Source of the DNA: Acaryochloris marina MBIC11017
GTDB taxonomy: Bacteria > Cyanobacteriota > Cyanobacteriia > Thermosynechococcales > Thermosynechococcaceae
Length of the DNA: 32,000 nucleotides
Direction of reading: 5' to 3'
Assembly (NCBI RefSeq): GCF_000018105.1
Contig: NC_009927.1
Span: forward strand, 60,001 to 92,000
Below, in pieces: positions 1 to 32,000 of this stretch (positions are counted from its first letter, which is position 1; each line of letters opens with the position of its first letter). Both the position numbers and the translations under genes were made by a program. The notes under the pieces were generated by a model. It did no database searches. It saw only the letters and a program-made list of their open reading frames with translations, and was not told the origin of the DNA.

Positions 1-9
1 ATCTCGACT

Positions 10-360
10 CTAACAATGCCATATCGTCTTTTTTGCCAGTGCTTGGAAATCTGACGTTTCATCTGGGAGTTCTAATTCCTTGAGGGGCTGACCCAACTCA
101 TAGAGTGAGTTTCTAGTTTTAACATAAACATGGCCTGCACCGCCGAAGTACCGCTGAATTGTGGAGGTCGTCATACTGACACCAAGGGGATGTTGAGGAT
201 GGCCATATAGTTTCCCTCTGATCACCGCTATGCCATCTTTTTCTACATCAATCCAAGACTCAATAATAGGGATATTCTGAGTATCTTCTTGTGGGGTTTG
301 GCCAGACTTATAAGAGGCGTTCTCCACAAAAAAGCCAGTGATATCTTCAATCGTCAACAT
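10..360 (-). CDS. hypothetical protein
   Basis: ORF 10..378. The track start at 378 is a TTG; the first ATG (MLTIEDITG...) is at 360. No recognisable motif. Confidence 0.45.
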   Translation of the reverse strand: MLTIEDITGFFVENASYKSGQTPQEDTQNIPIIESWIDVEKDGIAVIRGKLYGHPQHPLGVSMTTSTIQRYFGGAGHVYVKTRNSLYELGQPLKELELPDETSDFQALAKKTIWHC

Positions 361-501
361 GGAAATTTGGGGTTGCAAAAATATACAAAATAGAAAATAA
401 GCAATTTAGATAAATTATTACTATATATATAATTTAATTAAAATCTAGTCATATTAACTCAGGAATATTACTGAGTTTCAGGATGTCTCGGCAATTTATA
501 A

Positions 502-1107
502 TCACAGCAAATGTATTCCGTTAAAGGAGTAACATGCTCTCCTAAACGAGAGAGCTGCATTATGGTCAGCAATGTGAATGGCTAGAGCCTCAATCAGTTC
601 TTGATGACTCATTTCAGATGATTGATTTAATGTCTGTTTAATCATGAAATCAGCCATTGGACCAATATGAATAGCCAGTTCTTGTTTGCACTGACTGATA
701 AACTCCTCATCATCATTGGCTAGTTCCAAGGCTTGCTGAGTTGCCATTTCAGGAGGTGTAGACGGCACTCTCTTTTGAGGTGGCTTTTGAGTAGCTGGAG
801 TCACCTTAAGTGATTCAAGCGAAGTTGATAATTTTTCCTCGGACTTCGAAGAATGCAGAGATTGAGCCTGAGTAGGGAGTGCAGCCTGACGACATCGCCA
901 AGTCATCAAGTAAGTAGGGAACTCAACTAATATATACTTCACCCCTTTAGTACAAGCTTCCTCACAAAACTCTATGGCTGTCTGACGCCACGATTTATGA
1001 AAAGACGGACCTGGCACAAAACTTTCCCCCTGGATTTCCAAGGAAGATGACCGATCATGCAAGAATCCTCGTGCTTCTAATTCTTCAGATATAAAGATGG
1101 ACGCCAC
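502..1107 (-). CDS. hypothetical protein with a low-complexity Ser/Pro/Thr linker
   Basis: 201-aa ORF with a GTG start at 1107. It has a structured N-terminal part, a linker (SKSEEKLSTSLESLKVTPATQKPPQKRVPSTPPE) and a helical C-terminal part. No family recognised. Confidence 0.5.
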   Translation of the reverse strand: MASIFISEELEARGFLHDRSSSLEIQGESFVPGPSFHKSWRQTAIEFCEEACTKGVKYILVEFPTYLMTWRCRQAALPTQAQSLHSSKSEEKLSTSLESLKVTPATQKPPQKRVPSTPPEMATQQALELANDDEEFISQCKQELAIHIGPMADFMIKQTLNQSSEMSHQELIEALAIHIADHNAALSFRRACYSFNGIHLL

Positions 1108-1438
1108 TTTTTCCTTAAGTCATTTGTATCTCGCGATAAAAAGCTAGGTCTTAAGTTCATCTGAACTGACTGTGGATGAACTCGCCTTGATAAGCCACTA
1201 CTCTCAGGTTGCCCTAAAGGCTGATTGCAGCCATCAAAAATAGGTATGGGTTGATCAACTCTTCTATACAGATCACCAAAAGAGGATCAGACCTACAATT
1301 TGTGCGATCGGTCTTTAAATTGACAATGCCAAAGAAACCCTCCAATAAAATCTGTCAGGCACACCCAAAACAACGGGGAAAGACATGAAAATCATTAAAA
1401 AAGGGAATAATAAGCTCTAGGCACATCAGTAGCTTGAC

Positions 1439-1618
1439 ATGACAAATTTCACACTTCAAACATCAGATCTATCACCAGAAATTGCTGCGTTGAAGATGCA
1501 GTTAGCAATTAGTCTGCAATTTCATCACAGGAAAACAATAGAGCGTTTGCCACTAGAAGCAGCCATGCAAGTGATGGCTGAAGTTTGGGATGCTTGCGAC
1601 CATCAACGAAGTAGCTAA
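1439..1618 (+). CDS. small hypothetical protein (59 aa, below the track cutoff)
   Basis: Hand translation gives MTNFTLQTSDLSPEIAALKMQLAISLQFHHRKTIERLPLEAAMQVMAEVWDACDHQRS. The stop lies 5 nt before the ATG of the next gene, which suggests a two-gene unit. Confidence 0.3.
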   Translation: MTNFTLQTSDLSPEIAALKMQLAISLQFHHRKTIERLPLEAAMQVMAEVWDACDHQRSS

Positions 1619-1623
1619 ATCCA

Positions 1624-1830
1624 ATGAAACCCACCCAAGCCTTCTACAACGGCACCCCCATCGCCCCACCCTCAAACCATCCGACGATAGAACAGAATAT
1701 GGAGCTACTGGACTGGCATCCGATTTTCACGGGACGGTGCCCCAACTGTGAGAGGCCGATCCGGAAGACTACGCCACCGAGGAGTCACTGGGACTGTGGG
1801 AGTTGTGGGTGGAGGGATGATTCAGATTAA
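1624..1830 (+). CDS. small zinc-ribbon protein (CPNC...CGSC)
   Basis: 68-aa ORF with two CxxC pairs (CPNCERP and CGSCGW). A near-identical paralog lies at 5529..5732. Confidence 0.6.
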   Translation: MKPTQAFYNGTPIAPPSNHPTIEQNMELLDWHPIFTGRCPNCERPIRKTTPPRSHWDCGSCGWRDDSD

Positions 1831-1912
1831 CGATACAACTAACCTGATTCCTATTTTTTCGTGAGAACTAATCGATATACTTGATGTACTCCAGCCAGCA
1901 TGAGATGACTCA

Positions 1913-2947
1913 ATGCAGCCTGACAGTTATCCTCTAATTGCGCTCAAGATACTACTCTGCATTGGTCTCTGTACTGCCTGTACTAGAACGAACTCAGAAG
2001 ACTTTGTTATTGCCTTCACGGGCGAGCAAGATAAGAACAACAGAGATATTTTTCTCATGACGGCTGATGGTTCAAACCGTAAACGGTTAACCACACACCC
2101 AGGAGAAGACTGGAGTCCTGTTTGGTCGCCAGATGGCACTCGCTTAGCCTTTATATCTGACCGAAATGGTCAATCAGACCTCTATCTTATTAATTTAGAT
2201 GGTAGTCAGTTAACACGCCTTACTTCACATGCTGCTAGGGATGAAGATCCCGCGTGGTCTCCTGACAGTCAACACATTACCTTTGTAAGCAAACGCGATG
2301 CCAATCAACAGCATCCTTACAATACTGAGATTTATCTACTCAATATCAAGGACTCCGAAATCAAGCGTCTGACTGAACACGTGGGGGAAGACAGTAGTCC
2401 AAGCTGGTCTCCTGATGGACAGCAGATTGTATTTTCTCGCAAGATCCAAGACAATGCAGATTTATTTCTGATGACCCCTGAAGGGACAGAGTTCAAACAA
2501 CTCACTGATGATCCAAATGATGATTGGAATGCTGACTGGTCTCCTGATGGACAGCAGATTGTATTTACCTCAGGTCGAAGTAATAATGTTGACCTTTACG
2601 TGATCAATGCTGATGGGTCTAATCTCAAGCGCTTAACCCAAGATCCTGAAGACGAGAACCAAGGGCGATGGTCGCCCTCAGGCCATAGGATCGCTTATAT
2701 TTCACTATCGCAAAATCAATGGGATCTTTACACGATTCTCCCAAACGGCACAGGACGGACTCGTGTGACCAATGATGATGCTTTGGAACTTGCCTTTGAC
2801 TGGTTACCTAACAGCAATAAAATTCTTTTTGAGAGTAAGGATGGTATCTATCAAGCTAATGTCATTGGATCTAAAAAGCAGCAGATGACAGATAATCCAA
2901 AAGATGGTTCTCCTACATGGAAACCATTATCTAAAGCTTTTAAATAA
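1913..2947 (+). CDS. TolB-like PD40/WD40-like beta-propeller protein, secreted, possible lipoprotein
   Basis: Repeated 'WSPDG..I.F.S.R.G..DLY..N.DGS....LT' units, seen about 6 times. The N-terminal hydrophobic signal ends in LCTAC. Confidence 0.9.
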   Translation: MQPDSYPLIALKILLCIGLCTACTRTNSEDFVIAFTGEQDKNNRDIFLMTADGSNRKRLTTHPGEDWSPVWSPDGTRLAFISDRNGQSDLYLINLDGSQLTRLTSHAARDEDPAWSPDSQHITFVSKRDANQQHPYNTEIYLLNIKDSEIKRLTEHVGEDSSPSWSPDGQQIVFSRKIQDNADLFLMTPEGTEFKQLTDDPNDDWNADWSPDGQQIVFTSGRSNNVDLYVINADGSNLKRLTQDPEDENQGRWSPSGHRIAYISLSQNQWDLYTILPNGTGRTRVTNDDALELAFDWLPNSNKILFESKDGIYQANVIGSKKQQMTDNPKDGSPTWKPLSKAFK

Positions 2948-3060
2948 CTCTGTTTCACGACAAAATCATCTTTAGCCATCTCATATTCTTAATTTTGCAA
3001 GTCGTTTAATGGACTTCAGTCATTTTGGAGTATTGAATATCGAAGCACCGTCAACCGCAA

Positions 3061-3762
3061 CTAGTCAGCCAATAGTATTGAATCTGAACCAACGTCAGAA
3101 TTACCATCTGAAACCATCGATCCATCAAACCTTTGCTGAATTCCATTTCCTTGGCTACTCTCATCCTTCCACTCCTGCGGTATATCTCTAGCATCGGCCC
3201 AACTACCAATTGATGACCAATTGGTTTCAGGATCAAAACGGATATTGAGAAGGTCTGATCTCTCAAAATTAGCTCCTTCAAGATCCGCACCAGAAAGATC
3301 CGCTTCATAGAGATTAGCCTCACATAGGTAGACTTCACAAAGGCTAGCTTGACTGAGGTCTGTCTCACTAAGATTGGCTTTGTAAAGATAGGCTCTACAA
3401 AGGTTAGCACCACGGAGATCGGCTTTATAGAGGTTGACGTTATAGAGATTGGCTTTCCAGAGACTAGCCCTACACAAGTCAGCCTCAATGAGGTTGGCCT
3501 CTTTCAGGTTCGCTTTACTTAAAATGGCACCACGAAGATTGGCTTTCCAGAGGCTGGCTTCACAAAGGCTGGCCTGATTGAGATTAGCACCCGTGAGATT
3601 AGCCCCGATCATGATCGCTTTATGAAGGTTAGCCCCATGTAGATCCATCCCAGTCAGACTGGCCTTGCTGAGGTTAATCGATACCTTGAGATTTTCCTTT
3701 CTCCACTCGTTCCAAACTTCAACACCCTGACTCAGCAAGGCTATCTGTTCCTGATTAGCCAT
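3061..3762 (-). CDS. pentapeptide repeat protein
   Basis: Long run of A(D/N)Lxx pentapeptides (ANLHKAIMIGANLTGANLNQASLCEASLWKANLRGAIL...). The N-terminus MANQEQIALLSQGVEVWNEWR is typical of cyanobacterial members. Confidence 0.9.
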   Translation of the reverse strand: MANQEQIALLSQGVEVWNEWRKENLKVSINLSKASLTGMDLHGANLHKAIMIGANLTGANLNQASLCEASLWKANLRGAILSKANLKEANLIEADLCRASLWKANLYNVNLYKADLRGANLCRAYLYKANLSETDLSQASLCEVYLCEANLYEADLSGADLEGANFERSDLLNIRFDPETNWSSIGSWADARDIPQEWKDESSQGNGIQQRFDGSMVSDGNSDVGSDSILLAD

Positions 3763-3810
3763 CGTTAGTTCTCAAGAATGCTCTGAAGTCAATTCTCTTA
3801 TCCCATGCAT

Positions 3811-3825
3811 GATAGCAATGCTATC
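3811..3825. promoter_or_regulatory. perfect 7-1-7 palindrome GATAGCAaTGCTATC upstream of the pentapeptide-repeat gene
   Basis: Read directly from the sequence. It lies 49 nt upstream of the ATG at 3762. Possible operator; function unknown. Confidence 0.2.
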
Positions 3826-3992
3826 GGGAAATTTTGGAAAGCAAACATGAGATTGAAATCCCCATATTCCCAGTAACCCAGAAACATCAAAGAAAAGGTC
3901 TTGGAATAACTTGAGACAACTCATCTAAGCTACTGGGGGAATTCGTTAGACTAGGGAGTAAGGCTTGCAAACTGCAATCCTCACACCACACT

Positions 3993-4024
3993 AAACTGAC
4001 AGTTACCCATAACACTGTCAGTTT
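3993..4024. other. perfect 11-bp hairpin (AAACTGACAGT / ACTGTCAGTTT) with a 10-nt loop
   Basis: Inverted repeat read directly. It is followed by TT on the plus strand (TTTTT including the stem), so it is terminator-like, but no plus-strand gene lies upstream. Confidence 0.4.
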
Positions 4025-4150
4025 TTCATAGCCAACACCCCTCACCAGGTCCAAAACAGAAAGACCCCCTTAAAGTACGGGGGACTCCAGGGGGTAGACT
4101 GTTAAGAACTTTTGGTTCATAGATACAGGAGGTTCTGAGGCCCCCTTCAG

Positions 4151-4255
4151 AATCTATCAAGTAAATCTGAGGAAATTTGGGGGCAACCCCCTCTCGCATA
4201 CTCCCAAACATGTTTACCAGAGCGTTGTTTAGGACATTCTTATTAACTTAAGGTG
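4151..4255 (+). repeat. repeat family copy C1 (33-nt core plus about 70-nt extension shared with C2)
   Basis: Core is aatctatcaagtaaatctgaggaaatttggggg. The extension gcaaccccctctcgcatactccc...agcgttgtttagga...cttaagg aligns with 5086..5157. Confidence 0.7.
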
Positions 4256-4397
4256 CTGAATTATATGAAGGTAATTGAGGTCGGTTCGTCTCCACTCAGC
4301 ACACCGACCCAACCAAAACCAGGACACTCAAGCCAACCATAGTAAAGACCCTAGAGACCCCAAGCCCTAATTCTAAGATAGAGACAAAAATCTGATT

Positions 4398-4440
4398 GAT
4401 GTAGCTCTCCTAACAGTTATCAAAAACGAAGAGCTACATC
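4398..4440. other. perfect 11-bp hairpin (GATGTAGCTCT / AGAGCTACATC) with a 21-nt loop
   Basis: Inverted repeat read directly, in ORF-poor DNA. Confidence 0.4.
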
Positions 4441-4535
4441 TAAGGGACATCCCTCCATAAGGAAACCTGACATTCTTAGTATGCCCAAAATCTAGTATCC
4501 GACAGCTTACAAACCCTTTTCAAAAACTATGCGAG

Positions 4536-4721
4536 CTAGGTTTCAAGCATTCCTTTCAACTCAACAATCCAACCATAATACTCTTCGTTTTGCTGGTTTC
4601 GGGGAAGGTGGCTTTGTAGTTGGATCAAGTTTATTAGCTCTTGGGCTCGGCTTAACTTCTGCTCTGGTATTCTCGACCAATCAGGATTGGCTGCAAACTC
4701 TTCAATGAGCAACAGTGACAT
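4536..4721 (-). CDS. small hypothetical protein (61 aa)
   Basis: ATG-initiated ORF with AAGGAT about 11 nt upstream. No motif recognised. It is the only plausible ORF in 3.8-5.5 kb. Confidence 0.3.
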   Translation of the reverse strand: MSLLLIEEFAANPDWSRIPEQKLSRAQELINLIQLQSHLPRNQQNEEYYGWIVELKGMLET

Positions 4722-5014
4722 CTATTTTTATCCTTGCCAATTGAAATTTGCATCGACACTTTATGACAGATATCACCCATCAAACTGTATCAATTTCAAA
4801 TAGCTATTCAGTGATAAAAATCACAGCATTACTCTTCTTTTAAGCAGAAATAAATCGTATTTTTATGTTTTTAATTAAATACCTCTGTAAATCGTGCCAT
4901 AAATGCTTATAAGCACTTTGAGGCCAGAGCTGCCTGGCCCTCGCCAAGACCCAGGACAGCAAAATACCTCCTAAAGCATGGTCTCTTCAGGAGGTATACA
5001 GTCCAGTCAGCAAC

Positions 5015-5055
5015 ATTCTGCAATAGAGATTTGTGTGAAACCTCTATTGCAGAAT
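5015..5055. other. perfect 14-bp hairpin (ATTCTGCAATAGAG / CTCTATTGCAGAAT) with a 13-nt loop
   Basis: Inverted repeat read directly. Its 3' arm runs into the start of repeat copy C2. Confidence 0.45.
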
Positions 5056-5157
5056 CTACCAATCAAATTTGGGGAAATTTGGGGGCAGCCCCCTCCGACA
5101 TACTCCCTAAGCGAGTTAATTAAAGCGTAGTTTTAGGGCGTTTTTGTCAACTTAAGA
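5053..5157 (+). repeat. repeat family copy C2
   Basis: Core is aatctaccaatcaaatttggggaaatttggggg. The extension gcagccccctccgacatactccc...agcgtagttttaggg...cttaaga matches C1. Confidence 0.7.
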
Positions 5158-5300
5158 TCCTCAGATGCTTAACGTGAGAGAACTTGAAGGCTCCGAAACT
5201 TCATCTCCAGCAGCAAGAAACCCCTCAATGCTCACCAGTAGCTTCAAGGGGTGATCCTGTATTCAAGGATATCAACAGGGTCTTAAGGAATGCTATTCAA

Positions 5301-5345
5301 AATCTACCAAGCAAATCTGAGGAAATCCGGGGGAACGTAAGCCTC
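5301..5345 (+). repeat. repeat family copy C3 (core only, C3/C4-type tail)
   Basis: Sequence is aatctaccaagcaaatctgaggaaatccggggg followed by aacgtaagcctc. Confidence 0.6.
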
Positions 5346-5455
5346 ATCCTTAGCAGCAGAATCCCCCTAAAGACTCGCACTCTAGAGGGATTCTAGTCTC
5401 AGCCTCTCTCCTAGAACCGCCTGAATCCTGGGATATTGGCTGATCTTTTATTTTT

Positions 5456-5500
5456 AATCTACCAATCAAATTTGGGGAAATTGGGGGGAAGGTAAGACAC
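5456..5500 (+). repeat. repeat family copy C4 (core only, C3/C4-type tail)
   Basis: Sequence is aatctaccaatcaaatttggggaaattgggggg followed by aaggtaagacac. It ends about 30 nt upstream of the ATG at 5529. Confidence 0.6.
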
Positions 5501-5528
5501 TAGCCTAAATGCTTGCCATAATTCAAAG

Positions 5529-5732
5529 ATGACTCCCACCCAAGCCTTCTACAACGGCACCCCCATCGCCCCACCCTCAAACCATCTGACGACAGAACAG
5601 AATATGGAGCTGCTGGACTGGCATCCGATTTTCACGGGACGGTGCCCCAACTGTGAGAGGCCGATCCGAGAGACCACACCACCGAGGAGCCATTGGGATT
5701 GTGCGGAGTTTGAAGCTAGTCAGGGAGAATGA
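5529..5732 (+). CDS. zinc-ribbon protein paralog lacking the second CxxC (possibly degenerate)
   Basis: The first 58 aa differ from the 1624..1830 product at 4 positions. After HWDC the sequence diverges (AEFEASQGE instead of GSCGWRDDSD), which removes the second Cys pair. Confidence 0.45.
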   Translation: MTPTQAFYNGTPIAPPSNHLTTEQNMELLDWHPIFTGRCPNCERPIRETTPPRSHWDCAEFEASQGE

Positions 5733-5796
5733 GTGCTTGAGATGCTCAATTGGATGACAATAGCAATACTGGAATTGCGATCACAAACCCCAACCC

Positions 5797-6033
5797 ATGA
5801 TCACTTACACCAGAACGACCGCAGACCGCATTCTCCAGCTTTGCCACCGAGTTTTACGGCCAGGTTTGCCCATCGCTGAGGTCATCTTTGCAGAAGACCA
5901 GGGCCAGGAAACACGCCATTATGGAGCCTACAAAGTGCATTTGGATTTTTTTTTTGACGGACAAGATGCGACCGTTTTCTCTTGGCGAGGATACCAAGAC
6001 CGATGGTCACGATGCTTCCCAAGAAAGTACTAG
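5797..6033 (+). CDS. doubtful hypothetical ORF (78 aa)
   Basis: ATG ORF with no SD. It overlaps the 3' end of the PEP-CTERM gene convergently by 152 nt and spans a T10 tract. Confidence 0.2.
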   Translation: MITYTRTTADRILQLCHRVLRPGLPIAEVIFAEDQGQETRHYGAYKVHLDFFFDGQDATVFSWRGYQDRWSRCFPRKY

Positions 6034-6565
6034 GCTCAGGAACAGCAACGATCTCATTTGAGGTAGAACCGTCAAATATTCCGCACAGTGAGAATGGAGA
6101 ATCAACACAGAATTGTTGTCTTGGACCAAAGTAATACGTGTTCAACGGGCCAGGACCAGCAGAGTAACCCTGGTCAATGGCGTTTCGATTTGGAACTGAA
6201 GCACTAATCCCTTCAATAACCCCGGTAACGCCATCGCCCAAAGGACCACCATCTAAGTCATAGACAAGACCAAATAAGTCTCCAAATCCATAAGTTGTCG
6301 GTGGTGTTAACCGATTCCCAGAAAAGGAGACTCTAAAGTCTGAAACTTCACTGGAGTTTTGAAGTCCTCTGAAATACGCAATTTGACCATCGCCATTCAG
6401 GTCATCGGCGATGAAAAAACCTTCAGCGTAAGCGCCTTCATCAAAACCATCTTGCCTGAAGTTATAGGTAAGGGAGGCTGCCGTTACTGGGGGTGTAAAG
6501 CCCAGAATCAAGTTACAGGAGGTATACGCACAGGCCACTATTGCCAAAAACTTTGAGTTCTTCAT
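5882..6565 (-). CDS. PEP-CTERM sorting-domain secreted protein
   Basis: N-terminal signal peptide (MKNSKFLAIVACAYTS...). A classical VPEPSTFLGSIVTIGLGILAKRKR motif lies near the C-terminus, and 29 extra residues follow it. Confidence 0.8.
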   Translation of the reverse strand: MKNSKFLAIVACAYTSCNLILGFTPPVTAASLTYNFRQDGFDEGAYAEGFFIADDLNGDGQIAYFRGLQNSSEVSDFRVSFSGNRLTPPTTYGFGDLFGLVYDLDGGPLGDGVTGVIEGISASVPNRNAIDQGYSAGPGPLNTYYFGPRQQFCVDSPFSLCGIFDGSTSNEIVAVPEPSTFLGSIVTIGLGILAKRKRSHLVRQKKNPNALCRLHNGVFPGPGLLQR

Positions 6566-7223
6566 GTTTGAATCTCAAATTTTCGATAATTATAGAATCA
6601 GTAGATCGAAAAAAACAACAATATTTCAGTTAATGCTCTATTTCTAGTAGAAATTATTTCCTTATAGTTAGGATTGAAGGAACATAGTTTGAAAGTTTGA
6701 GCAGTCCATCATTTACGAGGAACAATTCCACACTAAAATTCATCTCAGTGGCTCAGTACATAAGTTGACAAATATGGGCACTCTACACTGAGACCAACAA
6801 TGGTCAGTTAGTAGAATCTGCACTTCCAGCGATTTGGGTGATGATCCAAACTACCTCCATCTTCGTATTTAGGCGTTACCCACTGGAACTTATGGCCTTA
6901 ACAACGGCTATTTCCGGAGGCAACTATGGATGGCTACACTCTCATTTGGTTCTTAATCTGGCAGTCTATCTACTTCTCTATGTTCTTACATTTCTTCCTT
7001 AGCGATGCTTTGAGGAGTCACCCAGAAGAACAATGACTTTGTAGAAATAAAAGCATGTTCTCGCAAGGTACCGCTATTTGCGATCTTATCCACGTATCGA
7101 CATACCCCCAGCCCGCCCCTCATACTTGTCCTCGGACTCTCAGGGTTTCGTCTCTGGCACTTCAGCAGGGCCGCAGCGCTTCTGGTGGTGGTTCGGGTGG
7201 TGGGGTGTGAGGGAGCTGGGGTA

Positions 7224-7598
7224 TCAGTTCTCTGCACGTCTTGGGCCAATTAGACCAATCAAGTTTCCATCAGGATCCATCACCTGGCACATATACTTCC
7301 CATCTTGTCGATCTAATGGGCCACGATAGAGCTTGGCTCCTAAATTGAGTGCTCGTTCAAGAACCACATCGAAATCTGCAACTTGCCAATAGGCAACATG
7401 TCCCGCTGCTCCTGATGGTACTTTGTTATCCGATTGATGAAACCATACTTCTTGATTGCCAACTTTTATAAAGAAGTGCTCCAATTTCTCTAACCAGGTA
7501 ACCTCAATGTCAAATAAGCATGAATACCACGCTGCTGCCGCATAACGATCAGAGACAAAGTACATAACTTCAGCAACACATTCAAACAAGCTACTCAC
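7224..7598 (-). CDS. VOC family (glyoxalase/bleomycin-resistance/dioxygenase fold) protein
   Basis: 124 aa with a GTG start. The pattern (AWYSCLFD...GHVAYWQVADFD...GAKLYRGPLD...VMDPDGNLIGLIG) is typical of small VOC proteins. Confidence 0.8.
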   Translation of the reverse strand: MSSLFECVAEVMYFVSDRYAAAAWYSCLFDIEVTWLEKLEHFFIKVGNQEVWFHQSDNKVPSGAAGHVAYWQVADFDVVLERALNLGAKLYRGPLDRQDGKYMCQVMDPDGNLIGLIGPRRAEN

Positions 7599-7606
7599 AT
7601 ACCTCT

Positions 7607-8026
7607 TTAATCATCGGCTATCAGTCGCTTGCCAAAACTTACTACCTTATCTTCTGAGAAACCAATGCACTCATAGAATTTTATTGCTTCCAAATTATCT
7701 TCGCGAATTTGTAGGTTGATTTTTGGGCATCCAAAATCCTGAAGCAGACGTTCAGCCTCGTTCATCATTTTGCGCCCCAATCCCTGCCGCTGGAACTCTG
7801 GATCAACTGCAAGATAATTAATCCAACCCCGGTGGCCCTCAAAACCAGCCATAACGGTTGAAACAACTTCTAGATCAACAATTCCAACCAAAAACCAATC
7901 TGACTGTACAAGAAGCTTACGAGCTATATCCTTGTACGGATCATTCCATTGTCTTAATAAGCCACACCGTTGCCATAGATCAACAACAACTTCTTTATCT
8001 TCAGAATTGTGAATCAGTTGTTCTAT
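7607..8026 (-). CDS. GNAT family N-acetyltransferase (YpeA-like); start codon uncertain
   Basis: The track ORF (94 aa, TTG) covers only the C-terminal two thirds. The frame stays open upstream to a TGA at about 8044..8046 and encodes ...EIEQLIHNSEDKEVVVDLWQRCGLLRQWNDPYKDIARKLLVQSDWFLVGIV.... This aligns with the N-terminus of E. coli YpeA as I recall it. There is no ATG/GTG/TTG in that stretch (candidates ATA 8026, CTG 8017, ATT 8014). Confidence 0.75.
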   Translation of the reverse strand: MEQLIHNSEDKEVVVDLWQRCGLLRQWNDPYKDIARKLLVQSDWFLVGIVDLEVVSTVMAGFEGHRGWINYLAVDPEFQRQGLGRKMMNEAERLLQDFGCPKINLQIREDNLEAIKFYECIGFSEDKVVSFGKRLIADD

Positions 8027-8499
8027 TTCTCTTCTACTAAATTTTCAATTTTACTAATTATCGCTTTAGTTTTAAGGATGGTTTCCCCATACTGTTCAAC
8101 CCTAACATTAATAGTGTCACGGGTTTCTAAATATTTTTTGGGAAATGTAAGGTGAGCAGTTATCTCTTGTTCTGAATCTATTTCCATTGTCACTAATAAT
8201 TGATTAACACAATAATTCCCTGAATCGTCATTATCTTCTATATAAGTACCATCCTTTTTATATTCAGTCCAGCCGATGCTTTGGCCGCTAATAATCCAAT
8301 ATATACGCTTATTAATAATATTTTGTTTTAGCCCATCTGTAGTAGAGTGATTTTCACATCCTCGTTCAGATGTCGGGGTTTCAAGTATTTGAGCTTCAGC
8401 TTCTAATATACTTCCTTGGATAGGAAGAGTATTAGCTATTTCACCGAAGCTAAATCCAACAGAAGAAATAGTAAGGCAAATAAGAAATTTGTAGTTCAT
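8023..8499 (-). CDS. secreted hypothetical protein, AT-rich gene
   Basis: 158 aa with a signal-peptide-like N-terminus (MNYKFLICLTISSVGFSFG). Two 60-nt lines counted by hand (8041-8100, 8281-8340) are each 18/60 G+C, against 31/60 for a line in the RTX gene. Confidence 0.6.
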   Translation of the reverse strand: MNYKFLICLTISSVGFSFGEIANTLPIQGSILEAEAQILETPTSERGCENHSTTDGLKQNIINKRIYWIISGQSIGWTEYKKDGTYIEDNDDSGNYCVNQLLVTMEIDSEQEITAHLTFPKKYLETRDTINVRVEQYGETILKTKAIISKIENLVEEK

Positions 8500-8668
8500 T
8501 TATTAATATTTTTATGATGTGACGGCTAAAATCTATTTATTGATTAGCACAATCTTAATCTAGAATCCCGAAGAATATATTTGGTCCCTGCTTCAAAAAG
8601 TATTCTTTAAGACTTTTACTTTGGTAAATGTGTCATTTAAACTAGCGGTGCATCACAGGACTCCCCCC

Positions 8669-9169
8669 ATGAAACCCCCAATCATCAGCCTCAACCCCAA
8701 GCCCATCCCTCAGACCACCCCAGGCCAACCCAAGCCCGCCCCTTCCGCTCAAAAGCTCCTAAGCAAAACAGCATTCCCCAAGAAGGCACCGGAGGGTACA
8801 TGGCCACCTAAGCGAGAACCAAGACATGAGGAACTGGGAGGAATACGTCACAGTTCTAGGCGAACTTCCCGGACAACCAGACCAAAGAAAGTACCTCAGT
8901 CGGCATCCTCAGAAAACCTCCAGGTTAGTCAACCGCGAACTCCAAGAGAATCAGCAGAGCTTGAGAGACTATTTCGCAATCTGGAGCTGAGTCAGAAGGA
9001 TTTTGTTGAGCAAGTTAAAAAGGGAGGGGATGTTGTCGTTGGGCACCGTCAGAAGAATAAGGGGATGAGTTGGTCTGAGAGAGGAAGTCGAGCCTTAGGC
9101 ATACTGAAAACCGTGGAGCTTAATGGTCAATGGGAACAGCTTTGGTTCCCTCAAACCATTGCAGAGTAA
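8669..9169 (+). pseudogene. chimeric ORF: truncated paralog of the 11580..12191 gene fused to a DDE-transposase C-terminal tail
   Basis: Positions 8669 to about 9010 align with 11580 to about 11920 at nucleotide level (MKPPIISLNPKPIPQTT.. vs MTNPIISLNPKPIPQTT..; ..SAELERLFRNLELSQKDFVEQ vs ..SAELERRFRNLELKQKNLVEQ). The rest (KGMSWSERGSRALGILKTVELNGQWEQLW) resembles the conserved tail of ISKra4/ISLre2-like transposases, from memory. Confidence 0.55.
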
Positions 9170-9283
9170 GAAAACCCGGAATAATTTACAGGTGGGATTT
9201 TTCCAGACATCTATTCGACAAGTGTGTAGTAGATCGCAAGTCTCAAATATATGATTCCAATTCATCAAGGATTTTTGTAACTT

Positions 9284-9647
9284 ATGGCAACCAGCACCCC
9301 TCCACCTATCTATCCTGATGAAGCACTTGGGGCTAGCGGCCTTCTTGGCATCTGGCAGTTGCTCAAGTTTTCTCGAAAACCGATTGAATTTTCGGTCAAA
9401 TCTGCACAAGAATATGGAGACGCGGCAAGAATTAGCATTGGTTCGATTCACGTCTATATTTTTCATCATCCTGACCTGATTTCCGAAGTCCTCAGCAAAA
9501 AAAACGAACACTTTATTAAGGACATTAGCTATCGTTCTCTAGCAGGATTCCTTGGTAATGGACTTCTACTTATTGATGGAGAACATTGGCAGAAACATCG
9601 ACGCCTCATGCAACCTGCTTTCACTCAAGATAAGGTATCTACCTATA
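9284..9647 (+). pseudogene. cytochrome P450, N-terminal part (interrupted by an IS)
   Basis: The ORF reads ...HPDLISEVLSKKNEHFIKD...LIDGEHWQKHRRLMQPAFTQDKVSTY and then runs into the IS inverted repeat. Confidence 0.85.
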
Positions 9648-10581
9648 GAACTCATTTGAGATCTTTTGCCTAATACGCGAAACTGCTAGAAGCGTTCTAT
9701 TTCAATTGTTATGGCCTACTCAAGCAGTCTGACTGATGCCGAATGGGAAATCCTCAAACCACTGTTACCAGAATTTCTACCCCCCAAGAAAAAGACAAGG
9801 CCTCTGATCTGGAGTTACAGAGAGCTGATTGATGGGATGCTTTATCGACTCAAAAATGGGTGCAACTGGGAGGACCTGCCCAAAGACTTTCCCCCCTCCT
9901 CAACGGTCTTTTGGCACTACAACGTGTGGCGCAAAGCAGGCTCGATTGAGACATTGATGACGCTGCTGCATGGACAGGTTCGTGAGCAGGTAAAAAAAAG
10001 TCCAAATGGACAACGTTGATAATGGCAGACTCGCAAGCGGTGAAGAACACTTGCAATGCGAGGGTGGAGTCGAAAGGGTTCTGTTTCTACAAAGCCACCA
10101 ATGGAATCAAGCGCCATCTAGCTGTTGATACCCTTGGCTTTCCATTCTTTACCCTTTGCACCCCCGCAAATGTCTCAGACGATATGGGCTTACTGATGAT
10201 GTTGACCCTCAATATTGAGTACTTCAAAGCCAAGCCGGTCAATATCCCTAAAATCACTTTTTTGTTGGACAACGGCTATCACGTGGACACCTTGACTCAG
10301 AAGCTTGGGGCAATCTATCCAGCCATCATGAGAAAGATCAGATTTGAGCTATCGCCGAAACCCTCAAAAGCAGAAAAAGCGGCTCAAGGGAAAACGGGCT
10401 TTGTTCCGGTTGCAACCCGGTGGGTCATTGAGCGTTCCAACGCTTGGATGGAGCGCTGTAAGAGCCTGACTAAGAACTTTGAACGAACGCTTGTGAATGC
10501 AAAAGCGCAAATGGATTTGTGCTTCGTCAGGCTTATGCTGAAGAGACTTGCGGCTAATTCTTAAAGATCTCAAATGGGTTC
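9648..10581 (+). mobile_element. IS5-family insertion sequence (IS427/IS1031-like), 934 bp
   Basis: 19-bp terminal inverted repeats GAACTCATTTGAGATCTTT (9648-9666) and AAAGATCTCAAATGGGTTC (10563-10581), matching at 18/19. A TATA direct repeat flanks both ends (9644-9647 and 10582-10585). The element has a two-ORF transposase. Confidence 0.9.
9711..10564 (+). CDS. IS5-family transposase, two ORFs joined by a -1 frameshift in an A8 run
   Basis: OrfA (9711..10019) has the LTDAEWEILKPLLP HTH-type N-terminus. OrfB (10016..10564) carries the DDE-domain region (ADSQAVKN...KRHLAVDTLG...RWVIERSNAWM). The A8 tract at 9992-9999 lets the -1 frame read ..QVKKKSKWTTLIMADSQ... Confidence 0.85.
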
Positions 10582-10585
10582 TATA

Positions 10586-11577
10586 TTGCAACGGCTATAG
10601 AAGAGACTAACAAAATGCTCGGCACTTGGAAGACTGGAGAAATCCATGATATCCATCAAGATATGAGCCAGCTTACTGTGAAGGTGATTACCAAAGTACT
10701 CTTTGGCGTTGATATCACACAAATGGCCTTAGAGATTGGGGATGCTCTAGAATCAATCTTGCTTCAGTACTATCACAAGGCACAGACTAGCTTCTTGCTA
10801 CCATCTTGGGTGCCTACACCGGGCAATCTTAGAGCTAATCGGGCTATAGAATACCTTAATAAGCTGGTCATCGACATCATTGAACAGCGTCGAGAATCTC
10901 CACAAGATGATTTGTTATCTAGTCTGCTCTTAGCTCAGGATGAAGATGGCAGTCAGCTTTCTATGAAAGAGCTGCGTGATGAGGTGATGACACTCTTACT
11001 CGCAGGGCATGAAACCACTGCCACGGCACTGACTTGGACATTAATGTTGTTGGCTCAAAATCCAGAGGTTGCACAAAAGCTAGCCTCAGAAACTCAATCG
11101 GTCCTGGAGGGAAGGGCACCAGGCATCACAGACCTACCGCGCTTGCCATACACAGAGATGGTTCTCAAAGAGTCGATGCGTCTGTATCCACCAGCTTGGG
11201 CATTGAGTCGAGAAGTAGCCCAAGATTGTATGATTGGCCCTTATTTCCTGAAAAGAGGAACATCTGTTTTTTTTAGTCAATGGGTTGTTCATCGAGATAC
11301 CCGGTTTTTTGACAATCCAGAACAGTTTTTACCAGAGCGGTGGCAGGATAATCTAGAGCTAAATCTGCCACGCTGTGCATATTTCCCCTTTGGAGCAGGA
11401 CCCAGGGGGTGCATTGGCCAAGCTTTTTCCATAATGGAGGCGACGCTAATACTGGCGATGATTTTAAAGCAAAATTACTTCAAGCTTGTCCCGGACCAGG
11501 CTATTGAGCTGTTACCGTCAATAACATTGCGTCCAAAATATGGAATTAAGATGATTTTGGAGTCTTCCAACCTCTAA
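10586..11577 (+). pseudogene. cytochrome P450, C-terminal part
   Basis: Contains the I-helix LLLAGHETTA, EXXR (ESMR) and the heme-binding loop FPFGAGPRGCIGQAF. Joining 9647 to 10586 restores one 1356-nt frame (..QDKVSTYIATAIEETNKMLGTW..). Confidence 0.9.
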
Positions 11578-11579
11578 CC

Positions 11580-12191
11580 ATGACCAACCCAATCATCAGC
11601 CTCAACCCCAAGCCCATCCCTCAGACCACCACAGACCAACCCAATCCCGCCCCTTCCGCACCCAAGCTTCTAAGCAAAACAACCTTCCCAAAGAGGGCAC
11701 CAGAGGGAACCCGACCAGCCAAGCGGGAACCAGGGCATGAGGAGCTGGGAGGAATACGTCGGATTGTTAGGCGAACTCCCCGATCAGCCAAACCTGAGTA
11801 CACTCCCAAGACCCGGACCTCAGAAACTCCCCAGACCAGTCAACCGAGAACCCCTAGAGTGTCGGCAGAGCTGGAGAGGCGATTCAGGAATCTTGAGCTA
11901 AAACAGAAGAATTTGGTGGAGCAGACCAGGACGCGAGGGGAGCTGGAGTATCTGGCTGTTGCCAAGAATGGCTCAGGGAGATTCTGGATTACCGTGGCAG
12001 GAACGGGGAAACCCTTTGTGAGGGAATCGTTTGCTACACCGGGATTTTGCTGGGAGTGCGCGGTTGAGATTGAAGAGAGCTTTGAGATTTTGCAGGTGAT
12101 TGAGCTGCGGCCAGGTGAGACTATGGAGCGGATCGGGGAGATGATCGGGGTGTGGTTGGAGAGGGAGCGGGTGAGTAGGGTTTGGGGGTGA
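11580..12191 (+). CDS. hypothetical protein with a proline-rich N-terminal half
   Basis: 203-aa ORF whose ATG lies 2 nt after the P450 stop. The N-terminal ~110 aa are paralogous to the 8669.. ORF. The C-terminal ~90 aa (GELEYLAVAKNGSGRFWITVAG...) were not recognised. Confidence 0.6.
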   Translation: MTNPIISLNPKPIPQTTTDQPNPAPSAPKLLSKTTFPKRAPEGTRPAKREPGHEELGGIRRIVRRTPRSAKPEYTPKTRTSETPQTSQPRTPRVSAELERRFRNLELKQKNLVEQTRTRGELEYLAVAKNGSGRFWITVAGTGKPFVRESFATPGFCWECAVEIEESFEILQVIELRPGETMERIGEMIGVWLERERVSRVWG

Positions 12192-12266
12192 TCAGCCTGA
12201 GACCTTTTGTTTCAATGTGAAGGTGGAGTAAGACAATAGTCTCAAGCTGTTCAAGGGGTTAGAAAT

Positions 12267-12881
12267 ATGAACAAGGTCCTCACAGATTGGGTCACAGTCA
12301 AAAACTTAGATATCCAAAACCGTTCCTTATTATTCCGTGTGGGAGGGCAAGATCGTGCTGGAGTAGTCGCCAAAGTTACTGGGTTATTGGAACTCCAGCA
12401 CCTATATGTGGAAGCCATTCAGTTTAATCTGATTTTGCCCGAACAAAACCAATTTGAGATGGAAATTCTCGCCAAAGGAGCCCTAGAAGATTTGACCTGC
12501 ATTCAAGGTCGCATCCAATCTAATCAATTTTTGCAGCCTGTCTCTGCTGCCCAAAACACCTATCTCTATTGGCCGCAGGCTTACATGATGCATCTTGCCT
12601 TAAACACGCCAGACCAAGAAGGTCTTATTGCCAGAATTTCGAATATCGTTAGTACCCCTCGCGATAACAACAATCCGTTTAGTGCAGGGAATTTTGTCTA
12701 TTTAGCAGGCATTACCCATAATTCAGATGGTCCTCAGGGAGGCACCGCCTATTTTAGTGTACGAGCCAACATAGCCAGTCAGTCTTTGGAAGTACAACAC
12801 CAGATTCAGAATCATCTATTGGAATGGGCTAAAGAGAGTTGTATTGAAGAAGATATATGGATCCGTGATCTCAATCCTTGA
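12267..12881 (+). CDS. ACT-domain protein (two ACT-like domains, GcvR-like architecture)
   Basis: Contains GGQDRAGVVAKVTGLLELQHLYVE... and ..NTPDQEGLIARISNIVS.., which are typical ACT beta-alpha starts. Confidence 0.6.
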   Translation: MNKVLTDWVTVKNLDIQNRSLLFRVGGQDRAGVVAKVTGLLELQHLYVEAIQFNLILPEQNQFEMEILAKGALEDLTCIQGRIQSNQFLQPVSAAQNTYLYWPQAYMMHLALNTPDQEGLIARISNIVSTPRDNNNPFSAGNFVYLAGITHNSDGPQGGTAYFSVRANIASQSLEVQHQIQNHLLEWAKESCIEEDIWIRDLNP

Positions 12882-13290
12882 ACGAGGTAGCGATAATTTT
12901 TTGTCTAAGTTTTAGTGAAAATAAGATATGGGTCGAATATTTTATGTTGGCGCAGTCCGATTTTCCGATTTAGTAGAGATCAAAGAGGGCTAAGACAAAT
13001 CTTTCAAACTGCTCTAGGGTCAAGTAGGTGTGAATCCATTGATTAGACTAGGTTTGAGATATCTGCACTCCTAATCGAACGTCAAACTAAAGGCTGGAGC
13101 CATTTTAGTCTGCGTCGGTGTGATGTTTGAGTCTATCACTGGCTAATCACCTGGTCTGTCTACATGGAAGTGTCTGAAGATTTTCAAAGGGGTGAGGTTG
13201 TTGAACCGCTTCCAAAATGACATTAGATCCTCCAGCAAAGCTGACTCATAATTTTACGTTTTGGTCAGTTTTTGGTAATCACAATTTAGA

Positions 13291-13307
13291 ATGATAATCA
13301 TTATCAT
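13291..13307. promoter_or_regulatory. Fur-family (Zur/Fur-type) operator, box A
   Basis: Perfect 8-1-8 palindrome ATGATAATcATTATCAT. In context, tAGAATGATAATCATTATC matches the classical 19-bp Fur box GATAATGATAATCATTATC at 17/19. It overlaps a TAGAAT -10-like hexamer (13287-13292) upstream of the COG0523 gene. Confidence 0.75.
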
Positions 13308-13484
13308 AATGAAAAACCTCATCCCTCTCATTATTTGTGAACCATCGGATTGATATTGCCATTATTGGGGCAGGTCCCCAGGCGCTCACCCTCTTTACTC
13401 AGCAATTGGAGGACACCATTGACTAACTCAACTGCAAGCGTTCAAACATCCCAATCCCTCGACATCAAGCTGCCCAAAAAAGGC

Positions 13485-14522
13485 ATGCCCGTTACGATCA
13501 TTACGGGGTTTCTAGGAAGTGGCAAAACCACACTCCTCAACCATATTCTCAATACCAGCCAAGACCTGAAGGTCGCCGTACTGGTCAATGAGTTTGGCGA
13601 TATTGATATTGACAGTCAGCTGTTGACCACCATTGATCAAGATATGGTCCAGCTAACCAATGGCTGCATCTGCTGCACGATCAATGATGACCTGGTGGAG
13701 GCGGTCTATTCCGTCCTAGAGCGAGAGGAAAAAATTGATCATATGGTCATCGAAACCACGGGGGTGGCAGATCCGCTACCGATTATTCTCACCTTCGTTG
13801 GTTCTCAACTGAGAGACTTAACGACTTTAGATTCCGTTATTACCTTGGTGGATTCAGAAACCTTTACCCCGGAATGTTTTCAGAGTGAGGCGGCCCTGAA
13901 TCAAATTACCTTTGGCGATATTGTCGTTCTCAACAAAACCGACCTAGCCGCTGATCAAAAGGTGGAAGAACTAGAGCAGTGGATTCGTGAGCAAAAATGG
14001 GGTGCGAGGCTGTTGCGATCTCAACAGGGCCAAGTCCCTCTACCCCTGATTCTGGATACTACCCTCTTTGATCCCAAAGCATATGAAGAGGAAGTCAAAG
14101 CCTTTGCGGAGCAGGGGACTCATCATGATGAACATGACCATCACCATCATGATGAACATGACCACCACCACGGCGAACATGACCATCATCACCATGGCGA
14201 TCACGATCATCACCATCATCATTCTGAGCACCTCACCATAGATGGATTTTCGTCAATGGCCTTTGAAAGCGATCGGCCCTTTGTTCTAGAAAAAATGCAG
14301 GCTTTCATTACCGATCAGCTACCAGAAGATGTCTTTCGAGCTAAGGGTTTTATGTGGTTTGAGAAAAATACATCCCGCTATATTTTTCAGCTCAGTGGCA
14401 AGCGCTATACGATGGACAGCGATCAGTGGCCTGATACCCCAAAAAATCAGCTGGTCTTTATTGGCCGCAATATTGACACAGCTCAGCTAAAACAACTGCT
14501 AACGGATTGCTTGGCCCCCTAA
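13485..14522 (+). CDS. COG0523 (CobW/ZigA/YeiR-type) metallochaperone GTPase with a His-rich insert
   Basis: Walker A GFLGSGKTT, metal motif GCICC, ETTGVADP and NKTDL. The His-rich segment is HHDEHDHHHHDEHDHHHGEHDHHHHGDHDHHHHHSEH. The start is uncertain: ATG 13485 (MPVTIITG), or TTG at 13419 or 13350. Confidence 0.9.
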   Translation: MPVTIITGFLGSGKTTLLNHILNTSQDLKVAVLVNEFGDIDIDSQLLTTIDQDMVQLTNGCICCTINDDLVEAVYSVLEREEKIDHMVIETTGVADPLPIILTFVGSQLRDLTTLDSVITLVDSETFTPECFQSEAALNQITFGDIVVLNKTDLAADQKVEELEQWIREQKWGARLLRSQQGQVPLPLILDTTLFDPKAYEEEVKAFAEQGTHHDEHDHHHHDEHDHHHGEHDHHHHGDHDHHHHHSEHLTIDGFSSMAFESDRPFVLEKMQAFITDQLPEDVFRAKGFMWFEKNTSRYIFQLSGKRYTMDSDQWPDTPKNQLVFIGRNIDTAQLKQLLTDCLAP

Positions 14523-14581
14523 TCCTTGATGTCGCTATAACTCATCCCGATTTCATAGCGCGGTAGATATGGCAATTCGGT

Positions 14582-14620
14582 TTGTTGCATCGTTATCCAG
14601 GACTGCAACAACACTTTTTT
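14582..14620 (+). terminator. rho-independent terminator after the COG0523 gene
   Basis: 8-bp stem TTGTTGCA / TGCAACAA (14582-14589 and 14604-14611) followed by CAC and TTTTTT (14615-14620). Confidence 0.6.
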
Positions 14621-14752
14621 AGAGTCAGATTGGAAGTTTCGCTGGGACAGGAATCAATAGCCTTATACCTCTGAAATTGACCACTTGCCTTCTAATAAAC
14701 AGCTCAGTAGCATAGCTTATTCAATTTAACTTCACTGAGGATATACAGAAGA

Positions 14753-15148
14753 ATGGTTACACTCAAAGACGCACGCCGGATCATTGCAGCTGCTGAGAAA
14801 AAGGCAGAGGAAATTGGCCAACCGATGAATATTGCAGTCGCAGACAGTGGTGGCAATTTAGTTTCTCATGTAAGGATGGATGGAGCCTGGATTGGTAGTA
14901 TTGACATCTCAATTAAAAAGGCCTATACATCGCGGGCTTTCGACATCTCCACCAAAGACTTAGCTGAACATAGCCAATCTGGGGGACAATTTTTTGGAAT
15001 ACATGCTTCCAACGGGGGACAAATCATGATCTTCGCTGGAGGGATACCTCTGATGCAAGATGGTGAAGTTGTTGGCGCTATAGGTGTCAGTGGTGGCTCA
15101 GGAGAGCAAGATCATGCTGTTGCAGAGGCTGGTGCAGACGCCTTTTAA
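14753..15148 (+). CDS. GlcG/HbpS-like (DUF336) heme/tetrapyrrole-binding protein
   Basis: 131 aa. The sequence ..IAVADSGGNLVSHVRMDGAWIGSIDISIKKAYTSRAF....GGIPL..DGEVVGAIGVSGGSGEQDHAVAEAG is the family signature. Confidence 0.85.
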   Translation: MVTLKDARRIIAAAEKKAEEIGQPMNIAVADSGGNLVSHVRMDGAWIGSIDISIKKAYTSRAFDISTKDLAEHSQSGGQFFGIHASNGGQIMIFAGGIPLMQDGEVVGAIGVSGGSGEQDHAVAEAGADAF

Positions 15149-15250
15149 GTGAAGAAGTTAGCGCGGTTGCGACCGACGTTATTAATGCTGATGAGTTGGG
15201 GTTTTTTTATCAAAAAAAACAGTACTGTGAGCCGGAGGAGTTGAGTGTTG

Positions 15251-15290
15251 GCGACTGTCTTTGACAAAACTCAGCTTCAAAGACAGTCGC
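15251..15290. other. perfect 14-bp hairpin between convergent genes (possible bidirectional terminator)
   Basis: Stem GCGACTGTCTTTGA / TCAAAGACAGTCGC with a 12-nt loop. No clear U-tract. Confidence 0.35.
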
Positions 15291-15492
15291 TTGGTACTCA
15301 GTGACTGTATTGGATAAGTATATCGATGACTTAGCTAAAGAATTGATTGAGAATACCGCAGGCAATACCCCATGTTTGCCACTCTCGATTCAAGAATGCA
15401 GATGCCCAACGAGCTGAATTGACGGAGCATGCTTGGGAATGGCGAGGTTTAGTATCCTATCCCAAATTTATTGGGGCATAATCATCAGATCT

Positions 15493-17346
15493 TCAGGCAG
15501 CAAAGGTAAAGTCATCGGCATTGAGAGACGTTGTGCCCATCAGTCGAGCAATAGTTGTTCCACCGATCCCAATTTCGGTATCGTCTCCAGTGACTGTTAG
15601 GGCAAGACCGTCAAATTTTAGATCTCCTTGCCCAGAGATACCAATTATGTCAAGGCCCTGCTCAAAGTCAACGATGGTGTTGGTGCCCTCCGGCAATTCA
15701 CCGTTAACAATCCAGAAGGCATCAGAGCCAGCACCTCCAGACAGCTTGTTGTCTCCGCCAATTTCTGTGAAGAAGCTATCGTCTCCGTCTCCACCAAGAG
15801 CGCGGCCATTGCTTCCCAGGAAGAACTGATCATGTCCTGCCCCACCGGAGAGTCTGTATCTTGAAGCTTCAGTTGCCTCAAATATGTCGTCTCCAGCACC
15901 ACCAAAGGCTCTATCGCGGTCTGCCACAAACGTAATGTCATCACCACTGCCGAGGCTGATGCGATTATCGCCAGCTGTGCTTCCAGCGATCGCTGTATCA
16001 ACGTCGTCATTTCCTGCCCCAGCAAAAACCATGTCACTAACACCATCAAAGCCAGGTGTAATAGATGCAAACAGATCATCGGCTTCGCTACTGCCTGCCA
16101 CAATATTGGAGTCTGTAGGAATTAGTTCCGTATCCGGTAGCGGGACTGTTTCATTTTGGGGAGAAATCAAAGCATAAGTCCCTGCAATATCGCTTGGAGC
16201 TTGGATGAAGGTCAGATCGGGATCTTCAAGTTGGGCAATGACATCGCCGGATAGTGTTGAGATTTGTAAGAGTGTGAAGGTTTCTCCGCCAAATTCCACT
16301 TCAATATTCTCGAATTGGTAATTTTCAATTGACTTTGCCATGATGAGTTGATCTTCTTTCGGATCAAAATCGCCTATTAAGGCATAATCTTGATCACCTT
16401 GCCCGACATAAAAATCAGTTCCATCATTTCCTAGCAAAATGCGGTTAACACCAAAGGCACCATGGAAGTGGTCATAGTCACCACTTCCAGTTGTTGCAGT
16501 GGTGATCACTTGGGTGGAAGGATCATAGGAAGTGATCGGCATTCCTGCGATGACCGCATTTCCCAAGGCATAGAAGAAAGAGTCACGACCCACTACACCA
16601 TTGAAAAACGTGAGTCGCTCTTCGTTAATTCCTGCCGCGAGAAAATGATCCCAGCCAGAATTATAGTCACCTGCATCCAGCAAAGCTTCTACATCAGGAT
16701 TGGCTGCCAGATATGCTGTTTCATTGAAATAGGGTTTACTACGGCTCGCATAGAAAGAATTTTCAGGTGCAAACAGTAGAATTCCGTTACTGGTAAATAA
16801 GCCATCTGGAATGAGCTGGGGAACATCTTCGATAATGCCTATCAGATCTCCATTTCTAGAGATATGGACACTGTTGTCGATGGTCTCAAAATCGTAGTCT
16901 TCAGGATTGCCAGCCAGATAAATAGCATCCTCACTGAAGGGGTCAAAAAAGCGAATTAAGGCGTAGTCGCGATCGCCTTCTCCCAAATAAAAATCTTGCG
17001 GGTTCTCTTCTGCATTATCCCCCAGGTAAAAAATGTTGCGTCCCGGTGAACCTAGTAGCGTGTCAAACTCCCCCACACCAAATGACTCAACTTGAGCATT
17101 GACCAATCTTCTTCCTGATTTAATGGATTGTACAGGCACCCCAAATATCGAGGATGTTTGTCCAGAGCTATGGATAATGTCGTCACCTGTCGTGCCGTTG
17201 AAAATTACACCATTACGCTGTTGAAATTGTCCAATCTGCACGTATTCTTCTAGTCCAGAAGCATATAGACCTTGGGCTACTGCTTCAGCAACTTGTGGGT
17301 TTTGATCTAGATAGATTGCCTCATTTAAAAAAGAATTGCTTGTCAT
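15493..17346 (-). CDS. RTX-type (hemolysin-type Ca-binding repeat) secreted protein with a duplicated N-terminal domain
   Basis: C-terminal GGxGxD nonapeptides (GAGNDDV, GSGDDIT, GGAGDDIF, GGAGHDQF, GGDGDDSF, GGAGSDAF). No signal peptide. There are two ~190-aa internal repeats (FLNEAIYLDQNPQVAEAV... and YFNETAYLAANPDVEALL...; ..GEGDRDYALIRFFDP.. and ..GQGDQDYALIGDFDP..). Confidence 0.9.
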   Translation of the reverse strand: MTSNSFLNEAIYLDQNPQVAEAVAQGLYASGLEEYVQIGQFQQRNGVIFNGTTGDDIIHSSGQTSSIFGVPVQSIKSGRRLVNAQVESFGVGEFDTLLGSPGRNIFYLGDNAEENPQDFYLGEGDRDYALIRFFDPFSEDAIYLAGNPEDYDFETIDNSVHISRNGDLIGIIEDVPQLIPDGLFTSNGILLFAPENSFYASRSKPYFNETAYLAANPDVEALLDAGDYNSGWDHFLAAGINEERLTFFNGVVGRDSFFYALGNAVIAGMPITSYDPSTQVITTATTGSGDYDHFHGAFGVNRILLGNDGTDFYVGQGDQDYALIGDFDPKEDQLIMAKSIENYQFENIEVEFGGETFTLLQISTLSGDVIAQLEDPDLTFIQAPSDIAGTYALISPQNETVPLPDTELIPTDSNIVAGSSEADDLFASITPGFDGVSDMVFAGAGNDDVDTAIAGSTAGDNRISLGSGDDITFVADRDRAFGGAGDDIFEATEASRYRLSGGAGHDQFFLGSNGRALGGDGDDSFFTEIGGDNKLSGGAGSDAFWIVNGELPEGTNTIVDFEQGLDIIGISGQGDLKFDGLALTVTGDDTEIGIGGTTIARLMGTTSLNADDFTFAA

Positions 17347-17376
17347 GACTCGCCTCTTTCGATGCGTTGATAAACT

Positions 17377-17399
17377 ATGAGAATGATTATCATTCTCAT
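17377..17399. promoter_or_regulatory. Fur-family operator, box B
   Basis: Perfect 11-1-11 palindrome ATGAGAATGATtATCATTCTCAT. The core GAGAATGATTATCATTCTC matches the 19-bp Fur box at 16/19. It lies 31 nt upstream of the RTX-like gene ATG (17346). Confidence 0.7.
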
Positions 17400-17783
17400 G
17401 GCTGGCATGCGAGTTGTTTTTAAGCCTTTCTTTAAAACTGACTTCGGTTTTTATTTATTTAAACTGAAATATGGGCTTTTAAACCTAATATGAATAACTG
17501 AAAAAGATTAAATGGGCAATTTCATCGTCTCACTTTGAAAATCGCCACTATTATTCCGTTTGCCAGGCACGACAAAATGGATCTCCGTCTTGGAGAACAA
17601 TAAATCCTTTGATTTAAAGTTGAGACTAACCTTGGTAAAAATGTCGGAGATTGATCATGGTGTATGCCAAGCTTTTCAACGCATAATGCCGTTTTCTGAT
17701 TCGCTTAAACCGGAGCAACAAACGCTTGATTTTATCCTCTTTCTATCATTCCCTGCGTTAGCCATCAGTCACCTGTTAAATTG

Positions 17784-17816
17784 AATTCCCCCGCGGGCTC
17801 AGCCTGCGGAGGAATT
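17784..17816 (-). terminator. putative terminator hairpin after amiF
   Basis: 11-bp stem AATTCCCCCGC / GCGGAGGAATT (one G-U in the minus-strand RNA) with an 11-nt loop. It starts 29 nt past the amiF stop. The U-tract is weak (CAAUUUAAC). Confidence 0.4.
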
Positions 17817-17844
17817 TCCCCAAGAATAAATGGAAGTAAAAGAG

Positions 17845-18888
17845 TTAAGAACTAGTTCCCACTAAGGTCTTTGCAGATTCTTCTGTTGGCAGAGGCCCAA
17901 GCTTGACTCCATCAGGATAGTATTCCCAACCATCTCTGATCTGGATGTCTTTATCCCAGGGTAACTGGTACTTTCCTTCCGCCAAGTCCTTTACCCAAGT
18001 CAGGTAATTTTCACGCTCTCCACCAGGTTTACCCACGTAGCCTCGGCAACCAACATTGAAGACATTGTTTTCAAGAGCCCAGTTTTTGCGGGCCTCATCT
18101 ACCAGTCTTGGGAATAATTCAGCCGTCACAATTTCCCAAGGATTACGATGGCCCTGCTGAAGTACATTGCCATCGTAGTTGCAAACAGTTCCTTCACCAA
18201 AGTAGTAAAACACACCGTCATAACCCGCCAAGTTGACGGAGATGGTGTACATCAAGTTTTGCCAAGCATTAGTTTGATTGGTCAAGATCCACTGATCATT
18301 GACCTGAGTTGAATATCCTGAGATGCGAATATAAACGTTGCACCCTTTATAGGCAGCTTCTCGCGCTAATTCAGGGAACATCCCATCATGACAAATACAA
18401 ACTGCTAGTTTAGAGCCTTTCGGTCCATCACATACGGGCATCCCATAATTACCTGGATACCAGGGCTCAATCGGTACCCAAGGCTGCAATTTGCGATAGT
18501 GAAGGGCAATTTCTCCTTGATCATTAATGATAATTGCAGTGTTGAATGGGGGAAGTCCAGGTACATCATTTTTCTCCATAAGAGAAAAGACTCCCCAAAC
18601 TTTGTTGCGCACACAAGCTTCTTTGAACTGATCAATTTCTGGACTATCTACTGTCAAAAGCATTTCGTCATATGTCCAGATTTTTGTGTTAAGTCCTTGA
18701 GTGGAGTACTCTGGCATCACAATCAGATCCAAGCCAGGATAACCTGCTTTAGTGTTGTCAACGGCTTTACAAATTTGCTTGACCTGAGTCTGAATATCTT
18801 CGGGGCCAGTGATAACTGGAACCGGATATTGAATCATGGCCACTAGCAGAGACTCGGACCATGAACTGACACTTCCTGTACTACCCAT
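17845..18888 (-). CDS. amiF: formamidase (nitrilase-superfamily aliphatic amidase, AmiF type)
   Basis: Long stretches match Helicobacter pylori AmiF as I recall it ([78 protein letters not shown]). The start is placed at MGSTGSV (ATG 18888, AGGAGGA 8 nt upstream). The 27 codons upstream in the track ORF look spurious. Confidence 0.93.
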
Positions 18889-18970
18889 ATCGAAGTCCTC
18901 CTGAGGACAGTGGTATATGACCAGCATCATATGGGGGCAGATATGTGAGTTATGTATATGCCCACACAAA

Positions 18971-18991
18971 TGAGAATGATTATTATTCCCA
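18971..18991. promoter_or_regulatory. Fur-family operator, box C (imperfect)
   Basis: TGAGAATGATtATTATTCCCA, with half-sites complementary at 8/10. It shares aTGAGAATGATTAT with box B. It lies 83 nt upstream of the amiF ATG, in the divergent region shared with the gene at 19194. Confidence 0.55.
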
Positions 18992-19193
18992 CTTCATGAC
19001 ATGCCTTAATAGCTGAATCTGTCGAGGTATTAAGAGATTATGGAATGCTGCAGGTAAATATCACTGAGTACTGCTCATAAGGAGTCTCAGCGTTTCAGAC
19101 CAGGACGTAGCCGTTTTAACACTGTGTTCGCCGGTGCAGCGGATAACTGGAGTATGCAGCGGATGCTCTTGGTTTACTTTGGGAGTTGTAGTC

Positions 19194-19367
19194 ATGACTG
19201 CTGAGGAATTGTTGGAGCGATATGCTTCTGAAGAAAGGGACTTTGCTGGCGTTGATTTGCTTGGTGCCAATTTGGCTGAGGCCCAATTAACTGAGGTGTG
19301 CTTGAATCAAGCTGATTTAACTGACACAAATCTGGTTGATGTATGCCTAATTGATGCTCGGAATTAG
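19194..19367 (+). CDS. short pentapeptide-repeat protein (57 aa, possibly truncated)
   Basis: MTAEELLERYASEERDFAGVDLLGANLAEAQLTEVCLNQADLTDTNLVDVCL... The N-terminus is typical of cyanobacterial pentapeptide-repeat proteins, but only about 7 pentapeptides precede the stop. Confidence 0.55.
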   Translation: MTAEELLERYASEERDFAGVDLLGANLAEAQLTEVCLNQADLTDTNLVDVCLIDARN

Positions 19368-19538
19368 CTAAATTTATTTATTTCAGCAAGACCTAAATAT
19401 GCCTGTAGGTGTTGAGACCCGCAAACTTAGTTCCAATTATTCAGTTATTGCCGGGCAGAACCTCCCCCAGGGCAGAGCCACAGACTGAGCACAAACTATT
19501 GTTCATGTTCCGCCAGTTAGATGGTGATCAGGTAGTCA

Positions 19539-19943
19539 TCATGGTTTCTTTGTGGCAGCAATGGCCAGTTTCGCACCTTCAATTTCGCGAATGCGATCCA
19601 TCACCGTCACGACGCGGCCATGACTCACTTGGTCATCTGCATGAATCACCACCACTACCTTGTCAGCTGAATCAGTTAGCTCCTTCACTTCTGCCTCAAG
19701 GACGTTGAGCTGAATGGGTTCTCGATTGAGAGCTAAATCCCCCTGCGCATCAATCGTGACCGTCACCTTGGTCGATAGCTGTGGTTTTACTGTCTTTGCC
19801 TGGGGCAAATTAACAGGTAAGGCATCACTGCGGTTGAGGAATAACGTGGCAATGATAAAAAAGGACAGAATTGCAAAAATAACATCAATCATCGGCACAA
19901 TATTGATTTGAGCCGATGGACTGGGATCATCGGGTAAGCGCAT
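19539..19943 (-). CDS. exbD: ExbD/TolR family biopolymer transport protein
   Basis: 134 aa; the INIVPMIDVIFAILSFFII signature transmembrane segment is present. It overlaps the upstream exbB by 17 nt. Confidence 0.9.
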   Translation of the reverse strand: MRLPDDPSPSAQINIVPMIDVIFAILSFFIIATLFLNRSDALPVNLPQAKTVKPQLSTKVTVTIDAQGDLALNREPIQLNVLEAEVKELTDSADKVVVVIHADDQVSHGRVVTVMDRIREIEGAKLAIAATKKP

Positions 19944-20580
19944 GATTCACCCTGCCTCTTTCATAGCGGTGACGATAAAGCAACTCCAACTGCCCCCCAT
20001 GCTCTTGAATAAAGGCCAACTGGCGCTGATATAAACTGCGAAACATATTGGCAAAAATCAGGGTTGAAATGGCGACAATCAATCCCGCAGCCGTTGAAAT
20101 TAGGGCGGTACTTATTCCCCCGGTGACTTCTGCTGATTCACTACCGCCGATATTGCCTACATCTAGGGAGGAGAAGGAGTTGATCAGGCCCAATACCGTC
20201 CCTAATAGGCCGAGTAAAGGGGAAATACTAATGATGGTGTCAAACACCGTCGTAAATCGTTTCAATGTCGGCAATTCAGCTTGAGCTTCACTTTCTAATG
20301 CCAATCGGAATTCTTCCGGTGTCGGGTCTTCTAAGGACAAGGCAGCTAAGAATATCCGGGCAATCGGAAATCTTGCTTGCTCTTGGAGATACCTCAAGGC
20401 GTCATAGACATTATCTTGGCGATAAAGCTGCAGTGCCTGTTTGACGATCCGCAACTGGTTGCGATTCACCCTCGTCCAAAAGATGAGGCGTTCAAAAATC
20501 AGTGCGATCGCAATTAACGAAAAAACCATGAGCGGGAGCATCACCACTCCTCCCGCAATAATCACTTGGCCAAACTGCAT
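19927..20580 (-). CDS. exbB: MotA/TolQ/ExbB proton-channel protein
   Basis: 217 aa with three transmembrane segments. The conserved ..ISPLLGLLGTVLGLI..F........GGISTALISTAAGLIVA.. region is present. Confidence 0.9.
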   Translation of the reverse strand: MQFGQVIIAGGVVMLPLMVFSLIAIALIFERLIFWTRVNRNQLRIVKQALQLYRQDNVYDALRYLQEQARFPIARIFLAALSLEDPTPEEFRLALESEAQAELPTLKRFTTVFDTIISISPLLGLLGTVLGLINSFSSLDVGNIGGSESAEVTGGISTALISTAAGLIVAISTLIFANMFRSLYQRQLAFIQEHGGQLELLYRHRYERGRVNHALTR

Positions 20581-20795
20581 TTTGTTGATACCCCTCCATT
20601 CATTACAGCGACAAGAGAAGACCGATTACTCTGACCGTAACCACAGCAAACGGCATTAGTTCTGAGAGCATAAAACTGCGAATAAATACACCAAGAGGCA
20701 CTGATACAGCAACCACCCTTGCTGCACGCTGAGCCTATAAAGCGATGTCGAGATTTCGGCATAATCGGCCATATATGAGACATTAAATCCATAAC

Positions 20796-21878
20796 TTAAT
20801 ACAAGGATTGCTGCCGCTTTAACATCAGCCAAATCAGGATGGGGGCACCCAGCACAGCCATCACTGCATTGAGGGGTAGAACGGACTGACTCCCTGGAAG
20901 TTGAGAGATCGCATCGGCAATCAAAGCTAAGATGGCACCGAGCAGAGCCACAGCTGGGACTAGGATGCGATGATCGACGGTTCGAAATAAACTCCGGCAC
21001 AGATGCGGGACAGCGACTCCCACAAATGCAATAGGTCCACAAAAGGCCGTAACCGATCCTGATAATAAGGAAGAACTGAAGATCAAAAGGCATCGGGTTC
21101 GATTGACAGACAGCCCTATACTTTGAGCTTGCGCTTCCCCCAGTAACAGCAAATTTAAAGCTTTATGCAACAGTTGTGATCCCCCAAGTCCTAAGGCAAT
21201 GACAGGCAACAACAAGGGCATCTGTTGCCAAGTCACATTCGAAAAACTACCAAAGGTCCAGTTGAGGTATGCCTGGGTCTGAGTAAGCAAACTGAAATGC
21301 AAAAGGATAGTCACTAGAGCAGTGGTCATATACCCAAACATGAGGCCAAAAATAAGCAGTGCTAAAGCACTACGCACCCGTTGAGCCACTAGTAGCACCA
21401 CCCCCATGGACATCCCTGCGCCCAAACTGGCCGCCCCAATAATGCTGATCTGAACAAAACCATTGCCAGCGTTAGCTGTCCCTCTAGTTAAAACCACGAG
21501 AGCGGCCCCCAAACTAGCGCCAGCATTAATGCCTAGCAAGGAAGGCCCTGCAAGTGGATTGCGGAATAATGCCTGTAGCTGTAATCCGCTCGTTGCTAAG
21601 GCAGAACCCGCTGCGATCGCAGTTATCGTTCTAGGCAATCGAAACTGGAGAATAATCTGTTGCCAGGTCGGATTCGTGGCCTGACCTCCGAACAACACAG
21701 TGATCACGTCTGATAGGGGAATCGAGACAGATCCAAAAGCCAGGCTGACTAGCACCCCCATTAACAAGACACTACTTAGAACCCCTAAACCAGCGTAACG
21801 GCTGATTTGCGGCCTTCCATGTAGTGGGTCGGGAAGATGTCTATCGTTCCCATCAGTCATCGCTGAGGACATATCCAT
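20796..21878 (-). CDS. FecCD/BtuC-family ABC transporter permease
   Basis: 360 aa. RLPRTITAIAAGSALATSGLQLQALFRNPLAGPSLLGINAGASLGAAL is the family signature. About 9-10 hydrophobic segments. Confidence 0.93.
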   Translation of the reverse strand: MDMSSAMTDGNDRHLPDPLHGRPQISRYAGLGVLSSVLLMGVLVSLAFGSVSIPLSDVITVLFGGQATNPTWQQIILQFRLPRTITAIAAGSALATSGLQLQALFRNPLAGPSLLGINAGASLGAALVVLTRGTANAGNGFVQISIIGAASLGAGMSMGVVLLVAQRVRSALALLIFGLMFGYMTTALVTILLHFSLLTQTQAYLNWTFGSFSNVTWQQMPLLLPVIALGLGGSQLLHKALNLLLLGEAQAQSIGLSVNRTRCLLIFSSSLLSGSVTAFCGPIAFVGVAVPHLCRSLFRTVDHRILVPAVALLGAILALIADAISQLPGSQSVLPLNAVMAVLGAPILIWLMLKRQQSLY

Positions 21879-21881
21879 TTC

Positions 21882-22661
21882 TCACTGCTGTACATATTCA
21901 ACCCGTTGTACCCAAGTGCGATGAGTGCCATTAGGATCAAGAGATAACAGCCGAAACCCAGGCAGATGAGTATGATCAGTTGGTACAGGTGGATTCACCT
22001 GTAAACAAGTGGAAGGACAACCGTAGAAGTAAATCGGTGAGGGACGTTGGCTGAAAACATGCTGATACTGGAAGTCCAAGTGGATATGTCCAAACAGCAC
22101 CACTTTCACTTGTGGGAAGCTCTCCAACAGGGTGAGCAATGCATCAGCATTTTGCACCTGCATTTGATCCAGCCAGTCGATACCGATTGCCACAGGATGA
22201 TGGTGTAGGGCAATCACCGTAGGTTTATGAGGATGTTGAGTCAAGACTGATTGCAACTGTTGCAAGGCGCTGACTGATAAATACCCTTCACCAAACTGAG
22301 CAGAAGGCAACACTGAGTTGAGTGAAATAAGCAGCCAGCTCCCCAGATGAATTGCCTGTGGCCCATAGAGTTGAGGAGACTGCAGTTCCCGATGCATGGC
22401 CTCAACTTGATCATGGTTACCAGGCAGCCAGTAAGCTGGCATCTTCAAGGGTAAGATTGCTCTCATTAAATGCTGATAAGCAACGACACTCCCTTGATCG
22501 GCTAAATCCCCCGTTAAGAGAATTCCATCCAGTTGATCTCGATTCACTTGCTGCAGAACAGCCTGTAAGGATTGCCAAGGATTAGTCCCTCGTAGCAGTG
22601 CCGTTGTATCTGCCAACAGATGGGTATCACTGATTTGTGCAAGCGTAATGGGGGCCGTCAT
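21882..22661 (-). CDS. metallophosphoesterase (CpdA/Icc-like class III phosphodiesterase fold)
   Basis: Motifs DTHL, GDLADQG, GNHD, HHHP and GHIH occur in the canonical order. Its ATG overlaps the stop of the binding-protein gene (ATGA), and its stop is 3 nt from the permease ATG. Confidence 0.88.
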   Translation of the reverse strand: MTAPITLAQISDTHLLADTTALLRGTNPWQSLQAVLQQVNRDQLDGILLTGDLADQGSVVAYQHLMRAILPLKMPAYWLPGNHDQVEAMHRELQSPQLYGPQAIHLGSWLLISLNSVLPSAQFGEGYLSVSALQQLQSVLTQHPHKPTVIALHHHPVAIGIDWLDQMQVQNADALLTLLESFPQVKVVLFGHIHLDFQYQHVFSQRPSPIYFYGCPSTCLQVNPPVPTDHTHLPGFRLLSLDPNGTHRTWVQRVEYVQQ

Positions 22662-23920
22662 GAGTCTAATTTTTGGTAATAAATCAGTTGATGATTAGGC
22701 AATAACTCTGGGTGGAAAATCTTGATCAAGTCTGCTAGTACCTTATGGGGGTTTACAACCCCGCTTTCCCAATAATCGTTGCCGCCAGCAGCATTGACCC
22801 GAGCCGTATTATTGAAGACGCGATCAGCTTGGACTGCAGACAGTTGACCGTAGCGAGCATCGGTTGAGATCGCATCTTGTCTCGATCTCCAATCTTGGCT
22901 GACATTAACCCAGAACTCAGCCTTCACTGCTCGATTAAACACTGCTTCAAAGTCCAGGGGTAGACTCCCTCTTGCATCTGACTCTGACCAGAGATAGTTG
23001 GCACCTGCATCCTGCAAGAGCTGGGACACATAACTTTTGCCTCCCGGCATATACCAGGTGCCATTGTGACTAAACCCCGTAAACACCGTGGGACGTTGGG
23101 CCACAGATTGAGCCAACTGCACCATCGATTGATACTCTTGGGCTATATCGGAAAAGACCTGTTCTGCCTGCGCTTCTTGATTAAAAAATAGGGCCGTATA
23201 CTTTAACCACTCTGCTTGTCCCAGGGGGGATTCCTCCATATATTCCCCCACCAGGGCAACGGGTAGACCTGCCTTGACCAGACGAGGATGACTATCTGTG
23301 TCTGGGTTACCCGTTCCATAGGTCATCACCAAATCCGGTGCTGTCACCAGCAGCCGCTCCACATCTAAGGTATTGCCAGAATTAAACTCAACCAGTTCAC
23401 CCCGATCAATTTTGGCCCGCACCTTTAGACTATTCACTTGCTTAAACTGGCTGACACCGACAAGGGTATCTAGCTGACCTAACAGTTCCAAGTGAGGTAA
23501 ATAGGTCGTGGATAGCACGACTAGACTGCTAATCGGTACTTCCACCATCGGCAGATCTTCAAAGCCTGGGGGTTTGGGTGTTCCACACTGCACTAGCAGA
23601 TACTGAAAGGTTTGGTTTGCCCCTTTCCAGGGATTCTGAACGGTAACTATTTTGTAGTGACGGTGATACTCTACCGAGAAACCCACGGCATAGTCAGACT
23701 GGACCTTATTGGGGAAATAATCTTGAGTAGGATCGTACGCAACAGGACATTGATCGGCAGAAGTTGGTGAAGAATCAGATTTCAGGGCTGATGGTGATTG
23801 GGTTGGCTGGCAACCAACTCCCCCTAGGAATCCAACGACAGCCAATCCCGCCGTTACTTTCAGCAGTCGAATCCAGCCAGAAGTAGCGTAGTCACTGATG
23901 GATGCTTTGGGTTCCTTCAT
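22658..23920 (-). CDS. ABC transporter periplasmic substrate-binding protein (siderophore/heme/B12 class)
   Basis: The region ..VVLSTTYLPHLELLGQLDTLVGVS......VERLLVTAPDLVMTYG... is typical of FhuD/BtuF-class binding proteins. The start is set at MKEPKAS (23920), giving a signal peptide ending GGVGC and avoiding a 92-nt overlap with the upstream gene. Confidence 0.88.
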   Translation of the reverse strand: MKEPKASISDYATSGWIRLLKVTAGLAVVGFLGGVGCQPTQSPSALKSDSSPTSADQCPVAYDPTQDYFPNKVQSDYAVGFSVEYHRHYKIVTVQNPWKGANQTFQYLLVQCGTPKPPGFEDLPMVEVPISSLVVLSTTYLPHLELLGQLDTLVGVSQFKQVNSLKVRAKIDRGELVEFNSGNTLDVERLLVTAPDLVMTYGTGNPDTDSHPRLVKAGLPVALVGEYMEESPLGQAEWLKYTALFFNQEAQAEQVFSDIAQEYQSMVQLAQSVAQRPTVFTGFSHNGTWYMPGGKSYVSQLLQDAGANYLWSESDARGSLPLDFEAVFNRAVKAEFWVNVSQDWRSRQDAISTDARYGQLSAVQADRVFNNTARVNAAGGNDYWESGVVNPHKVLADLIKIFHPELLPNHQLIYYQKLDS

Positions 23921-23936
23921 CCTGTCGTCGCTAGGG

Positions 23937-24824
23937 CTATACAGAGGCTTGAGTTTTGATCGGGGGATAGACATGGGCTTGAATAGGGCGGCCTTGAGCG
24001 ACATGCTCCTGAACAATTCGGTGGGCAATCTCAGGAGTCACGCGGGTATACCAAGTGCGATCCCCGGAATAAAACACCACTGGCCCAGCAGCACAAACTT
24101 CTAAACAGCCAGAGGTTCTCACGGCAACCTCCAAACCTGACTGCTGTACAGCCGTTTGTAATGCCTCAATAATGGGCTGCACATCCTGAGAGGGATAGCA
24201 GCGGCTGGATCGACAGACTGACAGATAGGGTCGCTTGAGTGGATTCTCAGTATAGGGAATGGGACGAGTTCCCAATACATAAATATCGCGCAACGTTTCA
24301 TAGAGGCTCAGTTTATCCAGTTGGGGTGTCCCTTCCGGTAGCAAGTTCTCGTCGGCATCCACAAAGGGATTGGGTAAAAAGAGATTCATCATCTTTTCTC
24401 CAGCTCCATTCCAGAACTGAATCCCCCAACTTCGTGCTTGGCCGCGATCATTGAAGCGGCGGTAAAACGAGGCTCGCTGTACCTGTCGTTTTCGTCTCAA
24501 CGCTGGAGGGGTTTTGCCGAGGGGACCACCCTGATGTTCTTCTAGGCATAGATGCAAATGCCATCCTGCCGTCACAACCGTCAGATAGCCATCGTACAAA
24601 ATACAAGTTTTAGGGGCTTGGGTAAATTCCAGCTCAAGAACGCTCCCCTCTACTACGTGACCAATCTGGGTTTGTTGCCAGCACTCTTGAAACAGGGTGT
24701 AAAGCAGAGGCCCCAGGACCTCAATGGTGCAAGGAAAATCTTCATACTCGATCTGTCCTCCAGTCGCTAAGGGGTCAACGGTACGGTAGTTTAAAGGGAC
24801 GACTTGACGTGAAAATTCAGACAT
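23937..24824 (-). CDS. two-domain protein: ChuX/HutX-like N-terminal domain fused to a thioredoxin-like [2Fe-2S] ferredoxin domain
   Basis: C-terminal ~90 aa: YLSVCRSSRC...GCLEVCAAGPVVFYSGDRTWYTRVTPEIAHRIVQEHV, the CxxxxC...CxxxC pattern of thioredoxin-like 2Fe-2S ferredoxins. N-terminal ~190 aa: SVLELEFTQAPK..DGYLTVVTAGWHLHLCLEE...SWGIQFWNGAGEKMMNLFLP resembles E. coli ChuX as I recall it (VILEFSGELP..GYFNL..GHIKAE...SILFFNKEGSAMLKIFLG). The N-terminal assignment needs a profile search. Confidence 0.85.
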   Translation of the reverse strand: MSEFSRQVVPLNYRTVDPLATGGQIEYEDFPCTIEVLGPLLYTLFQECWQQTQIGHVVEGSVLELEFTQAPKTCILYDGYLTVVTAGWHLHLCLEEHQGGPLGKTPPALRRKRQVQRASFYRRFNDRGQARSWGIQFWNGAGEKMMNLFLPNPFVDADENLLPEGTPQLDKLSLYETLRDIYVLGTRPIPYTENPLKRPYLSVCRSSRCYPSQDVQPIIEALQTAVQQSGLEVAVRTSGCLEVCAAGPVVFYSGDRTWYTRVTPEIAHRIVQEHVAQGRPIQAHVYPPIKTQASV

Positions 24825-24848
24825 CTTAGTTAAGTCCTACAATAAGTC

Positions 24849-26915
24849 CTAAAAAGTGGCACTCACACCCAGGCGAAAACTCCGACCCACTGCCGGAAAA
24901 CCTGGAAATTGTTCATAATGCTGATCTAACAAATTGTCTAAACTGCCCGTGAAGGCAAAGCTATCCCCAATCGGGAAACGAAGCTTGAGATCGAGCGTGG
25001 TATAGCCCGGCAAGGATTCTGTATTCGTGTTGTTGACAAAGTAGGAACTGAGATAGCGGACAATGGCGGCGATATAGACACCTTTTGCATTCTCATAGGC
25101 CAAACCAACATTGAGGCTATCCGCGCCGCGAAAGCTGAGTTCATTACCTGTAATCGTAGGGTCGCCATCCTCAATAATTTCAGGCTCATTCAAGGTGTAG
25201 TTGGCAAAGGCATACAGGTTTTTGAGCAGTCGCACATTCAAATCCGCCTCTAAACCCAGCGTCCGCACCTTGCCGATATTTTCATAGGTACTAGGGGCAC
25301 CAAACTGAAAGTTAATCAAGTTAGAGATGGTATTGGCAAAGAAGGTGAGGCGTAACAAGCCATTCTCCCCCAGGGATTGGTCAATGCCAATATCAAAACT
25401 ATCGCCCCGTTCTGGCTCTAAATCAGGGTTACCCACCACATTAAAGGCAGCTAAGCCTTCTAGGTTGACGATTTGAGGTGCTCGAAAACTCCTGGCATAA
25501 TTCGCCCGTAAAACCGTGGAATCTCCTATGGCAAGACGAGCCCCCACACTAGGAGAGGTAAAGGAACCATTAGCTAAACTATTGAAATCTTGGCGCAAAC
25601 CAAAATTGAGATTGAATTTTGGCGTAATGTTGACGTCATAACGGGCAAACAAGGCCCCTTGATCAATGCCGCCATCATAGTTAACATCTGTGGTTCCCAG
25701 ACCATAGCTAAAAGTGGTGTTCCGAGACTGGGTATTGCGGTAGTCAAATCCATAGGTCAGGGTTTGGTTTTTGGCGACTTTCCAGTTGTGCTGGACTTGT
25801 GCCCCAATAGAGCGGCGATCAACATCATCTCGTGTGCCAAAGGCTGCAGGGTCTGGATTATCAAAGTTGGAGTCCAGCAGATCCGCAAAAATCCGGCTGG
25901 TGAGTTGGGAGTTGCCCGCCTGGTCCAGTTGGGCTTGCCAAGTCAGATCTAGGAAGAGTTCTTCCGTGGTTTGCCGGGCTAAAGGGGTCAGGCTATTAAA
26001 TTGGCCAATACTGTCGGGAATTGGCACACCCCCAGCCGAGCCAAAATCTTTGTTCAGATAGAGGGCGCTGAAGGTTACCTGGTTGCGATCGCTGAGTTTT
26101 CCTTCCAGCTTCAGATTCAGATTGTTGTACAACACGTCGGCGTTGTTCCGATCTGCTTGCAATCCAATCCGGTTAATCTCAAACGGAAAGTCATTCGTCG
26201 CCTGGGTGCGGGTATAGCCAACGCTCCACCCCAAATCCCCACTGCGCCCCCGAGCCTGCACGGCTTGCTCATTGAGCCCAAAACTTCCAGCCGCAGCTCT
26301 GAGGGTCACCTCCGGTTTTTCGTCAGCAGGAGCACGAGTAATGATATTAATCACGCCCCCTAAGGCATCGGAGCCATAGAGGGTCGATCCTCCACCTGGC
26401 AAGAGTTCAATCCGCTCTATATTGTCCGTCGTGAAATTCGATAGATCAAATCCACCCATAAACCCCACGTCATTAATGGGGCGACCATCTAGCAAAATCA
26501 AAACTTGAGCTGTGTTACTCCCCCGAATAAACTGGCTACTCAGAGCTCCTAGTTGTCCCCCAGCTGTGCCGTCCCTCAGAATTCCTGGGAGATATTTCAA
26601 CGCTTCTTGGACCGTTCTCGCGCCTTGGGCCTCAATTTGCTCGCGATTAATCACATACACCGGGCGAGACGAATCACGCACCGTGCCTTCTCGCCGAAAG
26701 GGGGCATAAACGGGCTGATCTAAGATTTCTCCCGTGACTGTAATTTCTACTTCTTCGTCCTCCACTATCGAAGAAGGTAGGGCCTCCTCATCGGTAGGGG
26801 GATTCGCTTGTGCCAGGCTAGCTCTTGAAGTGTAGCTAAACCAGGCAGTTAAACTGAGTCCAAAAACGAATATGAGCTTCCCAATGACAGGAAACCCAAC
26901 TTTTACACCTTTCAT
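24849..26915 (-). CDS. TonB-dependent outer-membrane receptor (BtuB-like by context)
   Basis: 688 aa with a signal peptide and a TonB-box-like EITVTG. Plug-domain motifs are present (IRGSNTAQVLILLDGRPIND, LYGSDALGGVINIITR), and the beta-barrel ends in the terminal F (..LGVSATF). A cobalamin riboswitch precedes it. Confidence 0.95.
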   Translation of the reverse strand: MKGVKVGFPVIGKLIFVFGLSLTAWFSYTSRASLAQANPPTDEEALPSSIVEDEEVEITVTGEILDQPVYAPFRREGTVRDSSRPVYVINREQIEAQGARTVQEALKYLPGILRDGTAGGQLGALSSQFIRGSNTAQVLILLDGRPINDVGFMGGFDLSNFTTDNIERIELLPGGGSTLYGSDALGGVINIITRAPADEKPEVTLRAAAGSFGLNEQAVQARGRSGDLGWSVGYTRTQATNDFPFEINRIGLQADRNNADVLYNNLNLKLEGKLSDRNQVTFSALYLNKDFGSAGGVPIPDSIGQFNSLTPLARQTTEELFLDLTWQAQLDQAGNSQLTSRIFADLLDSNFDNPDPAAFGTRDDVDRRSIGAQVQHNWKVAKNQTLTYGFDYRNTQSRNTTFSYGLGTTDVNYDGGIDQGALFARYDVNITPKFNLNFGLRQDFNSLANGSFTSPSVGARLAIGDSTVLRANYARSFRAPQIVNLEGLAAFNVVGNPDLEPERGDSFDIGIDQSLGENGLLRLTFFANTISNLINFQFGAPSTYENIGKVRTLGLEADLNVRLLKNLYAFANYTLNEPEIIEDGDPTITGNELSFRGADSLNVGLAYENAKGVYIAAIVRYLSSYFVNNTNTESLPGYTTLDLKLRFPIGDSFAFTGSLDNLLDQHYEQFPGFPAVGRSFRLGVSATF

Positions 26916-26944
26916 CCATACCTCGCAGATGTTGTAAGTGAGTA

Positions 26945-27065
26945 ATAACTCGGCGGGCGTTCTGACTCTGAGGACAAAGCCTCATCACAGTTGCGGGACA
27001 GCGCCGGATTTTCACCGGACTTTCCCCGTTTCCTCTAACGGCTGTTCTCCGTTAGAACCGAATCT
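26945..27065 (-). promoter_or_regulatory. cobalamin (B12) riboswitch
   Basis: The minus strand reads GGAAACGGGGAAAGTCCGGTGAAAATCCGGCGCTGTCCCGCAACTGTGATGAGG...CAGAGTCAGAACGCCCGCCGAG. This carries the conserved GGGAA..GGTGAAAATCC..GCTGTCCCGCAACTGT core and a B12-box-like AGTCAGAAcGCCcGCC. It ends about 30 nt before the receptor ATG. Confidence 0.85.
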
Positions 27066-27187
27066 ATAAAATTGTTTCTGCACCTTATCACAGGAATGAG
27101 ATGCATTAGAGAGAAGCGGAAGGCACATAGGAATTTGCCAATATCTTGGAATAGATTGAACCGCTTGAATAAGTTTTTATACTGAGA

Positions 27188-27204
27188 ATGATAATCATTA
27201 TTAT
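27188..27204. promoter_or_regulatory. Fur-family operator, box D
   Basis: ATGATAATcATTATTAT, with half-sites at 7/8. In context, GAGAATGATAATCATTATT matches the 19-bp Fur box at 17/19. It sits just upstream (minus sense) of a TATAAA -10-like hexamer (27176-27181) and about 120 nt upstream of the riboswitch. Confidence 0.65.
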
Positions 27205-27214
27205 TCTTTTTTGC

Positions 27215-27850
27215 AAACCAGCCCCCAACACCACCAATCGTCGATTGTCCGCAGTCAAGTCAATGGTATGGATGGTCCATCGCCTTGATATGTGCGATTG
27301 GATGTTGGCTGTAGTGGATGGACGGACGGTGAAGCTCTACCGGGATACTCGGGGGATTTCGTCATCGCATGCTGATATACATCAATCAGTTTCCCCTGGC
27401 TGGGTCTCGGAACTATGCGATGACGACACTGTTCTGGGAGGCTGGATTGCGACGGTCTGAGCTGGTGAACTGCGATGTCTGCCATTTTGACCTGGAGCAG
27501 AAACGGTTGTCCATTTTAGGGAAGGGACGGAATGAATGAGAGTGGATTGATCTGACGGTGAGCGGCGTTCAGGGGATTTTCAGGTGGTTGGAGCTACGAG
27601 GGGAATGTGCCCCTACTGATCCATTATTTATATCGTTGGATCGGGTGATAGGGAGTCGTAGTTATCGGTGACATCGTTATGTCGAATAGTCCGGGCTTCG
27701 GCTAAGAAGATGGGGGTAAGTGAAGATTTTGGCCCCCATAATAGTGGCACAACCACATATTTAGAAATGACGGGTGGGGATTTGAGAGGTACCCAGGCAT
27801 ACTCTCGGCATGCCAAGCTCAAGTGGATCAACGAACCATTCAGGTTCCTG
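27215..27850 (+). pseudogene. tyrosine recombinase/integrase remnant (N-terminally truncated, several frame disruptions)
   Basis: Pieces lie in three frames: NRRLSAVKSMV...YRDTRG; then AMTTLFWEAGLRRSELVNCDVCHFDLEQKRLSILGKGRNE* (box I GLRRSE...GKG); then KMGVSEDFGPHNSGTTTYLEMTGGDLRGTQAYSRHAKL (box II, with the HxxR arginine lost). Confidence 0.7.
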
Positions 27851-28799
27851 TATTTTCTAGGAAGGGGGAGAAGACTGGAGCTGACCAACGTAAAGGCAGG
27901 CTGTTTTCTACACAATACCCTTTCGTCAGGTGAAAATGCATTAACCGCTCTGCACCTTCAAATTCAGCAATTTCAGAACCTTCCCAAATCACGTTTGCAG
28001 CACCTGTTAAGTAGAGCAGATCTCCTTGAGTAAAATCTATAAATAGCAGTCCTGCTCTGGGATTTACCTGTAGGTTTCCAAAGGTATTGTAGTGCCGATT
28101 ACCAGCAAAATCTGGAACCGTCAGGGTATGACCACCATCGATTCGAATAAATCCTGGTTTACCTCCACGATGAGAAACATCGACACCACTCGCTGCTCCA
28201 GCTGCATCTGCCTGATAAGCCGTGGCGATAAAAAAGGTATCCGCTGATGTAATCAGAGTCTTTTCTTTTTCTGATAAAACAGAAACCTCATTGATTGTTC
28301 TGGGCGCTCTTGAATCAAATTCACCCAGTTCAGACGTGCGAGCTTGAATATATTGAGGGCAATTGCCAAAGCTCTGCCTAACTTGTACTTCAAAGCCCTC
28401 TCTATGAGTTTTTGTGACAACACCATTCAGCCGATTTCGACGACGGGTATGTAGCTCAATCCCTAAAAAGCCAATGTCAATGCCCAATGCCAGCGTCATG
28501 GCTAAGGGATCGCCGGGTAAGGGCGAAGCATTCACGTTTAGAGTATATCGATCGGGTGTAGAGAGAAAGCCAGGCTCTCCAACTAGAATAGACGCCCAGG
28601 GGTTGCCCATTGCATCTACTGTACCAACGGTCACATAAGGTAATTGCGCAAAGAATCGACGAAATTGTTCGGGCAGATATTCTCGAATGATTCGTCGGCC
28701 TTGCTTATCAATCTGTGTTTGCACATTCAAACGCGATTGAATCGCTAATTCACCTTCATGGAAAGGGGATTCAGTTTTTGTCCAGCCTGGGATTACCAT
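27840..28799 (-). CDS. pyridoxamine 5'-phosphate oxidase-like FMN-binding (split-barrel) family protein
   Basis: 319 aa. The N-terminus ESPFHEGELAIQSRLNV......REYLPEQFRRFFAQLPYVTVGTVDAMGNPWAS and the later FFIATA...DVSHRGGKPGFIRI are typical of this family, from memory. Confidence 0.75.
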   Translation of the reverse strand: MVIPGWTKTESPFHEGELAIQSRLNVQTQIDKQGRRIIREYLPEQFRRFFAQLPYVTVGTVDAMGNPWASILVGEPGFLSTPDRYTLNVNASPLPGDPLAMTLALGIDIGFLGIELHTRRRNRLNGVVTKTHREGFEVQVRQSFGNCPQYIQARTSELGEFDSRAPRTINEVSVLSEKEKTLITSADTFFIATAYQADAAGAASGVDVSHRGGKPGFIRIDGGHTLTVPDFAGNRHYNTFGNLQVNPRAGLLFIDFTQGDLLYLTGAANVIWEGSEIAEFEGAERLMHFHLTKGYCVENSLPLRWSAPVFSPFLENTGT

Positions 28800-28835
28800 A
28801 GTAACTTTCCCTCTTTTTAGGGGGTATAAATCGAC

Positions 28836-29435
28836 CTATAGACCTGGCATAGAGATAAAACCGGGAAGCTGTTTCACCTGCTCGATCCAGTTCAAAATAT
28901 GGGGATAGGCATCCAGGTCAATTTTGCCATCCCTTGACAGAGCAACATAGGGAAAGACAGCAACATCAGCAATGGTTGGACGCTCAAATTCTAACCAGGT
29001 ACGGGTGCTTAAGTGCTGATTTAAGTAAGTCAGAACATGCTCAGATTTTTGATAGGTGCGTTCCACGTTGATGTTACTAACGCCGAAAAAGTGATAAAGT
29101 CGAGCACTTTCAGGACCCTGACGTACTTCTCCTGCAGTTGTAAATAACCAATTGATCACTTGAACCATAGGCAGGGTTTCTGTAGGAAGCCACTGTTCAC
29201 CCCCATATTGTTTTGCTAGGTATACCAAGATAGATTGGGCATCAGTCAGCCTAGTCTCACCATCCACGAGCGCTGGGACTTGCCCTAATGGATTGACGGC
29301 TAAATACTCTGGAGATTTATGTTCTCCATTCACTAGGTCCATCTCTTTCCAGTCATAATCAACTTTCAATAGTTCCAGAAGCAATCGCACCTTGTAGCTG
29401 TTGCCAGACAGATGAAAACCGTAAGCCTTAACCAT
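28836..29435 (-). CDS. glutathione S-transferase
   Basis: The start is set at MVKAYGF (ATG 29435, AAGGAGAAG upstream). GNSYKVRLLLELL...NPLGQVPALVDGETRLTDAQSILVYLA is the GST N-terminal thioredoxin-fold signature. Confidence 0.88.
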   Translation of the reverse strand: MVKAYGFHLSGNSYKVRLLLELLKVDYDWKEMDLVNGEHKSPEYLAVNPLGQVPALVDGETRLTDAQSILVYLAKQYGGEQWLPTETLPMVQVINWLFTTAGEVRQGPESARLYHFFGVSNINVERTYQKSEHVLTYLNQHLSTRTWLEFERPTIADVAVFPYVALSRDGKIDLDAYPHILNWIEQVKQLPGFISMPGL

Positions 29436-29546
29436 TTTGAGCTTCTCCTTTTTTGATTTCTGTTTTAGTTTTTTCCCAGGGACAATAAAAGTTTGTGACC
29501 AATGGAATTGCAAAGCCTAATCCAATTGAGAACCCGCAAGGCTTCA

Positions 29547-29822
29547 TTAAACCAGCACCTCAGTAGAGCCCAATAGCTTATCCAAAGCGCCCTGTCGCTC
29601 TAATGCGTAAAGGTCATCACTACCACCGATGTGTTGGTCGTTGATGAAAATCTGGGGGACAGAACGGCGACCATTCGTTCCACGGGCGACCATTTGATCT
29701 CGGGCCGCTTCGTCACCATCAATTTGGTATTCAGTGTAGGTTGCGCCTTTTTGATCTAGGAGTTGTTTGGCGCGACGACAAAACGGACAGGTACTCCAGG
29801 TGTAAATTTCAATATTGGCCAT
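29547..29822 (-). CDS. grxC: glutaredoxin 3 (CPFC active site)
   Basis: MANIEIYTWSTCPFCRRAKQLL...VPQIFINDQHIGGSDDLYALERQGALDKLL closely parallels E. coli GrxC. Confidence 0.92.
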   Translation of the reverse strand: MANIEIYTWSTCPFCRRAKQLLDQKGATYTEYQIDGDEAARDQMVARGTNGRRSVPQIFINDQHIGGSDDLYALERQGALDKLLGSTEVLV

Positions 29823-29863
29823 GATGAATATCTCCTGTTAGGTTGGCGAGATTGAGTACGCTC

Positions 29864-30841
29864 TTATGCAGCAGTGCGACGGGTGCCTTCGGCGCGGCGG
29901 ATGTCACGCCAGATTTGAGTAGCCGCGTTTGCTCCATCAGCAGCGGCAATGACGACTTGATTCATACCGACCTTGAGATCGCCAACGGCAAAGATACGAG
30001 GATGGGATGTACGGTTCATGGAATCTGTGACCAGGTTGCCACCGTTATATTCCAACTCAATGCCTTTGAGATAGTCAGCGTGGTAATTGGACCCCATTGA
30101 GATGAGACCAGCATCAAGTTCTACGACGGAACTATCATCCAGCTCAACACCCGACATTTGATGGTTTTCACCGAGGAACTGACGGATGGGCCGTTCATTT
30201 AAGGTGTAGCCTGCTTCGGTGAAGCGCTCTCGCATCTCATGCCCCACTTCAAATAAACCATTTGTGAATAGGGTGATATGTGGAGTGAACCAACCCAGCG
30301 GGAAAGCAACTTGTAGACTACCTTCACTGCTGCCAAAGACACCAACTCGCTGGTCGCGCATTTCGTAGCCGTCACAAATCAGACAGACATGTAAGTTGTG
30401 TCCAGCGTAGTCAAACACGTTTTTCATGTCGGCGAGCTGAGGCAGATGGTCAATGATGCCACTGCCTGCGATCAGATAGCGACTGTGAAAAACTTCATAG
30501 GTCGGATTTTTTCGACCGATACGGACTTTCACAGCAAAGGTTTCGCCTTCATCGATAATCTCTTCCACATAGGCGTTCAAATAATCACCCTCTAGAGAGA
30601 GAAAGTGTTCTTTACCTTGCTTAAGGACTTCTCGACCGGGCGTGTCTGGAGGCAAACCCAAGTAATTGTGAAGTTCCTGCATCCAAAATGAGCGAGCTTT
30701 ACCTTTATCGATAATCAATGTGGAGAGTAAGTAACGCTGAAGATAAATACCCGCTGACAAGCCAGCAGCACCACCACCAACTACCAAAACATCGTAGATT
30801 TGGTCGGTGTGTTGATTAACAGTTTGTCTCGTCAATTGCAT
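29864..30841 (-). CDS. thioredoxin-reductase-like FAD flavoprotein with a degenerate NADPH-binding site
   Basis: The start is set at MQLTRQ (ATG 30841, GGGAGG upstream). It has the FAD motif VLVVGGGAAGLSAG, a dithiol CLIC in the TrxR CATC position, and the C-terminal GD motif FAVGD. The second Rossmann motif reads VGVFGSSEGS instead of GGGxxA, and no HRR follows. Confidence 0.85.
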   Translation of the reverse strand: MQLTRQTVNQHTDQIYDVLVVGGGAAGLSAGIYLQRYLLSTLIIDKGKARSFWMQELHNYLGLPPDTPGREVLKQGKEHFLSLEGDYLNAYVEEIIDEGETFAVKVRIGRKNPTYEVFHSRYLIAGSGIIDHLPQLADMKNVFDYAGHNLHVCLICDGYEMRDQRVGVFGSSEGSLQVAFPLGWFTPHITLFTNGLFEVGHEMRERFTEAGYTLNERPIRQFLGENHQMSGVELDDSSVVELDAGLISMGSNYHADYLKGIELEYNGGNLVTDSMNRTSHPRIFAVGDLKVGMNQVVIAAADGANAATQIWRDIRRAEGTRRTAA

Positions 30842-30950
30842 CTGAACCTCCCAAAAATCAAAGCTTATAGATTGCATCAGTCCCACAAGGAGAAGCGTCC
30901 AAGTAAAGACACTCTAGATTTTTATGTAGAACGCTCTGTCTACTTGTATT

Positions 30951-30970
30951 ATTTAGACAGGTCTGTATAT
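30951..30970. promoter_or_regulatory. candidate TetR operator, copy 1 (ATTTAGACAGGTCTGTATAT)
   Basis: A 20-nt sequence identical to 31107-31126. It contains the imperfect palindrome TAGACAG-GT-CTGTATA. It lies in the divergent region between the TrxR-like gene and the TetR gene. Confidence 0.5.
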
Positions 30971-31106
30971 TGTCAAGTCTTTTTTTAAGTTCTTGGCAAA
31001 TGCGTTTAAGGTCTGAGGTGGAAAGAGATTAGCCGCTGCTCCAGAGAAAAGCTTGAATGGTAGCTATCTCCTCGTTACTTGCTACTTGGTGGATAACTGA
31101 AATAAT

Positions 31107-31126
31107 ATTTAGACAGGTCTGTATAT
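31107..31126. promoter_or_regulatory. candidate TetR operator, copy 2
   Basis: An identical 20-mer that ends 9 nt before the TetR ATG (31136). Confidence 0.5.
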
Positions 31127-31135
31127 ATCTGAAGT

Positions 31136-31702
31136 ATGACTCGCCCAAAATCGCCTCGTTCCTCAGTCCGAGATCGGATTCTTGATACGGCTTCTGAGCT
31201 GTTCTATCAAGAAGGTACGCAAAATGTAGGCATTGACCGCATTATTGCTGAGTCGGGTGTGGCTAAAATGTCGCTATATAACCACTTCAAGTCCAAAGAT
31301 GCTCTGATAGCGGCGTGGCTGCAGCAGAGAGATGAGAGCTGGCGGGCTTGGTTTCAAGAGAGAGTCGAGGCTCGTGCGGTGGAACCTTGCGATCGCATCC
31401 TTGCCATTTTTGATGTGCTGGCAGAGTGGTTCAAACAGCCCGATTTTCGAGGATGTGCTTTTATAAACTCCACTGTAGAGCTGGTTGACCCGGAGCATCC
31501 AGGGTATCAAGTGGCGATTGAGCACAAACGTGCGACCTCTGGCTATATTCTTGGATTAGTCACTATGGCCGAGCTAAAGAACCCAGAAGTGCTGACCCAG
31601 CAATTATTAATTTTGATCGAAGGGGCGATTGTGGTGTCTATGATGCAGGGGAACGCCGATGCTGCTCAGCAAGCAAAACAGGTAGCTGCTACCCTACTTT
31701 AA
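31136..31702 (+). CDS. TetR/AcrR family transcriptional regulator
   Basis: N-terminal HTH RILDTASELFYQEGTQNVGIDRIIAESGVAKMSLYNHFKSKDALI. Confidence 0.92.
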   Translation: MTRPKSPRSSVRDRILDTASELFYQEGTQNVGIDRIIAESGVAKMSLYNHFKSKDALIAAWLQQRDESWRAWFQERVEARAVEPCDRILAIFDVLAEWFKQPDFRGCAFINSTVELVDPEHPGYQVAIEHKRATSGYILGLVTMAELKNPEVLTQQLLILIEGAIVVSMMQGNADAAQQAKQVAATLL

Positions 31703-32000
31703 GTGTGCTGTCGGGATGTGTCGCAAATAGTGTTTCCGAGTACAAGGAGAGGATGGAATCGAGAGTGATTAAAACCAGGGGAGCATTGATATAACGTACT
31801 TAGAATGAATCTGTCAGAAGTGATTAGCCAAATCCCTGAAAATAGCGACTGATACCCCAAATTTTCCTGATCTTTCTTGTTAAGCAGACTGGAATATTTC
31901 TTCCAGTTCACTCACGCCTTTCATAAAGAACTGCCAATTGTATTCGAGTAATTTGGCCAGTAGAATTAGCGAAAGCTAGTGAGAAGCCTGGCGTTTAGAT

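Follow-up and report, generated by a model that had tools for sequence, protein, structure and literature searches.

Predicted operators of the zinc-starvation repressor Zur on a plasmid of Acaryochloris marina

Four palindromes found in a 32,000-nucleotide stretch of Acaryochloris marina MBIC11017 DNA (contig NC_009927.1, here called the window) are very probably operators of the cyanobacterial Zur (FurB clade) and not of Fur, with a repressor that would act by occluding the promoter. All four boxes are intergenic, and each is located 5' of a separate transcription unit. Near-identical palindromes had been recognized as Fur-family operators of four separate units in a preliminary description, and the gene positions bear this out. 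The strings quoted there are present at 13286-13307 (A), 17377-17399 (B), 18970-18991 (C) and 27182-27204 (D); the overall span of 13286-27204 was correct, and the left ends given for A (13291), C (18971) and D (27188) did not fit these strings. The predicted operators, based on a consensus and a position weight matrix (PWM), are as follows:

13285-13307, no strand, Zur box A, TTTAGAATGATAATCATTATCAT
17377-17399, no strand, Zur box B, ATGAGAATGATTATCATTCTCAT
18970-18992, no strand, Zur box C, ATGAGAATGATTATTATTCCCAC
27182-27204, no strand, Zur box D, CTGAGAATGATAATCATTATTAT

Every 23-bp box is built from two 7-1-7 sites (TGATAATNATTATCA) that overlap with a 6-bp offset. In box A these sites are found at 13286-13300 and 13292-13306, the latter being a perfect TGATAATCATTATCA. 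Box B is an 11-1-11 palindrome with no imperfection, and box C shows the greatest degeneracy of the four. The classical Fur box (E. coli GATAATGATAATCATTATC; B. subtilis 7-1-7) has the same hexamer-array architecture and can likewise be read as two overlapping 7-1-7 sites, a model of the Fur box that reportedly comes from Baichoo and Helmann. The GAGA...TCTC flanking arms are a feature of the cyanobacterial Zur logo and not of the Fur box, and, in contrast to the classical Fur box, the boxes in the window are associated with zinc genes instead of iron genes. PWM scores are 26-27 bits for boxes A and D, 31 bits for box B and 26 bits for box C.

The RegPrecise cyanobacterial Zur consensus NTNANAATGATNATCATTNTNAN, as quoted in PMC9337993, is matched at 16/16 specified positions by boxes A, B and D and at 14/16 by box C. 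Scanning the window with this consensus gave 5 hits, where 0.01 was expected (no mismatches in A, B and D, two in C). With at most two mismatches, GAATGATWATYATT gave 10 strand-hits, all within the four boxes, against 1.36 expected; not one of 100 shuffles attained 10 hits. When at most three mismatches were allowed, the E. coli 19-bp Fur box gave 7 strand-hits (0.01 expected). Matches to it amount to 17/19 in A, 16/19 in B (17/19 on the other strand), 14-15/19 in C and 17/19 in D; the earlier counts of 17, 16 and 17 for A, B and D are thus retained, and the 13 given for C was too low.

The first three units, which had been correctly named beforehand as a His-rich COG0523 GTPase, an RTX-like protein and a formamidase, comprise the following features:

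13278-13307, plus strand, predicted sigma-70-type promoter of the COG0523 gene (consensus scan)
13419-14522, plus strand, COG0523 G3E GTPase with a His-rich linker, WP_012166989 (cobW and CobW_C domains)
14753-15148, plus strand, HbpS-like/GlcG protein (PF03928), downstream of the COG0523 gene
15493-17346, minus strand, RTX-like protein of 617 aa, WP_012166993, with GGxGxD repeats at the C-terminus
17845-18888, minus strand, AmiF-type formamidase (NCBIfam NF009803, 602.7 bits, cutoff 406)

In the predicted promoter of the COG0523 gene, the -35 element ATCACA is followed by an 18-nt spacer and the -10 element TATCAT (13302-13307), which is located within box A. The encoded protein is a putative zinc metallochaperone; it scores 198.9 bits against the ZigA model, under the 600-bit cutoff. 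The HbpS-like gene, previously miscalled 'ChuX-like', follows after a gap of 230 nt without a box of its own, and whether it shares the transcript of the COG0523 gene is uncertain. An IS element is present at 9711-10564 of the window.

The ATG of the RTX-like gene is 31-53 nt downstream of box B, around which no promoter was found by a simple consensus scan. WP_012166993 is probably a type I secretion (T1SS) substrate. Its N-terminal module is duplicated and has no recognised fold, and D292-H293-x-H295 and H234 are invariant. Homologs carry a Zur box in all eight cyanobacterial loci examined (21-28 bits, 44-324 nt upstream), and these loci sit in zinc islands with hemB2, folE, thrS, cobW and znuA/B/C. 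The formamidase belongs to a class of the nitrilase superfamily that uses metal-free Cys-Glu-Lys chemistry. Its ATG (18888) is 82-104 nt downstream of box C, and a homolog that is 93% identical has a 24-bit Zur box 81 nt upstream. The sole promoter predicted here by consensus scan is about 50 nt upstream of box C, so the geometry could be that of a roadblock, or a weak -10 could lie within the box.

The fourth unit is an operon preceded by box D and a cobalamin riboswitch, as had been described:

27188-27216, minus strand, predicted promoter of the B12-uptake operon (consensus scan)
26935-27077, minus strand, cobalamin riboswitch aptamer in the 5' leader (58.3 bits against 31.5)
24849-26915, minus strand, TonB-dependent transporter (TBDT), BtuB2-like (synteny with cyanobacterial btuB2 operons; PMC10878165)
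23937-24824, minus strand, DUF7676/thioredoxin-like [2Fe-2S] protein, counterpart of Anabaena alr4030
22658-23974, minus strand, periplasmic binding protein (Peripla_BP_2, BtuF-like)
21882-22661, minus strand, intra-operon metallophosphoesterase, found in many syntenic loci
20796-21872, minus strand, FecCD/BtuC-type ABC permease
19927-20580 and 19539-19943, minus strand, ExbB and ExbD, 215 nt downstream of the permease gene

The predicted promoter has a -35 element TTGCAA (27216-27211), a 17-nt spacer and a -10 element TATCAT (27193-27188), and box D covers both the spacer and the -10. An integrase remnant (27369-27539) adjoins this box. In the TBDT leader, the Shine-Dalgarno sequence GAGG occupies 26924-26921, followed by the ATG at 26915. 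Since no intrinsic terminator is predicted in the riboswitch leader, riboswitch control is probably exerted on translation. The ExbBD genes have no Zur box of their own, and we infer that they are on the B12-uptake operon transcript.

The top family matches of the TBDT are B12 and heme receptors, none reaching the cutoff. Gene order matches the operon to Anabaena btuB2 (alr4027-alr4033) as its syntenic counterpart, for which corrinoid uptake under a cobalamin riboswitch has been described (Graf et al. 2024, PMC10878165). The operon in the window is not an iron or heme system. Both operons contain a TBDT, a ferredoxin-like/DUF7676 protein, a BtuF-like protein and a BtuC-like permease with an upstream cobalamin riboswitch; the operon in the window differs in having the metallophosphoesterase and in lacking a BtuD ATPase gene. 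Zur is not mentioned anywhere in PMC10878165, and alr4028-4033 are Zur-regulated (PMC10957091, PMC6103462). Among 46 evaluable cyanobacterial loci with the TBDT-DUF7676 operon, 25 have a Zur box, including the exact Anabaena alr4028 site, and 19 of these 25 also carry a B12 riboswitch. Anabaena and 12 further loci have the riboswitch 5' of one additional gene (alr4027), with the Zur box placed between the latter and the TBDT, which gives transcription two separate entry points. In the window, by contrast, a single leader carries the Zur box 5' of the riboswitch, an in-series order that is rare (4/46 loci).

The PWM trained on the four boxes was used to scan the 393.6-kb plasmid pREC1 of Acaryochloris marina MBIC10699, which is 99.98% identical to the window, and a 17.6-kb island of pREC2. 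All nine pREC1 loci of at least 19 bits are located at record positions 141.5-197.5 kb; the next best site elsewhere scores 14.7 bits, and shuffled sequence gave 0-1 hits. A whole-genome scan had been proposed as a check on whether the motif occurs at similar density throughout; on pREC1 the strong sites are confined to one island. Besides the four boxes, only five strong sites are present, all in the same 56-kb island, upstream of metH, folE, cysS, an oxidoreductase gene and a Zur-type regulator gene. In the pREC2 island, sites precede znuA, znuC, cysS, a COG0523 paralog and a second zur. In the plasmid scan of pREC1, smtB and metallothionein genes lack a box, and no siderophore, fut or isiA genes are among the strong-site genes of pREC1 and the pREC2 island. 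The boxes themselves had been correctly noted as a local metalloregulon, but the regulon is not restricted to them: they are the right-hand part of a nine-site zinc-limitation island, and a second island is present on another plasmid. The plasmid is strongly mosaic, and the 56-kb island contains many cobalamin-related genes (two B12 riboswitches, cobW, DUF1636 and metH).

Five Fur-family genes are clustered immediately outside the window. The nearest regulator, WP_012167016 (131 aa), is encoded about 0.9 kb past the window end and its own gene is preceded by a box, so that the zur of the 56-kb island is apparently autoregulated. Alignment places it in the cyanobacterial Zur clade: its top PDB match and nearest relative among solved structures is SynZur of Synechococcus WH8102 (7NE9, 103 bits; Mikhaylina et al. 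2022, PMC9337993), with which it aligns over the full length, CxxC motifs included, followed by the Zur proteins of M. tuberculosis and S. coelicolor. Zur-like paralogs of the organism include two plasmid copies (89% identical), a proteobacterial-type Zur and a further chromosomal one (PMC3323870), and any of them may occupy the four boxes.

The preliminary description held that sequence alone cannot decide between Zur and Fur and that the TBDT would equally fit Fur. Taken together, sequence and context do permit a choice. Zur is favored because boxes A, B and D fit the published consensus exactly, because box A contains the TGATAATCATTATCA of the best Anabaena Zur site (alr3242), and because the same motif in the same organism precedes znuA, znuC, two zur genes, the COG0523 paralog and genes for paralogous forms of three zinc enzymes (CysRS, FolE and MetH). 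The box-preceded regulator of the Zur clade argues in the same direction, as do the B12 riboswitch and btuB2 synteny, which do not fit an iron or heme system. Iron-responsive, FurA-type operators whose units are induced when iron is limiting are therefore improbable. The 14-17/19 matches to the classical Fur box would fit them, as would the Fur-like paralog WP_012167019 about 3 kb past the window (top PDB matches: Fur proteins), the TBDT and ExbBD as typical Fur targets, the HbpS-like 'heme' protein and the Zur-FurA cross-talk reported in Anabaena (PMC10957091); the remaining strong sites on pREC1 and in the 17.6-kb pREC2 island, however, precede classical zinc-limitation genes (znuABC, zur, COG0523, cysS, folE). 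Given these Fur-box matches, nearby-encoded Fur paralogs may still cross-bind the boxes.

Binding by a diverged plasmid Zur paralog that senses another metal, with cobalt as the candidate, or by a PerR-like paralog is somewhat less probable again. The Fur-family cluster and the abundance of cobalamin-related genes are consistent with it, but the same motif is bound in EMSA by the zinc-sensing Zur of Anabaena and Synechococcus WH8102 (PMC10957091, PMC9337993), znuABC has the same box, and the box-preceded regulator resembles SynZur throughout. That the boxes are relics without function, or were dispersed as a short repeat by mobile elements, as the IS element, the integrase remnant and the mosaic plasmid might suggest, is hardly credible. 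Similarity between the boxes ends at about 23 bp, so a longer repeat was not copied here, all four are correctly placed 5' of genes, and orthologs in distant cyanobacteria retain the box at the equivalent place with diverged flanks.

The operators attributed here to Zur closely resemble those of Anabaena/Nostoc sp. PCC 7120 Zur (FurB, All2473), whose regulon and binding sites have been described (Sarasa-Buisan et al. 2024, PMC10957091). The same 7-1-7 TGATAATNATTATCA is found there, often as two sites with a 6-bp offset covering the -10, and the EMSA-verified double site of all3515 (PMC10957091) has the architecture of each box in the window. Target classes in common are COG0523 chaperones, TonB-dependent transporters with ABC components, znuABC and zinc-enzyme paralogs (thrS, folE, hemB). 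Unlike in Anabaena, where sites were tested by EMSA, the regulon described here is a prediction from sequence, and it resides on large conjugative plasmids where both the islands and the boxed zur genes are duplicated. Neither the RTX-like exoprotein nor the AmiF formamidase is among the reported Anabaena Zur targets, a set that does not cover Napolitano et al. 2012, who reportedly described the Zur (FurB) regulon of this organism. For SynZur, repression through overlap with the -10 has been described, using the consensus that the boxes fit, and SynZur additionally activates a metallothionein gene via upstream boxes (PMC9337993); the window shows no sign of an activating arrangement of this kind.

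For the four units we infer Zur binding, repression, a zinc response, transcription start sites and AND logic of the B12-uptake operon. With sufficient zinc, Zur dimers loaded with the metal would occupy the boxes, and because these would overlap or adjoin the -10 of each promoter, RNA polymerase would be kept out. When zinc is scarce, Zur would lose its sensory zinc and leave the DNA, and the units would be derepressed, yielding the His-rich COG0523 zinc metallochaperone, possibly with the HbpS-like protein, the probably secreted RTX-like protein, the metal-free AmiF formamidase, and BtuB2-type corrinoid uptake (TBDT, DUF7676, BtuF-like protein, phosphoesterase, BtuC-like permease and probably ExbBD). 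As a Zur-controlled promoter and a cobalamin riboswitch follow each other in one leader, expression of this last unit should require both low zinc (transcription) and low corrinoid (translation).

The regulon is of an ordinary kind in that its regulator is very probably the known cyanobacterial zinc-starvation repressor Zur. Its newly seen or little-studied members are the probably secreted RTX-like protein, the formamidase and the riboswitch-bearing vitamin B12 uptake operon.

The four Fur-family palindromes of the preliminary description are all present in the sequence as quoted, and can be written as 23-mers centred on the dyad:

13285-13307, box A, ahead of the COG0523 gene: TTTAGAATGATAATCATTATCAT
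17377-17399, box B, ahead of the RTX-like gene, a perfect 11-1-11 palindrome: ATGAGAATGATTATCATTCTCAT
18970-18992, box C, ahead of the formamidase gene: ATGAGAATGATTATTATTCCCAC
27182-27204, box D, ahead of the TonB-dependent transporter (TBDT) operon: CTGAGAATGATAATCATTATTAT

The overall span reported for them holds, but three of the left ends do not match the strings with which they were given. Their agreement with the Fur box was confirmed at 17, 16 and 17 of 19 positions for boxes A, B and D, but that of box C is 14-15 and not 13. The core GAATGATWATYATT, with at most two mismatches, gives 10 strand-hits in the window against 1.36 expected, all confined to the four boxes, and 0 of 100 shuffles attain 10 hits. 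The 19-bp E. coli Fur box, with at most three mismatches, gives 7 strand-hits in the window against 0.01 expected. Across the boxes, the match to the Fur consensus is 14-17 of 19, a feature that is common to Fur and cyanobacterial Zur and does not discriminate between them. A comparison of the flanks showed that the similarity between boxes stops at about 23 bp, and they are therefore not pieces of a longer repeat; an origin as repeat or mobile-element ends was rejected, since the flanks are without similarity.

The choice between the zinc-starvation repressor Zur (FurB clade) and the iron regulator Fur had been left open, and the sequence comparisons now decide it for Zur: the boxes are very probably Zur operators. 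The Zur consensus and site sequences were drawn from the S3 supplement of PMC10957091 and from PMC3323870, PMC6103462 and PMC9337993. The RegPrecise consensus of cyanobacterial Zur, in the form given by Mikhaylina et al. 2022 (PMC9337993), is the 23-mer NTNANAATGATNATCATTNTNAN with 16 specified positions; boxes A, B and D fit it at 16/16 (0 mismatches) and box C at 14/16 (2 mismatches), with 0.01 matches expected in the window. In addition, the Anabaena 7-1-7 Zur element TGATAATNATTATCA (PMC10957091, S3 table) is present twice in each box, the second copy starting exactly 6 bp after the first (13286/13292, 17378/17384, 18971/18977 and 27183/27189). The same arrangement is found at Anabaena all3515, where two overlapping Zur sites have been described that bind Zur in EMSA (PMC10957091). 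The copy at 13292-13306 in box A is identical to the site of Anabaena alr3242, the top scorer of that organism. Orthologous genes elsewhere also keep the box, namely the RTX-like gene (8 of 8 loci), the TBDT-DUF7676 operon (25 of 46 loci) and formamidase homologs. Of the alternatives, the strongest is cross-binding by Fur, which the resemblance of the boxes to the 19-bp Fur consensus would allow; however, no iron-uptake gene carries a box (none was present ahead of a siderophore, fut, feo or isiA gene in the 394 kb of plasmid pREC1 and 17.6 kb of plasmid pREC2), and the TBDT is marked by its riboswitch as a corrinoid transporter, which leaves this rival very improbable. The proposal of Fur-family operators at separate units is borne out by sequence, context and conservation, and by the same three lines of evidence the units are members of the predicted Zur regulon.

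The distribution of the boxes was followed beyond the window. Aligned with pREC1 (NZ_AP026076.1), a conjugative plasmid of 393.6 kb from Acaryochloris marina MBIC10699, the window matches the reverse complement of 178743-210741 at 99.978% identity, with 6 mismatches and 1 gap. A position weight matrix (PWM) built solely from the four window boxes was scanned over one whole plasmid (394 kb pREC1, assembled from ten pieces) and 17.6 kb of pREC2 from the same organism. On pREC1, matches outside the window are located upstream of metH, folE, cysS (divergent from thrS), an oxidoreductase gene and a Fur-family gene (WP_012167016); on pREC2, they are located upstream of znuA, znuC, a cysS paralog, a COG0523 paralog (93.6% identical to the window protein) and a Fur-family gene. 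Nine loci of at least 19 bits are present on pREC1, all inside 141.5-197.5 kb of the record, the remainder of the 394 kb peaks at 14.7 bits, and composition-preserving shuffles yield 0-1 hits. An even spread of the motif irrespective of promoters, which the preliminary description had named as evidence against a local regulon, is therefore not seen on pREC1, where the sites are clustered.

The Fur-family protein WP_012167016 (131 aa) is encoded about 0.9 kb past the right window end and has Synechococcus WH8102 Zur as its best PDB match (7NE9, 103 bits), followed by the Zur proteins of M. tuberculosis and S. coelicolor; with its paralog on pREC2 it shares 89% identity. None of the NCBIfam Fur-family models reached its equivalog cutoff with the Fur-family proteins, so the assignment to the Zur clade rests on the ranking of the best PDB hits. 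A box is present about 60 nt upstream of both genes, which makes autoregulation of the two plasmid zur genes likely. Four Fur-family genes lie within 6 kb, 0.9-6.5 kb past the right window end, on the part of the pREC1 record denoted L003 (L003 42172-47855, pREC1 172171-177854), encoding a proteobacterial-type Zur, a PerR-like, a Fur-like and a cyanobacterial-type Zur protein. The proteobacterial-type Zur (161 aa) adjoins zigA, its best PDB matches are Xanthomonas 7DH7 and E. coli 4MTD, and a different palindrome is found upstream of zigA (L003 44175-44213), which hints at an additional, imported Zur system that uses an operator of its own. Genes for an SmtB/ArsR repressor and a metallothionein, a zinc-excess system, are also found within the zinc-limitation island (L003 34626-35318, pREC1 164625-165317) and are without a Zur box.

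Promoters were predicted with a simple sigma-70 scan. At boxes A and D, the predicted -10 element (TATCAT) lies inside the box; it is paired with a -35 of ATCACA at 18-nt spacing for box A and with a -35 of TTGCAA at 17-nt spacing for box D. Zur repression in Anabaena and Synechococcus has been reported to involve such an overlap with the -10 (PMC10957091, PMC9337993). At box B, the scan yielded no promoter; this box is located 31-53 nt from the ATG and would therefore overlap any core promoter there. For box C, the sole predicted promoter is about 50 nt upstream of the box, and either a weak -10 within the box (AATAAT) would be used or Zur would act as a roadblock. Repression is predicted to occur by occlusion, with the operator overlapping the core promoter. 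By analogy with the homologous systems, each box would bind two dimers in a zinc-dependent manner, and the units would be derepressed under zinc limitation.

The gene assignments of the four units are concordant between Pfam, NCBIfam and RefSeq annotation. The first unit is:

13419-14522, + strand, His-rich COG0523 GTPase, preceded by box A and followed by an HbpS-like/GlcG gene

The gene earlier called ChuX-like is HbpS-like/GlcG and not ChuX. The COG0523 protein has a cobW GTPase domain, a CobW_C domain and a His-rich stretch along with the upstream Zur box, a combination typical of the Zur-linked COG0523 zinc metallochaperones (ZigA/ZagA/YeiR-like). It scores 198.9 bits with the ZigA equivalog model (cutoff 600) and 187 with CobW (cutoff 332), and since both are below cutoff, it is a COG0523 member but not a ZigA or CobW equivalog. 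Elsewhere in the window, a PEP-CTERM sorting-domain protein of 236 aa is encoded without a Zur box (5855-6565, - strand); ZepA, a known Zur-controlled zinc exoprotein, likewise uses a PEP-CTERM signal. A cytochrome P450 gene at 9284-11577 is interrupted by an IS4/IS5-family insertion:

9284-9673, P450 N-terminal fragment
9711-10564, transposase orfA/orfB
10615-11577, P450 C-terminal part

The second unit encodes a large protein with RTX-type repeats:

15493-17346, - strand, RTX-like protein of 617 aa with C-terminal GGxGxD repeats, box B 31 nt upstream

About 50 full-length homologs were found with 49-74% identity, and where the source is named, it is nearly always cyanobacterial; the C-terminal third alone is common to PhoX-type phosphatases and other RTX proteins. 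At each independent locus that could be read, a box of 21-28 bits is present 44-324 nt upstream of the homolog. Besides the window, these loci are from Myxosarcina, Leptolyngbya IPPAS B-1204, Oculatellaceae Prado106, Synechococcales CRU_2_2 and three metagenome contigs, and the neighbouring genes include hemB2, folE, thrS, cobW, znuA/B/C, hisI, pyrC and metE. Many homologs carry PF00353; the window protein has no significant match in Pfam or NCBIfam. AlphaFold modelled the 617-aa protein with modest confidence (pLDDT 66.5, pTM 0.50), and a Foldseek search with this model (pLDDT ~66) returned RTX lipases, serralysins and CyaA with E ~1e-6 and TM-scores below 0.2, the RTX beta-roll being the sole recognised part. 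In the alignment of the N-terminal 400 residues, the only invariant histidines are H234, H293 and H295, and invariant aspartates, such as D292, are present as well. No type I secretion (T1SS) genes were seen in the window, and no paper in the cyanobacterial literature searched ties an RTX protein to Zur. The protein may capture extracellular zinc through H234 and the D292-H293-x-H295 motif, in a role functionally analogous to that of ZepA; alternatively, it may be a zinc-independent exoenzyme. It may represent a hitherto unrecognised, Zur-controlled exoprotein family conserved across cyanobacteria.

Between box B and the stop codon of the next gene, a 445-nt stretch (17400-17845) is free of annotated genes and has short ORFs only; its part at ~17436-17739 shows 77% identity to a 'hypothetical protein' region on a plasmid of Acaryochloris 'Moss Beach'. 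The third unit is:

17845-18888, - strand, AmiF-type formamidase (NF009803, 602.7 bits against a cutoff of 406; CN_hydrolase, PF00795), box C 82 nt upstream

Judged by this model score, the enzyme is a genuine AmiF. It shares 78-87% identity with AmiF from Legionella, Photorhabdus, Klebsiella and Corynebacterium (including the homologs P0077, P0078 and P0082), and 81-87% with the nearest named relatives, which are from these genera. Because these belong to other phyla and the identity is unusually high, the gene was probably acquired horizontally, and the identity levels suggest a recent spread. In a stromatolite MAG, the gene has a 93%-identical copy preceded by a 24-bit box at 81 nt, and a second box is found there ahead of a phosphoesterase operon; boxes of about 19 bits precede two copies that are more distant. 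On the metagenome contig of one of these distant copies (L098 722-3700), AmiF is located beside an FmdA/AmdA-type formamidase and a Zn-ribbon (FmdB-like) gene, together with an amide or branched-chain/urea-type ABC transporter. As AmiF adjoins the FmdA/AmdA-type enzyme, both formamidase kinds are part of one amide-utilisation locus. FmdA is metal-dependent. The presence of the metal-free AmiF in the Zur regulon fits the usual swap of a metal-dependent for a metal-free enzyme, and AmiF may substitute for a metal-dependent FmdA-type amidase. Nothing relevant on a formamidase as Zur target was found in the cyanobacterial literature searched.

The fourth unit, behind box D, is a B12-uptake operon with a riboswitch in its leader:

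26935-27077, - strand, cobalamin riboswitch RF00174 (58.3 bits against a gathering threshold of 31.5, full-length model match)
downstream of the riboswitch, in order: TBDT, DUF7676/2Fe-2S-like protein, BtuF-like protein, metallophosphoesterase, BtuC-like permease

ExbB and ExbD follow the BtuC-like permease after a 215-nt gap. The riboswitch is located downstream of box D and 19 nt upstream of the TBDT start, with the Shine-Dalgarno GAGG 11-14 nt past the aptamer; no terminator was predicted in this leader. The predicted Zur-occluded promoter, the riboswitch and the TBDT start codon thus share a single leader, and because of this arrangement, the sequence implies that expression of the operon would require both low zinc and low corrinoid. 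A short ORF resembling a fragment of a tyrosine recombinase/integrase (27369-27539, + strand) directly adjoins box D on its upstream side and could mark a boundary of the acquired B12-uptake module.

To place this wiring in the phylum, 80 cyanobacterial loci were gathered via the DUF7676 protein and annotated by tblastn, nhmmer and the PWM; Rfam upheld the riboswitches called by nhmmer in 10 of 10 related loci checked. The order TBDT, DUF7676, BtuF-like, (phosphoesterase), BtuC-like is kept throughout the phylum. Enough upstream sequence was available for 46 loci: a riboswitch alone is present in 22; in 13, a riboswitch is followed by an extra gene and then a Zur box directly ahead of the TBDT; 6 have a Zur box only, and 1 has neither element. 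The window order, with the Zur box directly upstream of the riboswitch, is found in four (an Acaryochloris MAG, a related MAG, Leptolyngbya sp. AN02str and Alkalinema). In Nostocales, the sites at the TBDT operon read (T)GATAATAATAATCATTATC(T), which is the triple overlapping site given for Anabaena alr4028-4029 (PMC10957091). In 2024, Anabaena alr4027-alr4033 (btuB2, btuFCD) was shown to serve cobalamin uptake and to be controlled by a cobalamin riboswitch (PMC10878165), in a text from which Zur is absent, and in the Zur papers the TBDT of this operon figures as a presumptive zinc importer. This locus, with two experimentally supported controls, is the counterpart of the window operon, but the wiring differs, the window having a single leader. 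The survey shows that predicted dual control by Zur and riboswitch is widespread in cyanobacteria, with Acaryochloris having the serial (AND-gate) version.

Two further riboswitch arrangements were observed. The window riboswitch region (26912-27097) has a 92.6%-identical paralog on pREC1 (record 159215-159402, L003 ~29216-29403), upstream of a cobalamin-independent methionine synthase fragment, a DUF1636 gene and cobW. In the MAG of a close relative, Acaryochloris sp. IP29b (contig L016 4265-4888), two tandem cobalamin riboswitches (59 and 65 bits) are present with a Zur box between them, so that a transcript from the Zur promoter has the second riboswitch only.

The metH paralog on pREC1 (L003 11600-15241) encodes a full-length cobalamin-dependent methionine synthase, with a 24-bit Zur box about 80 nt upstream (L003 11504-11522). 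The protein retains the cysteine motifs LNCATGP and GGCCGT, which are zinc ligands, and for this reason its interpretation as a zinc-free variant was rejected. The Zur-boxed metH suggests a link between corrinoid uptake and methionine synthesis. In a joint reading, which we put forward tentatively and regard as rather unlikely in its entirety, the RTX-like protein would be a new Zur-controlled exoprotein family, and the Zur/riboswitch operon and the Zur-boxed metH would serve zinc sparing. Zinc-starved cells would import B12 and make methionine via the catalytically efficient MetH, and in Acaryochloris, the Zur operator and riboswitch in one leader would form a true AND gate.

The boxes are operators of an already known kind, and what is moderately new concerns the conserved RTX-like target, AmiF as a target, and the leader with Zur box and riboswitch in series. 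With the metal assigned, this plasmid segment would be part of a zinc-limitation island and not of an iron/heme system, and the probable function of its transporter, annotated in RefSeq as 'iron ABC transporter' and 'siderophore transport', is corrected accordingly. Three leads arise from it. Two are the RTX-like protein, always behind a Zur box in the cyanobacterial zinc islands examined, and the recruitment of a metal-free AmiF into the Zur regulon. The third concerns Anabaena btuB2, for which separate experimental literatures on Zur and on the B12 riboswitch deal with one locus and make no reference to each other.

Follow-up and report, generated by a model that had tools for sequence, protein, structure and literature searches.

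A cobalamin riboswitch-led corrinoid uptake operon of Acaryochloris marina encodes a DUF7676–ferredoxin fusion as candidate reductase of imported B12

The window analysed here is a 32-kb stretch of DNA from Acaryochloris marina MBIC11017 in which the elements of an operon lie between positions 19539 and 27204, with the riboswitch and all of the operon genes on the minus strand. Along this strand, a cobalamin riboswitch is followed by genes for a TonB-dependent receptor, a fusion of DUF7676 to a thioredoxin-like [2Fe-2S] ferredoxin (FUS), a periplasmic binding protein, a CpdA/GpdQ-like metallophosphoesterase (MPE), a FecCD permease, and ExbB-ExbD, with gene families assigned from the open reading frames by Pfam and NCBIfam. 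The receptor gene is separated from FUS by 24 nt and FUS from the binding protein gene by 16 nt, the stop codon of the latter and the start codon of MPE share a 4-nt ATGA overlap (22658–22661), and gaps of 3 nt and 215 nt separate MPE from the permease gene and the permease gene from ExbB, respectively. A previous reading of the same DNA (the sequence-only reading) had listed these elements, and the Rfam, open reading frame and Pfam/NCBIfam analyses found each of them in place with exactly the spacings that it had given.

The riboswitch aptamer (26935–27077) matches RF00174 over its full length (model positions 1–189 of 189) with 58.3 bits in an Rfam cmscan (gathering score 31.5; E = 3.4e-12), compared to the 26945–27065 originally proposed, and reaches 144.5 bits when scored against R1, a cyanobacterial model. 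The minimum free energy fold is uninformative (z = -0.44). Its 3' end lies 19 nt before the ATG of the receptor, which has a ribosome-binding site GAGG at 26921–26924. Because this distance leaves no room for a terminator, the expression platform is likely translational, as judged solely from the spacing. Regulation has been demonstrated for the counterparts alone, i.e., those of Anabaena (PMC10878165) and Synechococcus PCC 7002 (cited in PMC8123684 and PMC12967095). Further upstream, a palindromic box of the Zur/Fur type (ATAATGATTATCAT, 27185–27204) overlaps a candidate -10 hexamer around 110 nt from the riboswitch, though the promoter-like TTGCAA-17-TATCAT at 27216–27188 is not above chance. 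The box is repeated at five sites in the window, with 12 overlapping matches at up to two mismatches against 0.43 expected. The copy upstream of the riboswitch is kept in a 97%-identical relative (L001), and in related loci, more Zur-like boxes lie upstream of riboswitches than expected (8 versus ca. 1.5). This copy is a putative Zur site, and Zur regulation has been reported for btuB2 of Anabaena (PMC10957091).

The receptor (24849–26915; 688 amino acids) is a BtuB-like TonB-dependent outer-membrane protein with the Plug (PF07715, 94.3 bits) and 22-strand TonB_dep_Rec_b-barrel (PF00593, 169.9 bits) domains of its class and is 54–58% identical to syntenic Nostocales receptors. Its best NCBIfam match is TonB-B12 TIGR01779 at 210.7 bits, under the cut-off of 599.7, and NF007926 is likewise matched below cut-off (162.7 bits versus 836). 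The riboswitch and the phenotype of an Anabaena btuB2 mutant (PMC10878165) suggest that it would carry cobalamin. The binding protein (22658–23920; 420 amino acids) is BtuF-like by position and belongs to Peripla_BP_2 (100.8 bits), scores 24.9 bits with the BtuF equivalog model (cut-off 234), and found no match among PDB sequences. Its ATG at 23920 falls within a longer TTG-initiated frame starting at 24028, and a signal or lipobox-like N-terminus (...LGGVGC) makes it probably a lipoprotein. The permease (20796–21878; 360 amino acids) is of the FecCD/BtuC type (FecCD, 257.8 bits), with BtuC NF003001 as best NCBIfam match (200 bits, under the cut-off of 334). A tblastn search with the ATPase of a neighbouring locus found no ABC ATPase gene in the 32-kb window, whereas 35 of 80 related loci have one alongside. 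ExbB (19927–20580; MotA_ExbB, 118.6 bits) overlaps at its end with ExbD (19539–19943; ExbD, 100.9 bits), and this pair, putatively co-transcribed with the operon across the 215-nt gap, adjoins it in ca. 8 of the 80 related loci, mostly in divergent orientation.

FUS (23937–24824) is on record only as a "(2Fe-2S) ferredoxin domain-containing protein" and matches DUF7676 with 226 bits alongside a weak hit to 2Fe-2S_thioredx. The DUF7676 part (PF24724) covers residues 1–190 (24255–24824). The AlphaFold2 model of FUS (pLDDT 90.3, pTM 0.88) matched ChuX 6u9j in Foldseek (E = 7e-6; TM 0.55 normalised to target) as well as HutX 5exv, 2ph0, 2hqv, 3fm2 and the halves of HemS/PhuS/ChuS. The earlier label "ChuX/HutX-like" for this domain, which Pfam lists only as DUF7676, is thus borne out at the level of structure; membership in the ChuX/HutX sequence family was not detected, and the DUF7676 profile matched none of the PDB sequences, ChuX and HutX chains included, at E <= 10. 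An H89-x-H91-x-C93 motif runs through the whole DUF7676 family: Its three residues do not vary among 34 cyanobacterial sequences and are conserved to 90% or more in a set of 25 that also takes in stand-alone homologues. H56 is conserved in cyanobacteria only. The C-terminal domain (residues 191–295; 23937–24254) scores 20.3 bits with PF01257, under the cut-off of 24.8, and nevertheless combines the fold and the four cluster cysteines of a thioredoxin-like [2Fe-2S] ferredoxin: Its model matches the Aquifex protein 1m2a (Foldseek, E = 4e-6), a phmmer search of the PDB brings up HydB and Aquifex Fd4 (E ~1e-8), and C204-x4-C209...C240-x3-C244, a CX4C...CX3C arrangement of the NuoE/HydB type, is invariant in the 34 cyanobacterial sequences.

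MPE (21882–22661; 259 amino acids; Metallophos, 68.9 bits) is a binuclear metallophosphoesterase of the CpdA/Rv0805/GpdQ class without signal peptide. Its best NCBIfam match, CpdA NF008359, stays below equivalog level (182.4 bits versus a cut-off of 225), and Pfam and NCBIfam gave no match to AP_endonuc_2 or CbiR. The closest solved chains are Rv0805 and the "Phosphohydrolase" entries 2zo9/2dxl/3d03 (E = 5.5e-16), which represent GpdQ of Enterobacter aerogenes, a promiscuous phosphodiesterase, and alignment to 2zo9 and Rv0805 shows that all metal-ligand and catalytic motifs (DxH, GD, GNHD, H, GHxH) are retained.

Across a sample of 80 cyanobacterial FUS loci, FUS lies directly downstream of the receptor in 52 (median gap 40 nt), and in 51 a riboswitch stands at the head of the run of co-directional genes that leads to FUS. 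The next gene downstream begins a pair of binding protein and permease in 41 loci and encodes M195, an unannotated 195-aa membrane protein, in 18; FUS thus accompanies the inner-membrane step irrespective of the transporter used. The order of riboswitch, receptor, ferredoxin-like gene, binding protein, and permease seen in the window is found in around 41 of the 80 loci, including those of Nostocales, and because it recurs across cyanobacterial orders, these genes do not lie together by chance. In ca. 18 of the 80 loci, neither receptor nor ABC genes lie near FUS, whose neighbours there are genes for MetE, a methyltransferase, a desaturase, CobW or CbiMQ, which fits a B12-starvation regulon and not import specifically. 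MPE is present in 15 of the 80 loci and absent from 65. In several cyanobacterial orders, its place is either between binding protein and permease or behind M195, and Gloeobacter shows the order riboswitch, receptor, M195-like protein, and MPE. Two other cyanobacteria have homologues, of 52% and 40% identity, in unrelated surroundings. Both FUS and MPE are hence real and recurrent constituents of B12 riboswitch-led uptake operons, but the view of the phosphoesterase as a fixed part of the pathway must be tempered given its facultative presence and the homologues elsewhere, and we regard it as an optional accessory.

Outside cyanobacteria, stand-alone DUF7676 proteins are linked to B12 in all seven loci examined, of which five are riboswitch-led and three have DUF7676 beside corrinoid adenosyltransferases. 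One riboswitch precedes genes for a TonB-dependent receptor, binding protein, FecCD permease, ABC protein, TonB and DUF7676, while two others are followed by a receptor, DUF7676 and an M195 homologue (hhalign probability 99.3–99.4%), in one case with a PduO-type adenosyltransferase between receptor and DUF7676. Another riboswitch leads into a PduO-type adenosyltransferase, DUF7676 and BtuFCD-like genes, with CbiZ and CbiB adjacent, and in Streptosporangium a riboswitch, binding protein, FecCD permease and an ABC ATPase fused to an FhuF_C [2Fe-2S] domain precede DUF7676. The remaining loci comprise a CbiA/CobQ-like protein followed by DUF7676 and a run of DUF7676, a 127-aa ORF, a weak CbiR-like protein, CobA and CobN, in which the CobA adenosyltransferase carries an N-terminal thioredoxin-like ferredoxin domain (CX4C...CX3C) homologous to the C-terminal domain of FUS (pairwise E = 2e-13). 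The proximity of DUF7676 to adenosyltransferases argues for corrinoid use rather than breakdown. From this genomic context, the ligand of DUF7676 would be a corrinoid, and it is reasonably probable that FUS handles corrinoids.

The closest published relative is the riboswitch-led alr4027-btuB2(alr4028/29)-alr4030-btuF-btuC-btuD operon of Anabaena PCC 7120, which is polycistronic and induced by cobalt starvation and whose BtuB2 is needed for cyanocobalamin uptake, with 50-fold less cobalamin uptake in the btuB2 mutant (PMC10878165). Both operons place the receptor, a ferredoxin-like gene, the binding protein and the permease in this order behind a B12 riboswitch, and the proteins of the window are 54–63% identical to syntenic Nostocales proteins. 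As to the gene termed ferredoxin-like in Anabaena, alr4030 (PMC10878165), synteny and this description, not sequence, make it the presumable orthologue of FUS. Unlike the Anabaena operon, the window lacks a DUF1636 first gene and the btuD ATPase gene but carries, between btuF and btuC, a gene for the CpdA-like phosphoesterase and is followed by ExbB-ExbD downstream. A second relative, the operon btuB-cpdA-btuC-btuF of Synechococcus PCC 7002, reportedly goes back to work by Perez, Rodionov and Bryant in 2016. It is reported as riboswitch-regulated and shares this control, a cpdA-type phosphoesterase and the lack of an ATPase gene with the window, whereas the published gene list sets it apart by a different order and by not naming a ferredoxin fusion (PMC8123684, PMC12967095). 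Going by this list, the PCC 7002 btu operon functions without FUS inside it, which counts against a role for FUS. The window operon is orthologous to these Anabaena and Synechococcus operons, and we are highly confident that it is a cobalamin riboswitch-controlled operon for corrinoid (B12) uptake. This type of operon is not new but already described in cyanobacteria, so the sequence-only reading went too far in calling it an uncharacterised module (PMC10878165; for PCC 7002, cited in PMC8123684 and PMC12967095). Its statement that canonical btu loci contain no redox protein does not strictly hold either, since the E. coli Btu system includes BtuE, a glutathione peroxidase (PMC10878165).

On balance, we lean slightly towards an explanation in which FUS captures and reduces the imported corrinoid for adenosylation within a B12 uptake operon that optionally includes MPE. 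At low intracellular B12, the riboswitch would leave the ribosome-binding site of the receptor open, with the Zur-type promoter box probably adding control by zinc. Driven by energy from ExbB-ExbD-TonB, the BtuB-like receptor would then bring the corrinoid into the periplasm, where the lipoprotein BtuF-like binding protein would pass it to the BtuC-like permease with an ATPase encoded elsewhere. In the cytoplasm, the ChuX/HutX-fold DUF7676 domain of FUS with its HxHxC motif may capture the incoming corrinoid, and the [2Fe-2S] domain may pass an electron to the cobalt, taking it from Co(III) to Co(II) and possibly further when bound to an adenosyltransferase. With an ordinary potential, a [2Fe-2S] centre can reach Co(II) but not free Co(I). 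Cobalt reduction would free the upper ligand and ready the cofactor for adenosylation or enzyme loading. The riboswitch, the genes, their folds, the conserved residues and the synteny are established, as is, by publication, the uptake phenotype of the Anabaena orthologue; we infer that DUF7676 binds corrinoids, that cobalt receives an electron, and what MPE acts on. For corrinoid reduction by FUS, we see the chances as evenly balanced. The proposal of an acquisition-plus-processing module is the best fit for FUS, given the company that DUF7676 keeps with B12 importers, riboswitches and adenosyltransferases across phyla, though its chemistry is conjectural.

Human CblC (MMACHC) and bacterial PduS and CobR reduce newly imported Co(III) cobalamin, remove its upper ligand and pass it on. 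This is the job that FUS would perform by reducing and deligating the corrinoid and passing it to adenosyl- or methyl-transfer, though these proteins use flavins or [4Fe-4S] clusters and have no relation to FUS in sequence or fold. A redox protein is also encoded in the heme-uptake operon of Fusobacterium, where the flavodoxin HmuF is reported to function in both heme trafficking and reduction (PMC10404700); given its unrelated fold, a different tetrapyrrole and its reduction of a breakdown product, this is an analogy only. For MPE, our preferred but doubtful guess is that it would cleave the phosphodiester of the corrinoid nucleotide loop and so render the lower ligand exchangeable. The unrelated metal-dependent phosphodiesterase CbiR can start cobamide remodelling in this way and is, resembling the setting of MPE, encoded with cobamide genes (PMC7733943). 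A weak CbiR-like gene lies two genes downstream of one stand-alone DUF7676, but MPE belongs to the calcineurin-like metallophosphoesterases and CbiR to the AP endonuclease 2 superfamily, which leaves the parallel as a functional hypothesis only. It is quite possible, if short of probable, that MPE by itself is a passenger with no role in corrinoid metabolism.

ChuX and HutX are plain heme carriers, and FUS might similarly be a passive cytoplasmic sink or store for corrinoids with a ferredoxin-like domain that is structural or regulatory and transfers no electrons to cobalt. FUS shares their fold and that of HemS/PhuS (Foldseek E = 7e-6 to 1e-3) and, like theirs, its gene accompanies those of a FecCD-type tetrapyrrole importer and a TonB-dependent receptor; DUF7676 also exists without fused redox domain, and a cytoplasmic trap would aid uptake where FUS pairs with M195 and no ATPase gene is alongside. 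FUS nevertheless differs from ChuX/HutX in its own HxHxC motif, B12 riboswitch control, and ferredoxin fusion, and the invariance of all four cluster cysteines speaks against a passive carrier. Furthermore, [2Fe-2S] domains recur with DUF7676 in unrelated lineages, fused to DUF7676 itself, CobA or an ABC ATPase, which would be hard to explain without a redox role and makes a mere buffer rather unlikely.

FhuF-type [2Fe-2S] reductases free iron from siderophores, and by analogy the system might be switched on by metal shortage, with FUS reducing or opening the macrocycle or another chelate to release cobalt or zinc. The Zur-like boxes upstream of the riboswitch, at four other sites of the window and enriched in related loci would suit such salvage, as would the metal-handling CobW, DUF1636 and CbiMQ genes often found beside FUS, the FhuF_C domain of the Streptosporangium ATPase adjoining DUF7676, and Foldseek matches to ChuS and HemS, proteins that degrade or chaperone heme. 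In Anabaena, moreover, the operon responds to cobalt starvation (PMC10878165), and no more than two receptors, BtuB2 among them, are controlled by Zur. We consider metal salvage unlikely nonetheless: Destroying a usable cofactor under B12 shortage makes little sense, adenosyltransferases directly adjoin DUF7676 in three of the seven non-cyanobacterial loci, the control element is in every case a B12 riboswitch and not a metal sensor, and cobalamin uptake is lost in the Anabaena receptor mutant (PMC10878165). Very improbable, finally, is a plain importer with FUS and MPE as co-located housekeeping electron carrier and cAMP phosphodiesterase, for although MPE matches the cAMP phosphodiesterase CpdA best in NCBIfam and has homologues in unrelated neighbourhoods, FUS is annotated solely as a ferredoxin domain protein, and PCC 7002 reportedly takes up B12 by means of an operon for which no FUS is listed (PMC8123684, PMC12967095), neither the frequent adjacency of FUS to receptors and riboswitches (52 and 51 of 80 loci), nor the B12 linkage of stand-alone DUF7676 in seven of seven loci of other phyla, nor the constant slot of MPE across several orders and Gloeobacter would be expected of passengers.

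The literature searched reports no functional characterisation of either FUS or MPE. Reduction and handover of the corrinoid by FUS, as we favour it, is suggested by context and modelled fold, and on these grounds FUS is a good candidate for both steps, the reduction of imported B12 and its transfer onwards.

The cobalamin riboswitch that the sequence-only reading placed at the head of the operon is a significant, full-length match to Rfam RF00174 (26935-27077, minus strand; 58.3 bits against a gathering score of 31.5, E = 3.4e-12). Behind it on the minus strand follow a 688-aa TonB-dependent receptor (24849-26915; Plug and barrel, best NCBIfam model TonB-B12), a 295-aa protein that we call FUS (23937-24824; DUF7676 with 226 bits and a weak match to thioredoxin-like [2Fe-2S] ferredoxins), a Peripla_BP_2 binding protein (22658-23920, the ATG at 23920 being its likely start), a 259-aa calcineurin-like metallophosphoesterase or MPE (21882-22661; best model CpdA), a FecCD permease (20796-21878; best model BtuC), ExbB (19927-20580) and, downstream of it, ExbD (19539-19943). 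Rfam, Pfam/NCBIfam and ORF calls thus bear out the gene set and coordinates proposed initially, and the spacings of 24, 16, -4 (an ATGA overlap), 3 and 215 nt (the last before ExbB) are identical. No btuD ABC ATPase was found in the operon or the whole 32-kb window, so the permease must rely on an ATPase encoded elsewhere. The nearest relative is an Acaryochloris sp. MAG (L001) with operon proteins 87-97% identical to those of the window and homology that begins near window position 27215. It carries two tandem riboswitches (L001:7265-7888) where the window has one, and a 144-aa ORF after the upstream copy, which looks as if the leader had been duplicated together with the 5' part of the receptor gene. 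Beyond these it has a divergent ABC ATPase and permease, where the window has different genes.

Operons of this type are already in the literature, and each of the two "non-transport" genes has previously been seen in them; the window has both. The Anabaena counterpart includes alr4030, described as ferredoxin-like and left unnamed and unstudied (PMC10878165), and the riboswitch-regulated operon of Synechococcus PCC 7002 is written btuB-cpdA-btuC-btuF in two citing papers (PMC8123684, PMC12967095). The contention that canonical btu loci are devoid of redox proteins is not quite right either, given that E. coli BtuE is a glutathione peroxidase (PMC10878165). Based on the riboswitch and the published Anabaena phenotype, the transport genes very probably serve corrinoid import. 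A heme importer, considered because of the ChuX fold described below, was rejected since B12 riboswitches lead the related loci and cobalamin uptake is lost in the Anabaena receptor mutant. Nothing relevant turned up in literature searches on DUF7676, on ChuX together with "cobalamin riboswitch" or on HutX/HemS together with corrinoids. The value of the locus lies in a sharpened hypothesis, i.e., that DUF7676 and a [2Fe-2S] partner form a dedicated, cross-phylum step of B12 processing after import.

With only 19 nt between the end of the aptamer and the receptor ATG, a terminator hairpin would not fit, and control at translation initiation is likely; minimum free energy folding of the leader revealed no expression platform. 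A promoter and terminator scan of 19300-27900 performed at chance level, and we therefore draw no operon boundaries from it. Around 110 nt upstream of the aptamer and overlapping a candidate -10 hexamer lies a Zur/Fur-type palindrome, ATAATGATTATCAT (27185-27204), which we take to resemble the cyanobacterial Zur box. This box occurs at five sites of the window (12 overlapping matches with at most two mismatches, against 0.43 expected), the others being 18970-18986 upstream of a formamidase gene, 17377-17396 upstream of a 617-aa ORF, 13288-13307 upstream of a COG0523 CobW-like GTPase gene and a fifth at about 1385-1398. Similar boxes stand within 350 nt upstream of eight of 76 riboswitches in related loci, where about 1.5 would be expected, and in Anabaena, BtuB2 reportedly shares Zur control with just one other receptor (PMC10957091). 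Together, this enrichment and the reported Zur control of BtuB2 make double control of the btu operon by zinc and B12 plausible for the clade, and the window looks like a zinc-regulon island judging from these motifs. The GTPase directly behind its box (13350-14522, plus strand; cobW 189.6 bits plus CobW_C) is, in this arrangement, typical of a zinc-starvation metallochaperone rather than of B12 synthesis. The 617-aa ORF (15493-17346, minus strand), unmatched in Pfam and NCBIfam and with a Zur-like box 31 nt before its ATG, is possibly a zinc-starvation protein. The formamidase gene (17845-18969, minus strand; NF009803, 602 bits) probably has its true start further in than the ORF as listed, at the ATG of residue 28.

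Scanning one genome for each species by pattern yielded 205 FUS relatives, from which we retained 80 loci with flanks of at most 10 kb. A covariance model trained on seven riboswitches from these loci matched once in the window and 76 times across 62 of the 80 loci, or 77 times in all. Counting by tblastn with the window proteins and by clustering of all ORFs, we found the receptor immediately upstream of FUS in 52 of the 80 loci (median gap 40 nt), a riboswitch heading the co-directional gene run to FUS in 51 and the binding protein immediately downstream in 41. An unannotated, multi-pass membrane protein of 195 aa, M195, directly follows FUS in 18 loci and directly precedes it in five, while MPE lies downstream of FUS in 15. 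FUS stands without receptor or ABC genes in about 18 loci, usually with a riboswitch nearby and beside MetE, a methyltransferase, a desaturase-like protein, CobW, DUF1636 or CbiMQ; in Leptolyngbya JSC-1, for example, the riboswitch is followed by genes for a desaturase-like protein, a methyltransferase, FUS and MetE. On these counts and the placement of the riboswitches, FUS belongs to the core of the cyanobacterial B12-starvation regulon and most often lies beside the inner-membrane transport step. Riboswitch-led operons of Leptolyngbya sp. JSC-1 (L081:4900-11650, the same as L013) and five further loci (L016, L044, L052, L065 and L074) combine FUS or MetE with the desaturase-like protein, a CMAS-type methyltransferase and U152, i.e., 150-aa proteins without family match that come singly or two in tandem, and their genes are further uncharacterised members of this regulon.

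An exhaustive profile-free search with the N-terminal domain of FUS retrieved only 176 cluster representatives, many of them stand-alone proteins of 170-200 aa with 30-40% identity. All seven stand-alone loci from outside cyanobacteria that we inspected and scanned with Rfam are linked to B12. Behind a riboswitch, DUF7676 comes last after receptor, binding protein, FecCD, ABC and TonB genes in a metagenome (L090), between receptor and M195 homologue in a Beijerinckiaceae MAG (L094), and after receptor and PduO-type adenosyltransferase but before an M195 homologue in another metagenome (L095). In a soil metagenome (L096), riboswitch and PduO-type adenosyltransferase precede DUF7676, binding protein, FecCD and ABC genes, beside CbiZ and CbiB; the PduO-type enzymes of L095 and L096 score 192 and 174 bits on Cob_adeno_trans. 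In Streptosporangium (L092), riboswitch, binding protein and FecCD are followed by a gene that joins the ABC ATPase to an FhuF_C [2Fe-2S] domain (L092:4205-6004) and overlaps the start of the DUF7676 gene; close by lies a second riboswitch-led importer, whose FhuF_C protein is encoded separately. DUF7676 follows a CbiA/CobQ-like amidotransferase in the metagenomic locus L093, and in a MAG assembly (L088) it comes some way after FecCD and ABC genes and before a 127-aa ORF, a weak CbiR-like gene, CobA and CobN. The L088 CobA/BtuR-type adenosyltransferase (L088:8104-9108), encoded directly after the CbiR-like gene, carries an N-terminal thioredoxin-like [2Fe-2S] ferredoxin domain with CX4C...CX3C cysteines that is homologous to the C-terminal domain of FUS (27% identity over 102 residues, pairwise E = 2e-13). 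Beside B12 importers and adenosyltransferases, DUF7676 thus repeatedly occurs in the company of a [2Fe-2S] domain, in three arrangements: cyanobacteria have both in one protein, one lineage has the [2Fe-2S] domain on CobA, and an actinomycete has it on the ABC ATPase. The 127-aa ORFs after stand-alone DUF7676 in two loci are not mutually similar and match no family. Three stand-alone-type proteins (P0421, P0423 and P0429, ca. 291 aa) have an extra N-terminal domain with the Pfam label PF21006.

FUS itself is well conserved (60-97% identity over 264 matches), and its AlphaFold2 model from 34 sequences has a pLDDT of 90.3 and a pTM of 0.88. Foldseek comparison of this model with the PDB matched residues ca. 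200-290 to the Aquifex thioredoxin-like [2Fe-2S] ferredoxin 1m2a (E = 4e-6) and to the equivalent domain of HydB/NuoE-type subunits, and the N-terminal 190 residues to ChuX 6u9j (E = 7e-6), HutX 5exv, several structural-genomics relatives and both halves of HemS/PhuS/ChuS. The original label "ChuX/HutX-like" is therefore right for the predicted fold but not for sequence membership, as Pfam assigns the domain to DUF7676 and its profile found only noise among PDB chain sequences, so that structure comparison alone revealed the fold. The four cysteines of FUS (CX4C...CX3C) are invariant, as is W88-H89-x-H91-x-C93 of the N-terminal domain in cyanobacteria, with at least 90% conservation in distant stand-alone homologues. 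Lacking a signal peptide, FUS should be cytoplasmic.

The fold and the conserved residues, together with gene order and domain fusions, suggest that FUS probably handles corrinoids, and they give about even chances that it reduces them. The ChuX-fold domain would receive the corrinoid leaving the importer, with the HxHxC motif possibly ligating cobalt, and the [2Fe-2S] domain would then reduce Co(III) to Co(II); this would strip the upper ligand (cyanide or hydroxide, for instance) and ready the cofactor for the adenosyltransferase, on which the Co(II)/Co(I) potential is raised. An acquisition-plus-processing module, as first proposed, hence remains the best reading for FUS, though the chemistry of processing is what we infer. 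Alternatively, FUS might be a passive corrinoid carrier or sink, as the existence of stand-alone DUF7676 proteins would allow, but the invariant cluster cysteines and recurrent [2Fe-2S] partners make this improbable. The Zur-type boxes and the FhuF_C fusion of Streptosporangium would also agree with metal salvage by reductive release of cobalt or zinc, which fits poorly with the adenosyltransferase neighbors of DUF7676 and appears rather improbable as well. That FUS and MPE are both passenger genes is very unlikely, as the synteny counts exclude it for FUS.

The suggestion that both extra genes are part of the B12 pathway holds insofar as synteny places them with B12 uptake, but MPE is an optional member, being facultative among the 80 FUS loci. 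Cyanobacterial loci have it between binding protein and permease or after M195; it comes after FUS in Allocoleopsis, and in Gloeobacter a riboswitch, receptor, M195-like gene and MPE follow each other without FUS. Homologues with 52% and 40% identity lie in unrelated neighborhoods in two cyanobacteria, and it is possible, if doubtful, that MPE alone is a passenger. Its intact binuclear site and closest solved relatives, the "Phosphohydrolase" chains 2zo9/3d03 (GpdQ) and Rv0805, indicate a phosphodiesterase. The nucleotide loop holds the only phosphodiester of the imported molecule, and cleavage of this bond by CbiR starts lower-ligand remodelling (PMC7733943), from which we propose, as a preferred though still unlikely option, that MPE cleaves the corrinoid nucleotide loop. 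It is almost equally likely that MPE is a genuine cyclic-nucleotide esterase.

M195, absent from the window, belongs to a family of ca. 190-aa membrane proteins with a conserved Y-x-(C/H)-x-x-P motif that always adjoins DUF7676/FUS or a B12-riboswitch-led receptor in the cyanobacterial, Gloeobacter and alphaproteobacterial MAG loci found. We located it at L015:9400-9987 and in 26 other cyanobacterial loci as well as at L086:6337-6837, L094:6628-7197 and L095:6558-7121, with hhalign probabilities of 99.3-99.4% for the homology in the latter two. No Pfam, NCBIfam or PDB sequence match links it to BtuM or another known transporter, and its gene context makes it a candidate for a new inner-membrane B12 transporter.

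How bacteria reduce imported Co(III) cobalamin and transfer it to adenosyltransferases is only partly understood, and the known reductases are either pathway-specific (PduS, CobR) or non-specific (flavodoxin, free flavins). A concrete candidate, cheap to test, is DUF7676, which is found behind B12 riboswitches and between importers and adenosyltransferases in cyanobacteria, a Beijerinckiaceae MAG (Alphaproteobacteria), an actinomycete and several metagenomic contigs without classification; its probable Anabaena orthologue alr4030 resides in a genetically tractable host with an established uptake assay. Our full proposal is tentative and falls somewhat short of an even chance: DUF7676, with its ChuX-fold pocket and HxHxC motif, and its [2Fe-2S] partner would be an unrecognised cross-phylum corrinoid handler and the missing step from import to adenosylation, M195 an ATPase-independent B12 transporter, and the CpdA-like esterase a second, CbiR-independent loop opener. 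If true, DUF7676 and its partner would be the functional counterpart of human CblC, and M195 and the esterase two more uncharacterised parts of the same B12 pathway. Cyanobacteria make and use pseudocobalamin, whereas many algae need cobalamin, so that an enzyme of this operon that reworked imported cobamides would bear on B12 exchange in aquatic communities, and the operon's apparent control by both zinc and B12 would tie two micronutrient economies together.

What the first reader, a model, noticed from the sequence alone, without database searches (positions are those of the whole stretch)
21882..22661. Metallophosphoesterase translationally coupled inside the transporter genes: candidate cobamide phosphodiesterase/phosphatase
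All five calcineurin-like phosphoesterase motifs are intact (DTHL, GDLADQG, GNHD, HHHP, GHIH). The gene overlaps the binding-protein stop (ATGA) and ends 3 nt before the permease ATG, so it is embedded in the operon and is not a passenger.

Cobamides contain a phosphodiester in the nucleotide loop. The known remodelling enzymes are the amidohydrolase CbiZ and the phosphodiesterase CbiR, which has a different fold. The last biosynthetic step needs a phosphatase (CobC). A CpdA-like enzyme here could therefore be a non-orthologous remodelling or dephosphorylating activity. That would matter for cyanobacteria, which handle pseudocobalamin as opposed to cobalamin.
Basis: inference. Interest (0 to 1): 0.72.

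Follow-up and report, generated by a model that had tools for sequence, protein, structure and literature searches.

The report
Phosphodiesterase gene inside cyanobacterial B12-uptake operon
An intact metal-dependent phosphodiesterase gene sits inside the vitamin-B12-controlled uptake operon of Acaryochloris marina and belongs to a dedicated enzyme lineage found in such operons across cyanobacteria; the gene arrangement was already reported in Synechococcus PCC 7002 as 'cpdA', but what the enzyme does to B12 is still unknown and can be tested directly.

Summary
Window 22661..21882 (-) encodes a 259-aa calcineurin-like metallophosphoesterase (MPE) with all five motifs. Its ATG overlaps the binding-protein stop (ATGA) and it ends 3 nt (9 nt by PGAP) before the permease start. 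It lies in a cobalamin-riboswitch operon: BtuB, DUF7676-ferredoxin, BtuF, MPE, BtuC, ExbB, ExbD. The window is 100% identical to A. marina plasmid pREC1.

The gene is not a stray. Cyanobacterial homologues split into two clades (100/100 bootstrap).
- A housekeeping clade passes NCBI's CpdA threshold and has no btu neighbours or riboswitch (0 of 13 loci scanned).
- A btu-linked clade fails that threshold. It had a cobalamin riboswitch in all 20 operons whose BtuB or riboswitch-led 5' end was on the contig; 7 other clade loci had upstream sequence but no riboswitch.

The BtuF-stop/MPE-start overlap recurs in 18 of 23 loci.

The arrangement is already published as btuB-cpdA-btuF-btuC in Synechococcus PCC 7002, so this is a new member of a known kind. 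The enzyme's function is unknown in everything I could read.

A role in cleaving the nucleotide-loop phosphodiester of imported corrinoids is the best-fitting hypothesis (about 0.35), but it rests on context only. A CobC-like role is disfavoured. No cob genes are adjacent. MPE-type operons almost always lack btuD.

The parts
26935..27077 (-). Cobalamin riboswitch aptamer (RF00174) heading the operon
   Evidence: Rfam cmscan 58.3 bits (gathering score 31.5), E=3.4e-12, full-length model match. Equivalent riboswitches are found in 20 related operons.
24849..26915 (-). BtuB-like TonB-dependent outer-membrane receptor
   Evidence: Pfam Plug plus TonB_dep_Rec_b-barrel. The best NCBIfam hit is TIGR01779 TonB-B12 at 210.7 bits, below its cutoff of 599.7. 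PGAP names it a TonB-dependent receptor.
23937..24824 (-). DUF7676 domain fused to a thioredoxin-like [2Fe-2S] ferredoxin; probably a cytoplasmic corrinoid-binding and redox protein
   Evidence: Pfam DUF7676 E=2e-67. AF2 pLDDT 90. Foldseek: the C-terminal domain matches Aquifex 2Fe-2S ferredoxin 1m2a; the N-terminal domain matches the haem-trafficking proteins ChuX, HutX, ChuS, PhuS and HemS (E about 1e-4 for the best, ChuX). Four invariant Cys and an invariant WHxHLC motif.
22658..24028 (-). BtuF-like periplasmic substrate-binding protein. The longest ORF is given; PGAP starts it at 23974. A hydrophobic stretch ends in the lipobox-like sequence GVGC.
   Evidence: Pfam Peripla_BP_2 E=1e-28. 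Weak NCBIfam BtuF hit. 2345 homologues, including the btuF of the experimentally studied Anabaena/Nostocales btu operon type (PMC10878165). Its stop codon overlaps the MPE start.
21882..22661 (-). The finding: a 259-aa binuclear metallophosphoesterase with the CpdA/GpdQ/Rv0805 fold, btu-linked paralogue clade ('cpdA' of the cyanobacterial btu operon); WP_012167001.1
   Evidence: Pfam Metallophos 1e-18. NCBIfam CpdA NF008359 scores 182.4, below the cutoff of 225. PDB sequence hits GpdQ 5.5e-16 and Rv0805 2e-15. AF2 pLDDT 96. Foldseek GpdQ 3d03 TM 0.80 and Rv0805 3ib7 TM 0.79. Clade split 100/100. Exact match to the A. marina protein.
20796..21878 (-). BtuC-like FecCD-family ABC permease (PGAP start 21872)
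   Evidence: Pfam FecCD 1.6e-76. The best NCBIfam hit is BtuC NF003001 at 200 bits, below its cutoff of 334.
19927..20580 (-). ExbB proton-channel subunit, 216 nt downstream of BtuC on the same strand
   Evidence: Pfam MotA_ExbB 1.9e-34. ExbB-ExbD also follow BtuC in L001 and L024.
19539..19943 (-). ExbD, overlapping the end of ExbB
   Evidence: Pfam ExbD 7e-29.

Best explanation
Shown, with about 0.9 confidence: this is an intact, cytoplasmic, two-metal phosphodiesterase of the CpdA/GpdQ/Rv0805 structural family. It belongs to a separate cyanobacterial paralogue lineage and is not the housekeeping cAMP phosphodiesterase. That lineage is built into cobalamin-riboswitch-controlled B12 uptake operons. 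It is made only when B12 is scarce, together with the outer-membrane receptor, the periplasmic binding protein and the permease. It is the same kind of gene as 'cpdA' in the published btuB-cpdA-btuF-btuC operon of Synechococcus PCC 7002.

Inferred, and this is what the confidence figure refers to: the enzyme acts in the cytoplasm on the cargo that the transporter brings in. It would hydrolyse the single phosphodiester of a corrinoid nucleotide loop (aminopropanol-O-P-O-3'-ribose), or of a related incomplete corrinoid such as a GDP-cobinamide-type species. Foreign or unusable cobamides would thereby be converted to cobinamide(-phosphate), which can be rebuilt with the organism's own lower ligand. 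This would be an activity analogous to CbiR carried out by an unrelated fold. The neighbouring DUF7676-ferredoxin protein, a ChuX/PhuS-like tetrapyrrole binder fused to a 2Fe-2S domain, would be a second cytoplasmic cargo-handling component.
For: Identity and fold.

Dedicated paralogue:
- The NJ tree separates 27 btu-linked sequences from 54 housekeeping sequences, with 100/100 bootstrap support.
- Housekeeping sequences score 244-254 bits on NCBIfam CpdA (cutoff 225; 5 of 5 pass). btu-clade sequences score 167-204 bits (6 of 6 fail).
- One Acaryochloris MAG carries both types (L001 and L037).
- Clade-specific changes lie next to the metal ligands: GDLA(D/E)xG against GDLSQDE, HHHP against HHPP, and a 2-residue G-E insertion that aligns to GpdQ S127-K128.

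Corrinoid link:
- A cobalamin riboswitch is present in 20 of 20 MPE-type operons whose BtuB or riboswitch-led 5' end is on the contig, and in 0 of 13 housekeeping loci.
- BtuB, BtuF or BtuC lie beside the MPE in about 30 of 33 clade loci.
- The 4-nt BtuF-stop/MPE-start overlap is seen in 18 of 23 loci.
- The clade reaches Gloeobacterales (L014).

Chemistry, by inference:
- The nucleotide-loop phosphodiester is the only phosphoester in the transported molecule (structure described in PMC7733943).
- The closest solved structure, GpdQ, is a glycerophosphodiesterase acting on alkyl phosphodiesters.
- CbiR shows that loop hydrolysis is a real remodelling route (PMC7733943).
- The B12-auxotrophic close relative of PCC 7002, PCC 11901, keeps CobS (PMC7205611).
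- A second cytoplasmic tetrapyrrole-handling protein is encoded in the same operon.
Against: - There is no biochemical or genetic evidence for any substrate. I could not read the PCC 7002 paper, so the phenotype of a cpdA mutant is unknown to me.
- No cobS, cobU, cobT, cbiZ or cbiR gene is adjacent in any of the roughly 33 loci. In contrast, the CbiR homologues used to define that clade were chosen for lying next to cob genes (PMC7733943).
- PCC 7002 is a cobalamin auxotroph that grows on cobalamin, so cleaving the imported cofactor looks counter-productive unless the enzyme is selective.
- The Nostocales btu operons import B12 without this gene (PMC10878165, PMC13603067).
- Seven clade loci have upstream sequence but no riboswitch at the gathering score (L010, L011, L014, L019, L021, L022, L028).
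- The best profile match of the protein is still cAMP phosphodiesterase.
Confidence: 0.35

Rival explanations
1. It is a B12-status-controlled cyclic-nucleotide phosphodiesterase. In this reading it is a second cAMP/cGMP or 2',3'-cNMP phosphodiesterase whose expression is tied by the riboswitch to B12 limitation, so that cyclic-nucleotide signalling falls when B12 is scarce. It would not touch the corrinoid.
For: The best family match is CpdA (NF008359, E=1e-53). All class III phosphodiesterase motifs and metal ligands are kept. The clade is sister to the cyanobacterial clade that passes the CpdA cutoff. Rv0805 is among the top structural matches.
Against: It fails the CpdA equivalog cutoff in 6 of 6 clade members, while a separate paralogue that passes the cutoff was found in the Acaryochloris MAG that carries both types (L001 and L037). 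There are clade-specific substitutions and an insertion beside the active site. Conserved translational coupling to a periplasmic binding-protein gene and a long-standing operon position are hard to explain for a signalling enzyme.
Confidence: 0.2
2. It hydrolyses another phosphoester linked to corrinoid handling and not the nucleotide loop. Candidates are the inorganic triphosphate released by ATP:corrinoid adenosyltransferase, GDP-cobinamide, or cobinamide phosphate. This would pull forward the activation of the freshly imported cofactor.
For: The same context evidence applies as for the best explanation. From general knowledge, the metallophosphoesterase superfamily includes pyrophosphatases and polyphosphatases.
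Against: No adenosyltransferase or cobU gene is adjacent. The idea is purely speculative, and the nearest structural relatives are diesterases.
Confidence: 0.15
3. It is a non-orthologous CobC: a phosphatase that removes the 5'-phosphate from cobamide-5'-phosphate or alpha-ribazole-phosphate in the last step of nucleotide-loop assembly.
For: From my own knowledge, CobC is known to have non-orthologous replacements (for example archaeal CobZ). The corrinoid context is shown. The B12-auxotrophic PCC 11901, a close relative of PCC 7002, retains CobS (PMC7205611).
Against: The gene lies in uptake operons and not in biosynthesis operons. It is absent from the Nostocales btu operons sampled here and in PMC13603067, although AFA strains, which are Nostocales, contain pseudo-B12 as their main corrinoid (PMC13603067). 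The closest relatives are diesterases. No cobS or cobU gene is adjacent.
Confidence: 0.1
4. It is an accessory partner of the transporter itself. In this reading the protein docks on BtuC, or regulates it, in operons that have no btuD gene.
For: MPE-type operons have an adjacent ABC ATPase in only 1 of 16 cases (L020), against 27 of 38 operons scored as without an MPE (two btu-clade loci, L024 and L034, fell into that class because of a score cutoff). Fisher p about 1e-5, not corrected for phylogeny. There is no ABC ATPase anywhere in the 32-kb window. btuD is reported as not found in PCC 7002 (PMC13603067). The spacing to btuC is tight here and in several other loci.
Against: A metallophosphoesterase powering or replacing an ABC nucleotide-binding domain has no precedent. 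The pattern can equally be lineage history plus a shared ATPase encoded elsewhere, as suggested in PMC13603067. The MPE-BtuC spacing varies from -11 to +700 nt. In L012 and L015 the MPE sits with BtuB and DUF7676 but without BtuF or BtuC.
Confidence: 0.05
5. It is a passenger gene with no role in B12 biology.
For: None beyond the absence of functional data.
Against: A dedicated clade, a riboswitch in 20 of 20 operons with the BtuB or riboswitch-led 5' end on the contig, a conserved overlap with BtuF, and a spread from Gloeobacterales to Acaryochloris.
Confidence: 0.03

Closest known systems
[quoted passage not shown] PCC 7002 (Perez, Rodionov & Bryant 2016, J Bacteriol 198:2753; cited in PMC8123684, PMC12967095, PMC13603067)
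   Same: A CpdA-like phosphodiesterase gene lies inside a cobalamin-riboswitch-regulated btu operon that lacks btuD and is induced by B12 limitation. Loci L023 and L034 in my sample have exactly the published gene order BtuB-MPE-BtuF-BtuC and fall in the same clade as the window gene.
   Different: The gene order here is BtuB-DUF7676-BtuF-MPE-BtuC-ExbBD, and the operon is on a conjugative megaplasmid. I could not obtain the PCC 7002 sequence or read the paper, so direct orthology and any mutant phenotype are unverified.
Class III cyclic-nucleotide phosphodiesterases: E. coli CpdA/Icc, M. tuberculosis Rv0805
   Same: Same fold and the same metal-binding motifs. Rv0805 gives sequence E=2e-15 and TM 0.79. 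CpdA is the best NCBIfam profile.
   Different: The score is below the CpdA equivalog cutoff (182 against 225), whereas the housekeeping cyanobacterial paralogue passes it. There are clade-specific active-site-proximal changes. The genomic context is B12 uptake.
GpdQ glycerophosphodiesterase of Enterobacter aerogenes (PDB 3d03, 2dxl, 2zo9)
   Same: It is the best solved-structure match by sequence (5.5e-16) and by fold (TM 0.80). It hydrolyses alkyl phosphodiesters, the class of bond found in the cobamide loop.
   Different: Only 22-23% identity. GpdQ belongs to a glycerol-phosphate uptake context. Its oligomeric state and cap region were not compared.
CbiR cobamide phosphodiesterase of Akkermansia muciniphila (PMC7733943)
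   Same: It is the proposed functional analogue. It cleaves the nucleotide-loop phosphoribosyl bond to give cobinamide-phosphate plus alpha-ribazole, and it is metal-dependent.
   Different: [quoted passage not shown] CbiR is oxygen-sensitive, and the homologues used to define its clade were chosen for lying beside cob biosynthesis genes. The MPE is encoded beside transport genes in oxygenic phototrophs.
Nostocales/Anabaena btu operon (btuB2-alr4030-btuF-btuC-btuD; PMC10878165, PMC13603067)
   Same: Orthologous BtuB, DUF7676-ferredoxin, BtuF and BtuC, with an upstream cobalamin riboswitch.
   Different: It carries btuD and has no metallophosphoesterase. It often has DUF1636 upstream.

Membership tests
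Calcineurin-like metallophosphoesterase superfamily (Pfam PF00149) | Five conserved motif blocks supplying the ligands of a binuclear metal centre (D-x-H, G-D, G-N-H-D/E, H, G-H-x-H) | tested here: met
   DTHL, GDLADQG, GNHD, HHHP and GHIH are present. The ligand residues are invariant in 33 sequences. Pfam scores 68.9 bits against a cutoff of 21.5.
Calcineurin-like metallophosphoesterase superfamily (Pfam PF00149) | Beta-alpha-beta-alpha-beta sandwich fold | tested here: met
   AF2 pLDDT 96 and pTM 0.93. Foldseek finds 107 PDB matches at E<=1e-3, and the 50 listed are metallophosphoesterases or related phosphodiesterases/nucleases.
3',5'-cyclic-AMP phosphodiesterase CpdA (NCBIfam NF008359 equivalog) | Whole-protein score at or above the curated cutoff of 225 bits | tested here: not met
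   The window protein scores 182.4 bits. Five other btu-clade members score 167-204. Five housekeeping paralogues score 244-254.
3',5'-cyclic-AMP phosphodiesterase CpdA (NCBIfam NF008359 equivalog) | Hydrolysis of 3',5'-cAMP | not testable with these tools
   This needs an enzyme assay.
Cyanobacterial btu-operon phosphodiesterase ('cpdA' of PCC 7002 type) | Encoded within a cobalamin-riboswitch-controlled operon with btuB, btuF and btuC | tested here: met
   The same holds for 20 related operons.
Cyanobacterial btu-operon phosphodiesterase ('cpdA' of PCC 7002 type) | Sequence orthology to the PCC 7002 cpdA product | not tested
   The PCC 7002 sequence was not retrievable and the paper is not held. 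Indirect support: L023 and L034 have the published gene order and fall in the same 100%-supported clade.
CbiR cobamide phosphodiesterase | AP endonuclease 2 superfamily domain (Pfam PF01261; predicted TIM barrel) | tested here: not met
   Only Metallophos domains are found, and the fold is that of a metallophosphoesterase. Any similarity can only be functional.
CbiR cobamide phosphodiesterase | Hydrolysis of the cobamide loop to cobinamide-phosphate plus alpha-riboside | not testable with these tools
   This needs LC-MS of reaction products.
CobC alpha-ribazole-phosphate / cobamide-5'-phosphate phosphatase | Histidine-phosphatase (phosphoglycerate-mutase-like) fold | tested here: not met
   No such Pfam or NCBIfam hit. 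The fold is different.
GpdQ-type glycerophosphodiesterase | Close structural similarity to GpdQ | tested here: inconclusive
   It is the top Foldseek hit (TM 0.80, 22% identity), but Rv0805 scores nearly the same. Substrate specificity cannot be read from this.

The most novel reading that the evidence does not exclude
The btu-linked metallophosphoesterase is a third, evolutionarily independent cobamide-remodelling enzyme, after the amidohydrolase CbiZ and the AP-endonuclease-2-family CbiR. In this reading it is an oxygen-tolerant CpdA/GpdQ-fold phosphodiesterase that cleaves the nucleotide loop of imported cobamides in cyanobacteria. Working with the ChuX-like DUF7676-ferredoxin protein, it would form a cytoplasmic 'receive and reprocess' module that decides whether cobalamin or pseudocobalamin ends up in the cell.
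Probability: 0.3. Interest if true: 0.8.

Novelty: new member of a known kind. Interest (0 to 1): 0.45.

Why it matters
Cyanobacteria are major makers and consumers of B12-type cofactors in the ocean, and they use pseudocobalamin while most algae need cobalamin. How cyanobacteria treat imported corrinoids is not known.

A conserved, riboswitch-controlled phosphodiesterase inside the uptake operon is the obvious candidate for a cargo-processing step. It has been named since 2016, but none of the papers I could read assigns it a function.

If it cleaves the nucleotide loop, it would add a new enzyme class to cobamide remodelling. It would also change how B12 exchange between cyanobacteria, bacteria and algae is modelled. 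If it is only a cAMP phosphodiesterase, it would instead reveal a link between B12 status and cyclic-nucleotide signalling. Either outcome can be reached with one purified protein and one knockout.

Tried and rejected
- Reading the primary PCC 7002 papers failed. The DOI and PMC5019053 and PMC5019059 are not held, so the cpdA mutant phenotype is unknown to me.
- Literature searches for any functional study of this enzyme found only citations of the operon name. The searches covered cpdA+cobalamin, metallophosphoesterase+riboswitch, cobamide remodelling+cyanobacteria and DUF7676.
- I looked for cob, cbiZ or cbiR-type genes beside the MPE by clustering all neighbouring ORFs in 27 loci and annotating recurrent or odd ones. 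None appeared. The recurrent neighbours were transport genes, an ABC ATPase in one operon, a glycogen-debranching enzyme, an APH-family kinase and metE. The remaining window ORFs contain no cob pathway enzyme, only a CobW-family GTPase.
- I tried to establish from papers whether A. marina makes cobamides. This was inconclusive.
- I tried to retrieve the PCC 7002 orthologue by name through cluster look-up. No named member was found.
- The promoter and terminator consensus scan of the operon gave counts at shuffle level and is uninformative.
It was redone with database homologues.
- The passenger-gene reading is rejected on the conservation data.
- The periplasmic-enzyme reading is rejected because no member of the clade has an N-terminal extension or signal peptide.
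Full report
OBSERVATION

The ORF at 22661..21882 on the minus strand encodes 259 aa starting with ATG. The translation carries DTHL, GDLADQG, GNHD, HHHP and GHIH. Pfam Metallophos matches at E=1e-18.

Reading the DNA confirms both junctions:
- The MPE ATG (22661-22659) overlaps the TGA of the upstream binding-protein gene (22660-22658), forming ATGA.
- The MPE TGA (21884-21882) is followed after 3 nt by the first ATG of the permease ORF (21878). PGAP prefers the next ATG, which gives a 9-nt gap.

The gene is real. It has 227 homologues at E<=1e-10, and the metal ligands are invariant across 33 aligned sequences.

SURROUNDINGS

All on the minus strand, the operon reads as follows:
1. Cobalamin riboswitch, 27077..26935 (RF00174, 58 bits).
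2. BtuB-like TonB-dependent receptor.
3. A DUF7676 protein with a thioredoxin-like 2Fe-2S domain.
4. BtuF-like binding protein.
5. The metallophosphoesterase (MPE).
6. BtuC-like FecCD permease.
7. After a 216-nt gap, ExbB and ExbD.

No ABC ATPase is encoded anywhere in the 32-kb window.

The stretch queried (window 19500-27100, the whole operon) is 100% identical to plasmid pREC1 (393.6 kb, conjugative) of Acaryochloris marina MBIC10699. The protein is WP_012167001.1 / ABW31849.1 of A. marina MBIC11017, annotated 'metallophosphoesterase / phosphodiesterase, putative'.

WHAT KIND OF ENZYME

- By sequence, the nearest solved structures are the glycerophosphodiesterase GpdQ (5.5e-16) and the class III phosphodiesterase Rv0805 (2e-15).
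- An AlphaFold model built on 33 sequences is confident (pLDDT 96).
- Its best PDB fold matches are GpdQ (TM 0.80) and Rv0805 (TM 0.79).
- The best NCBIfam profile is CpdA, the 3',5'-cAMP phosphodiesterase, but at 182 bits against a curated cutoff of 225.
- The N-terminus runs straight into the first strand in all clade members, so there is no signal peptide and the protein is read as cytoplasmic.

A DEDICATED PARALOGUE

A scan of one genome per species returned 80 loci. I annotated the neighbours by searching the window's own proteins against six-frame ORFs. This revealed a sharp break:
- Homologues scoring about 200 bits or more lie beside BtuB, BtuF or BtuC.
- Weaker homologues never do.

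Three further lines support two separate lineages:
- A neighbour-joining tree separates 27 btu-linked sequences from 54 others, with 100/100 bootstrap support for the split.
- Five of five housekeeping sequences pass the CpdA cutoff (244-254 bits). Six of six btu-clade sequences fail it (167-204 bits).
- One Acaryochloris MAG carries both types (L001 at 94% identity to the window protein; L037 at 42%).

Clade-specific positions sit next to the metal ligands:
- GDLA(D/E)xG against GDLSQDE.
- HHHP against HHPP.
- The residue after GHIH.
- A two-residue Gly-Glu insertion.

In the HMMER alignment the insertion pairs with GpdQ Ser127-Lys128. From my own recollection, that loop belongs to the second shell of the GpdQ active site. 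This is a lead and not a test.

LINK TO B12

Rfam scans found a cobalamin riboswitch at the head of the operon in every MPE-type locus whose BtuB or riboswitch-led 5' end is on the contig. These are the window plus L001, L003-L007, L009, L012, L015, L017, L018, L020, L023, L034, L083, L085, L086, L089 and L145, which makes 20 of 20. In L015 the riboswitch precedes metE, 4.5 kb upstream on the same strand.

Thirteen housekeeping loci, each with up to about 10 kb of flank on each side, had none.

There are honest exceptions:
- Seven clade loci have upstream sequence but no riboswitch at the gathering score (L010, L011, L014, L019, L021, L022, L028).
- Two of those (L010, L019) have no btu neighbour at all.

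The 4-nt overlap of the BtuF stop with the MPE start recurs in 18 of 23 loci where BtuF precedes the MPE. The MPE-BtuC spacing is variable (-11 to +700 nt).

The clade spans Gloeobacterales (L014), Leptolyngbya-like, Coleofasciculus, Prochloron, Synechococcus-like and Acaryochloris genomes. The association is therefore old.

ALREADY KNOWN

Three papers cite the riboswitch-regulated btuB-cpdA-btuF-btuC operon of Synechococcus PCC 7002 (Perez, Rodionov & Bryant 2016):
- It is induced by B12 limitation and is functional for B12 import.
- btuD was not found in that genome.

L023 and L034 have precisely that gene order and fall within the clade. I could not read the primary paper. No held paper assigns a function to cpdA.

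BROADER OPERON COMPARISON

A BtuF-centred sample of 83 further loci shows two operon architectures:
- Nostocales type: DUF1636, BtuB, DUF7676, BtuF, BtuC, BtuD, with no MPE. This agrees with PMC10878165 and PMC13603067.
- MPE type: BtuB, (DUF7676), BtuF, MPE, BtuC, with no BtuD.

Among the operons scored by the script, an ABC ATPase follows BtuC in 1 of 16 MPE-type operons (L020) against 27 of 38 scored as lacking an MPE. Fisher p is about 1e-5, uncorrected for phylogeny. Two btu-clade loci (L024, L034) fell on the MPE-minus side because of a score cutoff; reclassifying them by hand gives 1 of 18 against 27 of 36. The simplest reading is lineage history plus a shared ATPase encoded elsewhere. 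A functional link to the transporter cannot be excluded.

THE NEIGHBOURING DUF7676 PROTEIN

- The AlphaFold model is confident (pLDDT 90).
- The C-terminal domain is a thioredoxin-like 2Fe-2S ferredoxin, with four invariant Cys.
- The N-terminal DUF7676 domain resembles the cytoplasmic haem-trafficking proteins ChuX, HutX, ChuS, PhuS and HemS (E about 1e-4 for the best, ChuX; TM to target about 0.5).
- It carries an invariant WHxHLC motif.

This suggests a cytoplasmic corrinoid receiver and reductase. It shows that these operons encode cargo-handling proteins as well as transport parts.

MECHANISM

Shown:
- It is an intact binuclear phosphoesterase.
- It is cytoplasmic.
- It is co-transcribed and probably co-translated with the B12 uptake machinery under riboswitch control.
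- It is a paralogue distinct from the CpdA-type enzyme.

Inferred:
- Its substrate is the imported corrinoid. The only phosphoester in that molecule is the nucleotide-loop phosphodiester.
- GpdQ-like enzymes cleave alkyl phosphodiesters.
- CbiR proves that loop hydrolysis to cobinamide-phosphate is a workable remodelling route.
- PCC 11901, a B12 auxotroph close to PCC 7002, retains CobS.

Against this reading:
- No cob gene is adjacent.
- An auxotroph gains nothing from destroying cobalamin unless the enzyme is selective.
- Nostocales import B12 without this gene.

I put loop or corrinoid-phosphodiester hydrolysis at about 0.35. The alternatives are:
- a B12-regulated cyclic-nucleotide phosphodiesterase, about 0.2;
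- another corrinoid-linked phosphoester, about 0.15;
- a CobC-like phosphatase, about 0.1;
- a transporter accessory, about 0.05;
- a passenger gene, about 0.03.

VERDICT

The operon arrangement is already published for PCC 7002, so this is a new member of a known kind.

This analysis adds:
- the clade definition;
- the riboswitch and overlap statistics;
- the failure of the CpdA threshold;
- the complementarity with btuD;
- the ChuX-like neighbour.

Noticed in passing
window 23937-24824 (-): The DUF7676 protein between BtuB and BtuF is a two-domain protein. The N-terminal domain is predicted to fold like the cytoplasmic haem-trafficking proteins ChuX, HutX, ChuS and PhuS and carries an invariant WHxHLC motif. 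The C-terminal domain is a thioredoxin-like 2Fe-2S ferredoxin. It is present in both MPE-type and Nostocales-type btu operons (alr4030 / 'frdA') and has no literature. It may be a cytoplasmic corrinoid receiver and reductase.
   Followed up: partly
window 19539-27077; loci L001-L034 and L081-L163: btu operons that contain the phosphoesterase almost never contain an ABC ATPase gene (1 of 16 scored), while those scored as lacking it usually do (27 of 38). There is no ATPase anywhere in this 32-kb window. The comparison is not corrected for phylogeny.
   Followed up: partly
window 19500-27100 queried; flanks read from the GenBank record: The operon stretch is 100% identical to the 393.6-kb conjugative plasmid pREC1 of Acaryochloris marina MBIC10699, so the B12 uptake operon is plasmid-borne. 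The BLAST search reported a second matching place in the same plasmid, which I did not examine.
   Followed up: partly
window 13350-14522 (+) and flanking record NZ_AP026076.1 172171-177854: The operon sits in a metal-homeostasis neighbourhood. It includes a CobW/ZigA-family GTPase in the window and, just outside it, ZigA, several Fur-family or other transcriptional repressors, glutaredoxin, GST and a PNPOx-family protein.
   Followed up: no
window 9284-11577 (+): A cytochrome P450 gene appears to be split by an insertion sequence. P450 fragments flank two transposase ORFs (Pfam p450 and DDE_Tnp_1; the same layout is in the PGAP annotation).
   Followed up: no
window 15493-17346 (-): A 617-aa protein with no Pfam hit has a C-terminal third full of GGxGxD-type repeats (GGAGNDD, GSGDD, GGAGDD, GGAGHD, GGDGDD, GGAGSD). 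These resemble RTX calcium-binding repeats, so it may be a secreted protein.
   Followed up: no
L001 5096-5238 and 5577-5719: The closest relative locus (an Acaryochloris MAG) has two cobalamin riboswitch copies in tandem. A short BtuB-like fragment lies between them, suggesting a partial duplication of the operon head.
   Followed up: no
L012 3559-4158; L015 9295-9882: In Coleofasciculus and Floridaenema loci a conserved protein of about 196 aa with no Pfam hit sits where BtuF would be, giving BtuB-DUF7676-unknown-MPE with no BtuF or BtuC nearby. In L015 the only riboswitch precedes metE, which lies upstream on the same strand.
   Followed up: no
L081 4223-4633; L082 3957-4367: Nostocales-type btu operons carry a DUF1636 gene between the riboswitch and btuB. 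It is absent from the window's operon, and one metagenomic locus (L092) has it downstream of btuD instead.
   Followed up: no

Follow-up and report, generated by a model that had tools for sequence, protein, structure and literature searches.

The putative operon that we describe here, from the cyanobacterium Acaryochloris marina MBIC11017, contains a gene for a 295-residue fusion of a DUF7676 domain, which has the predicted fold of the HemS/ChuX/HutX haem-binding proteins, with a domain that by sequence and model is a thioredoxin-like [2Fe-2S] ferredoxin. We propose, with a probability of about one half, that this protein accepts corrinoids in the cytoplasm and carries its own one-electron donor, with which it reduces Co(III) and removes the upper ligand. 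Such a corrinoid chaperone/reductase had been suggested in a preliminary description of this DNA; the idea is now backed by genomic context in more than 150 loci and by split DUF7676/ferredoxin pairs, and by no biochemistry. Our literature searches found no published study of the DUF7676 family, and those on ChuX with cobalamin and riboswitch, on the Anabaena gene alr4030, and on decyanation with btuB found no characterisation.

A cobalamin-riboswitch operon and its cyanobacterial relatives

The window, i.e. the whole 32,000-nucleotide stretch that was analysed, carries the operon on its minus strand in the order btuB, fusion gene, btuF, cpdA-like gene, btuC, exbBD:

26935..27077 (-), cobalamin riboswitch aptamer RF00174 (Rfam cmscan, 58.3 bits, E 3.4e-12, full-length model)
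24849..26915 (-), BtuB-like TonB-dependent outer-membrane receptor, 688 aa (Pfam Plug and TonB_dep_Rec_b-barrel)
23937..24824 (-), DUF7676 and predicted thioredoxin-like [2Fe-2S] ferredoxin fusion protein (ORF, 295 aa)
22658..23920 (-), BtuF-like periplasmic binding lipoprotein (Pfam Peripla_BP_2, 1e-28)
21882..22661 (-), CpdA-like calcineurin-type metallophosphoesterase, within the operon (Pfam Metallophos, 1e-18)
20796..21878 (-), BtuC-like FecCD permease (Pfam FecCD, 1.6e-76)
19927-20580 (-), ExbB (Pfam MotA_ExbB, 1.9e-34)
19539-19943 (-), ExbD (Pfam ExbD, 7e-29)

The aptamer ends 19 nt before the btuB-like start on the same strand, which bears out the B12 riboswitch that had been claimed upstream of the fusion gene, and this context is conserved in relatives. 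A tandem riboswitch as in locus L001 was looked for and rejected: it is absent from the window, and in the L001 MAG the riboswitch is duplicated together with the 5' end of btuB. The best NCBIfam model for the receptor is TonB-B12 (TIGR01779, ~210 bits, under its cut-off), and the permease is best matched by BtuC (PRK03784, 200 bits). The CpdA-like protein scores 182 bits on PRK11148, under the cut-off of 225. ExbB and ExbD are the energising partners of the BtuB-like receptor. The fusion-protein ORF starts with an ATG 24 nt past the btuB-like stop codon, and the likely start of the BtuF-like protein is the ATG at 23920, 16 nt past the fusion-gene stop (translation MKEPK...GGVGC). We presume the fusion protein to be cytoplasmic because no long hydrophobic stretch is apparent at its N-terminus, a judgement made by eye and without a predictor.

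Homologues of the fusion protein in the protein database number 264, and the best 120 of these are 59-97% identical to it; the N-terminus aligns across 44 homologues. Immediately before the fusion-gene homologue there is a BtuB relative (46-96% identity) in ~53 of 80 cyanobacterial loci, and a cpdA-like gene lies downstream in 17 of the 80. An upstream cobalamin riboswitch on the same strand was found in 24 of 26 loci with the BtuB context and in 30 of the 48 cyanobacterial loci scanned overall, directly preceding the homologue in L016, while 12 of the 48 showed none within 4.5 kb. Contexts without BtuB likewise consist of B12-regulon genes, namely metE, nrdAB and cbiMQO, with cbiM/Q/O adjoining the homologue in L016, L028 and L035. 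Related gene sets have been studied elsewhere; for example, Syn7002 has a btuB-cpdA-btuF-btuC operon (PMC12967095), and the Anabaena operon alr4027-btuB2-alr4030-btuFCD responds to cobalt starvation with induction and to cobalamin with repression, and CN-Cbl is taken up through it (PMC10878165). In Anabaena sp. PCC 7120, alr4030 occupies the corresponding slot, flanked by btuB2 and btuF, in an operon that is under riboswitch control and takes up cobalamin; the difference is that alr4030 is uncharacterised, being described merely as ferredoxin-like, with no mention found of its N-terminal domain (PMC10878165). Nostocales loci L063-L068 have the gene order of alr4030, with homologues of 61-63% identity. 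We presume that alr4030 is the orthologue of the fusion gene, an assignment resting on position and not on the PCC 7120 sequence.

A thioredoxin-like ferredoxin domain at the C-terminus

Two independent AlphaFold models were used (pLDDT 90.4 and 89.8), and the whole-protein AF2 model has a pLDDT of 90.4 and a pTM of 0.88. Within the C-terminal domain we place the following features:

23964..24236 (-), putative thioredoxin-like [2Fe-2S] ferredoxin domain, residues 197-287 (approximate; PDB phmmer and Foldseek)
24198..24215 (-), predicted first cluster-ligand pair, C204-RSSR-C209 (coordinates checked)
24093..24107 (-), predicted second cluster-ligand pair, C240-LEV-C244 (coordinates checked)

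The cysteine pattern is C204-x4-C209 ... C240-x3-C244, followed by GPVVFYSGDRTWYTRVTPE, and all four cysteines are invariant in 44 of 44 homologous sequences. Phmmer against the PDB returned HydB N-terminal domains (7t2r_B, 8.6e-9) and Aquifex Fd4 (1f37, 1.1e-8), aligning C204-RSSR-C209 with the VCRGTGC motif of HydB and C240-LEV-C244 with GCmnaC of Fd4. The domain is also matched by NCBIfam fdxn_Clost (1.7e-8), its score on Pfam PF01257 is 20.3 bits, under the cut-off of 24.8, and Foldseek gives TM 0.72-0.76 to 1m2a/1m2b/1m2d, the value for Aquifex Fd4 being 0.74. The CxxxxC...CxxxC spacing is that of thioredoxin-like [2Fe-2S] ferredoxins (Aquifex Fd4 1f37/1m2a, Azotobacter FeSI 5abr and the N-terminal domain of HydB/NuoE), whose GP..V.Y.....WY..VTPE segment is present as well. 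By sequence and model, then, the domain is a thioredoxin-like [2Fe-2S] ferredoxin, as had been proposed, and of the NuoE/HydB type; that it incorporates a cluster is inferred. Those ferredoxins differ from the present domain in its setting, as here it neither stands alone nor belongs to a hydrogenase or to complex I, being fused to a domain with a tetrapyrrole-binding fold.

A HemS/ChuX-like fold at the N-terminus

24279..24767 (-), DUF7676 domain with a predicted HemS/ChuX/HutX-like fold, residues 20-182 (PF24724 and Foldseek)
24546..24563 (-), W88-H89-L-H91-L-C93 motif on a single beta-strand (coordinates checked)

The N-terminal domain had been called ChuX/HutX-like, and the claim holds for the fold and fails for the profile family. 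The Pfam match is to DUF7676 (PF24724) at 226.2 bits against a cut-off of 27 (E 2.1e-67, residues 20-182, profile positions 6-166 of 166), and the expected ChuX_HutX match was not obtained, neither the ChuX_HutX (PF06228) nor the HemS (PF05171) HMM matching the fusion protein at E <= 0.1. A search of PDB sequences with the DUF7676 profile found no ChuX/HemS chain, hhalign gave only a weak alignment of DUF7676 with 3fm2-like ChuX/HutX proteins (E 0.0039, probability 8.5%), and the HMM link to PF22684 (LFE_1968-like, 3na2) is weak for the fusion protein (E 0.039), with E 2.1e-5 for the Aliibacillus DUF7676 member L170. We therefore reject membership of the ChuX_HutX/HemS profile families and assign the domain to DUF7676, noting its ChuX-like fold. 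With the N-terminal domain alone as the Foldseek query against the PDB, the best 23 matches all belong to the HemS/ChuX superfamily at probability 1.00, and beyond them the probability is 0.2 or less. The matches at 1.00 include the ChuX structures 6u9j and 2ovi, HutX 5exv, 3na2, 2ph0, 2hqv and 3fm2, along with ChuS, HemS and PhuS; for single-domain superfamily members the TM (TMt) is 0.47-0.63. On this predicted structure the domain meets the definition of the HemS/ChuX-like structural superfamily by fold.

The W88-H89-L-H91-L-C93 motif is invariant in 44 cyanobacterial sequences. H91 is the sole nearly invariant histidine of the whole DUF7676 family, kept in at least 90% of 24 diverse members, and hhalign pairs its strand with FEFHLN of 3fm2-like ChuX/HutX proteins, in which a histidine stands on the equivalent strand. 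A single nearly invariant histidine fits an axial-ligand role, and H91 is thus a candidate axial ligand on alignment evidence; ligation of cobalt is inferred, with no binding data. Alternatively, such an H-x-H-x-C strand could hold a single metal ion as a mononuclear site.

Does a haem-binder fold mean a haem operon? One could suppose that haem, or some other iron tetrapyrrole, is what the operon takes up, that the protein acts as ChuX/HutX do and that the ferredoxin feeds a haem oxygenase, a supposition for which one can cite, besides the fold, the TonB-hemin score of the BtuB-like receptor (173 bits vs ~211 for TonB-B12). However, cobalamin riboswitches control DUF7676 operons in many phyla, the neighbours include CbiZ and PduO with no haem-degradation family among the recurrent neighbour clusters annotated, and cyanobacteria have separate, bona fide ChuX/HutX-family proteins (3fm2-like). 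Moreover, the Anabaena operon answers to cobalt and cobalamin and imports CN-Cbl (PMC10878165). We reject a haem-uptake operon on the grounds of riboswitch, neighbouring genes and literature, and regard haem trafficking as barely credible. By its genomic context the protein falls outside the functional class of ChuX/HutX, which is defined by haem binding and by location in a haem-uptake operon; the context here is that of a cobalamin riboswitch with btuB, btuF and btuC.

DUF7676 without its ferredoxin

Isolated DUF7676 genes recur in B12-salvage operons on Proteobacteria-like metagenome contigs and in Firmicutes, and the riboswitch and uptake-operon context is thus observed across phyla. Among 80 metagenome loci with a stand-alone DUF7676 gene, a TBDR lies directly upstream in 36, and the recurrent neighbours are an ABC ATPase (11), a PduO-type adenosyltransferase (10), PBP (8), FecCD (8) and CbiZ (7). 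An upstream, same-strand cobalamin riboswitch (102-132 bits) is present in 12 of the 25 longest stand-alone loci, and L081 and L084 have one too. A recurrent small membrane protein was considered as BtuM and rejected, having no PDB, Pfam or NCBIfam match.

In some loci the ferredoxin is a separate gene. The Aliibacillus loci L170/L171 have the order riboswitch, PBP, FecCD, ABC, DUF7676 and a separate 126-aa ferredoxin that passes PF01257 at 25.3 bits; a ferredoxin-like ORF directly follows DUF7676 in L129; and an FhuF_C 2Fe-2S-like protein stands beside PduO and DUF7676 in L113, L115 and L116. Two further proteins, of 166 aa in L085 and, at its N-terminus, the 279-aa accessory protein of L168, resemble split ferredoxins, a suggestion only that rests on weak alignment and cysteine matching (E 0.01). 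Most stand-alone DUF7676 genes have no adjacent ferredoxin, so redox chemistry is perhaps not intrinsic to DUF7676. This absence lends something to the view that DUF7676 merely binds and escorts a corrinoid as a chaperone or buffer, with the Fe-S domain structural or acting as a redox/oxygen sensor that gates release, as does the fold match to ChuX/HutX, which bind haem and pass it on without a redox partner. We consider a purely passive role quite unlikely, however, as the ferredoxin recurs independently (fused in cyanobacteria, encoded by the next gene in Aliibacillus and in L129, and in the form of the FhuF_C-like neighbour), all four of its cysteines are invariant, and thioredoxin-like ferredoxins are, to our knowledge, electron carriers.

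A subset of DUF7676 genes not foreseen in the preliminary description lies beside NicO, under an AdoCbl riboswitch (L085), or inside Co-type nitrile hydratase clusters (L168/L169, VCTLCSCY), and one protein, P0161, is a fusion of DUF7676 with a nitrile-hydratase accessory domain (TIGR03889, 44.7 bits). Because of these genes we cannot exclude that DUF7676 and the ferredoxin handle cobalt in place of the intact cofactor, feeding pseudocobalamin synthesis or Co-enzymes. The protein could use H89/H91/C93 to act as a metallochaperone or redox chaperone for Co2+, or it could release cobalt reductively or oxidatively from imported corrinoids, by analogy with haem degradation by ChuS/HemS relatives of the same fold; the cbiM/Q/O neighbours in cyanobacteria and the cobalt-starvation response of the Anabaena operon (PMC10878165) point the same way. 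The commonest neighbours, though, are corrinoid-specific importers and ring-preserving salvage enzymes (BtuB-like TBDR, BtuFCD, CbiZ and PduO), and a single nearly invariant histidine outside cyanobacteria is thin for a metal-ion site. We also know of no corrin-degrading or cobalt-dechelating enzyme, and overall we deem a role centred on cobalt unlikely. In its most specific version, DUF7676 and the ferredoxin would together process the corrin enzymatically, taking the cobalt out of imported corrinoids with electrons from the Fe-S domain, a counterpart for cobalt of haem breakdown by ChuS/HemS/haem oxygenase. This would explain at once the presence of DUF7676 in B12-uptake operons, beside NicO/CbiMQO and inside Co-nitrile-hydratase clusters, and, if true, B12 analogues would supply the cobalt both for making pseudocobalamin de novo and for Co-enzymes, Co-type nitrile hydratase among them; we nevertheless find cobalt extraction improbable.

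Proposed role and mechanism

Our preferred reading, a corrinoid acceptor with its own electron donor, follows from several lines of evidence: the N-terminal domain is matched only by haem binders of the HemS/ChuX superfamily and is joined to a four-cysteine ferredoxin domain; the gene follows btuB and precedes btuF in an operon headed by a cobalamin riboswitch, a BtuB/riboswitch context that is conserved in cyanobacteria; stand-alone DUF7676 occurs in TBDR/BtuFCD, CbiZ, PduO and riboswitch contexts; and the ferredoxin partner recurs as a separate gene. The Anabaena experiments on cobalt, cobalamin and CN-Cbl uptake add to these (PMC10878165). In the mechanism that we envisage, the DUF7676 domain would receive the corrinoid delivered by BtuB, BtuF and BtuC, its cobalt probably ligated via His91, and the thioredoxin-like [2Fe-2S] domain would pass one electron from the ferredoxin/FNR pool to the bound corrinoid. 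Co(III) would thereby be reduced to Co(II), with release of the upper ligand (CN-, OH- or possibly alkyl), and the reduced corrinoid would then move on to an adenosyltransferase, to CbiZ-type remodelling or to B12 enzymes. This scheme starts from what the data show, namely how the domains are arranged, their modelled folds, the conserved ligand residues and the setting among riboswitches and uptake genes across phyla; that the protein binds a corrinoid and carries an Fe-S cluster, which way electrons flow and what chemistry results are all inferred, without a measurement for any DUF7676 member.

Comparison with known systems

The closest structural comparison is with ChuX/HutX (PF06228) and HemS/ChuS/PhuS, which have the predicted fold in common with DUF7676 (TM 0.47-0.63 to 6u9j, 2ovi, 5exv, 2ph0, 2hqv, 3fm2, 1u9t, 2j0r and 4mf9) and also the genomic logic, that of a cytoplasmic tetrapyrrole-binding protein inside a TonB-receptor/PBP/FecCD uptake operon. 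DUF7676 nevertheless shows only 11-18% identity to them and is a separate Pfam family, its operon is under a cobalamin riboswitch, unlike their iron/haem system, and none of the matched structures (130-350 aa) has a fused Fe-S domain. Functionally, the fusion protein would be a bacterial counterpart of CblC/MMACHC, made of unrelated parts. The job that it may share with CblC/MMACHC, a eukaryotic decyanase/dealkylase, and with BtuM, a bacterial transporter with decyanase activity, is the first processing of cobalamin, i.e. reductive removal of the upper ligand and transfer to an adenosyltransferase, and here this function is inferred; the PduO-type ATR that recurs beside DUF7676 recalls the adenosyltransferase hand-over of CblC-like processing. 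CblC uses flavin/GSH, and BtuM is a membrane protein that uses a Cys thiolate, whereas the reductant of the fusion protein would be an Fe-S cluster. The Pfam, NCBIfam, PDB-sequence and listed Foldseek matches include no protein named CblC/MMACHC or BtuM.

The concept of an Fe-S protein that gives electrons to a cobalt corrinoid is common to PduS, RACE/RACo, RamA and the CbiW ferredoxin of cob operons, none of which is among the Pfam, NCBIfam or listed Foldseek matches. Their folds and architectures differ from those of the fusion protein, PduS having FMN and two [4Fe-4S] clusters and RACo a plant-type 2Fe-2S domain with an ASKHA ATPase, and we know of no HemS/ChuX-like substrate domain in any of the four.

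Significance

In eukaryotes, CblC and CblD handle cobalamin after import. Little is known of how bacteria handle cobalamin on its way from the inner-membrane transporter to the adenosyltransferase or B12 enzymes, and BtuM is the sole bacterial decyanase of which we are aware. The DUF7676-ferredoxin family is a concrete and testable candidate for the missing step, the intracellular receipt and reduction of imported B12, a status that it owes to its high conservation (59-97% over the best 120 homologues), its riboswitch control, its place in an operon that has been shown in Anabaena to import cobalamin, and the recurrence of the isolated domain in B12-salvage operons. If our proposal is true, this would be the first case known to us in which the HemS/ChuX haem-trafficking fold has been recruited for a cobalt corrinoid, and likewise the first of a thioredoxin-like ferredoxin coupled to a module that binds tetrapyrroles. 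The family would be relevant to the exchange of B12 between cyanobacteria or algae and heterotrophs, and to the engineering of B12-auxotrophic production strains such as Synechococcus PCC 7002 and PCC 11901.

The gene and its operon

The DUF7676-Fd gene lies in a minus-strand operon for B12 uptake.

Features of the operon (positions within the window)
26935-27077, minus strand: cobalamin riboswitch (RF00174, 58.3 bits)
24849-26915, minus strand: BtuB-like receptor
23937-24824, minus strand: DUF7676-Fd gene (ORF, 295 aa, ATG start)
22658-23920, minus strand: BtuF-like binding protein
21882-22661, minus strand: CpdA-like metallophosphoesterase
20796-21878, minus strand: BtuC-like permease
19927-20580, minus strand: ExbB
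19539-19943, minus strand: ExbD

The gene starts 24 nt past the stop of the TonB-dependent receptor (TBDR) gene, and the probable ATG (23920) of the BtuF-like lipoprotein gene lies 16 nt past its end. We consider the start codon sound because its opening sequence (MSEFSRQV...) lines up with the starts of 44 homologous proteins; by eye only, without a signal-peptide predictor, a long N-terminal hydrophobic stretch is absent. No btuD-type ABC ATPase gene occurs in the operon (19539-27077, minus strand), though btuB, btuF, btuC and exbBD are present, and Pfam revealed no ABC ATPase among the window ORFs of at least 120 aa that were examined.

The operon also places a calcineurin-type, CpdA-like metallophosphoesterase between btuF and btuC, and it seems worth testing whether this enzyme acts on the nucleotide-loop phosphodiester of corrinoids (lower-ligand remodelling) and not on cAMP. 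Elsewhere in the window are a CobW/COG0523-type GTPase (13350-14522, plus strand) 5 kb from the operon end, at 10016-11577 (plus strand) a truncated cytochrome P450 (profile positions 139-446) adjoining a DDE transposase fragment, and a 617-aa ORF (15493-17346, minus strand) without a Pfam match.

Domain architecture

Residues 20-182 match DUF7676 (PF24724, 226 bits), and the protein is a member of that family. The preliminary description had read the N-terminus as ChuX/HutX-like and expected profile searches to return ChuX_HutX or HemS; Pfam gave neither, so membership in ChuX_HutX was rejected, and DUF7676 is a separate family. Pfam finds only a faint match to PF22684 (LFE_1968-like, E 0.039), and a DUF7676 profile did not find ChuX or HemS chains among PDB sequences.

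The proposed fold, however, held up when AlphaFold models were compared with ChuX structures. The full-length model (pLDDT 90.4, pTM 0.88) matches ChuX (6u9j, 2ovi), HutX (5exv), 3na2, 2ph0, 2hqv and 3fm2 in the PDB with probability 1.00, and likewise ChuS, HemS and PhuS. Residues 1-195 were also modelled independently, from another alignment (distant stand-alone homologues; pLDDT 89.8); for this model the top 23 PDB matches all belong to the HemS/ChuX/HutX superfamily, with target-normalised TM of 0.47-0.63 for single-domain members at 11-18% identity, and beyond these 23 the probability falls to 0.2 or less. Thus, as far as predicted models can tell, structure comparison assigns the domain unambiguously to this superfamily. 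Sequence links are weak: a DUF7676 protein of Aliibacillus scores 25.3 bits against PF22684, which co-occurs with PF05171 and PF06228 on cyanobacterial 3fm2-like proteins, and hhalign of DUF7676 against the latter gives E 0.0039 at a probability of only 8.5%, pairing WHFHLC with FEFHLN and WGLR..NG with YAIRF.D. Because structure matches and weak sequence links agree, the domain has a ChuX/HutX-like fold and probably shares its ancestry with those proteins.

Which residues might hold a ligand? Cyanobacterial homologues share invariant H56, Y77-D-G-Y-L-T-V83, W88-H89-x-H91-L-C93, R113, Y121-R122, N125, W133-G134 and F137-W-N-G140. Nearly invariant across 24 diverse DUF7676 proteins are W49, G55, G60, E64, P71, G79, T82, H91, W133, N139, G140, P151, P153 and L172, so H91 is the sole family-wide histidine. 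Placed on a beta-strand (residues 89-93) in both AlphaFold models, it fits an axial ligand of a tetrapyrrole metal; alternatively, H-x-H-x-C could be a metal-ion site.

The C-terminal domain (residues ~197-287) belongs to the thioredoxin-like ferredoxins by ligands and fold. The anticipated CxxxxC...CxxxC pattern is present as C204-RSSR-C209 and C240-LEV-C244, then GPVVFYSGDRTWYTRVTPE, with all four cysteines invariant in 44/44 aligned cyanobacterial homologues. Searches of PDB sequences with phmmer find HydB-type subunits (7t2r_B, 8.6e-9) through their N-terminal thioredoxin-like domains, which share the VCxxxxC spacing, and Aquifex aeolicus Fd4 (1f37, 1.1e-8); NCBIfam fdxn_Clost matches at 1.7e-8, Pfam PF01257 scores 20.3 bits, below its 24.8-bit threshold, and the modelled domain superposes on 1m2a/1m2b/1m2d with TM 0.72-0.76. 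The [2Fe-2S] assignment is thereby borne out for sequence, ligands and fold; the cluster itself is predicted only. The rival view, that the protein is merely a passive chaperone and the cluster plays a structural or sensing part, is in our estimate decidedly unlikely; the ferredoxin recurs as a partner of DUF7676 outside the fusion (see below).

Cyanobacterial relatives

The protein database holds 264 homologues, of which the best 120 have 59-97% identity, are nearly all ~290-300 aa long and, where named at source, are mostly labelled "(2Fe-2S) ferredoxin domain-containing protein"; the closest (97%) is from an Acaryochloris MAG (locus L001; L numbers denote loci around relatives). Scanning a single genome for each species gave 144 relatives, and the best 80, examined as loci, are essentially all cyanobacterial, with one MAG labelled "Candidatus Gracilibacteria". 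A BtuB-like gene is directly upstream on the same strand in ~53/80 loci, and BtuF-, BtuC- and CpdA-like genes (the last in 17/80) are frequent downstream. The gene had been described as sitting behind a B12 riboswitch, and so it does: Rfam finds a same-strand upstream cobalamin riboswitch in 24/26 BtuB-context loci and in 30/48 cyanobacterial loci scanned, with one elsewhere within 4.5 kb in six more.

Loci without BtuB still have B12-regulon neighbours. For example, metE adjoins the homologue in L013 and L019, and L013 is a tight same-strand array of riboswitch, desaturase, methyltransferase, DUF7676-Fd gene and metE; class I nrdAB occurs in L016, cbiM with likely cbiQ/O in L016, L028 and L035, and DUF1636 and cobW-like genes in L018 and L020. 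A true haem protein, which the fold would allow, is very improbable.

Several loci have further features. L016 holds three cobalamin riboswitches inside 5.6 kb (3777-4182 and 9197-9341); two are divergent, one facing cbiM-type genes and one (4027-4182) immediately upstream of the DUF7676-Fd gene, and the third, just past the 5' end of nrdAB (a minus-strand pair), is nevertheless called on the plus strand. L012 has two same-strand riboswitches. L001 (1762-2050, compared with window 26794-27080) has a second copy of the riboswitch and btuB 5' end ~480 bp upstream, at 87% identity; the window has one riboswitch only. In Capilliphycus/Lyngbya (L028:1451-1858, L035:1149-1556), a genuine member of the ChuX/HutX family is encoded ~3 kb upstream of the DUF7676-Fd gene, a closeness that may be coincidental. 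This protein is orthologous to PDB 3fm2 (Ava_4353) and 83-100% conserved among the cyanobacterial homologues listed.

The cluster of Anabaena sp. PCC 7120 is ordered riboswitch, alr4027, btuB2, alr4030, btuF, btuC, btuD, is induced ~100-fold by cobalt starvation, is shut off by cobalamin and mediates cyanocobalamin uptake (PMC10878165). The Nostocales loci examined have this gene order, with homologues at 61-63% identity, alr4030 being the presumed orthologue. In Synechococcus PCC 7002, B12 limitation induces a btuB-cpdA-btuF-btuC operon (PMC12967095). The literature searched contains no mention of DUF7676, and combinations of ChuX, cobalamin, riboswitch, decyanation and btuB yielded no characterisation, in keeping with the earlier remark that no characterised protein of this architecture was known; the combination and its corrinoid association are undescribed in that literature.

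DUF7676 outside cyanobacteria

With residues 1-195 as query, an exhaustive HMMER search yielded only 177 clusters (50% identity, E <= 1e-3). Most near-full-length matches stand alone, measure 175-200 aa and share 29-42% identity. Locus L081 is ordered riboswitch (135 bits), TBDR, FecCD, ABC ATPase, DUF7676, and L084 riboswitch (123.5 bits), TBDR, DUF7676, 196-aa membrane protein, TonB. A metagenome scan found at least 497 relatives; 80 loci (L088-L167) were studied by clustering neighbours and annotating representatives.

Neighbours of DUF7676 in 80 metagenome loci
TBDR, immediately upstream: 36
Small membrane protein family (~189 aa), immediately downstream: 21
ABC ATPase: 11
PduO-type cobalamin adenosyltransferase: 10
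Peripla_BP_2: 8
FecCD: 8
CbiZ (adenosylcobinamide amidohydrolase): 7
TonB: 4
FhuF_C 2Fe-2S-like protein: 3

A cobalamin riboswitch scoring 102-132 bits lies upstream on the same strand in 12 of the 25 longest metagenome loci, in L144 immediately before DUF7676. As a genome carries only a few such riboswitches, we judge, without a computed expectation, that chance is very unlikely to produce this density.

In Aliibacillus thermotolerans (Firmicutes; L170/L171), a cobalamin riboswitch (120 bits) precedes Peripla_BP_2, FecCD, ABC ATPase, DUF7676 (177 aa) and, two bases past the DUF7676 gene end, the gene for a 126-aa protein that passes PF01257 (25.3 bits vs 24.8) and carries C-x4-C...C-x3-C plus VYPDGIWYKNLTPED. 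In L129, the ORF right after DUF7676 matches a ferredoxin-domain HMM (2.5e-11). Genes fused in one lineage and adjacent in another classically mark a functional pair. Two further proteins, each with four cysteines aligned but E only 0.01, are weaker candidates: a 166-aa protein in L085 (by hhalign) and the N-terminus of a 279-aa nitrile hydratase (NHase) accessory protein in L168. Separately, L113, L115 and L116 (e.g. L116:5949-6833) encode a 294-aa protein with a C-terminal FhuF_C 2Fe-2S motif. Its gene is flanked by those for CbiZ and the PduO-type adenosyltransferase, a short way upstream of DUF7676, and corrinoid salvage operons may use it as another kind of Fe-S reductase partner.

A family of ~185-205-aa membrane proteins with several hydrophobic segments directly adjoins DUF7676 in cyanobacteria and other phyla, typically in the order riboswitch, TBDR, DUF7676, membrane protein, without an ABC transporter. 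A ~195-aa member recurs beside the DUF7676-Fd gene in cyanobacterial loci without BtuB; the window has no copy.

Locations of the small membrane protein
Cyanobacteria: L015:3900-4487, L018:3906-4484, L028:5458-6039, L059:5632-6240
Elsewhere: L084:8666-9256 and 21 of the metagenome loci (e.g. L145:6392-6952)

Its invariants are P46, W71, N74-Q75, G78-F79, Y84-P85 and W93-G94, with "HAP" in cyanobacterial members vs "ACAVP" in non-cyanobacterial ones. Pfam, NCBIfam and PDB hold no match, and BtuM identity was rejected on the same searches. We regard it as a candidate new inner-membrane transporter of corrinoids (or cobalt).

Other contexts tie DUF7676 to cobalt generally, beyond corrinoids. L085:4869-8639 (on a 2.4-Mb contig) and L086 run from an AdoCbl riboswitch through two unknown genes to NicO, a Ni/Co transporter, and DUF7676; in L085 these are RF01482 (64 bits), a 293-aa unknown, the 166-aa Cys-rich protein, NicO and DUF7676. 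In the large cluster of protein P0130 (925 members, including Methylomirabilota), DUF7676 is directly upstream of NHase beta, alpha and accessory genes; metagenome loci L168:5014-9767 and L169 read FAD halogenase-like, 207-aa unknown, DUF7676, NHase beta, alpha (with VCTLCSCY, the Co-type signature) and the 279-aa accessory protein, in which the first ~120 residues show a pattern of cysteines like that of a ferredoxin. In protein P0161, DUF7676 is joined to an NHase accessory domain (TIGR03889, 44.7 bits, slightly below the cut-off of 46). These contexts would suit a role centred on cobalt, whether chaperoning Co2+ or releasing cobalt from corrinoids, a reading that is unlikely without being negligible; enzymatic cobalt salvage from corrinoids is improbable, though not ruled out. 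BtuB-like genes and CbiZ or PduO-type neighbours concern corrinoids.

Proposed function

In haem systems, ChuX/HutX/HemS-type proteins encoded in uptake operons receive the tetrapyrrole on the cytoplasmic side. Thioredoxin-like [2Fe-2S] domains are, as a family, low-potential one-electron carriers. Starting from the observed architecture, fold, conserved ligands, regulon membership and recurrent ferredoxin partner, the model that we find best supported, with a probability of about one half, is a corrinoid acceptor with a built-in one-electron reductant; ligand identity, electron transfer and chemistry are inferred. Following the haem analogy, corrinoid imported via BtuB/BtuF/BtuC would pass to the DUF7676 domain, with His91 as a likely cobalt ligand; the fused [2Fe-2S] domain would reduce Co(III) to Co(II), labilising the upper ligand (CN-, OH-). 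A PduO-type or CobA-type enzyme would then adenosylate the corrinoid, or it would undergo remodelling of the CbiZ type.

The fold and operon logic of DUF7676-Fd recall ChuX/HutX, and its chemistry may resemble that of CblC/BtuM, but it belongs to neither family; among the Pfam, NCBIfam and Foldseek matches listed, none points to CblC, BtuM, PduS or activators of the RACE type. A dedicated, tethered reductant is plausible because imported corrinoids are expected as Co(III) in an oxygenic phototroph, and this expectation may explain why the fusion is cyanobacterial. What we propose as new, and as undescribed in the literature searched, is a tetrapyrrole-trafficking fold that the B12 regulon has taken in together with a redox domain on the same chain.

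Follow-up and report, generated by a model that had tools for sequence, protein, structure and literature searches.

How would a cell combine a signal for a metal with a signal for a vitamin when both act on the same leader? The question is raised by a TonB-dependent receptor operon of Acaryochloris marina MBIC11017, ahead of which a metalloregulator box (box D) and a cobalamin riboswitch lie in series. An initial annotation of the window, by which we mean the whole 32-kb stretch of DNA analysed here, described this arrangement and read it as a strict conjunction, with the operon expressed only when a metal, zinc or iron, is limiting and B12 is low. The arrangement itself is as described; box, riboswitch and receptor operon are all present in that order, and the distance from box D to the riboswitch, given as about 110 nt, is 106 nt (Table 1). 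The logic that the arrangement suggests is a different matter, and depends on which metal is sensed and on how many promoters feed the riboswitch.

Table 1. Features of the receptor operon and its leader, numbered from the first nucleotide of the window
Feature	Position	Strand	Basis or remark
ExbB (19927-20580) and ExbD (19539-19943)	19539-20580	-	domain search
FecCD-family permease, BtuC-like	20796-21878	-	domain search
Metallophosphoesterase, cpdA-like	21882-22661	-	domain search
Periplasmic binding protein, BtuF-like	22658-24028	-	Pfam Peripla_BP_2; weak NCBIfam BtuF match
DUF7676 and thioredoxin-like 2Fe-2S ferredoxin protein, alr4030-like	23937-24824	-	directly downstream of receptor
TonB-dependent receptor, btuB2-type, 688 aa	24849-26915	-	Pfam Plug and TonB_dep_Rec; synteny with Anabaena btuB2
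Terminator-like hairpin and T-run, codons 6-18 of receptor gene	26863-26898	-	putative attenuator role
Expression platform ATCTGCGAGGTATGGATG: Shine-Dalgarno GAGG (26924-26921) and ATG (26915-26913)	26913-26930	-	conserved core
Cobalamin riboswitch aptamer	26935-27077	-	Rfam RF00174, full length
P2, riboswitch-proximal extended -10-like element TGaTAAGGT (TGATAAGGT)	27082-27090	-	positional conservation; predicted start about 27075
TATAAA hexamer, -10 of the initial annotation	27176-27181	-	present, not conserved
Box D, two overlapping Zur-type 7-1-7 sites	27183-27203		TAATAATGATTATCA and TGATTATCATTCTCA on operon strand
P1 -10-like hexamer TATCAT, within box D	27188-27193	-	invariant in window, L001 and L020; predicted start about 27181
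P1 -35-like hexamer TTGCAA	27211-27216	-	consensus scan; TTGTAA in L001, TTGCAA in L020
Decayed tyrosine-recombinase (integrase) fragment	27300-27640	+	stops in translation; upstream boundary of conserved module

Downstream of the riboswitch the genes run in the order receptor, DUF7676, BtuF-like, metallophosphoesterase, FecCD, ExbB and ExbD. The best NCBIfam match of the receptor is the TonB-dependent B12 receptor, at a score below the cutoff, and its homologues carry the JGI name vitamin B12 transporter; an Acaryochloris MAG is the genome nearest to the window, its receptor being 96% identical. Since the BtuF-like ORF overlaps the gene that precedes it, its true start probably lies downstream of 24028. 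Judged from sequence and gene order, the operon is the orthologue of alr4027-btuB2-btuFCD, which spans alr4027-alr4033, in Anabaena: the receptors are orthologous (that of the window is about 56% identical to Nostocales homologues), and in both operons genes for a DUF7676 ferredoxin, a BtuF-like protein and a FecCD permease follow downstream. The DUF7676 gene stands directly behind the receptor in most related loci. In Anabaena the riboswitch lies upstream of alr4027, and the operon is induced by cobalt starvation and repressed by cobalamin (Graf et al. 2024, PMC10878165); uptake of 57Co-cobalamin is reduced in mutants of the operon, and cobalamin transport has been shown for BtuB2 and BtuD (PMC10878165). 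By analogy, the operon in the window would be expected to transport cobalamin too.

To the comparison with Anabaena we can add a broader set of related loci, which was obtained by alignment of 17 receptors and comprises 80 loci, with one genome per species. A homologous riboswitch is present in 73 of these (nhmmer, with the window riboswitch as query). The two closest relatives, the loci L001 and L020, are colinear with the window through the leader.

The riboswitch matches Rfam family RF00174 over the full length of the model (positions 1-189 of 189), with 58.3 bits compared to a gathering score of 31.5 (E=3.4e-12), and it is the sole Rfam family matched in the 32-kb window. That it binds corrinoids and switches in response is probable by analogy with the Anabaena homologue, which is where the experimental support lies. 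The 3' end of the aptamer is 20 nt from the receptor ATG (26915), leaving a short expression platform whose core, CTGCGAGG, is followed a few nucleotides on by a start codon in 67 of 71 homologous riboswitches, and is kept whatever gene comes next (the receptor itself, a DUF1636 operon, a small ORF or what remains of a metE). The riboswitch RNA thus carries a Shine-Dalgarno sequence and a start codon as a fixed part, which points to control at translation initiation. The terminator-like hairpin within the 5' end of the receptor gene recurs at an equal offset, with other stem sequences, in five loci (L001, L006, L011, L012 and L032), and may serve for the termination of untranslated transcripts. 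Minimum-free-energy folding of the leader revealed no switching helices (z = -1.4 and -1.0).

On the minus strand box D reads AATAATAATGATTATCATTCTCAGTATAAAA, within which the site TAATAATGATTATCA (27189-27203) departs from TGATAATNATTATCA by one mismatch and the site TGATTATCATTCTCA (27183-27197) by two. A 7-1-7 palindrome of this kind, TGATAAT-N-ATTATCA, is the experimentally defined Zur site of Anabaena PCC 7120 (PMC10957091, PMC3323870), and is exemplified by TGATAATCATTATCA at alr3242, TGATAATCATTATCG at all3515 and TGATAATAATAATCA at alr4028-4029 (PMC10957091 Table S3). The Anabaena consensus is matched at 13 of its 14 positions by the better of the two box D sites, and at every position by the orthologous sites of L001 and L020; in an alignment of the three sequences box D is better conserved than the sequence that flanks it. 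The motif is also more frequent in the window than chance predicts: six Zur-type 7-1-7 matches fall in four boxes, where 0.30 were expected from 100 dinucleotide shuffles and none of the shuffles equalled the observed number, and the 13-mer core of the motif has 12 matches against 1.5 expected.

The other boxes lie further from the receptor operon. Box A (13292-13306) is a perfect copy of the Zur consensus and precedes by 44 nt a gene (13350-14522) for a COG0523 GTPase, for which ZigA is the best NCBIfam match; COG0523 genes are hallmark Zur targets (PMC3323870). Boxes B and C lie upstream of a 617-aa protein without a family match and of a formamidase. The scanned ORFs of the window include no Fur-family match, and there is no zur gene in the window.

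A repressor site would be expected to overlap the core promoter, and the initial annotation had placed such a promoter at a TATAAA hexamer that begins 2 nt downstream of the box. The hexamer exists, yet its proposed role as a -10 element has to be given up, as L001 has ATAATA and L020 has AACAGG at the same position. TATCAT, which lies within box D, takes its place, being kept in both relatives. With the TTGCAA upstream it forms a promoter, P1 (TTGCAA-17-TATCAT), that the consensus scan reports in the window, L001 and L020 alike, and whose spacer, -10 and predicted start region the Zur sites cover, although P1 itself is a predicted promoter. Between 27260 and the riboswitch the scan finds no other sigma-70 consensus promoter on the operon strand.

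The initial annotation also allowed that box D might belong to the decayed integrase fragment next to it. Comparison with the relatives indicates otherwise: colinearity with the window begins at 27219 in L001 and 27223 in L020, just upstream of the P1 -35, and beyond this point the flanks are unrelated, being the integrase remnant in the window, an unrelated gene in L020 and, in L001, a second, partial copy of riboswitch and receptor 5' end. The integrase fragment (Pfam Phage_integrase, E=2.3e-5, 24.7 bits, below cutoff) has no homology to L001 or L020, and we found no conserved divergent gene that might be an alternative target of box D in any of the three loci. Because the conserved block opens at P1 while the upstream flanks differ from genome to genome, we regard box D as part of the operon.

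P1 is not the only candidate promoter in the leader. An alignment of the 130 nt that precede each homologous riboswitch shows an extended -10 element, TGnTAnnnT, in 57 of 67 cases; its end lies 8-36 nt ahead of the first stem of the aptamer, with a sharp peak at 10-19 nt. In the window this element, P2, has the hexamer TAAGGT, which agrees with the consensus at three of six positions and is preceded by the upstream TG, a strength equal to that of 24 other instances; at the corresponding position L001 has TGATAGGAT, and L020 lacks the TG. The predicted P2 start coincides with the 5' edge of the aptamer, where the Rfam match begins at 27077. Its recurrence makes P2 most likely the ancestral promoter of the riboswitch family, and, with box D about 100 nt further upstream, Zur bound at the box would not occlude it. 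A conserved promoter-like element between box D and the riboswitch argues against the claim that the operon is expressed only under simultaneous metal limitation and B12 depletion.

Our essential proposal, which we judge to be slightly on the likely side of even, is that a Zur-repressed P1 and a proximal P2 both feed a leader that is gated by the riboswitch. It combines predicted promoter activity, predicted Zur binding and predicted riboswitch action in the following way. Zinc-loaded Zur on box D would block RNA polymerase at P1, and zinc limitation would release it. P2 would start transcripts at the aptamer 5' edge irrespective of zinc. When B12 is bound, the riboswitch would sequester the ribosome-binding site, probably with premature termination or decay of the transcript to follow. 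Because transcripts from P1 and from P2 must both pass the riboswitch, B12 could veto expression altogether. Zinc limitation would add strong transcription from P1, and this signal would be effective only when B12 is low, so that the relation first proposed for the whole operon would hold for its zinc input. Low B12 by itself would still permit basal expression from P2; such zinc-independent, B12-gated expression is likely because the P2 element is conserved and the window copy is no weaker than two dozen others.

The most substantial challenge to this model is the strict conjunction itself, in which the Zur-controlled promoter is the sole promoter and the operon stays off except when zinc limitation and low B12 coincide. 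We consider it unlikely, though it would account for P1 being the only scan match upstream of the riboswitch, and for the weak P2 hexamer of this clade (TAAGGT or TAGGAT, with the TG absent from L020), which fits decay of P2 after the gain of P1. Indeed, P2 may be inactive in the window's clade for these reasons, and if so the strict gate would be restored. The difficulty lies in the positional conservation of the extended -10, of which the window copy is as good an example as 24 others. Moreover, cyanobacterial promoters often have a TAnnnT -10 only. A strict gate would also leave zinc-replete cells unable to use B12 uptake, which would be unusual, and the orthologous btuB2 of Anabaena is strongly induced by cobalt starvation alone (PMC10878165).

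As for the metal, we think it very improbable that box D is an iron box, bound by Fur or shared between Fur and Zur, with iron rather than zinc as the second input. The Anabaena FurA consensus AAATAAATTCTCAATAAAT (PMC4005646) has a core similar to ATTCTCA, one half of box D, but when box and consensus are aligned manually on this half-site only about 11 of 19 positions agree, compared with 13 of 14 for Zur, and the sites of L001 and L020 are perfect by the Zur consensus. Fur typically controls TonB-dependent receptors and ExbBD; against this, only two receptors of Anabaena are under Zur control and the orthologue, encoded by alr4028-29, is one of them (PMC10957091), and in the window the same motif stands before a COG0523 gene. 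It is the 7-1-7 Zur motif, the COG0523-linked box and the Zur-controlled orthologue that lead us to predict Zur as the regulator at box D, and zinc as its signal. Cross-talk between FurA and Zur has been reported in Anabaena (PMC10957091, PMC4005646), and Fur cross-talk at box D is possible. Of the two metals that the initial annotation named, zinc is the one we favour over iron.

Least probable, in our view, is that box D is a relic or acts on upstream or divergent transcription, with the operon under B12 control from P2 alone: the Zur sites of L006 and L081 do face divergent genes (COG0523 and an FAD oxidoreductase, respectively) that are possible true targets, and in L002 an insertion of some 390 nt parts a Zur-like site from the riboswitch, but in the window, L001 and L020 nothing other than the riboswitch operon is conserved next to the box, box D itself is better preserved than the sequence around it and lies across a conserved promoter, and btuB2 loci show a strong enrichment of Zur sites.

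This enrichment was measured over a regulatory region extending from 300 nt upstream of the riboswitch through the receptor start. Zur sites with at most one mismatch occur in this region in 24 of 79 loci, compared to 0.73 expected from their density elsewhere and 0.025 expected from dinucleotide shuffles. The 24 loci are not independent events, as many belong to related Nostocales, but in a neighbour-joining tree of the set they fall in at least two deep clades. Three architectures can be distinguished. The serial order proposed here for the window, from Zur site to riboswitch to receptor, is unambiguous in the window, L001 and L020 only, which are close relatives. About 16 loci with strong sites begin with the riboswitch, which is followed by a DUF1636 gene and only then by the Zur site and the receptor, and a site placed after the riboswitch is the commonest arrangement among loci that have one; this group includes L065, whose Zur sites match the published ones of alr4028-29 exactly, as well as L003 and L005 from non-heterocystous lineages. 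In the third architecture, found in 42 loci, the riboswitch and receptor occur without a Zur site. The Zur site of L065 overlaps a predicted promoter, TTGTAA-16-GATAAT with an upstream TG; at the Zur sites of L070 and L003 the scan reported no promoter.

Several further loci were considered as serial cases and set aside. In L006 the Zur site precedes a divergent sufE-COG0523 operon by 22 nt, which makes this locus ambiguous; L004 and L081 are likewise ambiguous. The Coleofasciculus loci L002 and L004 have only a site with one mismatch, and sites with two mismatches upstream of the riboswitch in L028, L029, L049 and L058 were treated as possible chance matches. A metagenome scan for a Zur site followed, after a gap of 151-211 nt, by the riboswitch core returned one contig, L081, in which the site is shared with the divergent FAD oxidoreductase gene, and so adds little support.

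In Anabaena-type loci the Zur site lies between the gene for the metal-binding DUF1636 protein and the receptor, downstream of the riboswitch, whereas in the window it lies upstream of the riboswitch; the window also lacks the DUF1636 gene (there is no DUF1636 match between 19000 and 29000, and in L020 a DUF1636 gene lies downstream), and the start codon governed by its riboswitch is the receptor's own. A promoter at the Anabaena-type Zur site would bypass the riboswitch and produce OR-like logic, in which zinc limitation acts regardless of B12. Such a bypass fits both the over-representation of Alr4028-29 in the exoproteome of a zur mutant (PMC10957091) and the induction of btuB2 by cobalt starvation alone. 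These observations come from separate lines of work, in that the cobalamin study (PMC10878165) makes no mention of Zur and the Zur study (PMC10957091) makes no mention of cobalamin or the riboswitch, and our literature search found no work that joins Zur and riboswitch control of the btuB2 operon. The same Anabaena operon has thus been a zinc-supply receptor to one group and a riboswitch-controlled cobalamin importer to another.

Partial analogues exist in other organisms. An operon of Synechococcus sp. PCC 7002, btuB-cpdA-btuC-btuF, reportedly carries a cobalamin riboswitch in its leader, according to work by Perez and colleagues in 2016, and resembles the window operon in its gene content, including the cpdA-like metallophosphoesterase, as well as in the riboswitch. 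An operator and a riboswitch stand in series at mntP in Escherichia coli, where MntR and Fur are paired with the yybP-ykoY manganese riboswitch, and at pur and xpt in Bacillus subtilis, where PurR is paired with the purine riboswitch. In those pairs, however, the two elements sense the same or related signals, while the inputs in the window would be different nutrients, zinc and a cobalt cofactor. The PCC 7002 btuB operon is also cited in PMC10878165; an RNA-seq study of a zur mutant of that strain lists only two Zur clusters, comprising seven genes, and a term search of its text gave no mention of btuB or cobalamin. The btuB riboswitch of E. coli, as summarised in PMC10878165, acts on ribosome binding with secondary effects at the mRNA level. 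We found no metalloregulator operator described for E. coli btuB, and its product is only distantly related to the window receptor, which scores below the cutoffs of the NCBIfam BtuB models. According to a 2024 review, the extent to which riboswitches engage in logic gating with protein partners is not known.

All of the kinds of part described here are already known, and both controls were known at the orthologous Anabaena operon; what is new is their serial order on one leader, the dependence of the wiring on lineage and the link between the published results. We put forward, as an idea whose chances we place a little short of even, that a shortage of zinc is a conserved physiological signal for cyanobacteria to take up corrinoids, and that evolution has connected it with the B12 riboswitch in two or more ways. 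If this were so, the Acaryochloris-type clade to which the window belongs would let B12 veto the zinc response, while in Nostocales and some Leptolyngbya-type genomes zinc limitation would bypass B12 control. The BtuB2 system would then be part of a zinc-sparing response, or would carry a second, zinc-related substrate, and the Zur and cobalamin results from Anabaena would be brought together. Both controls do recur at the btuB2 operon across cyanobacteria, with an order of elements that varies by lineage, and this variation offers a natural test of the logic: the serial order predicts that B12 will veto zinc derepression, and the bypass order predicts no such veto.

Why zinc and B12 should be linked at all may have several answers. 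Corrinoid uptake may spare zinc-dependent enzymes, or may serve the salvage of corrinoids when zinc-dependent tetrapyrrole synthesis is limited; a hemB paralogue belongs to the Anabaena Zur regulon. Zinc and cobalt may interact with or substitute for one another, and the Zur protein of cyanobacteria has a high affinity for Co(II) in vitro. The receptor may also have a second, zinc-related substrate or partner, as the authors of the Zur study propose (PMC10957091). With regard to the sparing of zinc enzymes, the initial annotation had suggested methionine synthase as an example, with the B12-independent MetE being a zinc enzyme. MetH also binds zinc. Neither metE nor metH is present in the window, and the only metE met in the survey is a decayed fragment that lies behind a riboswitch in L006.

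Wherever the cobalamin riboswitch directly precedes the btuB2-type TonB-dependent receptor gene, the first codons of the receptor contain a hairpin and, directly behind it, a T-run. Besides the window, L001 and L006 (see the table), it is present in three other related loci carrying a homologous receptor/riboswitch region, L011, L012 and L032. The stem sequences vary from lineage to lineage, and the structure always starts at much the same distance (21-27 nt) from the Shine-Dalgarno sequence. Such a structure was detected in 7 of 75 riboswitch instances, as against 2.6% of control windows. Possibly the riboswitch output includes this structure as a terminator sensitive to translation. In most loci, including many from Nostoc, the riboswitch's conserved Shine-Dalgarno sequence and ATG stand at the head of a short ORF, not annotated, or a spacer, 270-340 nt in length, that precedes the receptor or DUF1636 gene. 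In L081 a predicted membrane protein of 118 aa occupies this position.

Synteny between the window and its relatives ends exactly at the remnant of a tyrosine-recombinase gene, decayed and interrupted by in-frame stops. In L001, the closest relative, a partial tandem duplicate (3822-4145; 85% identity) sits directly upstream of the Zur-box promoter, and comprises a riboswitch with its own -10 element, TGCTAGCAT, and about the first 145 nt of the receptor gene; this may record the origin of the serial arrangement of Zur-box promoter, riboswitch and receptor. Two cobalamin riboswitches precede the receptor in L006 (Leptolyngbya sp. AN02str; 2490-4001), where a Zur site that also faces a divergent sufE-COG0523 operon is followed by the first riboswitch, a decayed N-terminal fragment of metE, the second riboswitch and the receptor.

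Features of the window and related loci, in the coordinates of each
Feature	Locus	Position	Strand	Remark
Hairpin, T-run	window	26863-26898	-	receptor 5' codons
Hairpin, T-run	L001	4499-4534		counterpart
Hairpin, T-run	L006	about 4036-4067		counterpart
Recombinase fragment	window	27300-27640	+	Pfam Phage_integrase, E=2.3e-5
Region with short ORF/spacer	L026	3394-3893		example
Region with short ORF/spacer	L070	2913-3195		example
Zur sites	window	13283-13310		one perfect, second overlapping
Box B	window	17378-17398		near-perfect 9-1-9 palindrome, GAGAATGATAATCATTCTC
Box C	window	18971-18985		Zur-type
P450 N-terminal part	window	9284-9673	+	
DUF4096 and DDE transposase ORFs	window	9711-10564	+	between P450 parts
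P450 C-terminal part	window	10615-11577	+	

Elsewhere in the window, the overlapping Zur sites lie upstream of a COG0523 GTPase gene (ZigA/CobW-like; 13350-14522, plus strand), which is followed by a gene for an HbpS-like protein (14753-15148). Box B lies 36 nt upstream of a gene (15493-17346, minus strand) for a 617-aa protein that matched nothing in Pfam or NCBIfam; its C-terminus carries, as judged by eye, RTX-like repeats of the GGxGxD type, so that the product is possibly secreted and Zur-controlled. Box C is directly upstream of a formamidase gene (17845-18969, minus strand; 602 bits with NCBIfam model NF009803, whose cutoff is 406), an unusual candidate for membership of the Zur regulon. 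Separately, a cytochrome P450 gene (9284-11577, plus strand) is apparently interrupted by an insertion of the IS4/IS5 family.
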